DNA from: PVC group bacterium
GTDB taxonomy: Bacteria; Auribacterota; Erginobacteria; Erginobacterales; Erginobacteraceae
Assembly (NCBI GenBank): GCA_043804695.1
Contig: JAZDIV010000087.1
Span: 1 to 47,454 of the forward strand
Direction of reading: 5' to 3'
Length of the DNA: 47,454 nucleotides
The translations under genes and the position numbers were made by a program. This document shows, one piece after another, positions 1 to 47,454 of the stretch. The notes below the pieces were generated by a model. That model saw only the letters and a list, made by a program, of their open reading frames with translations. It was not told the origin of the DNA and made no database searches. Within the stretch, counting starts at the first letter, position 1. Each line of letters starts with the position of its first letter.

Positions 1-1679
1 CGGCGGCGGGCCATGTCCCTTAAGGCGGCGTCGCCGAAAACGATATAGGCGGGGACGTTCTTCCCGTCGGCGAGCTTCCGGCGCAGCTCTCTCAAGACGT
101 CGAATAAGCCTCTGTCGACACCATCCCAGGAGTCCTCGATCACCCGGGAGACGGCGGCCCGGGCCTTCTTTTCAGGGGGACGGAGAAGGCGGGGGGTCTC
201 CTCCCCCCGCATCACCCTCCAGCCGGAGGGCGTGACCCCAAGCACGTCATATTCCGGGGACTTGATGATATATCCCTGGGCGACCAGCTGCTCGATCCAG
301 GACCGGACGGCGTTGCGGGGTTGGTCGGAGAGGATAGCATAAGTAGTTACGGAGTCATGGGAGTTGTCCAGGATTCTTTGGTCCCGGGAGCCGATCAATA
401 CCTGGGCGGTATAGTCGGCTCCGAAGCGTTCCTTCAAACGGACGACGCAGGAGAGGATTTTCTGGGCGGTCACCAGGGCGTCATCGAGGAGTTTTAGTTC
501 ATCAAGGCAGACGTCACAGGCTCCGCAGTTATCCTTGCCGAGGGTCTGACCGAAATACTCGAGCAGAGCCCGGTGGCGGCAGGTGATCCCGGTGCAGTAA
601 TCGTAGATCCGGTTGAGCTTCTCGACCGCGATCGTGAGAACCTCGGGCTGCATCTCCCTCATCAGGCCCTTCCAGACGGCGTAGTCCCCCCCGGAATAAA
701 AAAGGAGACACTCGGCCTCGAGACCGTCCCGGCCGGCCCGGCCGCTCTCCTGCTGATAGTGCTCCAGCGACTTGGGCATCCCGGTATGGATGACGTAGCG
801 GACGTTGGACTTATCGATCCCCATCCCGAAAGCGATGGTGGCGACGATGATATCGACCTTCTCCTCGATGAAATCATCCTGGCTCTTTTTACGGTCATTA
901 TCGCTCATCCCGGCGTGATACGGGGCGGCCCGGTAGCCGGCCCGGCAGAGGGTCCCGCAGAGATCATCGACGTCTTTTCTCCGGATGCAGTAGATAATTC
1001 CCGATTCCCCCGGATGACGGTCGAGGACTTTTCGGACCTGCCCGAGCCGGTCGGTCCGAAAGCCAGCCCGGTAGATCAGGTTGGGACGGTCAAACGATCC
1101 GACCAGAATCTTCGGGTCTTTCAAGTTGAGCTGTCGGGCGATATCATTCCGGACCGGTTCGGTGGCGGTGGCGGTATAGGCGTGGATCCCGATCCCGGGA
1201 AAGATCTCTTTGAGTTTTCCCAGCTGACGGTACTCGGGGCGGAAATCATGGCCCCAGTGGCTGATGCAGTGGGCCTCGTCGATGGCGATAAAAGAGAGCT
1301 TGGTGTCCCGGAGAAAATCGGTGAACCCCTCCGCTATGACCCGCTCCGGGGAGAGGTAGACGATCCTGATCTCGCCCTTCCGGATCCGGGAGAACGTATC
1401 CGACTTCTCCCGGGCGGTCAGGGTGCTGTCGATCCGGGCCGCCGGCACCCCCCACTCATCGAGGGCGTCCACCTGGTCCTTCATCAGGGAGATCAGGGGG
1501 GAGATGATGACCGCCAGACCGTCCAAGGCCAGAGCCGGGGCCTGGAAACAGAGCGACTTGCCCCCCCCGGTGGGCAGAACGACGATGGAGTCGCGCCCGG
1601 CGAGGACCGATTCGATCGCCTCTTCCTGGAGGGGAAGATACTCATCGAAGCCCCAGTATTTTTTCAGGATGGATTTCAT
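1..1679 (-). CDS. recQ: ATP-dependent DNA helicase RecQ (3' end runs off the window)
   Basis: Manual minus-strand translation from ATG at 1679: MKSILKKYWGFDEYLPLQEEAIESVLAGRDSIVVLPTGGGKSLCFQAPA, followed by DEAHCISHWGHDFRPEY, ATIAFGMGIDKSNVR, QESGRAGRDG, a Cys cluster (CRHR...CGACDVC) and an HRDC-like end (LRELRRKLADGKNVPAYIVFGD). Missing from the ORF track because there is no stop in the window. Confidence 0.96.
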   Translation of the reverse strand, partial: MKSILKKYWGFDEYLPLQEEAIESVLAGRDSIVVLPTGGGKSLCFQAPALALDGLAVIISPLISLMKDQVDALDEWGVPAARIDSTLTAREKSDTFSRIRKGEIRIVYLSPERVIAEGFTDFLRDTKLSFIAIDEAHCISHWGHDFRPEYRQLGKLKEIFPGIGIHAYTATATEPVRNDIARQLNLKDPKILVGSFDRPNLIYRAGFRTDRLGQVRKVLDRHPGESGIIYCIRRKDVDDLCGTLCRAGYRAAPYHAGMSDNDRKKSQDDFIEEKVDIIVATIAFGMGIDKSNVRYVIHTGMPKSLEHYQQESGRAGRDGLEAECLLFYSGGDYAVWKGLMREMQPEVLTIAVEKLNRIYDYCTGITCRHRALLEYFGQTLGKDNCGACDVCLDELKLLDDALVTAQKILSCVVRLKERFGADYTAQVLIGSRDQRILDNSHDSVTTYAILSDQPRNAVRSWIEQLVAQGYIIKSPEYDVLGVTPSGWRVMRGEETPRLLRPPEKKARAAVSRVIEDSWDGVDRGLFDVLRELRRKLADGKNVPAYIVFGDAALRDMARR

Positions 1680-1818
1680 GAAAGCCAAAAGAATGGGGGT
1701 GCCACGATTTATTCATCATAAAACCAGTAATCAGTGAATCGGTGATCAGTAATCAGTGTAAGCGGTAAATGGTAGGCAGTTGGTTCTCGGCTTGGCCGTG
1801 TTTGAGGATGGATATGTT

Positions 1819-1874
1819 CCTGTTTCGGAATTTCAATAATCGGGAAAATCCGATTATTGACATTCCGAAACAGG
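1819..1874. repeat. 56-bp inverted repeat (25-bp arms, one mismatch); its arm motif recurs as half-sites across the window
   Basis: cctgtttcggaatttcaataatcgg-gaaaat-ccgattattgacattccgaaacagg. Confidence 0.85.
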
Positions 1875-2019
1875 CGAAAAAGCAACCAGGAAAAAATATT
1901 TTGTTTAGTTTTGTTACGCTAAGGGCTTACCGTTGTTTATTGAGCAATTGCATTCAAACTAATTCTTGGATAAACATCGGTCTGCTACACGTTTAAAGTT
2001 GCAATTCACTCCAATTCTT

Positions 2020-3537
2020 CTAAATTAGCGCCGGAGGCGCTAATGTATATTCACCGCGGGTGAAGGCATCTTTGAGGAGCTGGCTCTGGCGTTCGAAGGC
2101 CTCGCGGGCGGAGAGCGGTTCTTTCATCATTGCCACTTCCTGGGTGATGAGCCGGGCGACGTACATCATGTGGCGCTGGCGGGTTTCTGTCTCCCGCTTA
2201 TAGAGGGGATGATCACGGTTGAGGTAGATAACGCCGGCTTCGGTGAAGCACTCCGGTCCTTCCGGCCCGTAGTGATCGATACAGCAGGTGACGCCGAGCC
2301 TGCCCATCTTCACTTTCTTCACCACCGCCGAAGGGGTCAGTTTGCGGACATGGGGACGGGCGGTCTTCTTCTTCACGGGCTTTTCCGGTGTTTCCTTTTC
2401 CTTCGCCTTCCCAACCGTCTCCGGGATCTTTTTCTTCCGGGAGACGGACGGAAGCGCCGGTTCCCCCGAAGGATCGGTTCCTTCGCCGATCGGCAGCATC
2501 CCTTCCGGGCAGAGGGCCAGGTTCTTTAAGAGCGCCTGTTCCACCCGCTCCAGGGCCTCGCGGAGCGCCCGCGATATTTTCCGGTTCTCTTTCTTGTCCT
2601 GTAGTTGGTCTAACTGCACCCGGATCTCCGCCTTGAGCTTCTCCAAGGTTTCCAGGAAAGCTTCATACTCCGGGCTGTCGATAACGAAACCGGTCCGGTT
2701 AGTGGTGACGGGGAGAAAGTCGGCATGGATCTCGCCCATGATCCGCTCGGATGCCTTACCCCACTTCTCCATCCCGAAGAGGTCACGGCGGACGGTTACC
2801 CCTCTGACCTTGATCTCGATCCCGACATCCTCGATTGCAGGGGGGGGAAGACTGGCCAGCATAATCTCTCCATGGACGAGACCGTACCGGGTCCCTTCCA
2901 GGAACGGGAGCTTTCTTCCCGGGATACGGACGGACCGGACGCGGCTGTCATTGACGTAGACGGCGAAATGGGGCGCCTTGATGGGGACGCTCTCAATGAC
3001 CTTTCGTTCCACTTTGTAGGGGTCGAGCTTTTTAGTGACCTGGCGGAGGGTAACGCGGGTACCGTCTGACTGTCCGGGCAATGGCTCCACGAACTCCAGG
3101 GGTAGTTCCCACTCTCCTTCTCCCCCTTCCCAGACGTTGCGGTCGAAGATCACCCGGGCACAGAAATCGCCCTTCTTTGTCAAGACCTCGAAACGGTCGG
3201 CGGCGGAGAGGCTGGCGAACTTTCCGATACCGAACTGTCCGATTCTCTGCCGTTTAAATGTAGGCGACGTGTCGTGATAGAGCTTTTCCTGGGATCCGAT
3301 ATTGAAATACTGCTCGAGACCTTCCAGGTCCATGCCGAGTCCGTTGTCGGAGACCTCGATGTCATCCTCCCGGATAATGATTCTGACCTCGGTGGCATCG
3401 GCGTCATAGGCGTTGTTGACAAGTTCCCGGATTAGTTCAATGCTCTCCGAATAGAGCCTCCGGCCGATCGTAATGATATGGCTGCGATCGACCCGGACGG
3501 GGATGGTGGTTGTATTGTGATTATGTGACGGGAGCAT
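2020..3537 (-). CDS. GHKL-superfamily ATPase (HATPase_c, MORC/Hsp90-like) with a C-terminal domain
   Basis: Bergerat-fold motifs ELVNNAYDA, DNGLGM, GQFGIG and DGT. They are followed by an S5-like region (GEIHADFLPVTTNRTGF), a coiled coil, a Lys-rich linker and IYLNRDHPLY. Confidence 0.85.
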   Translation of the reverse strand: MLPSHNHNTTTIPVRVDRSHIITIGRRLYSESIELIRELVNNAYDADATEVRIIIREDDIEVSDNGLGMDLEGLEQYFNIGSQEKLYHDTSPTFKRQRIGQFGIGKFASLSAADRFEVLTKKGDFCARVIFDRNVWEGGEGEWELPLEFVEPLPGQSDGTRVTLRQVTKKLDPYKVERKVIESVPIKAPHFAVYVNDSRVRSVRIPGRKLPFLEGTRYGLVHGEIMLASLPPPAIEDVGIEIKVRGVTVRRDLFGMEKWGKASERIMGEIHADFLPVTTNRTGFVIDSPEYEAFLETLEKLKAEIRVQLDQLQDKKENRKISRALREALERVEQALLKNLALCPEGMLPIGEGTDPSGEPALPSVSRKKKIPETVGKAKEKETPEKPVKKKTARPHVRKLTPSAVVKKVKMGRLGVTCCIDHYGPEGPECFTEAGVIYLNRDHPLYKRETETRQRHMMYVARLITQEVAMMKEPLSAREAFERQSQLLKDAFTRGEYTLAPPALI

Positions 3538-3608
3538 TTTTTGTGGAAAAAAAATAGTCAGATGCGAAAATAATAATTATACCCTGTTCGAAAATGATTT
3601 CGAGCAGG

Positions 3609-3808
3609 AAATCCTAAATCCTAATATCGAAATCCTAAATAAATATAAAATCCAAATGATCAAATGTTTCAAATATCGCCGGTTTTAGCCCCATTGTTTT
3701 GGATTTTTTAGTTTGGGTCATTTGATATTATTTCCGTCTTCGCTCTTCGAGCTTCGCCGGACAGGTAGGATTTAGTATTTAGATATTAGGATTTAAGAGC
3801 TTACGAGA
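3609..3808. repeat. AT-rich element with tandem-unit inverted arms (aaatcctaaatcctaatatcga...); homologous to 47268-47454 in reverse; contains a ~32-bp insert at 3734-3765
   Basis: Manual alignment with the reverse complement of the window end; the left and right arms are imperfect inverted copies. Confidence 0.8.
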
Positions 3809-3902
3809 TTATCGAGTAAGCTCTAATTAAGTAGATTATACCTTTTGCCATCATTTTGGCAAAAGATAAATGTGAGAATAAGAAAGAAGAGAACAGAAGA
3901 AA

Positions 3903-4754
3903 CTAAAAGATGCCCAGGAAACCGGATTCTTTTTTTTCTTCTTGTGGCAGGGGATTTTTGAATTCCTGACCTGGTCCCGGTGGTGTACCTTCGGGAGGGA
4001 GGGGAGTTTTTGAAGCATCGGTAGTCGGCCGCAGTGCCATGATCTCTTCCTGCAGAAGAGTGACCTGTTGCCGAAGGGCGTCTATCTCGGAAAGCGAGGA
4101 TTCCCGTGCTGCTTTCCCGGCGGCGGATTCAGATAAAATGGTCCGCAAGGTAGAAGTGATGCCGTCGAGTAGCTGACGATTCTGCTCGATACGGTTACCG
4201 GTCTCATTCGCCAGTCTGAACGACGCCGCGGATTCCTCGGATAGTTGTTTCATGCGCAGTCCCGAGATCTCCTGATTGTGGACAATCATGGTGGACAGGG
4301 CATTTTTTGTGTCCAGCACACGTTTTTCGGTTATCCGGCCCTGCTCGGTTACCAAAAAAACGACGATGAGGGTAAGGAGAATCGCGGTAACACCCAGACT
4401 GATAAAGAGATACATCCTTGACCGGCGGGAGACGGCGTCCATCTCCCGGGCAAGACCGGTGAGATGTGCCTTAAGGAGATCTCCCAGATGATGGTGGACA
4501 CCCTCAAGAGCGCCGGTGGCGATAGCATTCTCCAGCTGACCGGAAAAACTCTTCTGCACGGCGGTCGATTCGCTTAAGACATCTTCCCGGGAAACCAGCC
4601 GGATCGCTTTCTGCCCCTGATATTCGATGGTGCTTCGCCAGGCCCCGGTCTTAATCCGACGCCTGATCGTTTTCACGCTGCACCCAAGGAGACGGGCCGC
4701 TTCTTTCAAGGGCATCCATTGACTATCTTCAACGATGTTTTTTTCATCGATCAT
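3903..4754 (-). CDS. Membrane-anchored DNA-binding protein: N-terminal MerR/excisionase-like HTH, single TM helix, coiled coil
   Basis: WMPLKEAARLLGCSVKTIRRRIKTG (HTH_17-like). RRSR precedes the hydrophobic MYLFISLGVTAILLTLIVVFLV. Heptad-rich EIDALRQQVTLLQEEIMAL, a Pro-rich linker and the C-terminus KKESGFLGIF follow. Confidence 0.8.
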   Translation of the reverse strand: MIDEKNIVEDSQWMPLKEAARLLGCSVKTIRRRIKTGAWRSTIEYQGQKAIRLVSREDVLSESTAVQKSFSGQLENAIATGALEGVHHHLGDLLKAHLTGLAREMDAVSRRSRMYLFISLGVTAILLTLIVVFLVTEQGRITEKRVLDTKNALSTMIVHNQEISGLRMKQLSEESAASFRLANETGNRIEQNRQLLDGITSTLRTILSESAAGKAARESSLSEIDALRQQVTLLQEEIMALRPTTDASKTPLPPEGTPPGPGQEFKNPLPQEEKKESGFLGIF

Positions 4755-4776
4755 ACGTACGACTCTTTCCCCAGGT

Positions 4777-4944
4777 CAGGGACAGACAGGGACAACAGCA
4801 TACCCCATCATCAAGTTTAAATAAGTATTGTAAACAGAACTTGTCCCTATGAAAAGAAAATAGTTATAGCTAATGTCTTGGACAATGACCATCAGTATGT
4901 CCATTATGACAGGGACAATGTACACCAGATGTCCATATTGGACA
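4777..4944. repeat. Array of eight GGACA/TGTCC motifs (direct and inverted); putative protein-binding iterons
   Basis: GGACA at 4780, 4790, 4880, 4913, 4940; TGTCC at 4842, 4898, 4930. Includes cagggaca twice at 10-bp spacing and the palindrome tgtcca-tat-tggaca. Confidence 0.7.
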
Positions 4945-5007
4945 AGAGAAATTTATCAAGAATTCTCATCACCACCCCGGGTTGAGAACAAAGAGTGAAT
5001 CAAAAAA

Positions 5008-5023
5008 TGTTCCACGTGGAACA
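5008..5023. promoter_or_regulatory. parS: parS centromere-like site (ParB loading site)
   Basis: Perfect palindrome TGTTCCACGTGGAACA matching the canonical parS consensus, ~720 bp upstream of parB. Confidence 0.93.
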
Positions 5024-5069
5024 TGGAGGAAGGGAATGAGATCAATAGTAGCCATAGCTACGGCGGCTG

Positions 5070-5345
5070 AACGGCGTCCAACATTATAGGCCAGGGTAGC
5101 TTGTCCTGAGCGAATCCGAAGGATAACCCCAGGAACCATGAGTATATCAGCACATTAATCATATAAGCTATGATGTGGCACCCTTTCGGGGTGTAGATTG
5201 CTTTTTAATTACATGATAACCCGGCGATTCTCGCCGGGCTTTGATGTGGTACCCCATCGGGGTGCGTTTGCCGGGACGTCAATGGCGTCCGATATCATAG
5301 CCCAGGGTAGCTTGTCCTGAGCGAAGCCGAAGGATAACCCTGGGA
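5070..5345. repeat. REP-like cluster: two ~64-bp direct repeats (5070-5133, 5281-5345), each with a GTAG-led hairpin, plus two tgatgtggNaccc...ggggtg units
   Basis: gtagcttgtcctgagcgaa(t/g)ccgaagga at 5096 and 5307, each inside gccagggt...aaccc(c/t)(a/g)gg; tgatgtggcaccctttcggggtg at 5171 and tgatgtggtaccccatcggggtg at 5242. Confidence 0.8.
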
Positions 5346-5467
5346 ATCGGGACTTCATTAAAGTGGAAGAGTTAATTTAACAACGATAAACCATCTAAAA
5401 AATATTGCTATGACATGATTTATTATATAAGATGCCGCCTTGTTTTCAAAATTCTGTTAATCAAAAA

Positions 5468-5676
5468 CGCAGACTATCCGCACAGGTAATCCAGGAAGTC
5501 CGCAGGTATTTTCAAGAAAAAGTTTTAAGACTGAGATACCTCGAAATGTCAAAGTGAGCGAAGCTCCCGGTTTCGGCCAACCCATTATCTATTATGACCG
5601 TGATTCATCAGGTTCGACTGCTTATTTAAACTTAGCGTCTGAAATACTAAAAGTGCATGGTTCAACCGTGATTTGA
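5468..5676 (+). pseudogene. parA: 3' remnant of parA (Soj); N-terminal ATPase part missing, plus a 1-nt frameshift near 5523
   Basis: RRLSAQVIQEVRRYFQEKV in one frame continues as FKTEIPRNVKVSEAPGFGQPIIYYDRDSSGSTAYLNLASEIL in another, which is the conserved ParA C-terminus. It lies directly upstream of parB. No KGGVGKT Walker A was found upstream. Confidence 0.85.
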
Positions 5677-5740
5677 ATTATCGGACTGTCTCTTGATGTC
5701 TGACTGAAAATGGCTCAATAAAGTTACGAGGCGTACTATT

Positions 5741-6613
5741 ATGGAAAAAGTAGTCCTGGGAAGGGGTCTTGATGCCCTGATCGGCACGGGTGAGAAGCTA
5801 AATGATCAATTCGGGGAAAGAATCATCTTCATACCGGAAACGTCGATTAGCAAAAATACATATCAGCCGAGACACCGGTTTGATCAAAAGGCTCTTGACG
5901 AGCTGAAGCGATCGATATCAGAAAAAGGCATCATTCAACCGATCATCGTACAGAAAAGGGGGAATGGTTACGAGGTCATTGCTGGAGAAAGGAGGCTGAT
6001 TGCGGCCCGATTGGCCGGTTTGAAAAAAATACCGTCGCTGGTCAGGGAAATCACGGACAAAAAAGACCTTTTGGAAATAGCGATCATAGAGAACATACAG
6101 AGAGAGGACCTCAATCCGGTTGACCGGGCGAGGAGTTATCGACGGCTGATAGATGAATTCAGCGAGAGTCAGGAGATGATTGCGGAGAGAGTCGGTAAGG
6201 ACAGATCCACGATTTCCAATACTCTCCGCCTTCTTGATTTGCCGGAAGAAGTGATACACATGATAGAGGAAGGAAGGCTGAATTTCGGCCAGGCCCGGGC
6301 GATCCTCTCCATCAATTCAAGAGAAGAGCAGAGACGCCTGGCTCTGATCGCTGTGGACCGGGGACTTTCCGTTCGTCGAATAGAACAAATGGTGAGCAGG
6401 AAAAAGAAAAAGGCGCGACCGGTAAAAAAGGACAAGGATCCACATGTCAGAAGTGCGGAAGATGTTCTGCGAGAGTCTCTTAAGGCAAAAGTAAGCATTG
6501 TCGGCAACCGGAAAGGGGGAGGAAAGATTGAGATCGAATACTTCTCAGAGGAAGAATTAAACCGGTTGTGCGGAATGATCGGAAAAAATAACTCTGATTC
6601 GGATGCGTCCTGA
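5741..6613 (+). CDS. parB: Chromosome partitioning protein ParB (Spo0J)
   Basis: LGRGLDAL N-terminal motif, YQPR, GIIQPI, IAGERR, IENIQREDLNP and an HTH (VGKDRSTISNTLRLL). Confidence 0.97.
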   Translation: MEKVVLGRGLDALIGTGEKLNDQFGERIIFIPETSISKNTYQPRHRFDQKALDELKRSISEKGIIQPIIVQKRGNGYEVIAGERRLIAARLAGLKKIPSLVREITDKKDLLEIAIIENIQREDLNPVDRARSYRRLIDEFSESQEMIAERVGKDRSTISNTLRLLDLPEEVIHMIEEGRLNFGQARAILSINSREEQRRLALIAVDRGLSVRRIEQMVSRKKKKARPVKKDKDPHVRSAEDVLRESLKAKVSIVGNRKGGGKIEIEYFSEEELNRLCGMIGKNNSDSDAS

Positions 6614-6760
6614 CTGAATAAATGAAAAGATAAAGATGATACGGCCACTAGATATTGACATAAAAGGAGTTTGGAATTACTCTAATATTATTTTTTCTTC
6701 GAAAAAATAATAGTTTTTAAGCTTTTGGCCTACTGATAACCCATTCTTCAGGAGTAAAAG

Positions 6761-6885
6761 GTTGGCTGAGGTTATAAAGCCTTTTTAAAATGTCGCCTCG
6801 ATGAAAATAGTATGGTTAACCAAGAGACCCCGATTGAATCAATCGGGGTCCACTATTTAGTAGCGCCGAAGGCGCTACTTAATAT
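6761..6885 (+). promoter_or_regulatory. Repeated promoter/leader element, copy 1 (upstream of the V-ATPase operon); homology to copy 2 extends back to ~6703
   Basis: TTGGCT(6762)-N18-TAAAAT(6786), gcctcg, aaccaa, hairpin accccgattga-a-tcaatcggggt, hairpin tagcgcc-gaa-ggcgcta. Confidence 0.7.
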
Positions 6886-6900
6886 TAAGGAGATAAAGAC

Positions 6901-7509
6901 ATGGCGGAACAATTACAGGAATTGATAGAGAGAATAAACCGGGAAGGCGTTGAATCGGCCGAGAAAAAAGCCGGAAAAATTATCTCCGAAGCGGAAGGAA
7001 AAGCAAAAAAAATTCTTGATGATGCCGAGAGGAAAGCGAAAGAAACCGGTGAAAATGCCGAACGTGCCGCCAAAAGCCTCCAGGAGAGCGCCGAGAAGGC
7101 AATCCAGCAATCATTCAGAAATGTAATGCTTTCGCTGAAGGATGAAATAAAAAAGTACTTTGACCGACTTCTAACCGGTGAAATAACAGATGCCCTGAGC
7201 AAGGACGCGCTGAGTGAGATCATTCTGACTGTTGCCAAAAATTGTGCTCAACAGATACAAGGTGACACCAAAGTGCAGGTCCTGCTGAATCCCGCCGACG
7301 CCAAAAAATTGGGTGAAGATCTTCTCTCTCGTTTCCGGAAGGAAGTTGAGACCGGATTGACGATAAAGCCGGTACCGACTATAGATGTCGGTTTTATGAT
7401 CAGTTTTGACGGCGGTGAGTCCAGCTACGACTTTACGGACCAGGGACTTCAGGAACTTCTCTCGACTTACATCAGTGCCGAATTGAAAGACATCATCGCC
7501 CGGTCATGA
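6901..7509 (+). CDS. atpE: V/A-type ATP synthase subunit E
   Basis: MAEQLQELIERINREGVE coiled-coil stalk start and GFMISFDGG...YDFTD C-terminus; first gene of the operon, with RBS aaggag. Confidence 0.9.
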   Translation: MAEQLQELIERINREGVESAEKKAGKIISEAEGKAKKILDDAERKAKETGENAERAAKSLQESAEKAIQQSFRNVMLSLKDEIKKYFDRLLTGEITDALSKDALSEIILTVAKNCAQQIQGDTKVQVLLNPADAKKLGEDLLSRFRKEVETGLTIKPVPTIDVGFMISFDGGESSYDFTDQGLQELLSTYISAELKDIIARS

Positions 7510-8051
7510 ACCGTAACTATTATTACTTCTCCGCCACCCTGCCGATGCTCTCGTTCGGTATCAGGCCTCAGGTGTCCAACGAGTCCTTTTTAATGACCGC
7601 CTCCGAGCACCTTACCAGGAGGGATTTCAGGATAATAAACAATGCCCGCCTGGTACCCCCGGAAAGCGACGGCGGCGGAGAATCCGCCCTGGAAGAGTGG
7701 ATCGCATTCGAAAATTCCCTTCGCAATGAGCTGGTCAATATTCGAGCAAAGAAAATGGGCCGCGACCCGAAGGAATATTTTCGCGGAGACTACATGCCTG
7801 ACCCCTATATAGCAGCGATGCTCCAGGAGGCCGCGGGAGCGGACAATCCGCTCATGGTGGAGAGGAGAATCGACCTTGCCCGCTGGGAAAAGCTGGGTGA
7901 GATAGAGCTTCAGCACTATTTCGATCTTCAGTTTCTGGTGGTCTATTTCCTCAAACTCCAGATACTGAACAAATGGAGTTCGATCAGGGAAGAAAAGGGC
8001 ATGATTAAACTTGATGAATTATTGAAGCCCGGAAAGGAGCCTTCTTCATGA
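7506..8051 (+). CDS. DUF2764-family V-ATPase accessory subunit (C-like)
   Basis: YYYFSATLPML start, FENSLRNELV and HYFDLQFLVVYFLKLQIL; lies between E and A as in Chlamydia/spirochaete-type operons, with ATGA overlaps. Confidence 0.85.
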   Translation: MNRNYYYFSATLPMLSFGIRPQVSNESFLMTASEHLTRRDFRIINNARLVPPESDGGGESALEEWIAFENSLRNELVNIRAKKMGRDPKEYFRGDYMPDPYIAAMLQEAAGADNPLMVERRIDLARWEKLGEIELQHYFDLQFLVVYFLKLQILNKWSSIREEKGMIKLDELLKPGKEPSS

Positions 8052-9775
8052 GCGTGAGAACAGGACGGATATCAGGGATCAACGGAAATATGCTGGTGGT
8101 CGATTTCGATGATTTCGTAAGGCAGAACGAGGTGGCGTACGCACTGATTGGAAATGAGCGCTTAAAATCAGAAGTTATCCGGGTGCGGGGAAACGCGGCG
8201 GAACTGCAGGTGTATGAAAACACGGAAGGCCTGAAGGTCGGAGATGTTGTTGAGTTCACCGGAGAACTGCTGGCCGTCGAGCTGGGTCCGGGGCTTCTGA
8301 CACAGATATTTGACGGTCTGCAAAATCCCCTTCCGGAACTGGCCGAGAAGTGCGGCTTTTTCCTGAAACGGGGTTTTTACCTCGATCCCTTGTCGGATAA
8401 GAAGAGGTGGGAATTCACCCCGAAAGCGAAAGTGGGTGAGAAGGTGACCGCCGGTGATGTTCTGGGGACGGTCCCCGAGGGGATATTCGAACACTGCATC
8501 ATGGTTCCTTTCGGTCTGAAAAGCGAATATGAAACGGTTACACTGGCTCCTCCCGGTTCCTACACAATAAGAGAGACGATTGCCGAGATCAAGGACGGGC
8601 GGGGGCAGATACACCCGGTTACCATGGTCCAGGTCTGGCCGGTGAAGATTCCGATCGCGGCCTACCAGGAAAAGCTCAAGCCGGGAGAACCGATGGTGAC
8701 CAGGGTCCGGATTATAGACACGATGGTACCGATCGCCCTGGGCGGAACCTACTGTATTCCGGGGCCGTTCGGGGCCGGGAAGACCGTCCTTCAGCAGATC
8801 ACCAGCAGGAACGCGGAAGTTGACATCGTCATCATCGCCGCCTGCGGGGAGAGAGCGGGGGAGGTGGTCGAAACCCTGAAAGAGTTCCCCGAACTGATCG
8901 ATCCCCGGACACAGAAACCCCTGATGGAGCGGACCATCATCATCTGCAATACCAGCTCGATGCCGGTCGCGGCCAGGGAGTCGAGCGTCTATACGGCGGT
9001 CACCATGGCCGAGTATTATCGCCAGATGGGCCTGCATGTTCTTCTCCTGGCCGATTCGACTTCCCGCTGGGCCCAGGCCATGCGGGAGATGTCGGGGCGG
9101 CTGGAAGAGATTCCCGGTGAGGAAGCCTTCCCGGCCTACCTGGAGTCACGGATCGCCTCGTTCTATGAGCGGGCCGGGAGTGTTCGTCTCAACAACGGAG
9201 AGATGGGATCGGTGACCATCGGAGGAGCGGTCAGCCCGGCGGGAGGAAACTTTGAAGAGCCGGTGACCCAGGCAACGCTGAAAGTCGTGGGGGCGTTTCT
9301 CGGCCTCTCCCGGGAGCGGTCGGACGCCCGGAAGTACCCGTCGATCGATGTTCTCGACTCCTGGAGCAAGTACAGGAGTTTTGTCGATGCCGGGCAGGTC
9401 GCCTGCGCCCGGCGGCTGCTGATGAAAAGCGCCGAAATCGATCAGATGATGAAGGTAGTGGGAGAGGAAGGGACATCCCTGGCCGATTTCGTGGACTATC
9501 TGAAGGGGGAGTACATAGACGAGGTGTATCTCCAGCAGAATGCCTATGACAAGGTCGATGAAGCGACCACGGCAGAGAGACAGATATATGTTTTCAACGT
9601 CCTCCATGAGATATTGATCGCCCCCCTCACATTTAAAAACAAGGATGCCGCGCGGAGTTTCTTCCACGAGATCAGGCAGATCTTCAGGAACTGGAACTCC
9701 GCCCCCTGGGATAGCGAGTCGTTCAAAAAACTGGAAGGGGAACTGAAACAAAAAGTTGCCGAGGTGACCAAATAG
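8048..9775 (+). CDS. atpA: V/A-type ATP synthase subunit A (catalytic)
   Basis: Walker A GPFGAGKT, ACGERAGE, NTSSMPVAARE, DSTSRWAQA and PGEEAFPAYL. Confidence 0.97.
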   Translation: MSVRTGRISGINGNMLVVDFDDFVRQNEVAYALIGNERLKSEVIRVRGNAAELQVYENTEGLKVGDVVEFTGELLAVELGPGLLTQIFDGLQNPLPELAEKCGFFLKRGFYLDPLSDKKRWEFTPKAKVGEKVTAGDVLGTVPEGIFEHCIMVPFGLKSEYETVTLAPPGSYTIRETIAEIKDGRGQIHPVTMVQVWPVKIPIAAYQEKLKPGEPMVTRVRIIDTMVPIALGGTYCIPGPFGAGKTVLQQITSRNAEVDIVIIAACGERAGEVVETLKEFPELIDPRTQKPLMERTIIICNTSSMPVAARESSVYTAVTMAEYYRQMGLHVLLLADSTSRWAQAMREMSGRLEEIPGEEAFPAYLESRIASFYERAGSVRLNNGEMGSVTIGGAVSPAGGNFEEPVTQATLKVVGAFLGLSRERSDARKYPSIDVLDSWSKYRSFVDAGQVACARRLLMKSAEIDQMMKVVGEEGTSLADFVDYLKGEYIDEVYLQQNAYDKVDEATTAERQIYVFNVLHEILIAPLTFKNKDAARSFFHEIRQIFRNWNSAPWDSESFKKLEGELKQKVAEVTK

Positions 9776-9972
9776 TCTGGTTTACGTTCCGGATATGTAT
9801 TTGGTAACCGCGCCCTTCAGGGTGCGCCCGGTTCACAACCATGTTCGGCCCGGGGCGCTCCGGTTCACCGGAGCGGCTACCAGACATGTTTATTCAGTAC
9901 AAATTCCGATCAATGGATGGGGTTTTATGAGGCAAGAACATATTCACTAATTTTTACGGAGTAAAAATTATA

Positions 9973-11448
9973 ATGAGAAAAGTATACAACAGGATCATAC
10001 AGATTTCCGGGGATGTCATCACCGTCGAGGCCAAGGGCGTCGGGAACCAGGAACTGGCCGAGATATCGACCGCCCGGGGCAAATCCCTGGCCCAGGTTAT
10101 CCGCCTCGCCGGTGATCGGGTGTATCTCCAGGTCTTCGCCGGCAGCCGCGGTATCTCCACCGGCGACGAGGTCCGTTTCCTGGGACACCGGATGCAGGTT
10201 TCCTTCTCGGACAATCTTTTGGGGAGGATCTTCAACGGCAGCGGCATCCCCCGGGATAACGGCCCCTCCCTGGCCGAGAATCTGATCGAGATCGGGGGTC
10301 CATCGGTTAATCCGGCGAAGAGGATTATCCCCCGGCGACTGGTCCGGACGGGGATCCCCATGATCGACGTCTTCAATTCCCTGGTTGTTTCACAGAAGCT
10401 CCCCATCTTCTCCGTTGCCGGGGAGCCGTATAATGAGCTGCTGGCCCGGATCGCCCTTCAAGCGGAAGTTGATATTATCATCCTGGGCGGGATGGGCCTG
10501 AAATACGACGACTACCTCTATTTCCGTGACATGCTGGAGAAGCACGGGGCGTTATCCCGGTCGATTTTCTTCGTGCACACCGCGGCCGATCCCACCGTTG
10601 AGTGCACGATGGTCCCCGATCTGTGCCTGGCCGTGGCCGAACAGTTTGCCGTCAATGGAAAGGATGTCCTGGTCCTTCTGACCGACATGACCAACTTTGC
10701 CGATTCGCTGAAAGAGATTGCCATCACCATGGAACAGGTCCCCTCCAACCGGGGATACCCCGGCGACCTGTACAGCCAGCTCGCCGCCCGCTACGAGAAG
10801 GCGGTTGATTTTGAGGGGTCCGGGGCCATCACCATTCTGGCCGTGACCACGATGCCGGGTGACGACGTGACCCACCCGGTTCCGGACAATACCGGGTATA
10901 TCACCGAGGGGCAGTTTTACCTGAAGAACGGCCGGATCGAGCCGTTCGGATCGTTAAGCCGCCTGAAACAGCAGGTGAACGATAAAACCCGGGAAGACCA
11001 CCGGACGATCATGAACGCCATGATCCAGCTCTATGCCGACTACAAGGAAACCAGGGAGAAACAGGCGATGGGTTTCCAGATGAGCAAGTGGGACCGGAAA
11101 CTCCTCAAGTACGGTGAGATGTTCGAAAAGAAGATGATGGACCTCTCGGTCAATATCCCTCTCGAGGAGGCGCTTGACCTGGGCTGGGAGATCATGGCCG
11201 ATTGTTTTACCCCCCAGGAGACCGGCATCAAGACCGAAATGATAGACACGTTCTGGCCGAAGGGACGGAATGAAGGCCGCGACGTGGAGGAAGAGGGGGA
11301 AGAAGATGATGAACAGGGGCGGGGGGGGGCGAAAAAAGAGACGGAATCACCGGAGGCAGCCGCTACAGAGGATCAGGGAAAGCCTGAACATGTCGCCACG
11401 GTTTCTGAAGACGATATAGAAGACCTGGAAGTTGTCGGCATACCGTAA
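9973..11448 (+). CDS. atpB: V/A-type ATP synthase subunit B, with an acidic C-terminal extension
   Basis: [43 protein letters not shown] and [15 protein letters not shown]. Confidence 0.97.
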
Positions 11449-11471
11449 TCAATTTTTTACGGAGTAAAAAA

Positions 11472-12080
11472 TTGGCCAGGAAAAAAGTAAAATTCACCAA
11501 GGGGGAGCTGAAACGGCAGCGGGACGCCCAGGAGCGGTTCGAGCGTTATCTGCCCACTCTCCAGCTGAAACAGCAGCAGCTGCAGATGGAAGTGCGCAAG
11601 ATTGAGGCGCTTCTTTACCGGAAGAAGGTGGAGATCGCGCGGACCAGGGAAGACATGACCTCCTGGATGGGCATCCTGGGGGATACCGAGATTGACCTTT
11701 CCCCCTGGGTGCGGCCGAAAGAGATCGTCACCGGCACCGCGAATATTGCCGGGGTTACCATTCCTGTCCTGCGCCGGATAAACTTTCCGCCGGTTGATTA
11801 TGATCTTTATTCCACGCCGCTGTGGGTGGACGGCGCCGTGGAAGAGATCCGGAAACTGACGTCCCTGATCTCGGAAACCGGAATAATCGAGGAGCAGTTC
11901 AGCCTGTTGAACCGGGAGCTCCAGATCACGATGCAGAGGGTGAACCTGTTTGAAAAAGTTAAAATTCCGGAATGCCGGGAAAACATCAGGGCGATCCGGA
12001 TCTATCTGGGGGATCAGGACACCAACGCCGTCTGCCGGAGCAAGATCGCCAAGAGGAAGATCGAAAGAGCCGCCGCCTGA
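11472..12080 (+). CDS. atpD: V/A-type ATP synthase subunit D
   Basis: TKGELKRQR...LPTLQLK and QRVNLFEKVKIP; TTG start 7 nt after GGAG. Confidence 0.95.
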   Translation: MARKKVKFTKGELKRQRDAQERFERYLPTLQLKQQQLQMEVRKIEALLYRKKVEIARTREDMTSWMGILGDTEIDLSPWVRPKEIVTGTANIAGVTIPVLRRINFPPVDYDLYSTPLWVDGAVEEIRKLTSLISETGIIEEQFSLLNRELQITMQRVNLFEKVKIPECRENIRAIRIYLGDQDTNAVCRSKIAKRKIERAAA

Positions 12081-12273
12081 TAAGGCCACCAAGTCACCAA
12101 GACACAAAGATAAATTAGAGCCTTCGGCGCTAATTTAGATAGTCGGTTTTGTTTGAATCAAGGGGAATAGATTATTATCGGCGGGATGAGTTTAAATCCA
12201 ACAATTCACGCCATAACGGGAATTTTTACCCTTTATTGAATTACACTATTTTTTTGCGGAGCAAAAAAATAAA

Positions 12274-14049
12274 ATGATCACCCGGATGAAGAAAGTCACG
12301 ATCGTGGTTCAGGAGAAAGACCGGGAGGAGGCTCTCACGCAGCTTTCTTCAATCGGACTCGTCCACGTCGAACATCTGAAGGAGCCGGCCGGGCGCCCCC
12401 TGGAAGAGATCGAGGGCAGAATCTCCGAGATTAAAAAAGCGCTGGCGGCCATGCCATCCGGCGGGGAGGAGCCGGAGCGGGTACCCGTCGATGATCTCCC
12501 GGCGCTCCTCGAACGGATTTTCCGTCTGACGGAGGAGCTCAATAAGCTCCGGGAAACCCGGGAGAAACGGCGGAGGTTGATCGATGACTGGAAGATCTGG
12601 GGTGATTTCGATGTGCGCCTTCTCCATCACCTGAATGAGAAAGGGATCTGGGTCTATCTCACCGAGCTTCCGGAGAAGGAACTCGATCAGCTCCCCGATG
12701 ATGTCGGCGTCCAGGTTTTTGCCCGGAAGGGAGGGGTCGCCTACTGTGGGATTATCTCCGATAAGCTGAAATATTTCTATTTCAAAACCCATATTTTGCC
12801 GCCCAAGCGTCTCTCGGAGTTGATGAAGGATCAGATCGGGACCGATCAAAACATTTCTGATGTCCAAAAAAAACTGGCGGAGACGGTATGGTACCGGGCC
12901 GGTCTGGAGGAAGAAATAGAACGTCTTCAGAAGGAGCTTGAGTTCGAACAGGCCGGGTCGGGGATGGGTGAGACGGGGAAGCTCGTATATCTCAGGGGAT
13001 ATTGCCCGGTTCCGAAGGTGGCGCCCCTGGAGGAAGCTGCCCGTAAAAATCGATGGGGCCTCCTGATTGAAGACCCGGGTGACGAAGACGCCCCGCCTTC
13101 CCTGATTACCAATCCCGGATGGGTCCGGATCATCGAGCCGGTCTTTAATCTAATCGATACCATACCCGGATATCGGGAGATAGACTCGAGTTTTGTCTTT
13201 CTTCTGTTTTTTTCACTCTTCTTTGCGATGCTGATCGGCGACGCCGGCTACGGGGTAATCTTCCTGATCGCCGCCGGCGTGGTCCAGTGGAAGCTGGGAG
13301 CCACGCTATCAGACCGGAAACCGCTTTTTCTTCTCTATGTACTCAGTATCGCCACCATCATCTGGGGAGTCCTGACCGGGACTTTTTTCGGGCAGCAATG
13401 GCTTCCCTCGACCGTCCCCGCTCTGGTGCCGTGGCTGCGGGTAAATAATAACGTAATCTGGCTCTGTTTCCTGATCGGAGCCGTCCAGCTGTCAATCGCC
13501 CATCTCTGGAACGCGGTCAGAAAGGCGCCGTCGGTACTGGCTCTTGCCGACATCGGCTGGATCTGTATCATCTGGACGATGTTTTTCGTGGCCGGTATGT
13601 TTATCCTCGCCAATCCATTCCCCGGTTTCGCCATCGGGATGGGAGTGGCCGGCCTGGCGCTGATCATCGGATTCACGATCCCCCCGCGGCAATTTTTCAA
13701 GGATCTGGCCGCACGAATGTTCGCCATCTTTCTCAGTGTAATCAACAGCTTCGCGGACGTCGTTTCCTATATCCGTCTGTTTGCGGTCGGTCTGGCCACG
13801 GTGGCGATTGCCGATGCCTTCAATAACATGGCGGCAGGTCTGGGATGGTCGTCCCTCTTGAGCGGTTTTATCGCCTCGGTCATCCTGCTCTTCGGACATA
13901 CGCTTAACATGCTCCTGGGGGGCATGGCTATCCTGGTTCACGGGGTCCGTCTTAACGTGCTGGAATTTTCCAGTCATCTGGGCAATGAGTGGTCAGGCCA
14001 TAAGTACATTCCTTTCAAAGGCGAAAAAACAAGCATTGTAAAAAAATAA
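12274..14049 (+). CDS. atpI: V/A-type ATP synthase subunit I (a)
   Basis: Soluble coiled-coil N-terminal half, then PGYREID, GDAGYG, DVVSYIRLFAVGLA and VHGVRLNVLEF. Confidence 0.96.
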   Translation: MITRMKKVTIVVQEKDREEALTQLSSIGLVHVEHLKEPAGRPLEEIEGRISEIKKALAAMPSGGEEPERVPVDDLPALLERIFRLTEELNKLRETREKRRRLIDDWKIWGDFDVRLLHHLNEKGIWVYLTELPEKELDQLPDDVGVQVFARKGGVAYCGIISDKLKYFYFKTHILPPKRLSELMKDQIGTDQNISDVQKKLAETVWYRAGLEEEIERLQKELEFEQAGSGMGETGKLVYLRGYCPVPKVAPLEEAARKNRWGLLIEDPGDEDAPPSLITNPGWVRIIEPVFNLIDTIPGYREIDSSFVFLLFFSLFFAMLIGDAGYGVIFLIAAGVVQWKLGATLSDRKPLFLLYVLSIATIIWGVLTGTFFGQQWLPSTVPALVPWLRVNNNVIWLCFLIGAVQLSIAHLWNAVRKAPSVLALADIGWICIIWTMFFVAGMFILANPFPGFAIGMGVAGLALIIGFTIPPRQFFKDLAARMFAIFLSVINSFADVVSYIRLFAVGLATVAIADAFNNMAAGLGWSSLLSGFIASVILLFGHTLNMLLGGMAILVHGVRLNVLEFSSHLGNEWSGHKYIPFKGEKTSIVKK

Positions 14050-14063
14050 GGAGGAGAACCATC

Positions 14064-14519
14064 ATGGAAGCAGGAAGCGTGCTGATGCAGTTTCAAGATC
14101 TCGGATTTTCGGCGGTTCTGGCGCTGGCGGCAATCGGATCAGCCCTGGGAACGGGAATAGCCGGGATGGCGGCGGTCGGGGCCTGGAAGAAATGTTTTGC
14201 CCAGAACAAGGCGGCCCCCTTCATGCTCACCGTCTTTGTGGGAGCGCCTCTTTCGCAGACTATCTATGGGATGATCGTGATGAACACGCTGGCCGCCAAA
14301 GTCAGCGGCGGAGCTTTCTGCTGGGGAACCGGGATTCTGGCCGGTCTGGCGATCGGGATCAGCGCGCTGATGCAGGGAAAGGCCGGCGCCGGCGCCGCGG
14401 ACGCCCTGGCCGAGACAGGCAAAGGTTTTGGAAACTACATTATGGTACTGGGAGTGATCGAGACGGTCGCCCTCTTCGTGATGGTCTTCACGATGATGGC
14501 GGTCGGGAACATCAAATAG
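14064..14519 (+). CDS. atpK: V/A-type ATP synthase subunit K (4-TM proteolipid), probably Na+-binding
   Basis: Four hydrophobic helices; PLSQTIYG, MQG and IET; RBS aggagga. Confidence 0.93.
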   Translation: MEAGSVLMQFQDLGFSAVLALAAIGSALGTGIAGMAAVGAWKKCFAQNKAAPFMLTVFVGAPLSQTIYGMIVMNTLAAKVSGGAFCWGTGILAGLAIGISALMQGKAGAGAADALAETGKGFGNYIMVLGVIETVALFVMVFTMMAVGNIK

Positions 14520-14576
14520 CTATACCTTACTCGAAAAGGTATTTTAGAGATCTTATCTGAAATAAAGAAGATATTC

Positions 14577-14707
14577 ACCACGAAGGTCACGAAGTACACG
14601 AAGAATGATTGAGAAAAAATGAGATTTGGCTCTTTTTCAGCGAAATCTTCGTGATCTTCGTGCCTGCGCGCTGAAGCGCTATGGCGCGCAAGCGTGTTCT
14701 TCGTGGT
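14577..14707. repeat. Element with cacgaag tandem arms in inverted orientation and an internal GC-rich hairpin insert
   Basis: accacgaaggtcacgaagtacacgaag ... cttcgtgatcttcgtg[cctgcgcgctgaagcgctatggcgcgcaagcg]tgttcttcgtggt. Confidence 0.75.
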
Positions 14708-14767
14708 TTTAATCGTTTGTATTTCAATGAGATAAAGTTTTAGATCAGGGTATAGCTACCATCGTAA

Positions 14768-14830
14768 AGGTGTTAACCCGGATTATTCATGAAAATTTGT
14801 AATTTTCACGAATAATCCGGGTTAACACCT
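14768..14830. repeat. 63-bp palindrome (30-bp arms, one mismatch, 3-nt loop)
   Basis: aggtgttaacccggattattcatgaaaatt-tgt-aattttcacgaataatccgggttaacacct. Confidence 0.9.
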
Positions 14831-14909
14831 AGTACTCAACGCATTATGGAGAGCAAAGCCTTTCAGGATCCTGCCGCGCTCTGTTTTTTTTCACTTTTCG
14901 GGTATAGCC

Positions 14910-16499
14910 ATGCACGCCAGAGCTGTAATCAACAGGTGGAAAATTCCGCCCGTGGCCGCGGCGGCGGCGATCTCGGGTGTCTTTTTTCTGTACGCCGTTA
15001 TCACACTCGACGATTTTGGCATCACCTGGGATGAACCGCTGCATTTTGAGACTGGGGATCTTTATCTGAACCGGCTCATCAGCCGGGACCACCCTCTCTC
15101 TTTCTCCAATGATGATTTTCAGGGCTCTATGCAGTATTATGGGCCTGTTTTTGATATCTGCGGCGCGGTCAATCATCGGATACTGACGCTCGCCCTCGGC
15201 CTGCTTCCGGAAGACAATGCCCGGCATCTCCACCTGATCATCCTCTCGTCCCTGACGATATTTTTCACGTATCTCTTTGTCCGGGAGGTGATTTCGGACA
15301 GAACGGCCTTCTATTCCGTTCTCTTTCTCATGACCTTCCCCCGGTATGTCGGCCACTCGTTCAACAATCCGAAGGACATTCCCATTACCGGCATTTTTGT
15401 TATCTCATTCTATCTCTTCAGCCGTCGCCTGATAACGGGGAAAAAAATATACACTATCTTATTTGCCCTGATCGGGGGGATCGGTTTTGCCTCCCGAATT
15501 CAGTATTTTCTTTGCCCGGTAATACTAATATCATCATATATAGTATATAATAGTATAAATAAGATTAAATCTGGCCAGTTGATGAAAAGCATTGTGTCCA
15601 TATGGGATGTATATATGGCTATAGTGTTCATCATCCCCCTGGGGATGCTGCTTTGGCCTTATTTCTGGACATCTCCCTGGGGGAAATTCAAAGATTTGAT
15701 TAACTTTTACCTGAGCCATCCGACCCAGGCTCAGCTTCTGATCCGGTACCTGGGGAAAGATTATGTCCCGGGATTGAACCTGCCCTGGCATTACGCTCCG
15801 GTGATGCTGGCGATCACCACCCCCCTGGCGACTTTGGGATCGGCAGCGGGAGGTCTGGTCATCATAATCGCCTCTTTTATCAAGAAGAGAAATGGAGAAA
15901 ACAGAGGATTATTTTATCTCCTCCTCATCTTCTGGATAATGATCGGGATGCTCCCCTTTATGCTTCCCGGGCAGCGGGTGTACGGAGGGATCAGGCATTT
16001 CCTCTTCATCGCGCCTGCCGTGTGCATTGTCGCCGGGATCGGACTGGACGGTCTTACAGCCGCCATCGGGAAAAGGACAAGGAGACTGGTCTATATCCCG
16101 ATCGGAGCCCTTTTCCTGCTCCTGTTCATCAACACCTATTCGTTCCATCCCTATTTCACAATCTTCTATAACTCTCTGGCAGGAGGCCCCAAAGGGGCGT
16201 TTAGCCGGTTTAATATCGAAAACTGGGGGAATTCCTACAAAGGCGCCTGCCGGTGGCTGAACAAAAATGCCCCGGAGGGAGCCGTGGTTCTTCCCCTGCT
16301 CATACCCCGGATACCCCGCTACTATCTCCGGCCCGACCTGAAAGTTCTCGATTATAGGGCGGCATATGATACGCGGGCGGATTATGATTACAGCATCTAT
16401 ATCATCCGGGACATCGACTGTATGCTTGATAAAACAAAATCGCCGGTCTTCAGCATCGAAGTAAAGGGGCAGCCGATTTGTAACGTGCACCAATGGTGA
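14910..16499 (+). CDS. GT-C fold integral membrane glycosyltransferase (PMT/ArnT, GT39/GT83-like)
   Basis: GITWDEP acidic motif after TM1, GHSFNNPKD, many TM helices, PWHYAP and RHFLF. Confidence 0.8.
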   Translation: MHARAVINRWKIPPVAAAAAISGVFFLYAVITLDDFGITWDEPLHFETGDLYLNRLISRDHPLSFSNDDFQGSMQYYGPVFDICGAVNHRILTLALGLLPEDNARHLHLIILSSLTIFFTYLFVREVISDRTAFYSVLFLMTFPRYVGHSFNNPKDIPITGIFVISFYLFSRRLITGKKIYTILFALIGGIGFASRIQYFLCPVILISSYIVYNSINKIKSGQLMKSIVSIWDVYMAIVFIIPLGMLLWPYFWTSPWGKFKDLINFYLSHPTQAQLLIRYLGKDYVPGLNLPWHYAPVMLAITTPLATLGSAAGGLVIIIASFIKKRNGENRGLFYLLLIFWIMIGMLPFMLPGQRVYGGIRHFLFIAPAVCIVAGIGLDGLTAAIGKRTRRLVYIPIGALFLLLFINTYSFHPYFTIFYNSLAGGPKGAFSRFNIENWGNSYKGACRWLNKNAPEGAVVLPLLIPRIPRYYLRPDLKVLDYRAAYDTRADYDYSIYIIRDIDCMLDKTKSPVFSIEVKGQPICNVHQW

Positions 16500-16527
16500 T
16501 TTCAACCGGAAGGCGGAGCCGAATCTT

Positions 16528-18675
16528 ATGAAGATAAAGAAAGACACGATCGTCAGGATCATCAAATCGAAAAAGAACCGGCCTTTAACCGGGGATGACA
16601 TCAGCCGTCTCCTTCGGCTCACCCCGGATGAATACCGTGAGCTTGAGCGCGTGCTCGCTGAGATGGAAGCGTCGGGCACGGTCATCCGGGTGAAGAACGG
16701 ACGCTACGCGGTGCCGAAGGAACTGGGCCTGATCGTGGGCCGTCTGGAGGTCAACCCCCGGGGCTTCGGTTTCGTGGTGCCGGAAGAGGAACGGGGGGAG
16801 GATATTTATGTTCACAAGGAGGATATGGGCACCGCCCTGCACGGGGACACCGTTCTGGTTCGGCTGGAGAGCTCGCCCCGCGGCCGCCGTTCTCACAGCC
16901 GCGCGGGGAGCGTGGTCAGGGTGATCAGGAGAGGGAGCGGGGTGATCGTGGGGACATTGAAGAAGAGCGATTCCCACTTTTATCTCATCCCCGACAACCC
17001 GTCCTTCATCCATGACATTTATGTCGACCGGGCGCGCACCCGGGACGCCGGGCCGGAGGAGAAGGTCACGGTCCGGATCACCGGCTGGCCGTCGAAGCGC
17101 CTCAACCCGGAAGGAGAAGTCGTGGAGGTTTTGGGGAGAGCGGGGGTGCCCGAGGTGGACACTCTCTCGGCGATCCGGGAGTACGGCATCCGGGAAGAAT
17201 ATCCGGAGGCCGTTCTGGAGGAGGCCGCCCGGGCTCCCGCCCGGATCCCGGAGGAAGAGACGAGAGCGCGGACCGATCTGCGGGGACTGACCCTCTTTAC
17301 CGTCGACCCGGAGGATGCCCGCGACTTCGACGACGCGGTGTCGATCGAGAAGAAGCCGGACGGGAAATTTATACTGGGCGTTCATATAGCCGATGTCTCT
17401 CATTACGTTAGGGAGGACTCGGTTCTGGACGCGGAAGCCCGGGAGCGGGGGACCAGTGTCTATCTGCCCGCCCGCGCCATCCACATGCTCCCGCCCCGTC
17501 TCGCCACCGGGATCTGCAGCCTCCAACCCGGCGAGGACCGCCTGGCCAAGTCGGTCCTGATCACCTTCAGCCCGGAGGGGGAGAGGCTGGATTTTCGTTT
17601 TCACCGTTCGGTCATCAAATCCCACCGCCGGTTTACATACGAAGAGGTGAGAAAAATCCTGGTGGAGAAGGATGCCGCGTCTCGTTCCGGCGCGCCCGAA
17701 CTGACCGCCCTTCTGGATGAAATGGCCGTTCTGGCCCGTCGCCTCCGGGAGGCCCGCTTCGCCCGGGGAGCCTTCGATCTCGACCTCCCCGAAGCGAAGA
17801 TCATCTTCGATGAGAGGGGTCTGATCTCGGACGTCCGACTGGAGGAATCGGATCTCGCCCACTGGCTGATTGAAGAGTTCATGGTGGCCGCCAATGAAGC
17901 GGCGGCGGAATTTTTAGCCGCCCGCCGCGCCCCCCTGATCTACCGGGTGCACGATGAGCCGTCCGGCCCCGATCTGGAGGAGTTCCGGGAGTTCGCGTCC
18001 GCGTTCGGCTACACGATCAAAAACCCCCGGGACCGGAGAGAGGTCCAGTCTTTTCTGGACTCGGTCCGGGAGACGCCCCTGGCGACGACCCTCCAGACCG
18101 CTTTTCTGCGCTCGCTGAAGCAGGCGGAATATTCGGCCAAAAATATCGGACATTTCGGTCTGGCCAGCCCCCGGTATGCCTATTTTACCTCGCCGATCAG
18201 ACGCTACCCGGACCTGCACACCCACCGGCTGCTGGAGTATATCCTGCAGGGGAAAACGCCGCCCCCGGAACCGGAATTGAAAGAGCTGGCCCGGCACTGC
18301 TCGGAGACTGAACGAAACGCGGAGAAGGCGGAGAGAGAGATGCTCCAGCTCCGGAAGCTCCAGTTTTTCGCCCGGCATCTGGAAGGCGCGGATCGGCCGG
18401 TTTTCACCGCGGTCATCACCCGGATAAAAAATTTCGGCCTGATCGTCTATCTGAACCGGTACCTGATCTCCGGGCTGGTCCACGTCTCAACCCTGACCGA
18501 TGACTTCTACCGGATCGACCGGTCCGGGACCCGCCTCCGCGGCCGCCGGACCGGCCGGGAGTTTACCGCCGGGGACGTGGTGACGGTGCGGGCGGAGAAG
18601 GTGGACAGGGAGTTGAAGCAGGTCGACTTTATTATTTTTTCCGCCCCGAATAAAACTTCGGGGCGGAAAAAATAA
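16528..18675 (+). CDS. rnr: Ribonuclease R
   Basis: N-terminal HTH, cold-shock domains (GFGFV), RNB motifs DPEDARDFDDA, IEEFMVAAN and HFGLA...FTSPIRRYPD, and a C-terminal S1 domain. Confidence 0.96.
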   Translation: MKIKKDTIVRIIKSKKNRPLTGDDISRLLRLTPDEYRELERVLAEMEASGTVIRVKNGRYAVPKELGLIVGRLEVNPRGFGFVVPEEERGEDIYVHKEDMGTALHGDTVLVRLESSPRGRRSHSRAGSVVRVIRRGSGVIVGTLKKSDSHFYLIPDNPSFIHDIYVDRARTRDAGPEEKVTVRITGWPSKRLNPEGEVVEVLGRAGVPEVDTLSAIREYGIREEYPEAVLEEAARAPARIPEEETRARTDLRGLTLFTVDPEDARDFDDAVSIEKKPDGKFILGVHIADVSHYVREDSVLDAEARERGTSVYLPARAIHMLPPRLATGICSLQPGEDRLAKSVLITFSPEGERLDFRFHRSVIKSHRRFTYEEVRKILVEKDAASRSGAPELTALLDEMAVLARRLREARFARGAFDLDLPEAKIIFDERGLISDVRLEESDLAHWLIEEFMVAANEAAAEFLAARRAPLIYRVHDEPSGPDLEEFREFASAFGYTIKNPRDRREVQSFLDSVRETPLATTLQTAFLRSLKQAEYSAKNIGHFGLASPRYAYFTSPIRRYPDLHTHRLLEYILQGKTPPPEPELKELARHCSETERNAEKAEREMLQLRKLQFFARHLEGADRPVFTAVITRIKNFGLIVYLNRYLISGLVHVSTLTDDFYRIDRSGTRLRGRRTGREFTAGDVVTVRAEKVDRELKQVDFIIFSAPNKTSGRKK

Positions 18676-18725
18676 TAGTTTTGAAGCTTTTGGCCTACGG
18701 ATAACGCATGCTTCAGGAGTAAAAA

Positions 18726-18850
18726 GTTGGCTGAGGTTCTAAGGCCTTTTTAGAATGTCGCCTCGATGAGAATAGTATGGTTAACCAACAGACCCCGATT
18801 GAATCAATCTGGGTCCACTATTAAATAGCGCCGAAGGCGCTAATTAATAT
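18726..18850 (+). promoter_or_regulatory. Repeated promoter/leader element, copy 2; ends 1 nt before the GTG at 18852
   Basis: TTGGCT(18727)-N18-TAGAAT(18751); closely similar to copy 1 over ~180 bp. Confidence 0.7.
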
Positions 18851-18851
18851 A

Positions 18852-20480
18852 GTGAGGGGAAATCGCAATTTCGTCATCCTCGCGGGAATTTTATTACTGG
18901 CGGCGGCGGTCCGGCTCTGGGGGATCGATTATGGGCTCCCCTGCACCTACTGCCGGCCGGACGAGGACCGGCTGATCGCGACCGCGCTCCGCCTTTCCCT
19001 CCGTGATCCGCACCCGCATTATTTTATCTGGCCCGGACTCTTTTTTTATCTCACCCGGGGCGTTCTGGAAACCGCCGCGCTCATCCACCGTCTGCTGGAA
19101 AGCGGTCCTGCCGTTACGCCGCTCCGCCTTTACTTGGCTGATCCGACCGGCTTTCATCTGGTTTTGAGATATATTTTCTGCGGCTTCGGGGTAGCCACGG
19201 TCTATTTTCTCTACCGTCTGGGCCGGCGGCTCTTTTCTCCCGCCGCCGGACTGCTGGCCTCCTTCTTCCTCGCGCTCACATTTCTTCACGTCCGGGACTC
19301 CCATTTCGCGATGCTGGATATACCGGCCGCCCTGCTGGCGGTAGTTTTTTTCCTTCCGGCGGAGCGGATCTGCGAAAGGGGCCGGTGGAGCGATTACCTG
19401 TGGTCCGGACTTCTGCTGGGACTGGCGTCGGCGACCAAATACTACGCCGTGCTGCTGGCCGTTCCCCTGATCACGGCCCACCTTTCCCGGGGGGGCAGGG
19501 GAAAGCGATCAGGAAGGTGGCGGCTCACCGCCGCGCTGGTTCTGAGCGCGGCGATATTTTTAGCCGGATCTCCTTATACGCTGCTCGACGCGGGCTCTTT
19601 TGCCCGGCAGATCAAAGATGAAATCCTGGCCCCCCAGTTCGTCAGCGGATTTCATCTCTTGCCCGGGCTGCAAACCCCCCGGGGGTGGCTCTATCATATC
19701 GTCTTCTCCTTCCGCTACGGGATGGGCTGGCCCCTCGAGGTCCTCGCTCTGGTGGGGGTCGGGTTGGCCGTCCTCCGGGCGATAAGAGGAAGGATCCCGG
19801 AGCGGCTGCTCCTGTCATTCATCCTGCCGTTTTACCTGGCGCTCTCCTTCCAGAAATCCTGCTTCATCCGCTACACCACCCTGCTCCTGCCTTTCCTCTG
19901 CCTGCTGGCGGCCGTGCTGCTCGTGTCTCTCCGGTCACGGGGAAAGTGCCCCGCGGTCCTGCTGGCATTGCTCTCCGCCTCCATCATGCTGGAGCCCGCC
20001 CTCAGGATCATCGGTCTCGATCAGCTGCTCAGCCGCCCGGACACGCGCAATCTGGCGGGAGACTGGATGGAAGGAAACATTCCGCTTACCTCGGCCGTGA
20101 TTTATTCCCAGCCGTTTATCTTCGGCCGCCCGGACGGTTTCTTCCGGTATCCCAACCGGATAAGTGCGCCGCAGGGACTCGGGGCGGCTGAGATGCGCTC
20201 ATTGCTGGATCTGGATTTACCCGGGACAAAGTACGCGGTTATCCACGAAAGCCCCCTTGCCTACTCGTCCCCGGATCCGGAGATCACGAGACTGCTGGCG
20301 GGTGAGGGGGAACTCGTTTATCGGATAGACGCTTTCCAGCTTTACCGCGCCCGGGTGGTGTTTGATCCGTTCGACGCTTTTTACGTGCCGCTGGCGGGTT
20401 TCCGGGAGGCGGCCTTTCCCGGCCCGGACATTCGGATATACGGATTCAGAAAGGCGGGAATACATTTTTTCAGCAACTGA
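18852..20480 (+). CDS. GT-C fold membrane glycosyltransferase (ArnT/PMT-like)
   Basis: VRLWGIDYGLP...RPDE motif, HVRDSHFA, ATKY, many TM segments and a DTR motif before the soluble C-terminus. Confidence 0.82.
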   Translation: MRGNRNFVILAGILLLAAAVRLWGIDYGLPCTYCRPDEDRLIATALRLSLRDPHPHYFIWPGLFFYLTRGVLETAALIHRLLESGPAVTPLRLYLADPTGFHLVLRYIFCGFGVATVYFLYRLGRRLFSPAAGLLASFFLALTFLHVRDSHFAMLDIPAALLAVVFFLPAERICERGRWSDYLWSGLLLGLASATKYYAVLLAVPLITAHLSRGGRGKRSGRWRLTAALVLSAAIFLAGSPYTLLDAGSFARQIKDEILAPQFVSGFHLLPGLQTPRGWLYHIVFSFRYGMGWPLEVLALVGVGLAVLRAIRGRIPERLLLSFILPFYLALSFQKSCFIRYTTLLLPFLCLLAAVLLVSLRSRGKCPAVLLALLSASIMLEPALRIIGLDQLLSRPDTRNLAGDWMEGNIPLTSAVIYSQPFIFGRPDGFFRYPNRISAPQGLGAAEMRSLLDLDLPGTKYAVIHESPLAYSSPDPEITRLLAGEGELVYRIDAFQLYRARVVFDPFDAFYVPLAGFREAAFPGPDIRIYGFRKAGIHFFSN

Positions 20481-20599
20481 TCGAACCGGGATATGATATA
20501 TTCCATAAGCACGCGGGCACCGCTATTGATAATATCTCCGGCATTGTTCAAAACCAACCCGAGTTATGCCTGCCTGTCGGCAGACAGGAATAAATCGGG

Positions 20600-21418
20600 T
20601 TAATGTTGTTTGAGATACTGCTTGAGAAAACGGTCAATCCTCTCAAGGTAGGGTGCCCCCGTCTGGAGAAAGCCCTCCCCGTGACTCCCCTGAATCGCTA
20701 AAAATTCTTTGGGATCGCCGGCGGCCCGGAAGAGCCGTTCCCCCTGCTCGAAGGGGACCAGCTCATCCTGCCTGCTGTGGATGAAGAGCTTGGGGAGGGC
20801 GAGGCCGGGGACTTTCATGATGGTTTCGTATTTATTGAAGATCAGGAGCCTGACGGGGAGGAAGGGGAAGATGACGTGTGCCAGGTCGACCGAAGAAGTG
20901 AAGGTTGACTCGCAGATCAACGCCCCCGCCTCTCGCAGACGGGCCAGTTCGACCGCCACGGCCCCGCCCAGGGATCTTCCGAAGATAACGATCCGCCCGG
21001 ATGGGATGTGCCGCGCCTGCCTCAGGTAGTCGTAGGCTGCCTCCGCGTCCCGGTAGGTCCCGTCCTCGGAAGGGGAGCCCTCGCTCAGTCCGTAGCCCCG
21101 GTAGTCGAAGATGAATACGTTCAGTCCCAGCCGGTGGAAGATTTCGATGCTCTCCAGCCGATGGCTGATGTTGCCCGCGTTCCCATGGCAGAAAAGCACC
21201 GTTCCCCGGTTCTGATCCGCCGGCACCCACCATCCGTGAAGTCGGAGCCCGTCGGCCGTGGCGAGAGAAACATCCTCGTACGCCAGGCCGAGATCGCACG
21301 GATACGCTTCCAGAGTTCGCTGGGGATAATACATCCGGCTCCGTTCGAACTTTCGAACCAGGAACCAGCCCAGGCTGCCAACCAGGATAAGAAGGGCGAT
21401 GAGAGCGACAATCTTCAC
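20600..21418 (-). CDS. Alpha/beta hydrolase (ABHD13/Bem46-like) with an N-terminal membrane anchor
   Basis: HGNAGNI, DYRGYGLSEG, nucleophile elbow GRSLG, IHSRQDELVP and GSH. Confidence 0.9.
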   Translation of the reverse strand: MKIVALIALLILVGSLGWFLVRKFERSRMYYPQRTLEAYPCDLGLAYEDVSLATADGLRLHGWWVPADQNRGTVLFCHGNAGNISHRLESIEIFHRLGLNVFIFDYRGYGLSEGSPSEDGTYRDAEAAYDYLRQARHIPSGRIVIFGRSLGGAVAVELARLREAGALICESTFTSSVDLAHVIFPFLPVRLLIFNKYETIMKVPGLALPKLFIHSRQDELVPFEQGERLFRAAGDPKEFLAIQGSHGEGFLQTGAPYLERIDRFLKQYLKQH

Positions 21419-21567
21419 TTTATTTTTTCTGCGAAAAAATAAATTGTATAAACTATGCTCTAAAAGAGAATATATGCTTCAGGAAGAAAATGTTATCTGT
21501 ATCAATTCGAAAAAATCAGAGTGGGTTGCCTTAAGCCAACAGAAAAATCATATCCCGGAAGACAAAT

Positions 21568-21687
21568 GTTGGCTGATGTTGGAAAGGCTTTTGTATATTG
21601 TTGCCTCGGTGAAATATCTTAATTAACCAACAGACCCGACGCAGTCGGGTCCATTATAAAGTAGCGAGCGCAGCGAGCTAATTTATA
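21568..21687 (+). promoter_or_regulatory. Repeated promoter/leader element, copy 3
   Basis: TTGGCT(21569)-N19-TATATT, gcctcgg, aaccaacag, hairpin acccgac-gca-gtcgggt, hairpin tagc-ga-gc-gca-gc-ga-gcta. Confidence 0.65.
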
Positions 21688-21756
21688 AAGAATACTTGAT
21701 TTTCCGCGGGGACGACTATATTAATTATTATGTTGCCGATTGTTAAACCTATATTT

Positions 21757-21860
21757 TACTGCTTCGAATTTTCCCGACACACGTCGGGATCCCGATTATA
21801 AAATACTTTTGAATAAATGAATCGGGACAATAATCTTATTTTTTCTTCGAAAAAATAAGA
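21757..21860 (+). repeat. ~100-bp dispersed repeat, duplicated at 27680-27787
   Basis: Both copies share gaattttcccgaca...gtcgggat...aatacttttgaata(a/t)atgaatcgggacaataatcttattttttcttcgaaaaaataaga. Confidence 0.85.
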
Positions 21861-21872
21861 GGAGAGGAAAGC

Positions 21873-22544
21873 ATGGCTCACCACGAATCCTGGAGATACC
21901 TGCCGGCGCTGCTGGGGTTGCTTCTTTTGCTTCCCCCCGTCACCGGCGCGGGTGAGGAGCCGGCGGCCCCCGCCGCCGGGCAAGAGGTCGCCCCCATCCG
22001 CCTTGAGCAGTCCAAGAGCGGCTCGGTCCTGATCCTGGAAGAGGATGAAACGGGCGCCGCACCGAAAGATCCGGCGGTTAAAGACGACGGGCTGTCCGGC
22101 CAGCCGGCCCCCGCGCTGCCTCCCGGGCATCGCGCTTTCCGGGACCAGCACGTCCGGTTTTACGTCGAGGATCTTCCGACCGGCCTGGATCGCGCGATCA
22201 AGGCCGCCGCGGCCTCCGGGGGTCAGCTGATCACCTACCCGATCAAGGGGTTTGACAACATGGGCCCGAATGAGAGGACCCTGGTCTTCGACGCCCGGGT
22301 CTACCCCTCGTTCCTGACCAAGCTGGAGGCACTGGGCACGGTGGAGTCCCCCGAACTCGGCCCCTCGGATTTCATCACCGTCCGGCTGACGGTGCTGAAA
22401 AAGAAGGAACCGGAGGAGAGAAAACCGGCGGCGCCGGATGCCGGGGAGACGAAGAGCCCGGATGGCCTGATTGTCATCGGTGCCGGCATCGCCGCCGTTT
22501 TATTGTTTGTCGCGCTCGTGCTGATACTGAGGAAAAAGAAATAA
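21873..22544 (+). CDS. Exported protein with a signal peptide and C-terminal TM anchor (hypothetical)
   Basis: RBS gaggagagg; signal-like YLPALLGLLLLLPPVTGA; C-terminal hydrophobic helix followed by RKKK; GC3-rich codon usage. Confidence 0.75.
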   Translation: MAHHESWRYLPALLGLLLLLPPVTGAGEEPAAPAAGQEVAPIRLEQSKSGSVLILEEDETGAAPKDPAVKDDGLSGQPAPALPPGHRAFRDQHVRFYVEDLPTGLDRAIKAAAASGGQLITYPIKGFDNMGPNERTLVFDARVYPSFLTKLEALGTVESPELGPSDFITVRLTVLKKKEPEERKPAAPDAGETKSPDGLIVIGAGIAAVLLFVALVLILRKKK

Positions 22545-22563
22545 CCACGGCAAGGAGGAGATC

Positions 22564-23046
22564 ATGATCGGATTCCGATTGTTGGCGATTATCCTGGGGC
22601 TTGTCTGTCTGGCGTCGGCGGGCGTCCTCGTGTTTCACGAATATCCGCTGCTGGCCGAGGCGAACACATTCTTCATCCGGAACTTCATCCCGGACGCCGG
22701 CGTGCAGGCGTTCATCAAGTCGCCGGCCCGGGAGGCGGTGGCGGTGAAGAACATCGTCAGGTACATCTTCAGCGGCTACGCCGTCCTCGCCCTGGGAATG
22801 GGGCTGCTGTTTTTTTGCGCGGCGGTCAACCCTCTGCGGATGCGTCCCTTCATCGTGGTGGTGATGATAGGATCGATCCTCTGGATCGCAGGGGCGATCT
22901 GGAAGGGTGTGAGCTTGGATATATATAAAACGTGGTGGATCAGCGATGCCGCCGGGGCGTTGATTCTCCTGGTCCTCCTGATCGCCCTCTTCCCGAAAAA
23001 GAAACCGGCCGCCGACCAGTCCGCCCCGGAGATGGGGAAGGAGTAA
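22564..23046 (+). CDS. Hypothetical integral membrane protein (4 TM)
   Basis: RBS aaggaggag; four hydrophobic segments. Confidence 0.75.
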   Translation: MIGFRLLAIILGLVCLASAGVLVFHEYPLLAEANTFFIRNFIPDAGVQAFIKSPAREAVAVKNIVRYIFSGYAVLALGMGLLFFCAAVNPLRMRPFIVVVMIGSILWIAGAIWKGVSLDIYKTWWISDAAGALILLVLLIALFPKKKPAADQSAPEMGKE

Positions 23047-23183
23047 AGAAAGAAGAGGGAAGATTGGAGATCAGGTTATCAGCATATCAGTGGGAAGAAT
23101 ACCGGGAGATCAGGTTATCAGGCGAGGCCGGCCTCGCTGACCGATCCTCTGGTATTCTGATCCTCTTCCTACGGATCTCCTGA

Positions 23184-23762
23184 TTATCTGATCCGCTTAT
23201 GCAGAGCGCTCCCTTGGCCTCGTATCTCCGGGTTGAAGGAAGAAATCTCCTCCAGGGGTTTGCGCGGGGTTCTTGTTCCCTCATCTTCGGCCGGGTAGCC
23301 GAGCGGGATCAGCGCCACCGGCTTCTCCTCCTTCGGCAGCCCCAGAAGGCGGCTGACGGCCCGGGCGCTGAACCATCCCACCCAGCATGTCCCCAGCCCC
23401 AGTTCGGCGGCCTGGAGGACCAGGTGCTCGCCGGCGATCCCCAGATCGATCAAGGGATAGTGCTTGCCCTGAAAACGGCCGGCCAGGTTCGGGAGCCGCT
23501 TCCCCTTCGTGTTCAGGGCGACGATGACGACGGGCGCCCCGCTGACGAAACCGCTCGGCCGGTAGATCCCGGAGCCGGCCGCCCGGCAGATCGCCTCCCT
23601 CTTCACCGGATCGTCGAAGACCAGGAATTTCCAGGGCTGCGCGTTGCAGGCGGAAGGAGCAAGGCGGGCCGCCTCCAGGCAGAGCCGGATTTTTTCGTGC
23701 TCCACGGGACGCTTTGAGAACCTCCGAACACTGCGGCGATTTTTTACCAATTCGAGGAACAT
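23184..23762 (-). CDS. Nitroreductase family protein
   Basis: MFLELVKNRRSVRRF, LAPSACNAQPW and AAELGLGTCWVG; start moved from the ORF-track value to the ATG at 23762. Confidence 0.9.
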   Translation of the reverse strand: MFLELVKNRRSVRRFSKRPVEHEKIRLCLEAARLAPSACNAQPWKFLVFDDPVKREAICRAAGSGIYRPSGFVSGAPVVIVALNTKGKRLPNLAGRFQGKHYPLIDLGIAGEHLVLQAAELGLGTCWVGWFSARAVSRLLGLPKEEKPVALIPLGYPAEDEGTRTPRKPLEEISSFNPEIRGQGSALHKRIR

Positions 23763-23888
23763 GGGTTGGAGAAGACCGGGGTGATGGAGTAATGGATGCG
23801 CACCGGCGCCGGCAACCCACCACTCCAACACTCCCTTTTGTTCAGTCCGTTATCATTGCCGCAGAGGATGATTTTGTTGGACGTGCTG

Positions 23889-24374
23889 CTATAACTCCAC
23901 CAGCTCCGCTTCCATGGTCTCCGTTTCGAGCAGGGCGGCGGTCGCCCGGCCGGTTATCCACCCTCCCCCCTCGCCCGGGTTGATGACCAGGGTCTTGCCC
24001 CGGCGGGTAATCTCCGCCCGGTGGGTGTGGCCGTAGATGATCACGTCATAGACGCCACTTTGGACCAGGGCGTCGAGCATGTCCGGCTCGTGGATGAGAA
24101 GACATTTCTTCCCGCCGAACTCGCCCTCGTAGCGTTTGGGGTGGATTGTCCCGATCTTCTTGAAGCGCTCGGTCAGGAATAACCTGTCGCCGTCGTTGTT
24201 CCCGAAGACGCCGATCAGGGGTGCCTTCAAATCGTCGAATTCCTTAGCCGTGATCGGCGAGATAATATCGCCGCCGTGAAGGACCACCGCCACCTCTTCC
24301 CGGTTGAAAAGTTCGACGGCATTCCGAATCATGGGCATGTTTTCATGTGTGTCGGATATAATCCCGATCTTCAT
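23889..24374 (-). CDS. YfcE/MJ0936-family metallophosphoesterase
   Basis: MKIGIISDTH, HGGD, GNND, YGHTH and INPGE. Confidence 0.92.
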   Translation of the reverse strand: MKIGIISDTHENMPMIRNAVELFNREEVAVVLHGGDIISPITAKEFDDLKAPLIGVFGNNDGDRLFLTERFKKIGTIHPKRYEGEFGGKKCLLIHEPDMLDALVQSGVYDVIIYGHTHRAEITRRGKTLVINPGEGGGWITGRATAALLETETMEAELVEL

Positions 24375-24510
24375 GGCGGTCAATGTACCATGCACCAAGT
24401 TAGCGCCTGCGGCGTAACTTGGTGTAAAGTTTAAAGTGGAAAGTGTAAGGGATCTTTACACTTTACACCTGGCACTTTACACAGCTGCATTGAAATTCCG
24501 AAGCAGCAAG

Positions 24511-24927
24511 TCACCTTTTTAAGGCCATCTCCAGGTCGATGATCAGGTCGGTGATCCGGGTCTTGATGATGTCCCGGACCTCCCGAGCCCGGTCGGTCGA
24601 CTGGCCGAACGGATCCGGCGTCGGCCAGTGGATCAGTTTATCCGCCAGGAGGTCGGGATAGAAGGATTCGGGGCAGCCCCCCAGGGCGATGACCCGGTCG
24701 GCCCACTCGATCATCTCCCGGGAAATCTGCTCCGGCCGCTGGTCCGTGATGTCGATCCCCTCTTCCCGCATGACCTCGATGACGGCGGGGCTGATGAAGT
24801 CGATCGCGCTGATCCCGGCGCTTCTCGCGTTCATCGCCGCCGCCCCCCAGGCCCGGGCGTATCCCTCCGCCATCTGGCTGCGGCAGGAGTTCCCCACGCA
24901 GACGAATAAGACATTAGTTTTTTTCAC
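24511..24927 (-). CDS. LMW protein-tyrosine phosphatase / ArsC-like protein
   Basis: P-loop CVGNSCRSQMAEG and PDP motif; only one distal Cys. Confidence 0.88.
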   Translation of the reverse strand: MKKTNVLFVCVGNSCRSQMAEGYARAWGAAAMNARSAGISAIDFISPAVIEVMREEGIDITDQRPEQISREMIEWADRVIALGGCPESFYPDLLADKLIHWPTPDPFGQSTDRAREVRDIIKTRITDLIIDLEMALKR

Positions 24928-25122
24928 GAGGCAGTTATTGCATGAACGTTTTTGGTGCAGCGCAAACGGTTACGATAAAAAGTGGAGTGATGGAGTGGTG
25001 ATCCCGCCCGGGTTCCCATTACTCCATTACTCCAATACTCCAGCACCCCAGTATTCCAGATGTAGATTTGCTTTTCTTGGTGTCTTGGTGCCTTGGTGGC
25101 GAATTGACATAAAAAGAGGCGG

Positions 25123-26100
25123 TCAGTAGGCCGTGGTGAGGGTGAGATGGTAGGGGTTTTCGTCGGGAGACGGTTTTTGCCCCACAAACCAGAGCATGCG
25201 GTCTACAGCCTGGGAGGTGACCCCGGGCATCCGCGGCCGCAGTTCCTCCACGATCATCTCGCAGGCCAGGATGGTGGCTGTTCTGATCTCCAGTTCCTCC
25301 CGGGACCGGGCCGGTATCCGGCGCTTTTCATCCACGAATCGCTCCAGCTCGGGCGTATATTCAAGGGCGCCCACCCGCCGGAGCACCTGGGGGATCTTGT
25401 AGTCGGCGGCGGCGGTCAGCTCTCCGATGTCAGTAAAGGCGCCGATCCCGGTCCCCTGCCAGCGCTCGAAGAGCATCGCCGGCGCCAGCTGGGCCCGCTT
25501 GAAGAAGAAGAGCCGGTGCCCTTCCCATTCCGCGGAATCATCGAAGGAGGGGAAAAGGGTGACCAGCAGCCGTACCAGATTGACCGCGCTCCCGCCGGCG
25601 GCCTTCACCAGGCGGGAAAAACTTCCCTGGAAGTTGTCCGTCAGCACCCTTCCCATCTCGCGGCAGATGGCGATCCGCTGCGAGAGAAGAGGGATCTCGA
25701 CGTTTCCCCGGAAGATATGACTGACGGTGCTGGGGCCGAGCCCGGCCAGAAACGAACCGTCCTGGACGGGCATCTCTTCATCAAGAGCCCGTTTCAGGGC
25801 CGCAAACATTCCCCAGGCGCCGTCGAGCAGCCTGCCCCGGTATTCGACCGTCCATTTGGGGGTGCCCCAGTAGCAGAAGTTGAGGGCATTCATCAGCATG
25901 AAATAACCGACGCCGATGTCATCCAGGTAGGGATAGATAAAGGGAAGGTCCCAGCGGGGCCGGGGGAAGTCGTCCTCGTTCACCTGGGCGCAGAAATCCG
26001 TCAGAGACTTTCGGTTGATCCGGACGGAACGAAGAGCTGTTTCCAGCGGGGCAAGAGAGTGCAGGATATCCTTTTTACCGTGATAGGGATGGGAGTCCAT
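25123..26100 (-). CDS. Queuosine salvage family protein (DUF2419/Qng1-like)
   Basis: NALNFCYW, FFKRAQL, ADYKIPQVL, ELEIR and C-terminal YHLTLTTAY. Confidence 0.88.
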   Translation of the reverse strand: MDSHPYHGKKDILHSLAPLETALRSVRINRKSLTDFCAQVNEDDFPRPRWDLPFIYPYLDDIGVGYFMLMNALNFCYWGTPKWTVEYRGRLLDGAWGMFAALKRALDEEMPVQDGSFLAGLGPSTVSHIFRGNVEIPLLSQRIAICREMGRVLTDNFQGSFSRLVKAAGGSAVNLVRLLVTLFPSFDDSAEWEGHRLFFFKRAQLAPAMLFERWQGTGIGAFTDIGELTAAADYKIPQVLRRVGALEYTPELERFVDEKRRIPARSREELEIRTATILACEMIVEELRPRMPGVTSQAVDRMLWFVGQKPSPDENPYHLTLTTAY

Positions 26101-26149
26101 GAGCGATGATGACGGATTTGTCTGTTAGGTCTATTGAAATTAATGCGCG

Positions 26150-27676
26150 GTGAGTATAGTATACCATGTCATGGCGGATTACCAAGAAAAAAGAAGAGAT
26201 GGCCGGGCGATGCCTCCCGACGCGGAGAGGACGGGGAGCGGCCGGCCCGGGACGGATGTGTTTCGCCGAATGGCGACCTTCGCGGACCGGCAGGGGCTGT
26301 GGAAGAGGGGAGAATCGATCCTGGTCGCCGTCTCCGGGGGCGCCGACTCGGTCGCGCTGCTCCATCTCCTGCGGCGGCTGAGCCCGCTCCTCGATCTCGA
26401 TTTGCGGGTGGTCCACCTCGACCACGGCCTGCGGGGGGAGGCGGCGAAGGACGACGCCCGCTGGGTGCGCGAGCTGGCCGGCCGGCTGAACATCTCCTGC
26501 ATCGCGGAGCGGCGGGACGTGCCGGCGGCGATCCGGAAGACCGGGCGCTCGCCGGAGGACGCGGCCCGGATGGTCCGGTACGAGTTCTTCCGCGAGGTCT
26601 CGGAGCGGACGGGGATCGCCGCCGTGGCCCTCGGCCATCACGCCGACGACCAGGCGGAGACGCTGCTCCTGAGACTCCTCCGGGGAGGGGGCCCCGGAAG
26701 CCTGGGAGGGATGCGCCCCGCCCGGAAGGAAGGAAACCTGTCCTTCATCCGGCCGCTGCTCTCGATCCGCCGGGGGGAGCTGCGGGATTACCTGGAAGGA
26801 ATCGGCGAGCCGTTTCGGGAGGATGCGTCCAACCGGGACCACCGCTACCTTCGCAACCGGATCCGGCACCGCCTGCTCCCCCTGCTGGAAGCGGACTACA
26901 GCCCGCGGATCAGGGAGATCCTGGTCCACCTGGCCGAGATGGAAGGGGAGCGCGATGATTTTCTGCGCGACCGGCTGCGCCCGCTGTTTGCATCCGTTGA
27001 TCCGGGCACGGGGCCCGCGATCGACTGCGCTCTTTTCCAGGGGCTCACCCGCTTCGAGCAGGGGGAGATGCTGCGGGAATTCCTCCGGAAAGCCGGGGTC
27101 GAGAACGCCCACCGGCGGCATGTCAAAAATCTGGAGCGGATTATCGGGGGGCAGTCCGGCCGGAGACTGAACGTGGGAGGACCGGGTGTCGTCTTGAAGG
27201 AACACGACCGGCTGATTGTCGTCCCCCGTGCCGCGCCCGGATCCCTTCATCCGTGGCGGTTGGCGATACCGGGCGAGGCGGTGATCGGGGAAATCGGGGC
27301 CCGGCTGATCGCCCGGCAGTATCCCCGCCCCGCTCCCCTGGTCCTGAAGCAGGAGGTCGGTTTGAAAAAATTCTGGGAGTCATATCCCCGAGGAAGAATT
27401 TTGCGGGAATACCTGGACCGGGAACGAGTCGTGCCGCCGCTCACGGTCAGGAGCCGTCTTCCCGGGGACCGCTATTCTCCCCTGGGGATGAAGGGCAGCC
27501 GGAAGATCAAAGAGATCATGATCAACGCCCGGGTGCCGCTCTCCCGCCGGGACCTGATCCCGGTGATCGAGGACGGCGAGAAGATAATCTGGCTGGCCGG
27601 CTACCGGCCGGAGGAGGGATGCCGGGTGCGGGACGAGACGAAGACCATCCTGGAGATCAGCCTGGTGCCGGAATAA
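26150..27676 (+). CDS. tilS: tRNA(Ile)-lysidine synthase (true start may be further in, ~26171-26210)
   Basis: AVSGGADS PP-loop, DHGLR, GHHADDQAET, IRPLL, DASN...RNRIRH and a C-terminal TilS_C region (PGDR...KIKE). Confidence 0.95.
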   Translation: MSIVYHVMADYQEKRRDGRAMPPDAERTGSGRPGTDVFRRMATFADRQGLWKRGESILVAVSGGADSVALLHLLRRLSPLLDLDLRVVHLDHGLRGEAAKDDARWVRELAGRLNISCIAERRDVPAAIRKTGRSPEDAARMVRYEFFREVSERTGIAAVALGHHADDQAETLLLRLLRGGGPGSLGGMRPARKEGNLSFIRPLLSIRRGELRDYLEGIGEPFREDASNRDHRYLRNRIRHRLLPLLEADYSPRIREILVHLAEMEGERDDFLRDRLRPLFASVDPGTGPAIDCALFQGLTRFEQGEMLREFLRKAGVENAHRRHVKNLERIIGGQSGRRLNVGGPGVVLKEHDRLIVVPRAAPGSLHPWRLAIPGEAVIGEIGARLIARQYPRPAPLVLKQEVGLKKFWESYPRGRILREYLDRERVVPPLTVRSRLPGDRYSPLGMKGSRKIKEIMINARVPLSRRDLIPVIEDGEKIIWLAGYRPEEGCRVRDETKTILEISLVPE

Positions 27677-27834
27677 ATTCCCGCTGCGGAATTTTCCCGA
27701 CATCCGTCCCGACATCCGTCGGGATAACAATACTTTTGAATATATGAATCGGGACAATAATCTTATTTTTTCTTCGAAAAAATAAGAATGGTATATCTGA
27801 AGCCGATAGATCAGTTATATTCCATGGGGTAAAT

Positions 27835-27960
27835 GTTGGCTGAGGTTATAAGGCTTTTTATAGTGTTGCCTCGGTGAAAATATTTTAATCAACCAACAGC
27901 CCCCCCGACTAAATCAGTTGGGGGGGTTAATGTAAAGTAGCGCCGAAGGCGCTAATTTAC
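27835..27960 (+). promoter_or_regulatory. Repeated promoter/leader element, copy 4
   Basis: TTGGCT(27836)-N17-TATAGT(27859); hairpin ccccccgact-aaatc-agttgggggg; hairpin tagcgcc-gaa-ggcgcta. Confidence 0.7.
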
Positions 27961-27973
27961 TGCTTCGGAATTT

Positions 27974-28033
27974 TCAGCCCGAGGCTTCAGCTCGAGGCTG
28001 ATCCGCCTCAGGCGGAGATGCGCCTCTGGCGCA
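27974..28033. mobile_element. 30-bp double-hairpin mini-element nested inside another copy of itself
   Basis: tcagcccgaggct[tcagctcgaggctgatccgcctcaggcgga]gatgcgcctctggcgca; free copies at 38276-38305, 44147-44176 and 47298-47327. Confidence 0.7.
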
Positions 28034-28238
28034 CAATAACCATCAAGATACTAAACAATATAGCGCCCCCACGCCTCTGCCGACGAGTAGTTTTTTAACT
28101 TTAGGCACTTCAAACTTTAGGCACTTCAGAACATTGCCCGAACGAAGTGAGGGCTAAGTTCTTTTATTATTGTCTTGCCCCTTTGTTCTGGTGTAACGTA
28201 CTGTTTAAACATATATGAATATTATGCAGGATATAAAT

Positions 28239-28366
28239 GTTGGCTGAGGTTATAAGGCTTTTTTATGTTGATGCCTCGATTAATTTATATCAGTTTAACC
28301 AGCAGACCCCCGACGCCATTGTCGGGGGTCCAGTATAAATTTGCGAGCGCAGCGAGCTAATTTATA
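28239..28366 (+). promoter_or_regulatory. Repeated promoter/leader element, copy 5; abuts the ftsH ATG
   Basis: TTGGCT(28240)-N18-TATGTT(28264); hairpin acccccgac-gccatt-gtcgggggt; final hairpin then tttata-ATG. Confidence 0.7.
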
Positions 28367-30352
28367 ATGGCGAACAGGCAGCAACCGAAAGGCAAGTTTC
28401 CGCAGGTCCAGAACCCGAAGAAGCTGAAGTACCTCATCATCTGGCTGGTGCTGGGGATCGGGGTGATCTATCTCTATTACGGGCAGCAGCTCGGGCGCCC
28501 CTCTCCCCGCCGGCTCAGTTATTCCGAGGTGGTCAATTACGCCCAGAGCGGCCAGATCGTCAAGCTGGCAATCAACGGCGAAGAGGGAACCGGCCAGTTT
28601 CTGGACGGGAAAGAATATAAGGATTTTACCGTGATTCTTCCCGCTCTTCTGCCGGCCGACTTTTTGCCCCTGCTCAGGGAAAACAATGTCGAGATCGATT
28701 TTACCAAGGCCAGCTGGTGGAAAGAAATTCTGCCCATCCTGATCGGGCCGCTGCTCTTTGTCGGGCTTCTCTGGCTTCTCTTTTATCACCAGATGCGGGG
28801 GGCCGGGAAGGGGGCACTGAGTTTCGGCAAGAGCCGGGCCCGTCTCCACAAGGGAACGGACAAGTTCACCTTCAAGGATGTGGCCGGGGTGACGGAGCCC
28901 AAGGAGGAACTGGAGGAGATCATCGCCTTTCTGAAGGATCCGAAGAAATTCCAGCGTCTGGGGGGCCGGATCCCGAAAGGGGTGATCCTGATCGGGCCGC
29001 CCGGCACCGGAAAGACGCTCCTGGCCAAGGCCGTGGCCGGCGAGGCCAGTGTCCCCTTCTTTTCTCTCTCCGGATCGGACTTCGTGGAGATGTTCGTCGG
29101 GGTCGGCGCCTCCCGGGTCCGGGACATGTTCGAGCAGGGCCGCAAGAACGCCCCCTGCATCATCTTCCTCGACGAGATCGACGCCGTCGGCCGCCACCGG
29201 GGGTCGGGCCTGGGCGGCGGCCATGACGAGCGGGAACAGACGCTGAACCAGCTGCTGGTAGAGATGGACGGATTCGAGACCAAGGAGGGGGTGATCCTGA
29301 TCGCCGCCACCAACCGGCCGGACGTCCTCGACCCGGCCCTCCTGCGGCCCGGCAGGTTCGACCGCCAGATCATGATCGACATGCCCGACATCAAGGGGCG
29401 GGAAGAGATCCTCAAGGTCCACGCGGAGAAGATCGTCCTCGCCCGGTCGGTCACCTTCTCCCGGATCGCCCGGGGGACGCCCGGTTTTTCCGGCGCGGAC
29501 CTGGCCAACCTGATCAACGAAGCGGCCCTGCTGGCGGCCCACAACGGCAAGAAGAGCGTCGGCATGTTCGAACTGGAAGAGGCCCGCGACAAGGTGCGAT
29601 GGGGGAGGGAGCGGAAAAGCCGGGTGATGGACGAGGAGGACCGGAAGGTGACCGCCTACCACGAAGCGGGCCACGCGCTGGTCATCACGTTGATCCCGGA
29701 TGCCGAGCCCCTTCACAAGGTCACCATCATCCCCCGGGGGATCGCCTACCTGGGAGCGACGATGCAGCTTCCGGAGAAGGACCGGTACCTGGAATTCAAG
29801 AAGAAGCTTCTGGGCGTGGTCACCGGCCTCTTCGGGGGAAGGGTAGCCGAGGAGATCACTTTCGGCGACATCACCGCCGGCTCCCGGAACGACATCAAGA
29901 TCGCCACCGGGCTGGCCCGGCAAATGGTCTGCGAGTGGGGGATGAGCGATAAGATGGGGCCGATGACATACGGGGAGCATGAGGAATATCTCTTCCTGGG
30001 CCGGGAGATAACGCGGTCGAGCGATTACAGCGAGGCGACCGCCCAGGAGATAGACCGGGAGATCAAGAAGATCATCGACGAGTGTTACCGGCGCGCGCAG
30101 GATCTCCTCGCCGGGCACCGGAACAAGCTGAGGGCCCTGGCCGAGGCGCTTCTGGAGTACGAGGTCCTCAATGGCGAGGAGATAAATGAGGTCATCGAGA
30201 CCGGGAGATTAGCACTGAAAGCCGGCCGGAGAAAGAAGCGCCGGCCGTCGGAAGAGAAGAACCAGCAGAAGGTGACGAAGCCAGAGGAGGACAAAGAAGC
30301 GATTCCGGAACCGGGACTTCTTTCTCCGGCCGAGAACCCCGCCTCCCCCTGA
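28367..30352 (+). CDS. ftsH: ATP-dependent zinc metalloprotease FtsH
   Basis: Two TM segments, Walker [40 protein letters not shown] and HEAGH. Confidence 0.98.
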
Positions 30353-30369
30353 GACCCCGGATCAGACCC

Positions 30370-31260
30370 ATGATGGAAAAATCGGCACGCGCTTCGTTTC
30401 TGCTCGAATGGACGGACCGTCCGGGGCGCGGCCATCGCCTCTCCCTGGGCGGCGAAACGGTGGTGATGGGAGTTCTCAACCTGACCCCCGATTCATTCTA
30501 TGACGGCGGATTTTATCCAGGCGTCGAAGCGGCGGTGGACCGGGCGCTGGCGATGGAGAAAGCGGGGGCCGGGATCATCGATCTGGGGGGCGAGTCGTCC
30601 CGCCCGGGCGCCGAACGGGTCACGGCTGACGAAGAGCTGCGAAGAGTGATGCCGGTCCTGGAGCGTCTGGTCGGACGCCTCTCGGTCCCGGTGTCGATCG
30701 ACACCTGCCAGGCGGCGGTGGCGGCCCGGGCGCTGGAAGCAGGGGCGCAGATCGTCAACGACATCGGCGCCCTGGGGCTTGATCCCGGAATGGCTTCCGT
30801 GGTGGCGGACCACTCCGGGCCCTACGTGATGATGCACATGCAGGGCACTCCCGGAACCATGCAGGAGCGGCCGTTCTACCGGGACCTCTGGGGAGAGCTG
30901 AAGGAATTTTTCCGGGAGCGGATCGAGCGGGCGGCATCGGCCGGGATCGATCCCGGCCGGATCATCATCGACCCCGGGATCGGCTTCGGGAAGACGCCCG
31001 ACCATAACCTGGAGATCATCGCCGGGCTCCCGGCCCTGGCCGGGCTGGGGCGCCCGATCCTGGTCGGGCCGTCCCGGAAGTCATTCATCGGGGCGATCCT
31101 CGACCAGCCGCCGGCGGCCCGCCTCTGGGGGACCGCGGCGGCGGTCGCGGCCTGCGTCCTCGGGGGGGCTCACATCGTCAGGGTTCACGACGTTGAGGAG
31201 ATGAAGGACGTGGCCGCGGTCACCGACCGGATTAAATTAGCGGCTACGCCGCTAATTTAG
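30370..31260 (+). CDS. folP: Dihydropteroate synthase
   Basis: MGVLNLTPDSFYDGG, GGESSRPGA, DPGIGFGK, SRKSF and RVHDV. Confidence 0.97.
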   Translation: MMEKSARASFLLEWTDRPGRGHRLSLGGETVVMGVLNLTPDSFYDGGFYPGVEAAVDRALAMEKAGAGIIDLGGESSRPGAERVTADEELRRVMPVLERLVGRLSVPVSIDTCQAAVAARALEAGAQIVNDIGALGLDPGMASVVADHSGPYVMMHMQGTPGTMQERPFYRDLWGELKEFFRERIERAASAGIDPGRIIIDPGIGFGKTPDHNLEIIAGLPALAGLGRPILVGPSRKSFIGAILDQPPAARLWGTAAAVAACVLGGAHIVRVHDVEEMKDVAAVTDRIKLAATPLI

Positions 31261-31346
31261 ATTATTGAAATCCCGAGACAGCAAGCTGGACGTTAACGTC
31301 CAGCGTCGAACGATAAAATTTTGCGACGAAGGAGCAAAATTTTACA

Positions 31347-32087
31347 ATGATCAGGTTGGCCACAGCCGGGATTGAGGTCACTATCCTCATCATCCTGTGC
31401 TATTACTTCCTCGTCTTCATCCGGGCCACCGGAGCCGCCCAGGCGTTGAAAGGGATCGCCGTGCTGGCCCTGACCTTCGGACTGGCCCGTCTGATCCACT
31501 TGGATGTCCTGTTCTCCCTCTTCTCCCGCACCTTCTCCTACCTTTTTCTGTCTTTCGTGATCATCTTCGCCCCGGAACTTCGCCGGGCTCTGGCCGAGCT
31601 GGGGCGGCGGAGGATATTCAGCAGCGTCTCGATCGGGGACCGGGTCATCGACGATGTGGTGAAAGCGGTGATGGAGCTCTCCCGGAGGAAGATGGGGGGC
31701 CTGATCGCGCTGCAGCGGGACATCGGGCTCGGGGTCTGGGTCCAGTCGGGAGTTTACCTGAACAGCGAGATAGCCAGCAAGCTGCTGGTGAGCATCTTCA
31801 TGCCCTTCGGGCCGCTCCACGACGGCGGGGTGGTCATCCAGGGCGACAAGATCATCGCCGCTGCCTGCCTCTTCCCCTTTACCCGGAGGAGCGCCTTCAC
31901 CGAAGGCCTGGGGATGCGGCACAAGGCCGGCCTGGGACTGGCCGAGGCGACGGACGCCGTGGTGATCATCGTCTCGGAGGAGAAAGGGACCGTCTCGGTT
32001 GCTTTCCGGGCCCGGCTGATCCGCGACGTTTCCGAGGATGAGCTGCGGAAGCTGCTGGAAGAGAACCTGCACCTGAAACGGAGATAA
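31347..32087 (+). CDS. cdaA: Diadenylate cyclase CdaA (DacA)
   Basis: Three N-terminal TM segments, FAPELRRAL, PLHDGG, GMRHKAG and VSEEKG. Confidence 0.92.
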   Translation: MIRLATAGIEVTILIILCYYFLVFIRATGAAQALKGIAVLALTFGLARLIHLDVLFSLFSRTFSYLFLSFVIIFAPELRRALAELGRRRIFSSVSIGDRVIDDVVKAVMELSRRKMGGLIALQRDIGLGVWVQSGVYLNSEIASKLLVSIFMPFGPLHDGGVVIQGDKIIAAACLFPFTRRSAFTEGLGMRHKAGLGLAEATDAVVIIVSEEKGTVSVAFRARLIRDVSEDELRKLLEENLHLKRR

Positions 32088-32089
32088 GA

Positions 32090-33064
32090 ATGCCCACGGC
32101 CATTAAACGCTGGATCCGCCACAACCTGTTCCTGAAGGTGCTGGCTCTGATCATCGGAACGGTGGTCTGGTTTGTCGCCTCCCGCTGGGTTTACGAGACC
32201 AGAACCCTGACGGTGCCGGTGGAGCTGATTCTCGCCTCCGGGATGACCCTGAAAAACGTCATCCCCCCCGCGATCACCGTGACCCTGGAATATCCGCGGG
32301 AGGCGGTCGCCTGGGAGGAGGAGAAGGAGAGCGAGATCAAGGTGGTTCACGATCTCAGCAAGACCCGGACCCCGGGCCGGATTGTCTTCGACCTGCAGGA
32401 CAACGATGTAAAAACCCCCTCCCGGTGCCGGGTGATCACGCTTAGTCCTTCCCGGATCACGGCGGAGATCGACCATCTGTCGGAAAAGGTTTTGCCGGTC
32501 AAGGTGGTCTTCAAGGGGACCCCCGGCCGCGGCTACCGGATAGCCGGCCAGCGGGTCATCCCGCCCGAAATCCGGGTGCCCGGCCCCGAGAGCCTGCTCG
32601 GGACCATGACCAAGATCGAGACCGAGCCGGTGAATGTGATGGGACGCGAGATCTCCTTCGATGCCGCGGCTGCCCTGAAGCCGATCAGCTCTTTTTCCGG
32701 AGAAGAGAAACAGAAAGTCACCGTGATCGTTACCATCCGCCAGGAGCTGAAAGAACGGGTTTTCAAGGCGGTCGGGGTCGATATCCTCAAGGAGGCCGGG
32801 AGGGGGGGGAACATCCAGCTTGCCCCGAAGCAGGTTGATCTCTACCTGAAAGGCCCCGAACCGGCCATCGACGCCGTCACCGTTGATGACCTCCGGGTCT
32901 ATGTGGACATCATCGGCCTGGAACCGGGGCCCTGGGAGCTTTTCCTTCAGACGGCCTTCCCCCCGGATGTGGTCCTGGACCGGGCCGACCCCGCGATCGT
33001 CAAGGTGACCCTGGAACAGGGTCCGGGCGGCCTCCTCGGCCCGGGAACGGTCATTAAACCATAG
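32090..33064 (+). CDS. cdaR: CdaR/YbbR-like regulator
   Basis: N-terminal KVLALIIGTVVWF TM segment and three beta-rich YbbR-like repeats; directly after cdaA. Confidence 0.85.
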   Translation: MPTAIKRWIRHNLFLKVLALIIGTVVWFVASRWVYETRTLTVPVELILASGMTLKNVIPPAITVTLEYPREAVAWEEEKESEIKVVHDLSKTRTPGRIVFDLQDNDVKTPSRCRVITLSPSRITAEIDHLSEKVLPVKVVFKGTPGRGYRIAGQRVIPPEIRVPGPESLLGTMTKIETEPVNVMGREISFDAAAALKPISSFSGEEKQKVTVIVTIRQELKERVFKAVGVDILKEAGRGGNIQLAPKQVDLYLKGPEPAIDAVTVDDLRVYVDIIGLEPGPWELFLQTAFPPDVVLDRADPAIVKVTLEQGPGGLLGPGTVIKP

Positions 33065-33123
33065 CCGCGGCGCAAGACCGTGGGGGTCCCTTGCGAGCAA
33101 GTTCCCGGGCTGGAGGATGGGCA

Positions 33124-33382
33124 GTGAAAAAAATATTCTCAATCCTGCTGATTGCGGTCCTGGCGGGGCTTCTTCTCTCCCCCGGAGCGGGTTCTGGTTA
33201 ACGGCAACCCGGGGCCTGGCCGGCAGATACCTGGAAATGGCCGAGAAAGCCGCCACGGATAAGGAAAAAAACCCCTCCGCCAGCGTGCCGGGGCCGTCGC
33301 CCGGGAGATTATCGGGAAATATCCCTGCTCCCCGCAGGCCGAACAGGTGCGGGAGTTCATGAAGGCAAACAAGATCAAGTAA
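33124..33382 (+). pseudogene. Probable frameshifted small exported protein gene
   Basis: Signal-like MKKIFSILLIAVLAGLLLS (GTG 33124), helical GLAGRYLEMAEKAATDKEK and LRQRAGAVAREIIGKYPCSPQAEQVREFMKANKIK* occupy three successive frames, with the shifts near homopolymers. Confidence 0.45.
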
Positions 33383-33388
33383 ATATTC

Positions 33389-33479
33389 GCCACCAAGACA
33401 CGAAGTCACCAAGAAAAGATAGAAAACAGCCAGCTTTCACCTTTTTTGGTTTTTCTTAGTGTCTTGGTGCCTTAGTGGC
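33389..33479. repeat. Element with caccaag tandem arms in inverted orientation; single arms at 12085-12109 and 25076-25100
   Basis: gccaccaagacacgaagtcaccaag ... cttagtgtcttggtgccttagtggc. Confidence 0.75.
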
Positions 33480-33506
33480 AAAGTTACGAGCGGGGTGTGC
33501 TAAGGC

Positions 33507-34241
33507 ATGAGTGAAAGGATCAAACTGGGAGTCAACATCGATCACGTGGCCACCATCCGGGAGGCCCGGAAGGGAAAAGAGCCCGACCCGGTCTGGGCCG
33601 GGGCTCTCTGCGAACTGGCCGGGGCCGACATCATCACGGTCCATCTCCGGGAGGACCGGCGCCACATCAACGACCGGGACCTGCGGCTTCTCCGGCAAAC
33701 GGTGCAGACCAAGCTCAACCTGGAGATGGCGGACACCGCCGAGATCATCAGGATCGCCCTCGAGGTCAAGCCGGAGCAGGTGACACTGGTCCCGGAGAAA
33801 CGGGAAGAGGTGACGACCGAGGGGGGGCTCGACGTCCGGACGAACCTGGTTTCGCTGTCGGCGGCCGCCAAGAAGTTTCGGGAGGCCGGGATCCTGGTCA
33901 GCTACTTCATCGACCCGGCGGAGGAGCAGCTGCTGGCCAGCCGGGAGGCCGCCGCCGATTTTGTCGAGCTCCACACCGGGGCCTTTGCCAATGCGGTTGG
34001 CGAGAAGGCGGTTGACCGCGAGTTCAAAAAACTCTTCGCCGCCGCCGAACGGGGCAGGGAGCTGGGGCTGCGGATCAATGCCGGCCACGGTCTCAACTAC
34101 CTGAACGTGCGGCGGATCCTCTCCCTCCCCGGTCTGGAAGAACTCCACATCGGCCACAGCATCATCTCCCGGGCGGTTTTCGTCGGCCTCGGCCGCGCGG
34201 TCCGGGAAATGATTAATATTATTTTTTCTTCGAAAAAATAA
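33507..34241 (+). CDS. pdxJ: Pyridoxine 5'-phosphate synthase
   Basis: [45 protein letters not shown] and HIGHSII. Confidence 0.98.
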
Positions 34242-34322
34242 TAGATGTAATCAAGCCGATATAAAAGTTGTATAGCAGGAATTATTAATCCGACCGTGGT
34301 AGTATTTACAGCAAGGATTGCG

Positions 34323-34448
34323 GTCATTGCGAGCGTTAGCCGAAGCCGCGAGCAAAGCGTGGCGGGAAGCAATCTCTTGCTGTGCATATAGTTGAGACTG
34401 CGTAGCCTGTCCCGAGCGATAGCGAAGGATCTCGCTCCTCGCAATGAC
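34323..34448. repeat. REP-like element with terminal inverted repeats gtcattgcgag...ctcgcaatgac and a nested GTAG hairpin
   Basis: 11-bp TIRs at 34323 and 34438; internal gtagcctgtcccgagcgatagcgaagga (34402) resembles the units at 5096 and 5307. Confidence 0.75.
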
Positions 34449-34497
34449 ATGTCCATACAATTATGGACTGACTAATAACTATTGCGGATAATTCAGG

Positions 34498-35115
34498 CTA
34501 CCTGTCTTCCGGCAGGATTTCCACCGGTACCTCCGCAAGTTTCTTGAAAACGTCCGCGTCGAGGCGCGTCCCGACCGCGCTGCCGAAGTGAACGGGGATA
34601 GCCAGTCGGGGTTTCATCCGATTGGCGACCCGGGCCGCTTCCCCGGAGGTCATCGTGTAGGTGCCTCCCACCGGGACGATGAGAATGTCGGGAGCGATAG
34701 TATCCATCTCGGGGATATAGTCGGTGTCCCCGGTGAAGTAAATGCTCTCCCCCCCCATCTCAATGAAGTACCCCACCCAGGCGTTCGCCCGGGGATGAAA
34801 GGATTTGCCGATATTATACGCGGGAACGGTCCTGATCACGACCGTCCCCGCCGTTATGGTCTGGTCGGGCAACACCGGCCGGAAGCCGGAAGGAAGGGCG
34901 TCCGCGCAGTCCGGGGGAGCGAGAATCAACGTGTCGTCCCGGGCGATCATGGCCACATCTTTTTTTGAGCAATGATCGTGATGGCTGTGAGTGATGAGGA
35001 TGATGTCGGACTTCGGCCGGTCGGCCCGTAAACGCCAGGGATCGATATAGATGACCTTCTCCCCTTCGATTCGAATGGAGGCATGCCCCAGCCAGCGGAT
35101 CTTGTTTGCGGTCAT
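34498..35115 (-). CDS. MBL-fold metallo-hydrolase (UPF0173/lactamase_B_3-like)
   Basis: WLGHAS, IDP, THSHHDH, GDT, PVGGTYTM and PVH. Confidence 0.9.
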   Translation of the reverse strand: MTANKIRWLGHASIRIEGEKVIYIDPWRLRADRPKSDIILITHSHHDHCSKKDVAMIARDDTLILAPPDCADALPSGFRPVLPDQTITAGTVVIRTVPAYNIGKSFHPRANAWVGYFIEMGGESIYFTGDTDYIPEMDTIAPDILIVPVGGTYTMTSGEAARVANRMKPRLAIPVHFGSAVGTRLDADVFKKLAEVPVEILPEDR

Positions 35116-35128
35116 GATGTCCCCCTCT

Positions 35129-35509
35129 TTATTCTTTATCCTCTTCCCCTTCCCCGTAACTCGCCCAGCAATCGCCGGTCTCCCAGACCGTGATCCGGAG
35201 CAGCCTCAGCGGCTTTCCGAACTGTCCCGCCATCTTGGCAAAGAGCAGACGGCTGATGTTCTCCGCGGTGGGCTCCCGGCCGTCGAAATCATCGACCTCG
35301 TTCAGGACCTGATGGTCCCAGGGAGCGGTGGCTCGGGCGAGAGCCTGGCGGACCTCCGTGAAGTCGACCACCATATTCCCGCGCAGCCGGGCGGAGCCGA
35401 CCCGGGCCTCGACCCGGTAGTTGTGGCCGTGGATCCGCCGGCAGCTTTCGCCCGCCCCCCCGTGAAAATGAGCGGCGCTGAACTCGCACTGTACGCCGAT
35501 GGTGAACAT
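35129..35509 (-). CDS. queD: 6-carboxy-5,6,7,8-tetrahydropterin synthase (QueD/PTPS)
   Basis: FSAAH, CRRIHGHNY, WDHQVLN, PTAENI and VWET. Confidence 0.88.
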   Translation of the reverse strand: MFTIGVQCEFSAAHFHGGAGESCRRIHGHNYRVEARVGSARLRGNMVVDFTEVRQALARATAPWDHQVLNEVDDFDGREPTAENISRLLFAKMAGQFGKPLRLLRITVWETGDCWASYGEGEEDKE

Positions 35510-35745
35510 CGATAAATTAGCGCCTCCGGCGCAACTGGGTGACGGTTACGGTAACGAGGCCCGTTTCGTCTGGCGGTTAGGGTCACGTGGGCCAGGTCCC
35601 GCCGTTACCGTTACCCTGACCGATTCGGGCTTCGTTACCCTAACCGTTACCTTTTTTGAAATTCCGAAGCAGTAAATTAGCTCCCTTCGGCCGCTAATTT
35701 ATACTCAAATATATCGTTCTTATTTTTTCGAAGAAAAAAATAAGA

Positions 35746-36831
35746 TTAGGTATGCACCTGCTGGGGCCCGAGATAATCGGGGTACTCAAGCCGGGTCAGG
35801 TAATCGATCTCGGCCAGCGATGATTTGACCAGACGGACCTTGTCATTGTAAGGCAAAAAGGCGCTCTTAAAACCGTTGAGCAGGATATCCCGGAGATTTA
35901 AGGGGGTGAGAGAGAAGTTGCTGACCGCCAGGTAGAGTTCCCGGGTCATGGAAGTGTTCGACATCAGCCGGTTGTCGGTGTTGAGCGTCACCCGCACGCC
36001 GTAGTCGTAGTAGAATTCGAAAGGATGATCGCGGACCGTTTTGACGATGCCGGTCTGGACGTTGCTGGTGAGGCAGATCTCCAGGGGGATGCGGTGGTCG
36101 GTGACGTAGTTGAGGAGGTCGGCGTCCTCGCGAAGCCGGGTTCCGTGACCGATCCGGTTGGCCCCGCAGTAATGAAGGGCCTGGGCGATGCTTTTCGGCC
36201 CGAACGCCTCCCCCGCGTGAACGGTGGAATTGACGTTGTTGTTTATGATCAGGTGGAACGCTTCCAGGTGATCCTTGGCCGGGAAGTCCTTCTCCTCCCC
36301 GGCCAGGTCAAAACCCACCACCCCCCGGTGCTTGTAGGCGACCGCCAGTTCCGCCAGTTCGCAGGACAGCCTGGGGTCCATGTTGCGGATCCCGCAGATA
36401 ATGATCCCGGTCATGATCCCGAAGTCACGCTCCGCTTTTTTGAGCCCGACAACGGCGCTCTCGATAATGTCCGGCATCGAGAGACCGTCTCGGGTATGAA
36501 GGATCGGGGAAAAGCGCACCTCAACGTACCCGACATTTTCCGTCGCACAGTCCTCGGCCAGTTCATAGGCGATCCGTATCAATGAATCACGGTTCTGCAT
36601 GACGGAAAGGGTGATCTCGAAGTCTTTCAGGTAGTCCTCCAGGCTGCCGTAGATGCGCCCCGGGATCAAAATCCTCTCAATCTCTTCGGGGGGAAAGCGC
36701 TTCCCGCCGCCCCCGATCGCCATGTTCTTTCCGGCCAGCTCCAGGAGGGTCTCCATCCGGAGAGAGCCGTCGAGATGGACGTGGAGGTCGGTCTTGGGGA
36801 GCTTCCGGATGAAATCTTCCGTGATTTTCAT
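35746..36831 (-). CDS. add: Adenosine/adenine deaminase
   Basis: LPKTDLHVHLDGS, DLAG, VHAGE, RIGHG, EICLTSN and NTDN. Confidence 0.92.
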   Translation of the reverse strand: MKITEDFIRKLPKTDLHVHLDGSLRMETLLELAGKNMAIGGGGKRFPPEEIERILIPGRIYGSLEDYLKDFEITLSVMQNRDSLIRIAYELAEDCATENVGYVEVRFSPILHTRDGLSMPDIIESAVVGLKKAERDFGIMTGIIICGIRNMDPRLSCELAELAVAYKHRGVVGFDLAGEEKDFPAKDHLEAFHLIINNNVNSTVHAGEAFGPKSIAQALHYCGANRIGHGTRLREDADLLNYVTDHRIPLEICLTSNVQTGIVKTVRDHPFEFYYDYGVRVTLNTDNRLMSNTSMTRELYLAVSNFSLTPLNLRDILLNGFKSAFLPYNDKVRLVKSSLAEIDYLTRLEYPDYLGPQQVHT

Positions 36832-36895
36832 TATCAGGCATTATACATTTTTATTTCAAAACATCTATCCCAAATTATTCATCCGTTTGTAAAAA

Positions 36896-38224
36896 TCAGT
36901 GCGCGCGCTTTTTAAGCTCGAACCGGATCGGGACTCCTTCAAAGCCGAACGCCCGGCGAAGGACGTTTTCGAGGTATTTCTCGTAATTGCCCGAGATCAG
37001 GTCGGGATCATTGACAAAAAGCCGGAAGACCGGCGGGGCCGTCCGGGTCTGGGCGGCGTAGAAAATCTTCAGCGTCTTGTGTTTCCGCCTCCGGGCGGAG
37101 ACCTGTTCCTGGGCCTGCTGGAGAACCCGGTTGAGCGCGGCGGTGCTGACGGTCTCCTGCCGCCGGTCCGCCACCTGGATGACCGATTCCATCAATTCCT
37201 TTATCCCCTTCCCGGTCAGCCCGGATAAAAAAACCATCGGAAGGAACCCGGCAAATGGCAACTGATGCCGGACGGTCTCCCGGTATTCCCGCCGGGAGAG
37301 GGAGCCGGCCAGGTCCCACTTATTCACGCCCAGGACGCACCCCTTGCCGGCGCTCAGCGCCAGTTCGACGAATTCGGCGTCGGTGCGGGTCGGAGGATGC
37401 GGGGTCTCGAGAAGGAGAAGAACGACATCGGAACGTTTCATCCCCCCCCTGGTCCGGCTGAGACTGAAGAAGTCAAGTGCCGACCGCGAGTCGATTCGCC
37501 GGTGCAGCCCGGCGGTGTCGATCAACCCGAACTCCCGCCCCGCCCATCGGAAAGACGCATCGACGGCGTCCCGGGTCGTCCCCGGCAGCGCGTCCACCAC
37601 CACCCGCTCCTCACCGACCAGGCGGTTGACCAGCGTTGACTTCCCGACGTTCGGGCGCCCGACGATGGCGAGAGATGTCGCCCCCGGCCCGGAAAGAGGA
37701 AGACACCGTTCAATGCCGGCGACGACCGCGTCCAGGAGGTCGTTGATGCCTAAACCGTGGACGGCGGAGACGGGCAGGCAGTGATCGAAGCCGAGTTTCA
37801 TGAATTCGCTCCCGCCCAGCTCCAGGTCCCGATTGTCCGCTTTATTCGCCGTCAGGATGACTTTTTTCCCCCGGCGGCGGAGAATCGCCGCCACCTCTTC
37901 ATCCAGAGGGGCGAGCCCCTCCTGGATATCGACCACCAGCAGGCACAAAGACGCTTCTTTGATCGCCGTCTCCACCTGTCCGGCGATTTTGGAGTTCAAC
38001 CCCAGCCGGACGCCGGGGAGGAGCCCGCCGGTATCCACCAGCTGAAAAGAGGCGTTATCCCAGCAGACGTCCCCGTAGATCCGGTCCCGGGTGGTTCCGG
38101 CCTCGCTGTGGACGACGGCCACCCGGCGCCCGACCAGGCGATTGAAAAGTGTCGATTTCCCGACATTCGGGCGCCCGACGATCGCAACCAGGGGAGGAGA
38201 AGACTGTTGTTCGGGAGTATTCAT
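36896..38224 (-). CDS. der: Ribosome biogenesis GTPase Der (EngA)
   Basis: Two G domains (GRPNVGKS twice, GTTRD twice, DTGG/DTAG, NKAD/NKWD) and a KH-like C-terminus (FGFEGVPI). Confidence 0.97.
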   Translation of the reverse strand: MNTPEQQSSPPLVAIVGRPNVGKSTLFNRLVGRRVAVVHSEAGTTRDRIYGDVCWDNASFQLVDTGGLLPGVRLGLNSKIAGQVETAIKEASLCLLVVDIQEGLAPLDEEVAAILRRRGKKVILTANKADNRDLELGGSEFMKLGFDHCLPVSAVHGLGINDLLDAVVAGIERCLPLSGPGATSLAIVGRPNVGKSTLVNRLVGEERVVVDALPGTTRDAVDASFRWAGREFGLIDTAGLHRRIDSRSALDFFSLSRTRGGMKRSDVVLLLLETPHPPTRTDAEFVELALSAGKGCVLGVNKWDLAGSLSRREYRETVRHQLPFAGFLPMVFLSGLTGKGIKELMESVIQVADRRQETVSTAALNRVLQQAQEQVSARRRKHKTLKIFYAAQTRTAPPVFRLFVNDPDLISGNYEKYLENVLRRAFGFEGVPIRFELKKRAH

Positions 38225-38378
38225 TTTTTAAAGCGAGTCCGGTTGTGGGGAAAGATCTATATAATGACGAAATCCTCAGCCAGAGGCTGATCCGCCTTTG
38301 GCGGAGAATGACGCATGAATGGATAAATCCACAAGTCGAATGCCCCGGGCTACTCCCCACTCCCCACTGCCTATCGGA

Positions 38379-38969
38379 CTAATCCGCAAGAGAGCGACGG
38401 GTATTCGAATCCCGGCAAGCGCTCAGGGTCGCGGCCAGGTAGGCGATCCCCGAGAATACGGTCACCAGAGCGGTCGCATAGATCGCGACCCGGGTCGCGG
38501 CGAGCGGCGGGTGGTGAGGGTGGAGGAGAATCCAGATTACGGTGGCCATCAGCAGAACGGCCGAGATTTTCCCCCAGAGGTTGGGCCGGATCTGAATTTC
38601 TCCCCGGGACCACCTCGGGAAAAGAGAGATCGAGAGAGCGAGCAGGATAAGATCCCGGATGATGACAACCAGGATAAACCAGCCGGGCAGCCGGAAGAGA
38701 TCCCCCACCCCGCCGGCCAAAATAATGATCGCGCTGTTCAGGAGAACTTTGTCGGCCAGCGGGTCGAGCAGCGATCCCAGGCGGGTCCGCTGGTTCCGCG
38801 ATCGGGCCAGGTAGCCGTCGACCCCATCGCTGAGCGCGGCGAGAGTGAAGATGATCAGGGCGATTGCGTAGTACGTCTCACGGCCGGTATGCCCGTAGAG
38901 AAGGAGTGCCCCGACAAAGAAAGGGCAGGCCGCCATCCGCCCGATGGTTATCTTATTTGGTAAATTCAT
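38379..38969 (-). CDS. pgsA: CDP-alcohol phosphatidyltransferase (PgsA-like)
   Basis: MNLPNKITIGR and SDGVDGYLAR...GSLLDPLADK; the ATG at 38969 overlaps the gltX stop. Confidence 0.88.
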   Translation of the reverse strand: MNLPNKITIGRMAACPFFVGALLLYGHTGRETYYAIALIIFTLAALSDGVDGYLARSRNQRTRLGSLLDPLADKVLLNSAIIILAGGVGDLFRLPGWFILVVIIRDLILLALSISLFPRWSRGEIQIRPNLWGKISAVLLMATVIWILLHPHHPPLAATRVAIYATALVTVFSGIAYLAATLSACRDSNTRRSLAD

Positions 38970-40327
38970 CAGGCTTCTGATACTTTTTCGCGATCTGTCT
39001 CCAAGGCCGGCCCCAGATACGCGATCGCTCTGTCTAACCGCTTCAGTACCGTTTCCCGGCCCAGCAGGAGCAGGATCTCGAAGATCCCCGGGCTGTCCTT
39101 CCGTCCGGTCACCGCCACCCGGAGAGGGTGGATCAATGTCCCCGTTTTGATCCCCTGCCGGGAGATGAGTCCCCGGAGGGATTTTTCCAGTTCTTCCGCG
39201 GTAAAGGGGTCGGCCGCGGCAATCTCTTTTCTGACTTCCTCCAGGAGCTCGCGAACGCCCTCCCCCGGCCAATATTCGGCCACCGCCTCCGGGTCGTAGG
39301 TAATCTCGTGAACGATGAAGTAATCCGCCAGGTGAAAAAAATCCTGCAGGTTCTTCAGCCGGTGTCCGAGGAGCCGGGCAATTGTCTCCAGTCTTTCCCG
39401 GGGGACCTCTTCCCACCCGGTCCCCGGCAGGAGGGGAATGATCCGCTCGACCAGTTCACCGGGCGGCATCTTCTGAAGATACTGCCCGTTCATCCAGAGG
39501 AGTTTCTGATAATCGAAGACCGCGCCCTTGCGGCTGACCTTTTCCAGGGAAAATTCTTTCCGGAGCTCCGCCCCGCTCAGCAGTTCGCGGTCATCGCCCG
39601 GCGACCAGCCGAGCAGAGCCAGGTAGTTGATGAGGGCCTCCGGGAGGATCCCCCCCTCGCGGAACGCCCGGAGGCTCGTGGCGCCGTGCCGCTTGCTGAG
39701 GGGGGTTTTATCGGTCCCCAGGATCAGGGGGAGATGAGCGAAGGTGGGCGGGCGCCAGCCGAGCGCCCGGTACAGAATGAGTTGCTTTGGCGTGTTGGGG
39801 ATATGATCGTCGCCCCGGATGACATGGGTTATTCCCAAATCATGATCGTCGGCCACGCAGGCGAAATTATAGGCCGGGGAACCGTCCGACTTGATCAGCA
39901 CGATGTCTTTCAGTTCGGTCCCGGCAACGGCGATCGGGCCGTAGACCAGATCTTGAAAAGCGATCTCGCCCGGGTCGACCCGGAGGATAATCGCCGTTTC
40001 CCCCGCCGGGTCCGGCTCGCTCCGGTAGGCCTTCCCCTCCTGGAGCAGCCGTTCGGCGGGGCCGCGGTAAAGATCGAACCGCCCGGATTGGAAGATCGGT
40101 CCTTCGTCCCAGTCCAACCCCAGCCAGCGGAGCTCGGCGATGATCTCGTCGCTCAACTCCTCCCGCGACCGCTTCCGATCGGTATCCTCGATCCGGAGGA
40201 TGAAGGTCCCTCCCCTCCCCCGCGCGAAGAGCCAGTTAAAGAGGGCGGTCCGCACCCCCCCGACGTGAAGGGAGCCGGTGGGGCTGGGGGCGAAGCGGAC
40301 CCGGGGTGGTGTGTCAGAAGCGGTCAT
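38969..40327 (-). CDS. gltX: Glutamate--tRNA ligase
   Basis: RVRFAPSPTGSLHVGG, LRIEDTD, THVIRGDDH, LSKRHG and a C-terminal anticodon-binding domain (PLRVAVTG...SPGIF); start moved to the ATG at 40327. Confidence 0.93.
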   Translation of the reverse strand: MTASDTPPRVRFAPSPTGSLHVGGVRTALFNWLFARGRGGTFILRIEDTDRKRSREELSDEIIAELRWLGLDWDEGPIFQSGRFDLYRGPAERLLQEGKAYRSEPDPAGETAIILRVDPGEIAFQDLVYGPIAVAGTELKDIVLIKSDGSPAYNFACVADDHDLGITHVIRGDDHIPNTPKQLILYRALGWRPPTFAHLPLILGTDKTPLSKRHGATSLRAFREGGILPEALINYLALLGWSPGDDRELLSGAELRKEFSLEKVSRKGAVFDYQKLLWMNGQYLQKMPPGELVERIIPLLPGTGWEEVPRERLETIARLLGHRLKNLQDFFHLADYFIVHEITYDPEAVAEYWPGEGVRELLEEVRKEIAAADPFTAEELEKSLRGLISRQGIKTGTLIHPLRVAVTGRKDSPGIFEILLLLGRETVLKRLDRAIAYLGPALETDREKVSEA

Positions 40328-40898
40328 AACCGTCTTGAATCGCCGCCAGGTTGATTGCCAGAAGGTCACGGTGGCCGGGGGGACAAAAATCCTCCAGGGC
40401 CGTCCGGATCGCGGCCAGGGTGAGAAGAAGCGAGTGCCGGACATAAGCGCCCAGCATGGCCATGTTGGCGGCCTTGATATTTCCGTGTTCCTCGGCGATC
40501 CGGTTGGCGGGGACGCGCAACTCGACGACGTCTTCCCGCCCGGAGGTCTCCTCGACCAGCGAGCTGTTGACAATCAACAGGCCGCCCGGTCGCACCCGGC
40601 CGGCGAACTTGGCCAGCGAGGGGCTGTTCATGACCAGGCAGGCATCGGGCCGGACGATGATCGGCGTGGATATCTCCTCTTGAGAAATGATCACGTGACA
40701 GTGAGCGGTTCCGCCCCGGACCTCGGCGCCGTAGGAAGGGATATAGGTGACCCGCCGGTCGAGCAGCAGTCCCGCCCGGACGGCCATCTTCCCCGCCAGC
40801 ATGATCCCCTGGCCGCCGAAGCCGGCCATGATGATTCTCTCCGTTGCCGGTTCAGCCGGCCCGGCGGCCGCCGGGCGGAACCGTCCATTATTATTCAT
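40314..40898 (-). CDS. 2-oxoacid:ferredoxin oxidoreductase gamma subunit
   Basis: AGFGGQG, SYGAEVRGG and ANMAMLGA. Confidence 0.92.
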   Translation of the reverse strand: MNNNGRFRPAAAGPAEPATERIIMAGFGGQGIMLAGKMAVRAGLLLDRRVTYIPSYGAEVRGGTAHCHVIISQEEISTPIIVRPDACLVMNSPSLAKFAGRVRPGGLLIVNSSLVEETSGREDVVELRVPANRIAEEHGNIKAANMAMLGAYVRHSLLLTLAAIRTALEDFCPPGHRDLLAINLAAIQDGYDRF

Positions 40899-41640
40899 CT
40901 TTGATCACTCCCAGTGGAAAATGGGGGATGACTTTTTCGCTGATCCGCCGGAGAGATTCCCGGGGTGAAGTCCTCCAGTAGATGGGACAGGGGGAGAGCG
41001 CCTCCACCAGGGAGAAGCGCCGGCCTTCGATCTGGTTTTGAAATGCTTTCATGATATACGCTTTCAATTCAATGATATGGCGGGGAGTGTCGAGAGCCCC
41101 CCGGGCGATAAAAGCGGTCCCGTCGAGGGGAGCCAGCATCTCGCAGACCTTCAGGGGAGGACCGGTCTCCTCGAAACTCCTCCCGTCGGGGGTGGTGGCG
41201 GTCTTCTGATTGATCAGAGTGGTGGGCGCCATCTGCCCCCCGGTCATCCCGTAGATCCCGTTATTGACGAAAACAACGGTTATCTTTTCTCCCCGGTTGG
41301 CGGCGTGAATGATCTCGGCGGTCCCGATCGCGGCCAGGTCCCCGTCCCCCTGATAGGTGAAGACGATCAGGTCGGGGCGGACCCGTTTCAGCCCGGTCGC
41401 CACCGCCGGAGGCCGTCCGTGGGCAGCCTCGGTGACGTCGAAGTTGAAGTAGTCATAGGCCAGGACCGCGCAGCCGACCGGGGCGATCCCGACCGTCCGT
41501 TCCCGGATCCCCAGTTCATCAATTACCTCGGCGATCAGGCGGTGGACCGTCCCGTGTCCGCACCCGGGGCAGAAATGGGTGGGGACGTCCTGAAGGCTTT
41601 CCGGGCGGCAATAGATCGTTTTCTGACCGGTCTTTTTCAT
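40891..41640 (-). CDS. 2-oxoacid:ferredoxin oxidoreductase beta subunit (TPP-binding)
   Basis: FCPGCGHG, GC, HGR, QGDGD...NNGIYGMTGGQ and SPCP. Confidence 0.93.
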   Translation of the reverse strand: MKKTGQKTIYCRPESLQDVPTHFCPGCGHGTVHRLIAEVIDELGIRERTVGIAPVGCAVLAYDYFNFDVTEAAHGRPPAVATGLKRVRPDLIVFTYQGDGDLAAIGTAEIIHAANRGEKITVVFVNNGIYGMTGGQMAPTTLINQKTATTPDGRSFEETGPPLKVCEMLAPLDGTAFIARGALDTPRHIIELKAYIMKAFQNQIEGRRFSLVEALSPCPIYWRTSPRESLRRISEKVIPHFPLGVIKDE

Positions 41641-42707
41641 CGGGGGATATGGGATCGAGCGGCCTCCATGATCTCTTCGCCGGTCAGGATCTCCCCGCCG
41701 CCATGCCCGAAGAAGCCGACCGGCCGGTTGCCGTTCACCGCCAGCCGGACATCCTCCACCATCTGGCCGTAGCTCATCTCCACGGCCAGAAACGCCCCCG
41801 CCCGGCGGCTCAGTTCCCGAATCTCCTTCGAGGGGAAGGGCCAGAGCGTGATCGGGCGGAACAGCCCGACCGGCCGGCCTTCACTTCTCAATCGCCGGAC
41901 CGCTTCCCGGCAAAGCCGGGCGGTGATCCCGTAGGCGACCAGGATCAGGGCCGCGTCCTCGACCATGAACTCCTCGGACCGGACTTCCGTCCCGGCGATA
42001 ATCCGGTATCTCTCCTGGAGTTTCCGGTTATGGGCGTCGAGTTCCCCGGGGCCGAGAAAAAGCGATTTGATTGTTCGGGGGGGACGCCCCTTCGCCCCGG
42101 TAAGAATCCAATCTTTCGGCGGGAGATCGGCCGGTTCGGGATGGGAGATCACCACCGGCTCCATCATCTGCCCGAGCACGCCGTCGCCGAGCAGGAGCAC
42201 CGGAGTCCGGTAACGATCGGCCAGATCGAAGGCCAGGTAGGTCAGATCGGCCAGTTCCTGGACGGAAGCCCCGGCCAGGACCGGGGTCCGGTAACCGCCG
42301 TGGCCGCCGCCCCGGGTGGCCTGGAAGTAATCCGACTGGGCGGGGCCGATGTTCCCCAGGCCGGGGCCGCCCCGCGACATATTGACGATCACCGCCGGCA
42401 GCTCGCAGCCCGCCAGGTAGGATATGCCCTCCTGCTTGAGGCTGATCCCGGGGCTGGAGGAAGAAGTCATCGCTCTCACCCCGGCGGCCGACGCGCCGAA
42501 GACCATGCTGATCGCGGCCAGCTCGCTCTCGGACTGGATGAAGACCCGTCCCTCCTCCGGCATCCGGGCCGCCATATAGGCGGTCAGCTCATTCTGAGGG
42601 GTAATCGGATAGCCGAAATACGCGCCGCAGCCGGACTGGACCGCCGCTTCCCCGATCGCCTCGTTGCCGCAGATCAGAATTGGTTCAGATTTTGTTTCAG
42701 TTTGCAC
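41637..42707 (-). CDS. vorB: 2-oxoacid:ferredoxin oxidoreductase alpha subunit (VorB-like)
   Basis: GNEAIG, GYPITPQ, QSESE, TSSSSPGISLKQE and RGGPGLG. Confidence 0.88.
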   Translation of the reverse strand: MQTETKSEPILICGNEAIGEAAVQSGCGAYFGYPITPQNELTAYMAARMPEEGRVFIQSESELAAISMVFGASAAGVRAMTSSSSPGISLKQEGISYLAGCELPAVIVNMSRGGPGLGNIGPAQSDYFQATRGGGHGGYRTPVLAGASVQELADLTYLAFDLADRYRTPVLLLGDGVLGQMMEPVVISHPEPADLPPKDWILTGAKGRPPRTIKSLFLGPGELDAHNRKLQERYRIIAGTEVRSEEFMVEDAALILVAYGITARLCREAVRRLRSEGRPVGLFRPITLWPFPSKEIRELSRRAGAFLAVEMSYGQMVEDVRLAVNGNRPVGFFGHGGGEILTGEEIMEAARSHIPR

Positions 42708-42733
42708 GATTCAATCCATAAAATTATCCAAAA

Positions 42734-42943
42734 CTACCTATCATTATAGAGAGTTATCGCCACATCCGGGCAGACGGTAACGCAGAGCCGGCAGCCGGAG
42801 CATTGATCGGAAGCGGCGCAGAAGACCGGATAAACGCCCCTCTCGTTCATTCGATCATTGACCGAGATCAGGTGCTTCGGACAGACATCCACGCAGTAGC
42901 CGCATCCCTTGCAGCGGGCTTGATTTATCACTATCTGCGGCAT
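42734..42943 (-). CDS. 2x[4Fe-4S] ferredoxin (oxidoreductase delta subunit)
   Basis: CKGCGYCVDVCP and CSGCRLCVTVCP. Confidence 0.92.
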   Translation of the reverse strand: MPQIVINQARCKGCGYCVDVCPKHLISVNDRMNERGVYPVFCAASDQCSGCRLCVTVCPDVAITLYNDR

Positions 42944-42958
42944 CAGCAATCAGCTCAC

Positions 42959-43030
42959 GTAGGGCGATCACGAGGATCGCCCCTACAATCCTGTTTCACC
43001 GGCATCCGGGCGATCACGAGGATCGCCCCG
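42959..43030. repeat. Pair of GTAG-type REP-like palindromes
   Basis: GTAGGGCGATC-ACGAG-GATCGCCCCTAC at 42959-42986; second copy at 43007-43030. Confidence 0.8.
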
Positions 43031-43082
43031 ACGTTGATTGATTATCCGTGAAACTGTAGTCCATCCGCGCGGATGATTTCAA

Positions 43083-43970
43083 CTATTTCTTCCGCGGCCC
43101 GCGGCGGTAATGCGACCGGCCGCCCCAGTTCAGCTTGCTGCGCAGGATCGCGTAGTAGCTTGATCCGGGGGCGGTCAGGAGGTGCAGCCGGCTTTTTCCC
43201 CGCCGGACAATGACTTCATCGCCCTTCTGAAGGGGGAAGCCGACCTGGCCGTCAACGGTTAGAACGGTGCCCGGCGGATGAGAGATCAGTTTGATTCTGA
43301 TTTCCCTGTCCCCCCCGAGAATGATCGGCCGGTTGGTCAGCGTATGCGAGCAGATCGGGTTCAGGAGAAAAGCATCGGTCTCCGGACTGATGATCGGCCC
43401 CTGGGCCGAGAGGGAATAAGCGGTGGAACCGGTCGGCGTGGCCAGGATAATTCCATCGGCCATGTAAGCGGTCAGGTAATCGCTATCGACAAACGTTTCC
43501 AGGTGGATCACCCGGGCTAGGCCCCCTTTCCCGATCACGATTTCATTGAGAGCGGTGAAGAACTCGACCTCCGCCCCGTTTCGCCGGCAGCAGCCGTCCA
43601 GGGTGTTTCTCTGTTCCACCTTCAGTTTGCCGAGGAGCAGATTCTCCAGCGCCGGTTCGGCGGCGTCGAGACGCACCTCGGTCAGGAATCCCAGTCCTCC
43701 CAGATTGATGCCGAGGAGGGGGATCTCTTTGCGGTCCAGCTGCCGGAAAGTCCGGATCATGGTTCCGTCGCCGCCCAGGACGACGAGGGCGTCGATCTCC
43801 TCGTTGACGGCTTCCAGGGAGAACGAGGTTCCCCCGTGCGGGAGGGCGGCGGCCAGGGCGGTCTCGAAAAAGACCCCCCCTCCCCGTTCCCGGATGCCGC
43901 GGGCGATTCTCTCCGCCTGACTGAGGGCGTTCTTCTTGTTCAGGTTGGCAACGATTCCAATCGTTTTCAT
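43083..43970 (-). CDS. nadK: NAD kinase
   Basis: LGGDGT, GINLGGLGFL, LNE and ADG...ATPTGSTAYSLSA. Confidence 0.96.
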   Translation of the reverse strand: MKTIGIVANLNKKNALSQAERIARGIRERGGGVFFETALAAALPHGGTSFSLEAVNEEIDALVVLGGDGTMIRTFRQLDRKEIPLLGINLGGLGFLTEVRLDAAEPALENLLLGKLKVEQRNTLDGCCRRNGAEVEFFTALNEIVIGKGGLARVIHLETFVDSDYLTAYMADGIILATPTGSTAYSLSAQGPIISPETDAFLLNPICSHTLTNRPIILGGDREIRIKLISHPPGTVLTVDGQVGFPLQKGDEVIVRRGKSRLHLLTAPGSSYYAILRSKLNWGGRSHYRRGPRKK

Positions 43971-43971
43971 T

Positions 43972-44090
43972 ATATAAATTAGCGCCTTCGGCGCTAATTT
44001 ACAATGGACCCGACTTCGTCGGGTCTGTTGGTTAACGATACTATTATCATCGAGGCAACACTCTAATAAAGCCTTATAATCTCAGCCAAC
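43972..44090 (-). promoter_or_regulatory. Repeated promoter/leader element, copy 6; abuts the nadK ATG, homology extends to ~44121
   Basis: Reverse complement reads TTGGCT-N18-TAGAGT, gcctcg, aaccaacag, hairpin acccgac-gaa-gtcgggt, hairpin tagcgcc-gaa-ggcgcta, tttatata-ATG. Confidence 0.7.
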
Positions 44091-44341
44091 GTTTTACCTC
44101 TGAAGCATGGGGTATCTGTAGACTGAAATCTGCATAGTGTTTATTGTGCGCCAGAGGCGCATCAGCCTCTGGCTGAAAATTCCGAAACAGGAAATTAGCT
44201 CGCGTAGTTTACCCCAATTCATCGGGGCTCGCAAATTTATATGTTATTATATTTTGCGATGATGAACAGGGATTGATAATGGTTGTAGAATCAGTTTGGG
44301 TAATTATTATCGCCCCGATATGTTGATTCAATTCAATTTTT

Positions 44342-45079
44342 TTATTTTGCTCCGGCACGGAGCAAAATAAAAAATTCCTTGTTGCCGGCGGGGCCGGTCA
44401 GGACCGATTCGGAGACACCCTCCACCAGCAAACCCCGGCTCAGAGAAAAGTGTCTTATTTCTTCGATTACTCTCTGGTGGGCGGCACTGTCCCGGACCAC
44501 CCCTCCCCGTTTGATTTCGGCCCGGCCCGCTTCAAACTGGGGCTTGATCAGCGCCAGAATAAGGCCGTCCCCGGCCAGAAGGTTCGCCAGCGCCGGCAGC
44601 ACCTTCTGCAAAGAGATAAAAGAGACATCGACGGTGATGATGTCAGGTGTCTCGGGCAGATCGTTTCCGGTCAGATACCGGGCATTGCACCCTTCCCTGA
44701 CCACCACCCGGGGGTCCTGCCTGAGTTTCCAGGCCAGCTGCCCTTTCCCAACATCGAGGCAGTACACCCGCCGGGCCCCCTCCTGGAGGAGGCAGTCGGC
44801 GAATCCTCCGGTTGAAGACCCCACGTCCAGGACCACCCGGTCCGCCACTTTCAGATCGAAGGCGTCGAGAGCCCCTTTCAGCTTGTCCCCGCCTCTCCCC
44901 ACGTAACGGGGCGGGCTCTCGACCCGGATGGCGGCGTCGGCGGGGAACCGCCGTCCCGGCTTGTCGGCCCGCTGCCCGTCGACGAAGACCCGCCCCGCCC
45001 GGATGACCCGTTGGGCCTGTTCCCGGCTCGGGAGGGCCCCCCGTTCAACCAGGAGCAGATCCAGTCTTGTTTTTATCAT
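44342..45079 (-). CDS. tlyA: TlyA-family rRNA 2'-O-methyltransferase
   Basis: S4 domain RLDLLLVERG, YVGRGGDKL, DVGSSTGGF, DVSFISL, LIKPQFE and GNKEF; the ATG at 45079 overlaps the dxs stop. Confidence 0.93.
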   Translation of the reverse strand: MIKTRLDLLLVERGALPSREQAQRVIRAGRVFVDGQRADKPGRRFPADAAIRVESPPRYVGRGGDKLKGALDAFDLKVADRVVLDVGSSTGGFADCLLQEGARRVYCLDVGKGQLAWKLRQDPRVVVREGCNARYLTGNDLPETPDIITVDVSFISLQKVLPALANLLAGDGLILALIKPQFEAGRAEIKRGGVVRDSAAHQRVIEEIRHFSLSRGLLVEGVSESVLTGPAGNKEFFILLRAGAK

Positions 45080-46950
45080 ACTCGACAGGCTTTCTCCACC
45101 CGTTCGGCCACCGCTTCGGGGGTCAGCCCGCAGTCCTCCCGCAGCCGCTGGATCGGGCCGTGTTCGATAAACTGATCGGGAAGGCCGATCCGGAGCCGGA
45201 CGGCCTCGCCCAGGTTTTCCTCCTCCAGACACTCCCAGACCGCGGTGCCGAACCCGCCGGCCAGGGTGTCCTCGGAGATGGTCACGATCTTCTTCCCATC
45301 CCGGGCGTCCCGGACCAGCCGCTCCTGATCGATCGGCTTGATGAAGCGGGCGTTGACCACGCCGAAATGGAGGCCGCGCCCGCGGAGCAGATCGGCGGCC
45401 CGCCCGGCAATGCCGACCATCTCGCCGATTGCCCAGAAAACGCCGTCGCGGCCCTCCCGGACGGTTTCCCCCCGCCCCGGGGAAATCGCCGGGAACGGGC
45501 TCTCCAGTTTCTCCAGCCCGGTCTCCCCCCGGGGATACCGGAGGACCGAGGGGCCGTCATGGGCAATCGCGGCCGCCAGCATCCCCGCCAGTTCCCGGCC
45601 GTCTTTCGGCTGCATGATGACAAGATTGGGGATGATCCGCAGGAAGGCGGGGTCAAAGACGCCGTGATGGGTGGGGCCGTCCTCCCCGACCAGCCCGGCC
45701 CGGTCGACCGCCATCACCACCGGCAGGTTTTGCAGGCAGATGTCGTGGATGATCTGGTCAAACCCCCTTTGCAGAAAGGTGGAATAGATGGCCGCCACCG
45801 GCTTCAATCCCCGGACCGCCAGCCCGGCCGCGAAGGTCAGGGCGTGGCCTTCCGCGATCCCCACGTCATAGAAACGGTCCGGGAAACGCCGGGAAAACGG
45901 GACCAGGCCGGTCCCCGAGGTCATCGCCGCGGTAATCGCCACTATCTTCCGGTTGTTCTCGGCCAGAGAAACCAGCGCCTCTCCGAAGACCCGGGAATAG
46001 GAGAGCGTCGGCTTTTTCCCCGTGGCCCGGCCGGTCCTGATATCAAAGGCGCCCGGACCATGAAAGGCCTCCGGGTTTTTCTCGGCCGGGGGGTAGCCTT
46101 TTCCTTTCTTGGTCAGGACGTGCAGGAGAACCGGATCGTCGATGTGCTTGATGTTGGTGAAAATCCTGACCAGGGATTCCAGATCGTGCCCGTTAACCGG
46201 CCCGAAGTACCGGTAGCCGAAGTCTTCAAAAATGCCGCCCGGGGTGATCAGATGCTTCAGAACGTCCTCCAGCCGGTGGGAAGCGTCCACCATCCGCAGC
46301 CCAATCGAAGGGATCTTCTGCATCGCCTGCTCGATCTCCTGCTTCAGGCGGTTGTATGCCGGCGCCGAGATCAGCCGGTTCAGGTAGCGGGCCATCTGCC
46401 CCACGCTGGGAGAGATGGCCATCTCGTTGGCATTCAAGACCACCATGATGTTCCGGGCGACATCCGCTCCCTGGTTGAGGGCTTCCAGGGCCAGTCCGCC
46501 GGTAAGGGAGCCGTCGCCGATGCAGGCGATTATTTTCCCCGAATCCCCCTGCTTGTCCCGGGCGACGGCCATCCCCAGCATGGCCGAAAGGGACGTGCTG
46601 GCGTGCCCCGTTCCGAAAAAATCGTAGGGGCTTTCGCTGATCTTCGGGAACCCGCTCAGGCCGCCGTACTGCCGGAGCGTGTAAAAATCCTCCCGCCGCC
46701 CGGTCAGGAGCTTGTGAGCGTAGGCCTGGTGGCCGACATCCCAGATCACCTTGTCGTCGGGAAGATCGAAAACGTAATACATGGCCAGGGTGAGCTCAAC
46801 CACGCCGAGACTGGAGGCCAGGTGTCCTCCGGTCCGGGAAACAACCCGGATGATCTCCCTGCGGACCTCGTCCGCCAGAAGATGCAGTTCGGCCAGGGTG
46901 AGCTTCTTTAGGTCGGCCGGGGCATTTATCCGTTTCAGATATTCAGCCAA
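45076..46950 (-). CDS. dxs: 1-deoxy-D-xylulose-5-phosphate synthase
   Basis: GGHLASSLG, WDVGHQAY, GHASTS, GDG, IAEGH, YSTFLQR and DRAG...DGPTHHG; likely TTG start at 46950. Confidence 0.97.
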   Translation of the reverse strand: MAEYLKRINAPADLKKLTLAELHLLADEVRREIIRVVSRTGGHLASSLGVVELTLAMYYVFDLPDDKVIWDVGHQAYAHKLLTGRREDFYTLRQYGGLSGFPKISESPYDFFGTGHASTSLSAMLGMAVARDKQGDSGKIIACIGDGSLTGGLALEALNQGADVARNIMVVLNANEMAISPSVGQMARYLNRLISAPAYNRLKQEIEQAMQKIPSIGLRMVDASHRLEDVLKHLITPGGIFEDFGYRYFGPVNGHDLESLVRIFTNIKHIDDPVLLHVLTKKGKGYPPAEKNPEAFHGPGAFDIRTGRATGKKPTLSYSRVFGEALVSLAENNRKIVAITAAMTSGTGLVPFSRRFPDRFYDVGIAEGHALTFAAGLAVRGLKPVAAIYSTFLQRGFDQIIHDICLQNLPVVMAVDRAGLVGEDGPTHHGVFDPAFLRIIPNLVIMQPKDGRELAGMLAAAIAHDGPSVLRYPRGETGLEKLESPFPAISPGRGETVREGRDGVFWAIGEMVGIAGRAADLLRGRGLHFGVVNARFIKPIDQERLVRDARDGKKIVTISEDTLAGGFGTAVWECLEEENLGEAVRLRIGLPDQFIEHGPIQRLREDCGLTPEAVAERVEKACRV

Positions 46951-47218
46951 GAGGCAGTTCCTCTTCCCGGCCGTCATCGCCGGGAGCCGGCTCGCCGTTA
47001 CCGGCAAACGGTTCGGTCTCCGGTTCCGGGCCGTCCGTTTTTTTCAAAAGCTCAATTTTGCTCTCCGCCTGGTTCAGCTTCTCCAGGCAGAGCCGGGCCA
47101 GCCGCGTCCCTTCCTCGTACTTCTCCAGGCTTTTCTCCAGCGGGAGTTCTTCCTCCTCCATCTCCTCGACCAGTTTTTCCAGACGCTGAAGAGCCTGATC
47201 AAACTTAATCTCGGCCAT
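46943..47218 (-). CDS. xseB: Exodeoxyribonuclease VII small subunit
   Basis: FDQALQRLEKLVEEME...LPLEKSLEKYEEG...LNQAE; RBS aagga. Confidence 0.93.
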   Translation of the reverse strand: MAEIKFDQALQRLEKLVEEMEEEELPLEKSLEKYEEGTRLARLCLEKLNQAESKIELLKKTDGPEPETEPFAGNGEPAPGDDGREEELPLG

Positions 47219-47267
47219 GATGCATTCCTTTAAGTAACCGGACACGTCATGCTATAGCTTAATCGAA

Positions 47268-47454
47268 AAGCTCGTAAGCTCTAAAATTCTAATATCTTCA
47301 GCCAAAGGCTGATCCGCCTCTGGCGGAAAATACGAAATCCTAAATAATATCAAATGACCAAAATCACAAATTCAAAACAATTTCGCCAAGCATCGCGATC
47401 TTTGGATATTTGGTCATTTGGATTTTGGATTTATTTAGGATTTCGATATTAGGA
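47268..47454. repeat. Second copy (inverted, cut by the window edge) of the 3609-3808 element, carrying a 30-bp double-hairpin insert
   Basis: Reverse complement reads tcctaatatcgaaatcctaaataaatccaaaatccaaatgaccaaat...gatattagaattttagagcttacgag. Confidence 0.8.

Follow-up and report, generated by a model that had tools for sequence, protein, structure and literature searches.

Based on the sequence, covariation and comparative evidence presented here, we read the intergenic unit that recurs six times in the 47,454-nucleotide stretch of DNA analysed (the window, from the draft assembly of an uncultured PVC group bacterium), with a probability of about one half, as a lineage-specific, one-directional composite repeat of the interspersed mosaic kind, living in 5' untranslated leaders. 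BIME, BOX and Correia-like elements are, on the best reading, the general kind to which it belongs, and the polar variant is new. The likeness among the six window copies exceeds chance by far: all six, reported in an earlier note made from the letters of the window, were recovered at the same positions and on the same strands, and they align over about 160 columns with a mean column identity of 73%.

A repeat family and its architecture

The impression of a six-copy element was an effect of the window, since 73 full copies occur across the assembly. An nhmmer profile built from the six window copies gave 144 matches (E<1e-3) in the 2.97-Mb draft; these include the 73 full-length copies and one copy interrupted by a nested insert of about 150 nt (about 74 in all), together with 24 5'-truncated copies that retain two hairpins and lack the 5' module. 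The second hairpin alone accounts for 44 solitary matches. The 5' module, of 65 nt, never occurs by itself: 73 of its 82 matches are in full copies, and the remaining nine are contig ends, truncations or the split copy. Within the phylum the repeat is present in 4 of 79 genomes, all belonging to one family.

The earlier note had also taken the unit to be some 120-130 bp long; it begins about 50 nt further upstream, and the full repeat measures about 180-200 nt. From 5' to 3' it consists of a variable upstream piece (at least three variants among the copies; types A, B and C in the window), the 65-nt module, which is conserved in sequence only and without structure, hairpin 1, and hairpin 2. 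The hairpins have G+C stems and loops that are either G-N-A triplets closed by C-G or AAT. Hairpin 2, whose A/T-extended stem ends 4-12 nt 5' of the start codon, is an imperfect palindrome with covariation and a conserved 5' tetranucleotide, as in REP and BIME sequences; this tetranucleotide, directly before the stem, is most often GTAG (40 of 73 copies), followed by TTTG (11) and TTAG (10). The features located in the window are as follows.

2020..2047, strand unassigned: solitary hairpin-2 module at a gene end
6655..6683, + strand: putative native promoter of the ATPase operon, TTGACA-N17-TACTCT, after parB and upstream of copy 1
6714..6886, + strand: copy 1, whole unit, type A upstream piece
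From 6761, + strand: copy 1 module, with TTGGCT at 6762-6767 and TAAAAT at 6786-6791
6827-6849 and about 6853-6885, + strand: hairpin 1 and hairpin 2 of copy 1
12110-12137, 31232-31259 and 35512-35539: further solitary hairpin-2 modules
18679..18851, + strand: copy 2, type A upstream piece, TTGGCT at 18727
21519..21692, + strand: copy 3, type C upstream piece, core from 21568
27786..27962, + strand: copy 4, type B upstream piece, core from 27835
28170..28199, + strand: candidate native ftsH promoter, TTGTCT-N18-TAACGT, upstream of copy 5
28205..28366, + strand: copy 5, core from 28239
43971..44140, - strand: copy 6, core from 44090, reading leftwards

Both hairpins are supported by compensatory changes, and the proposal that hairpin 1 keeps its pairing while its sequence changes is thus upheld and extended to hairpin 2. 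Pairing reaches 96.9% in helix 3, where both partners have changed at four pairs, and 89.8% in helix 5. In a set of 135 copies, pair 81-89 alternates between T-A (57 copies) and C-G (36), pair 74-96 between A-T (64) and C-G (34), pair 104-128 between A-T (107) and T-A (20), and pair 114-118 between C-G (64) and G-C (42); hairpins 1 and 2 together fold with a z-score of -7.0. This shows that hairpin pairing is under selection, whether as RNA or as single-stranded DNA: stems contain 38 G-U against 24 A-C oppositions in hairpin 1 and 30 against 49 in hairpin 2, so the sense RNA is not singled out. The two additional helices suggested around the putative promoter, GTTGG/CCAAC and GAGG/CCTC, do not hold. 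Their five and six pairs form in 53-70 and 38-62 of the 73 copies, respectively, departures are one-sided, and depending on the pair 3-35 copies are broken without compensation. We do not claim a helix between the upstream piece and GTTGGCT (paired in 37-62 of about 70 copies, with mixed signals), and a mutual information analysis of the 135 copies revealed no other convincing pairing within the 65-nt module.

The family is without a counterpart in Rfam, as anticipated. A search of the whole window gave no match at the gathering threshold, and permissive filters applied to 27700-28400 returned only snoZ242 at chance level (16.6 bits against a cut-off of 90, E=0.2). Blastn against plasmid and phage collections did not match the repeat, a single exact pattern match in viral contigs was not confirmed by the covariance model, the model gave no match upstream of ftsH in eight related or PVC genomes, and none of the 36 tRNA genes of the assembly has a repeat match within 400 nt upstream. 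In the titles and abstracts of the open-access literature on MITEs, outward promoters and repeats at start codons the element is undescribed, and a search of open-access literature by title and abstract start found no repeats of Auribacterota.

Position at start codons and the promoter question

The orientation towards genes seen in the window holds genome-wide. In 57 of the 73 copies a co-oriented open reading frame starts between -11 and +12 nt from the end of the element, and in four more it starts 155-400 nt away, so that 61 copies point into co-oriented genes; 11 others face a convergent gene at its 3' end. In the window, copy 1 is followed by AAGGAG and then by ATG 6901 of a V-type ATPase operon. 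Hairpin 2 of copy 2 adjoins GTG 18852 of a PMT_2 (GT-C) glycosyltransferase, that of copy 5 ends 2 nt 5' of ATG 28367 of ftsH, and that of copy 6 (43974-44001) ends before ATG 43970 of nadK; these three copies (cores at 18726, 28239 and 44090) end 2-5 nt before GTG or ATG without a Shine-Dalgarno sequence, as first noticed. Other repeat modules separate copy 3 from ATG 21873, and more hairpin modules followed by copy 5 lie downstream of copy 4. At the scale of the genome, a Shine-Dalgarno sequence is absent in 43 of the 57 start-abutting copies, despite the normal anti-Shine-Dalgarno tail of the host 16S rRNA. The start codons concerned are genuine, since many of the downstream proteins have a Pfam domain starting within residues 1-10. 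The genes are mostly core genes, as the earlier note had it, of unrelated functions (e.g. ftsH, nadK, pyruvate kinase, L13, SecE), and the Pfam families found for 49 of 65 downstream proteins show no functional theme. Random insertion would place the element less closely against start codons than is observed, which hints at a selected function. An intrinsic terminator was considered and rejected: hairpin 2 is followed in the gene direction by A/T-mixed sequence without a U run, and a terminator scan of 18000-29000 flagged no plus-strand copy, only the opposite strand of one copy.

A portable promoter-plus-leader cassette, in which TTGGCT-N17-19-TAnnnT would be an active sigma70-type promoter with a start about 7 nt downstream and the hairpins would form the 5' leader, is a possible but rather unlikely explanation. 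The motif itself is real: all six window copies have TTGGCT followed after 17-19 nt by TAAAAT, TAGAAT, TATATT, TATAGT, TATGTT or TAGAGT. In the genome of the window (G000) the strict form TTGnnn-N16-19-TAnnnT occurs in 32 of 73 copies and a relaxed form (TnGnnn) in 49; the first, second and last positions of the hexamer remain T, A and T in 67, 63 and 59 of the 73 copies, against 46, 35 and 37 for the inner three positions, which is the pattern that would be expected of a -10 box in use. A consensus scan of 18000-29000 flags two of the four copies there, with 9 of 12 promoter matches, promoters of the TTGACA/TAnnnT type are used by the organism, and the orientation bias towards genes fits as well. 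Between divergent genes the strict motif is present in 8 of 13 copies, compared with 4 of 11 facing gene ends and 18 of 43 in other co-oriented positions, a weak trend without clear difference, based on small numbers.

The comparison with relatives tells against this cassette. Of the 45 copies in a genome of the same genus (G001), one carries the strict motif and seven the relaxed one; in G003/G004 the strict motif occurs in 3 of 17. Whereas the blocks flanking it in the module are kept in 39-44 of the 45 G001 copies, the hexamer is there the least conserved stretch, its A being kept in 17 and its last T in 19. Even within G000, a diverged subfamily has G in place of the hexamer A and still abuts start codons, and the 11 copies facing the 3' ends of convergent genes are at odds with a promoter role. 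Moreover, putative sigma70-type promoters conserved between species lie 5' of the element, or of its empty site, at three loci: the V-type ATPase operon, ftsH and a locus of G001. G001 keeps the ATPase promoter as TTGACA-N17-TACACT though it lacks the element there; TTGTCT-N18-TAnCGT, upstream of copy 5, lies in the one part of the ftsH upstream region with a match in G001; and TGtTATAAT is conserved upstream of a G001 copy and of a G000 site having only hairpin 2. These upstream promoters suggest that the element would lie within the 5' UTR and be dispensable as a promoter. The conservation of the T, A and T holds in G000 only, where the motif may yet act as a promoter; the idea that the element rewires housekeeping operons is unsupported. 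The case is a caution for sequence reading, in that an apparently conserved -10 in one genome dissolved on comparison with a congener.

Turnover, presumed mobility and comparison with known elements

Element occupancy differs between the congeners. At none of the five window genes does G001 have an intact element: it carries a degenerate copy lacking hairpin 1 at the 21873 site and none at the ATPase operon, the glycosyltransferase gene, ftsH and nadK, which are the kind of empty sites that the earlier note had proposed to seek in relatives. Conversely, of 11 element-bearing G001 genes, three have a full copy in G000, one a partial copy and two none; two others are at G000 contig ends and for three no ortholog was found. 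A near neighbour of at least 90% identity exists for 28 of the 73 copies in G000 versus 3 of 45 in G001, which shows a recent burst in G000. The copy upstream of hprK, in contrast, is 95% identical between the two species, against 72-86% for syntenic coding DNA, suggesting constraint on at least that copy.

Such constraint, together with the sequence-level conservation of the unstructured module and its fixed place beside the start codon, could be accommodated by a shared cis-regulatory RNA leader, with a protein or small RNA recognising the module and/or the hairpins and co-regulating about 60 genes post-transcriptionally. We consider this highly improbable: the gene set is without theme, the orthologues in the congener mostly lack the element, Rfam offers no match, and a burst of near-identical copies fits spreading and not a stable regulon.

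Searches for a cognate transposase, for terminal inverted repeats and for target-site duplications gave nothing, and mobility is therefore inferred solely from the distribution. When the first 40 nt of the consensus are compared with the reverse complement of the last 40, the best ungapped match is 10 of 17. Flanking 9-mers have a mean identity of 3.98, compared with 4.04 +/- 0.09 when shuffled, as taken at the edges of the block of module and hairpin 1 in the 59 of 73 copies with both anchors. A DNA-level element, whose single-stranded hairpins would be sites for a Y1/HUH-type or other recombinase or whose module would bind a nucleoid protein, with effects on mRNA as by-products, agrees with the single direction, the absence of inverted ends and duplications, the stable C-GNA-G mini-hairpins preceded by GTAG at hairpin 2, the six Y1_Tnp matches in the genome and the lack of an excess of G-U over A-C pairs on the sense strand. 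It is nonetheless very unlikely, given that no copy lies within 2.5 kb of any of the six Y1_Tnp genes, that the palindromes flanking the clearest RAYT-like gene (C62) belong to another family, that TnpB was not found in the genome and that the flanks of its single IS110-family gene are unlike the element; the fit to start codons would also be left unexplained.

Several known systems share part of this architecture. According to the published account, the Correia repeat enclosed elements (CREE) of Neisseria are likewise short (about 100-150 bp), high-copy and intergenic beside genes; in the same account they are co-transcribed, can create promoters into the neighbouring gene, have structure at the RNA level and are bounded by inverted repeats. 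CREE are also flanked by a TA duplication. In contrast, no inverted ends or duplication were found for our element, which keeps one fixed direction and ends at the start codon; a MITE or Correia-type assignment was rejected because these two features were not found. BOX of Streptococcus pneumoniae and BIME/REP of enterobacteria are modular hairpin mosaics, nested, intergenic and transcribed with their neighbours. The element resembles them in its modularity, with solitary second hairpins, hairpin pairs without the 5' module and nested insertions. However, REP and BIME sit mostly at gene 3' ends and are associated with a RAYT gene that has the same REP on its flanks, whereas most of our copies abut 5' ends and no RAYT (Y1) gene is flanked by the same palindromes; a REP/BIME with RAYT was therefore set aside despite the palindromic hairpin 2, this comparison being by description only. 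IS200/IS605-type elements have one direction, no inverted ends, no target duplication and hairpins near their ends, and gene-less derivatives (palindrome-associated elements) are similar in these respects and in the presence of Y1 homologues in the genome; on the other hand, no copy here encloses or neighbours a transposase gene, and neither TnpB nor a fixed target word was found. Finally, an integron attC site pairs its core sites RYYYAAC and GTTRRRY at the base of the fold. Inspection of the alignments showed that neither GTTGGCT nor GTTAACC matches GTTRRRY, and the pairing of GTTGG with CCAAC is unmaintained, so this candidate was rejected.

Proposed scheme and significance

In the interspersed mosaic repeat that we favour, the element would be copied to, or exchanged between, intergenic sites, and the older, independently occurring hairpin 2 may serve as a landing or recombination point. 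It would then be co-transcribed with the downstream gene from a promoter upstream of it, as the conserved promoters at three loci suggest. The two G+C hairpins with G-N-A or AAT loops would fold, their pairing being selected as RNA or single-stranded DNA. Hairpin 2 and its A/U-rich foot would form the immediate context of the start codon; in about 43 genes hairpin 2 occupies the Shine-Dalgarno place, with a presumed effect on initiation. The 65-nt module may be kept in sequence as a signal for a spreading or binding agent. Since it reads as sigma70-like -35/-10 in roughly half of the G000 copies and not in the congener, it may add incidental outward transcription in G000. A bolder version, decidedly unlikely, is a mobile 'expression front end' that homes to a start-codon hairpin and supplies a promoter reading outward, a pair of protective leader hairpins and a start context independent of a Shine-Dalgarno sequence; at least 57 core genes would now use it as their working 5' end, and loci would be exchanging it in real time.

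If the mosaic repeat reading is true, 2-3% of the genes of this bacterium, many of which are essential, share one hairpin-rich leader that spread recently and runs up to the start codon, with no space for a Shine-Dalgarno sequence despite the normal 16S anti-Shine-Dalgarno tail. The lineage would thus be a natural test of translation start beside a stable hairpin, and of how far selfish repeats can occupy 5' UTRs harmlessly.

Copy number and placement before start codons

The earlier note described a six-copy promoter/leader cassette, and all six copies were recovered in the window at the positions and on the strands proposed, with a mean column identity of 73% in their alignment.

Copies of the element in the window
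6761 (+): followed by AAGGAG and ATG 6901, first gene of a V/A-type ATPase operon
18726 (+): start codon GTG 18852, PMT_2 glycosyltransferase
21568 (+): copy at gene 21873
27835 (+): further copy, upstream of that at 28239
28239 (+): start codon ATG 28367, ftsH
44090 (-): start codon ATG 43970, nadK

Three copies, those at 18726, 28239 and 44090, stop 2-5 nt short of the start codon, as had been noted. The gene at ATG 6901 matches subunit E weakly (22.2 bits, cut-off 23.5); the A and B subunits downstream of it are clear matches. Searching the whole window against Rfam at gathering thresholds gave no match, and permissive filters returned only a match at chance level.

A profile built from the six window copies (E<1e-3) found 144 matches in the whole draft assembly of this bacterium (G000; 2.97 Mb, 155 contigs, of which the window is contig C87; 57.8% G+C, 88% completeness): 73 are full length, 24 lack the 5' part, 44 consist of hairpin 2 alone, and three are 5' parts, two of them at contig ends and the other, on contig C63, a full copy split by a nested insert of ~150 nt. 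The figure of six thus holds for the window and not for the genome. The full copies account for 0.47% of the assembly; nine of them are no more than 260 nt away from a contig end, so the genome probably holds more than 73. Their alignment adds ~50 nt upstream, in at least three variants, to the unit of ~120-130 bp first delimited, whose length therefore has to be revised; the element is a one-directional repeat of ~180-200 nt comprising this variable piece, a 65-nt module, hairpin 1 and hairpin 2. A profile of the 65-nt module has 82 matches in G000, 73 within full copies and nine at contig ends, in 5' truncations or in the split copy, so the module never stands alone, while hairpin 2, and hairpins 1 and 2 together, do occur without it.

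The polarity seen in the window extends to the genome and is not random. In 57 of the 73 full copies, an ORF of 60 codons or more in the same orientation starts between -11 and +12 nt from the end of the element, and four more are co-oriented across a gap of 155-400 nt occupied by other repeat modules; one copy runs off its contig, and 11 either face a convergent gene at its 3' end or are unresolved. A Pfam family (E<=1e-5) was recognized in 49 of the 65 downstream proteins scanned, and in many of these proteins the domain already starts within residues 1-10, which shows the start codons to be genuine; for genes without a Pfam check, the calls rest on a crude ORF and GC3 rule. The products include ribosomal proteins L13 and L27, SecE, peptide deformylase, PheA, RecG, pyruvate kinase, PRPP synthetase, HPr kinase, LptF/G, LptE, NadC, NadK and FtsH, and no common functional theme is apparent among the 49. 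Measured from the closing GCTA of hairpin 2 to the start codon (n=57), the spacer is short (4-12 nt), A/T-rich and devoid of a Shine-Dalgarno sequence in 43 cases, and long (15-24 nt) in the other 14, 12 of which have a clear Shine-Dalgarno sequence. The 16S rRNA of G000 ends in the usual CCUCC tail.

Several other repeats occur in the same window.

Other repeats in the window
6683-6713, 21415-21445, 21831-21861, 27758-27788 and 34214-34244: A/T-only hairpin with a TTCG or TGCG loop; the first starts at about the expected transcript start of the TTGACA-N17-TACTCT promoter, and the second adjoins the GTG with which the divergent gene 20600-21418 begins
18630-18678: A/T-only hairpin forming the last codons of gene 16528-18675, its loop holding a nested G+C hairpin
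27968-28020, 38257-38309, 44128-44180 and 47279-47331: series of two or three short G+C hairpins, a module that accompanies several element copies and has many matches in a same-genus genome (G001)
3619-3825 and 47253-47454: inverted copies of ~200 nt composed of short purine-rich units, arms 78-94% complementary
14768-14830: near-perfect palindrome (30+30 nt, 97% complementary, 3-nt centre)

Paired hairpins and the question of a promoter

Stem pairing was scored on 34 copies from four genomes. Hairpin 1 keeps its pairing, as the earlier note had observed: 96.9% of the outer stem is paired, and at four pairs both partners have changed. For hairpin 2 the paired fraction is 89.8%. Pair switches were counted on 135 copies, and the pairing of both hairpins is under selection.

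Alternative base pairs among 135 copies
Pair 74-96: A-T in 64, C-G in 34
Pair 81-89: T-A in 57, C-G in 36
Pair 104-128: A-T in 107, T-A in 20
Pair 114-118: C-G in 64, G-C in 42

Because pair 104-128 covaries, the stem of hairpin 2 continues through its A/T flanks to ~15 pairs, and in the short-spacer class the foot of this extended stem lies 0-3 nt from the start codon. Compared with shuffled sequences, hairpins 1 and 2 fold with z = -7.0, the 65-nt module alone with z = -2.6 and the upstream piece with z = -0.7; the module is unstructured. Two further pairings proposed around the promoter, GTTGG/CCAAC (formed in 53-70 of 73 copies) and GAGG/CCTC (38-62 of 73), show one-sided departures (e.g. 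A-C in 15, C-A in 14 and T-C in 11 copies) and are not retained. The counts of G-U versus A-C in the stems (38 versus 24 in hairpin 1, 30 versus 49 in hairpin 2) do not tell sense RNA from DNA.

The promoter reading started from TTGGCT followed 17-19 nt later by a TAnnnT hexamer, which is indeed present in all six window copies. Across G000, the six columns of this hexamer agree with the consensus in 67, 63, 46, 35, 37 and 59 of 73 copies; the strict motif TTGnnn-N16-19-TAnnnT occurs in 32 of 73, and the form relaxed to TnGnnn at -35 in 49 of 73. Sorted by context, copies carrying the strict motif are 8 of the 13 located between divergent genes, 4 of the 11 that face a gene end and 18 of the remaining 43, numbers too small to weigh. 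In a diverged G000 subfamily G replaces the A of the hexamer, and start codons are still abutted. In G001, the flanking T-run and GCC block are present in 39-44 of 45 copies, the A of the hexamer in 17, its last T in 19 and the strict motif in one. Since the G001 copies have diverged further among themselves than those of G000 (median module identity 0.54 versus 0.72), they reveal long-term constraint, and the '-10' is not constrained. Conservation of the '-10' thus stands within G000 (67, 63 and 59 of 73 for its T, A and T) and fails over the family. Judged from these alignments, a promoter is not the conserved function of the element family; in G000 a sigma70-type promoter within the element is possible but rather unlikely, and would be a secondary or incidental property.

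Turnover between congeners and restriction to one family

Contig C3 of G001 is syntenic with 16.5-31.3 kb of the window, and syntenic coding DNA of the two genomes is 72-86% identical. At the ATPase operon the element is absent from G001 (spacer of 135 nt, versus 305 nt in G000); TTGACA-N17-TAC(A/T)CT just after parB is kept in both genomes, so the G000 copy sits between a conserved canonical promoter and a Shine-Dalgarno sequence. Upstream of the glycosyltransferase, another type of repeat takes up the whole spacer in G001, and despite this replacement the start codon is at the orthologous position; at this site (C3:31408-31627) two facing arrays of short AT-rich units form a long hairpin. 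At gene 21873, the G001 site holds a degenerate copy that lacks hairpin 1 (E=8.8e-7), and the G000 copy is nearly identical to several others in its genome. At ftsH and nadK, hairpin 2 is all that G001 has; it directly adjoins the ATG and, at ftsH, carries a further insert inside the loop; the sole other conserved stretch upstream of ftsH is TTGTCT-N18-TAnCGT. Vacant sites, which the earlier note had suggested seeking in relatives, thus exist in G001, either without the element or with hairpin 2 only. The reverse comparison covered 11 G001 genes with a copy.

Orthologous G000 sites of 11 G001 genes with a copy
Full copy: 3 genes (hprK, M16 peptidase, nadC)
Hairpins 1 and 2 only: 1 gene
Copy absent: 2 genes (one a weak ortholog, 59%)
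G000 contig ends at the site: 2 genes
Ortholog not found: 3 genes

Upstream of a 160-residue gene, TGtTATAAT is present in both species and is followed by the full element in G001 and by hairpin 2 only in G000. The hprK copies (C32:5762-5913 in G000) are reciprocal best matches and 95% identical, which exceeds the conservation of syntenic coding DNA (72-86%); identity is 78% and 77% in the two remaining ortholog pairs. A neighbour at least 90% identical exists for 28 of 73 copies in G000 versus 3 of 45 in G001, marking a recent burst in the former. G001 contigs C23 and C25 carry the same element and gene with identical scores and represent a duplicate stretch; contamination of this assembly is given as 8%.

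A covariance model of the element returned ~45 separate full-length copies from G001 and smaller numbers from G003 and G004, which belong to other genera of the same family, so the element family is older than G000. The model matches four of the phylum's 79 genomes, which all belong to one family (genera g1, g3 and g4); the five g2 genomes (75-97% complete) have no match. In agreement, blastn matches 5 of 31 genomes, one with hairpin 2 only. The closest named record for FtsH is Candidatus Euphemobacter frigidus (Candidatus Auribacterota, PVC group; 78% identity).

Possible routes of spread and mode of action

No inverted ends (best 10/17) were found, nor any copy-specific repeat flanking the block of module and hairpin 1 (mean 3.98 observed versus 4.04 with shuffled partners); the stem of hairpin 2 is preceded by GTAG in 40 of the 73 full copies. 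Six Y1_Tnp matches occur in G000, none near any copy, and TnpB was not found in this genome. A RAYT-like Y1 transposase gene of 163 residues (C62:5669-6157) has several copies of another G+C palindrome on either side, and resembles a classical REP/RAYT system present alongside the element family. The single IS110-family gene of G000 was rejected as the spreading enzyme, its flanks being unlike the element. Plasmid and phage collections contain no match to the element, and one pattern match in viral contigs was not confirmed by the covariance model. The recurrence of an 'empty' allele with hairpin 2 (ftsH, nadK, the 160-residue gene) suggests two candidate routes of gain: the 65-nt module and hairpin 1 may come in beside a pre-existing hairpin 2, or whole units may replace hairpin 2 by recombining through it.

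Where they can be compared, the element displays none of the structural features that define Correia, BOX or BIME repeats; in its working it would be most like these kinds. Altogether, these results agree with a composite repeat, interspersed and one-directional, residing in 5' UTRs, which would be co-transcribed with its gene from promoters upstream of the element, would fold its hairpins in the RNA and may thereby influence translation start or mRNA stability.
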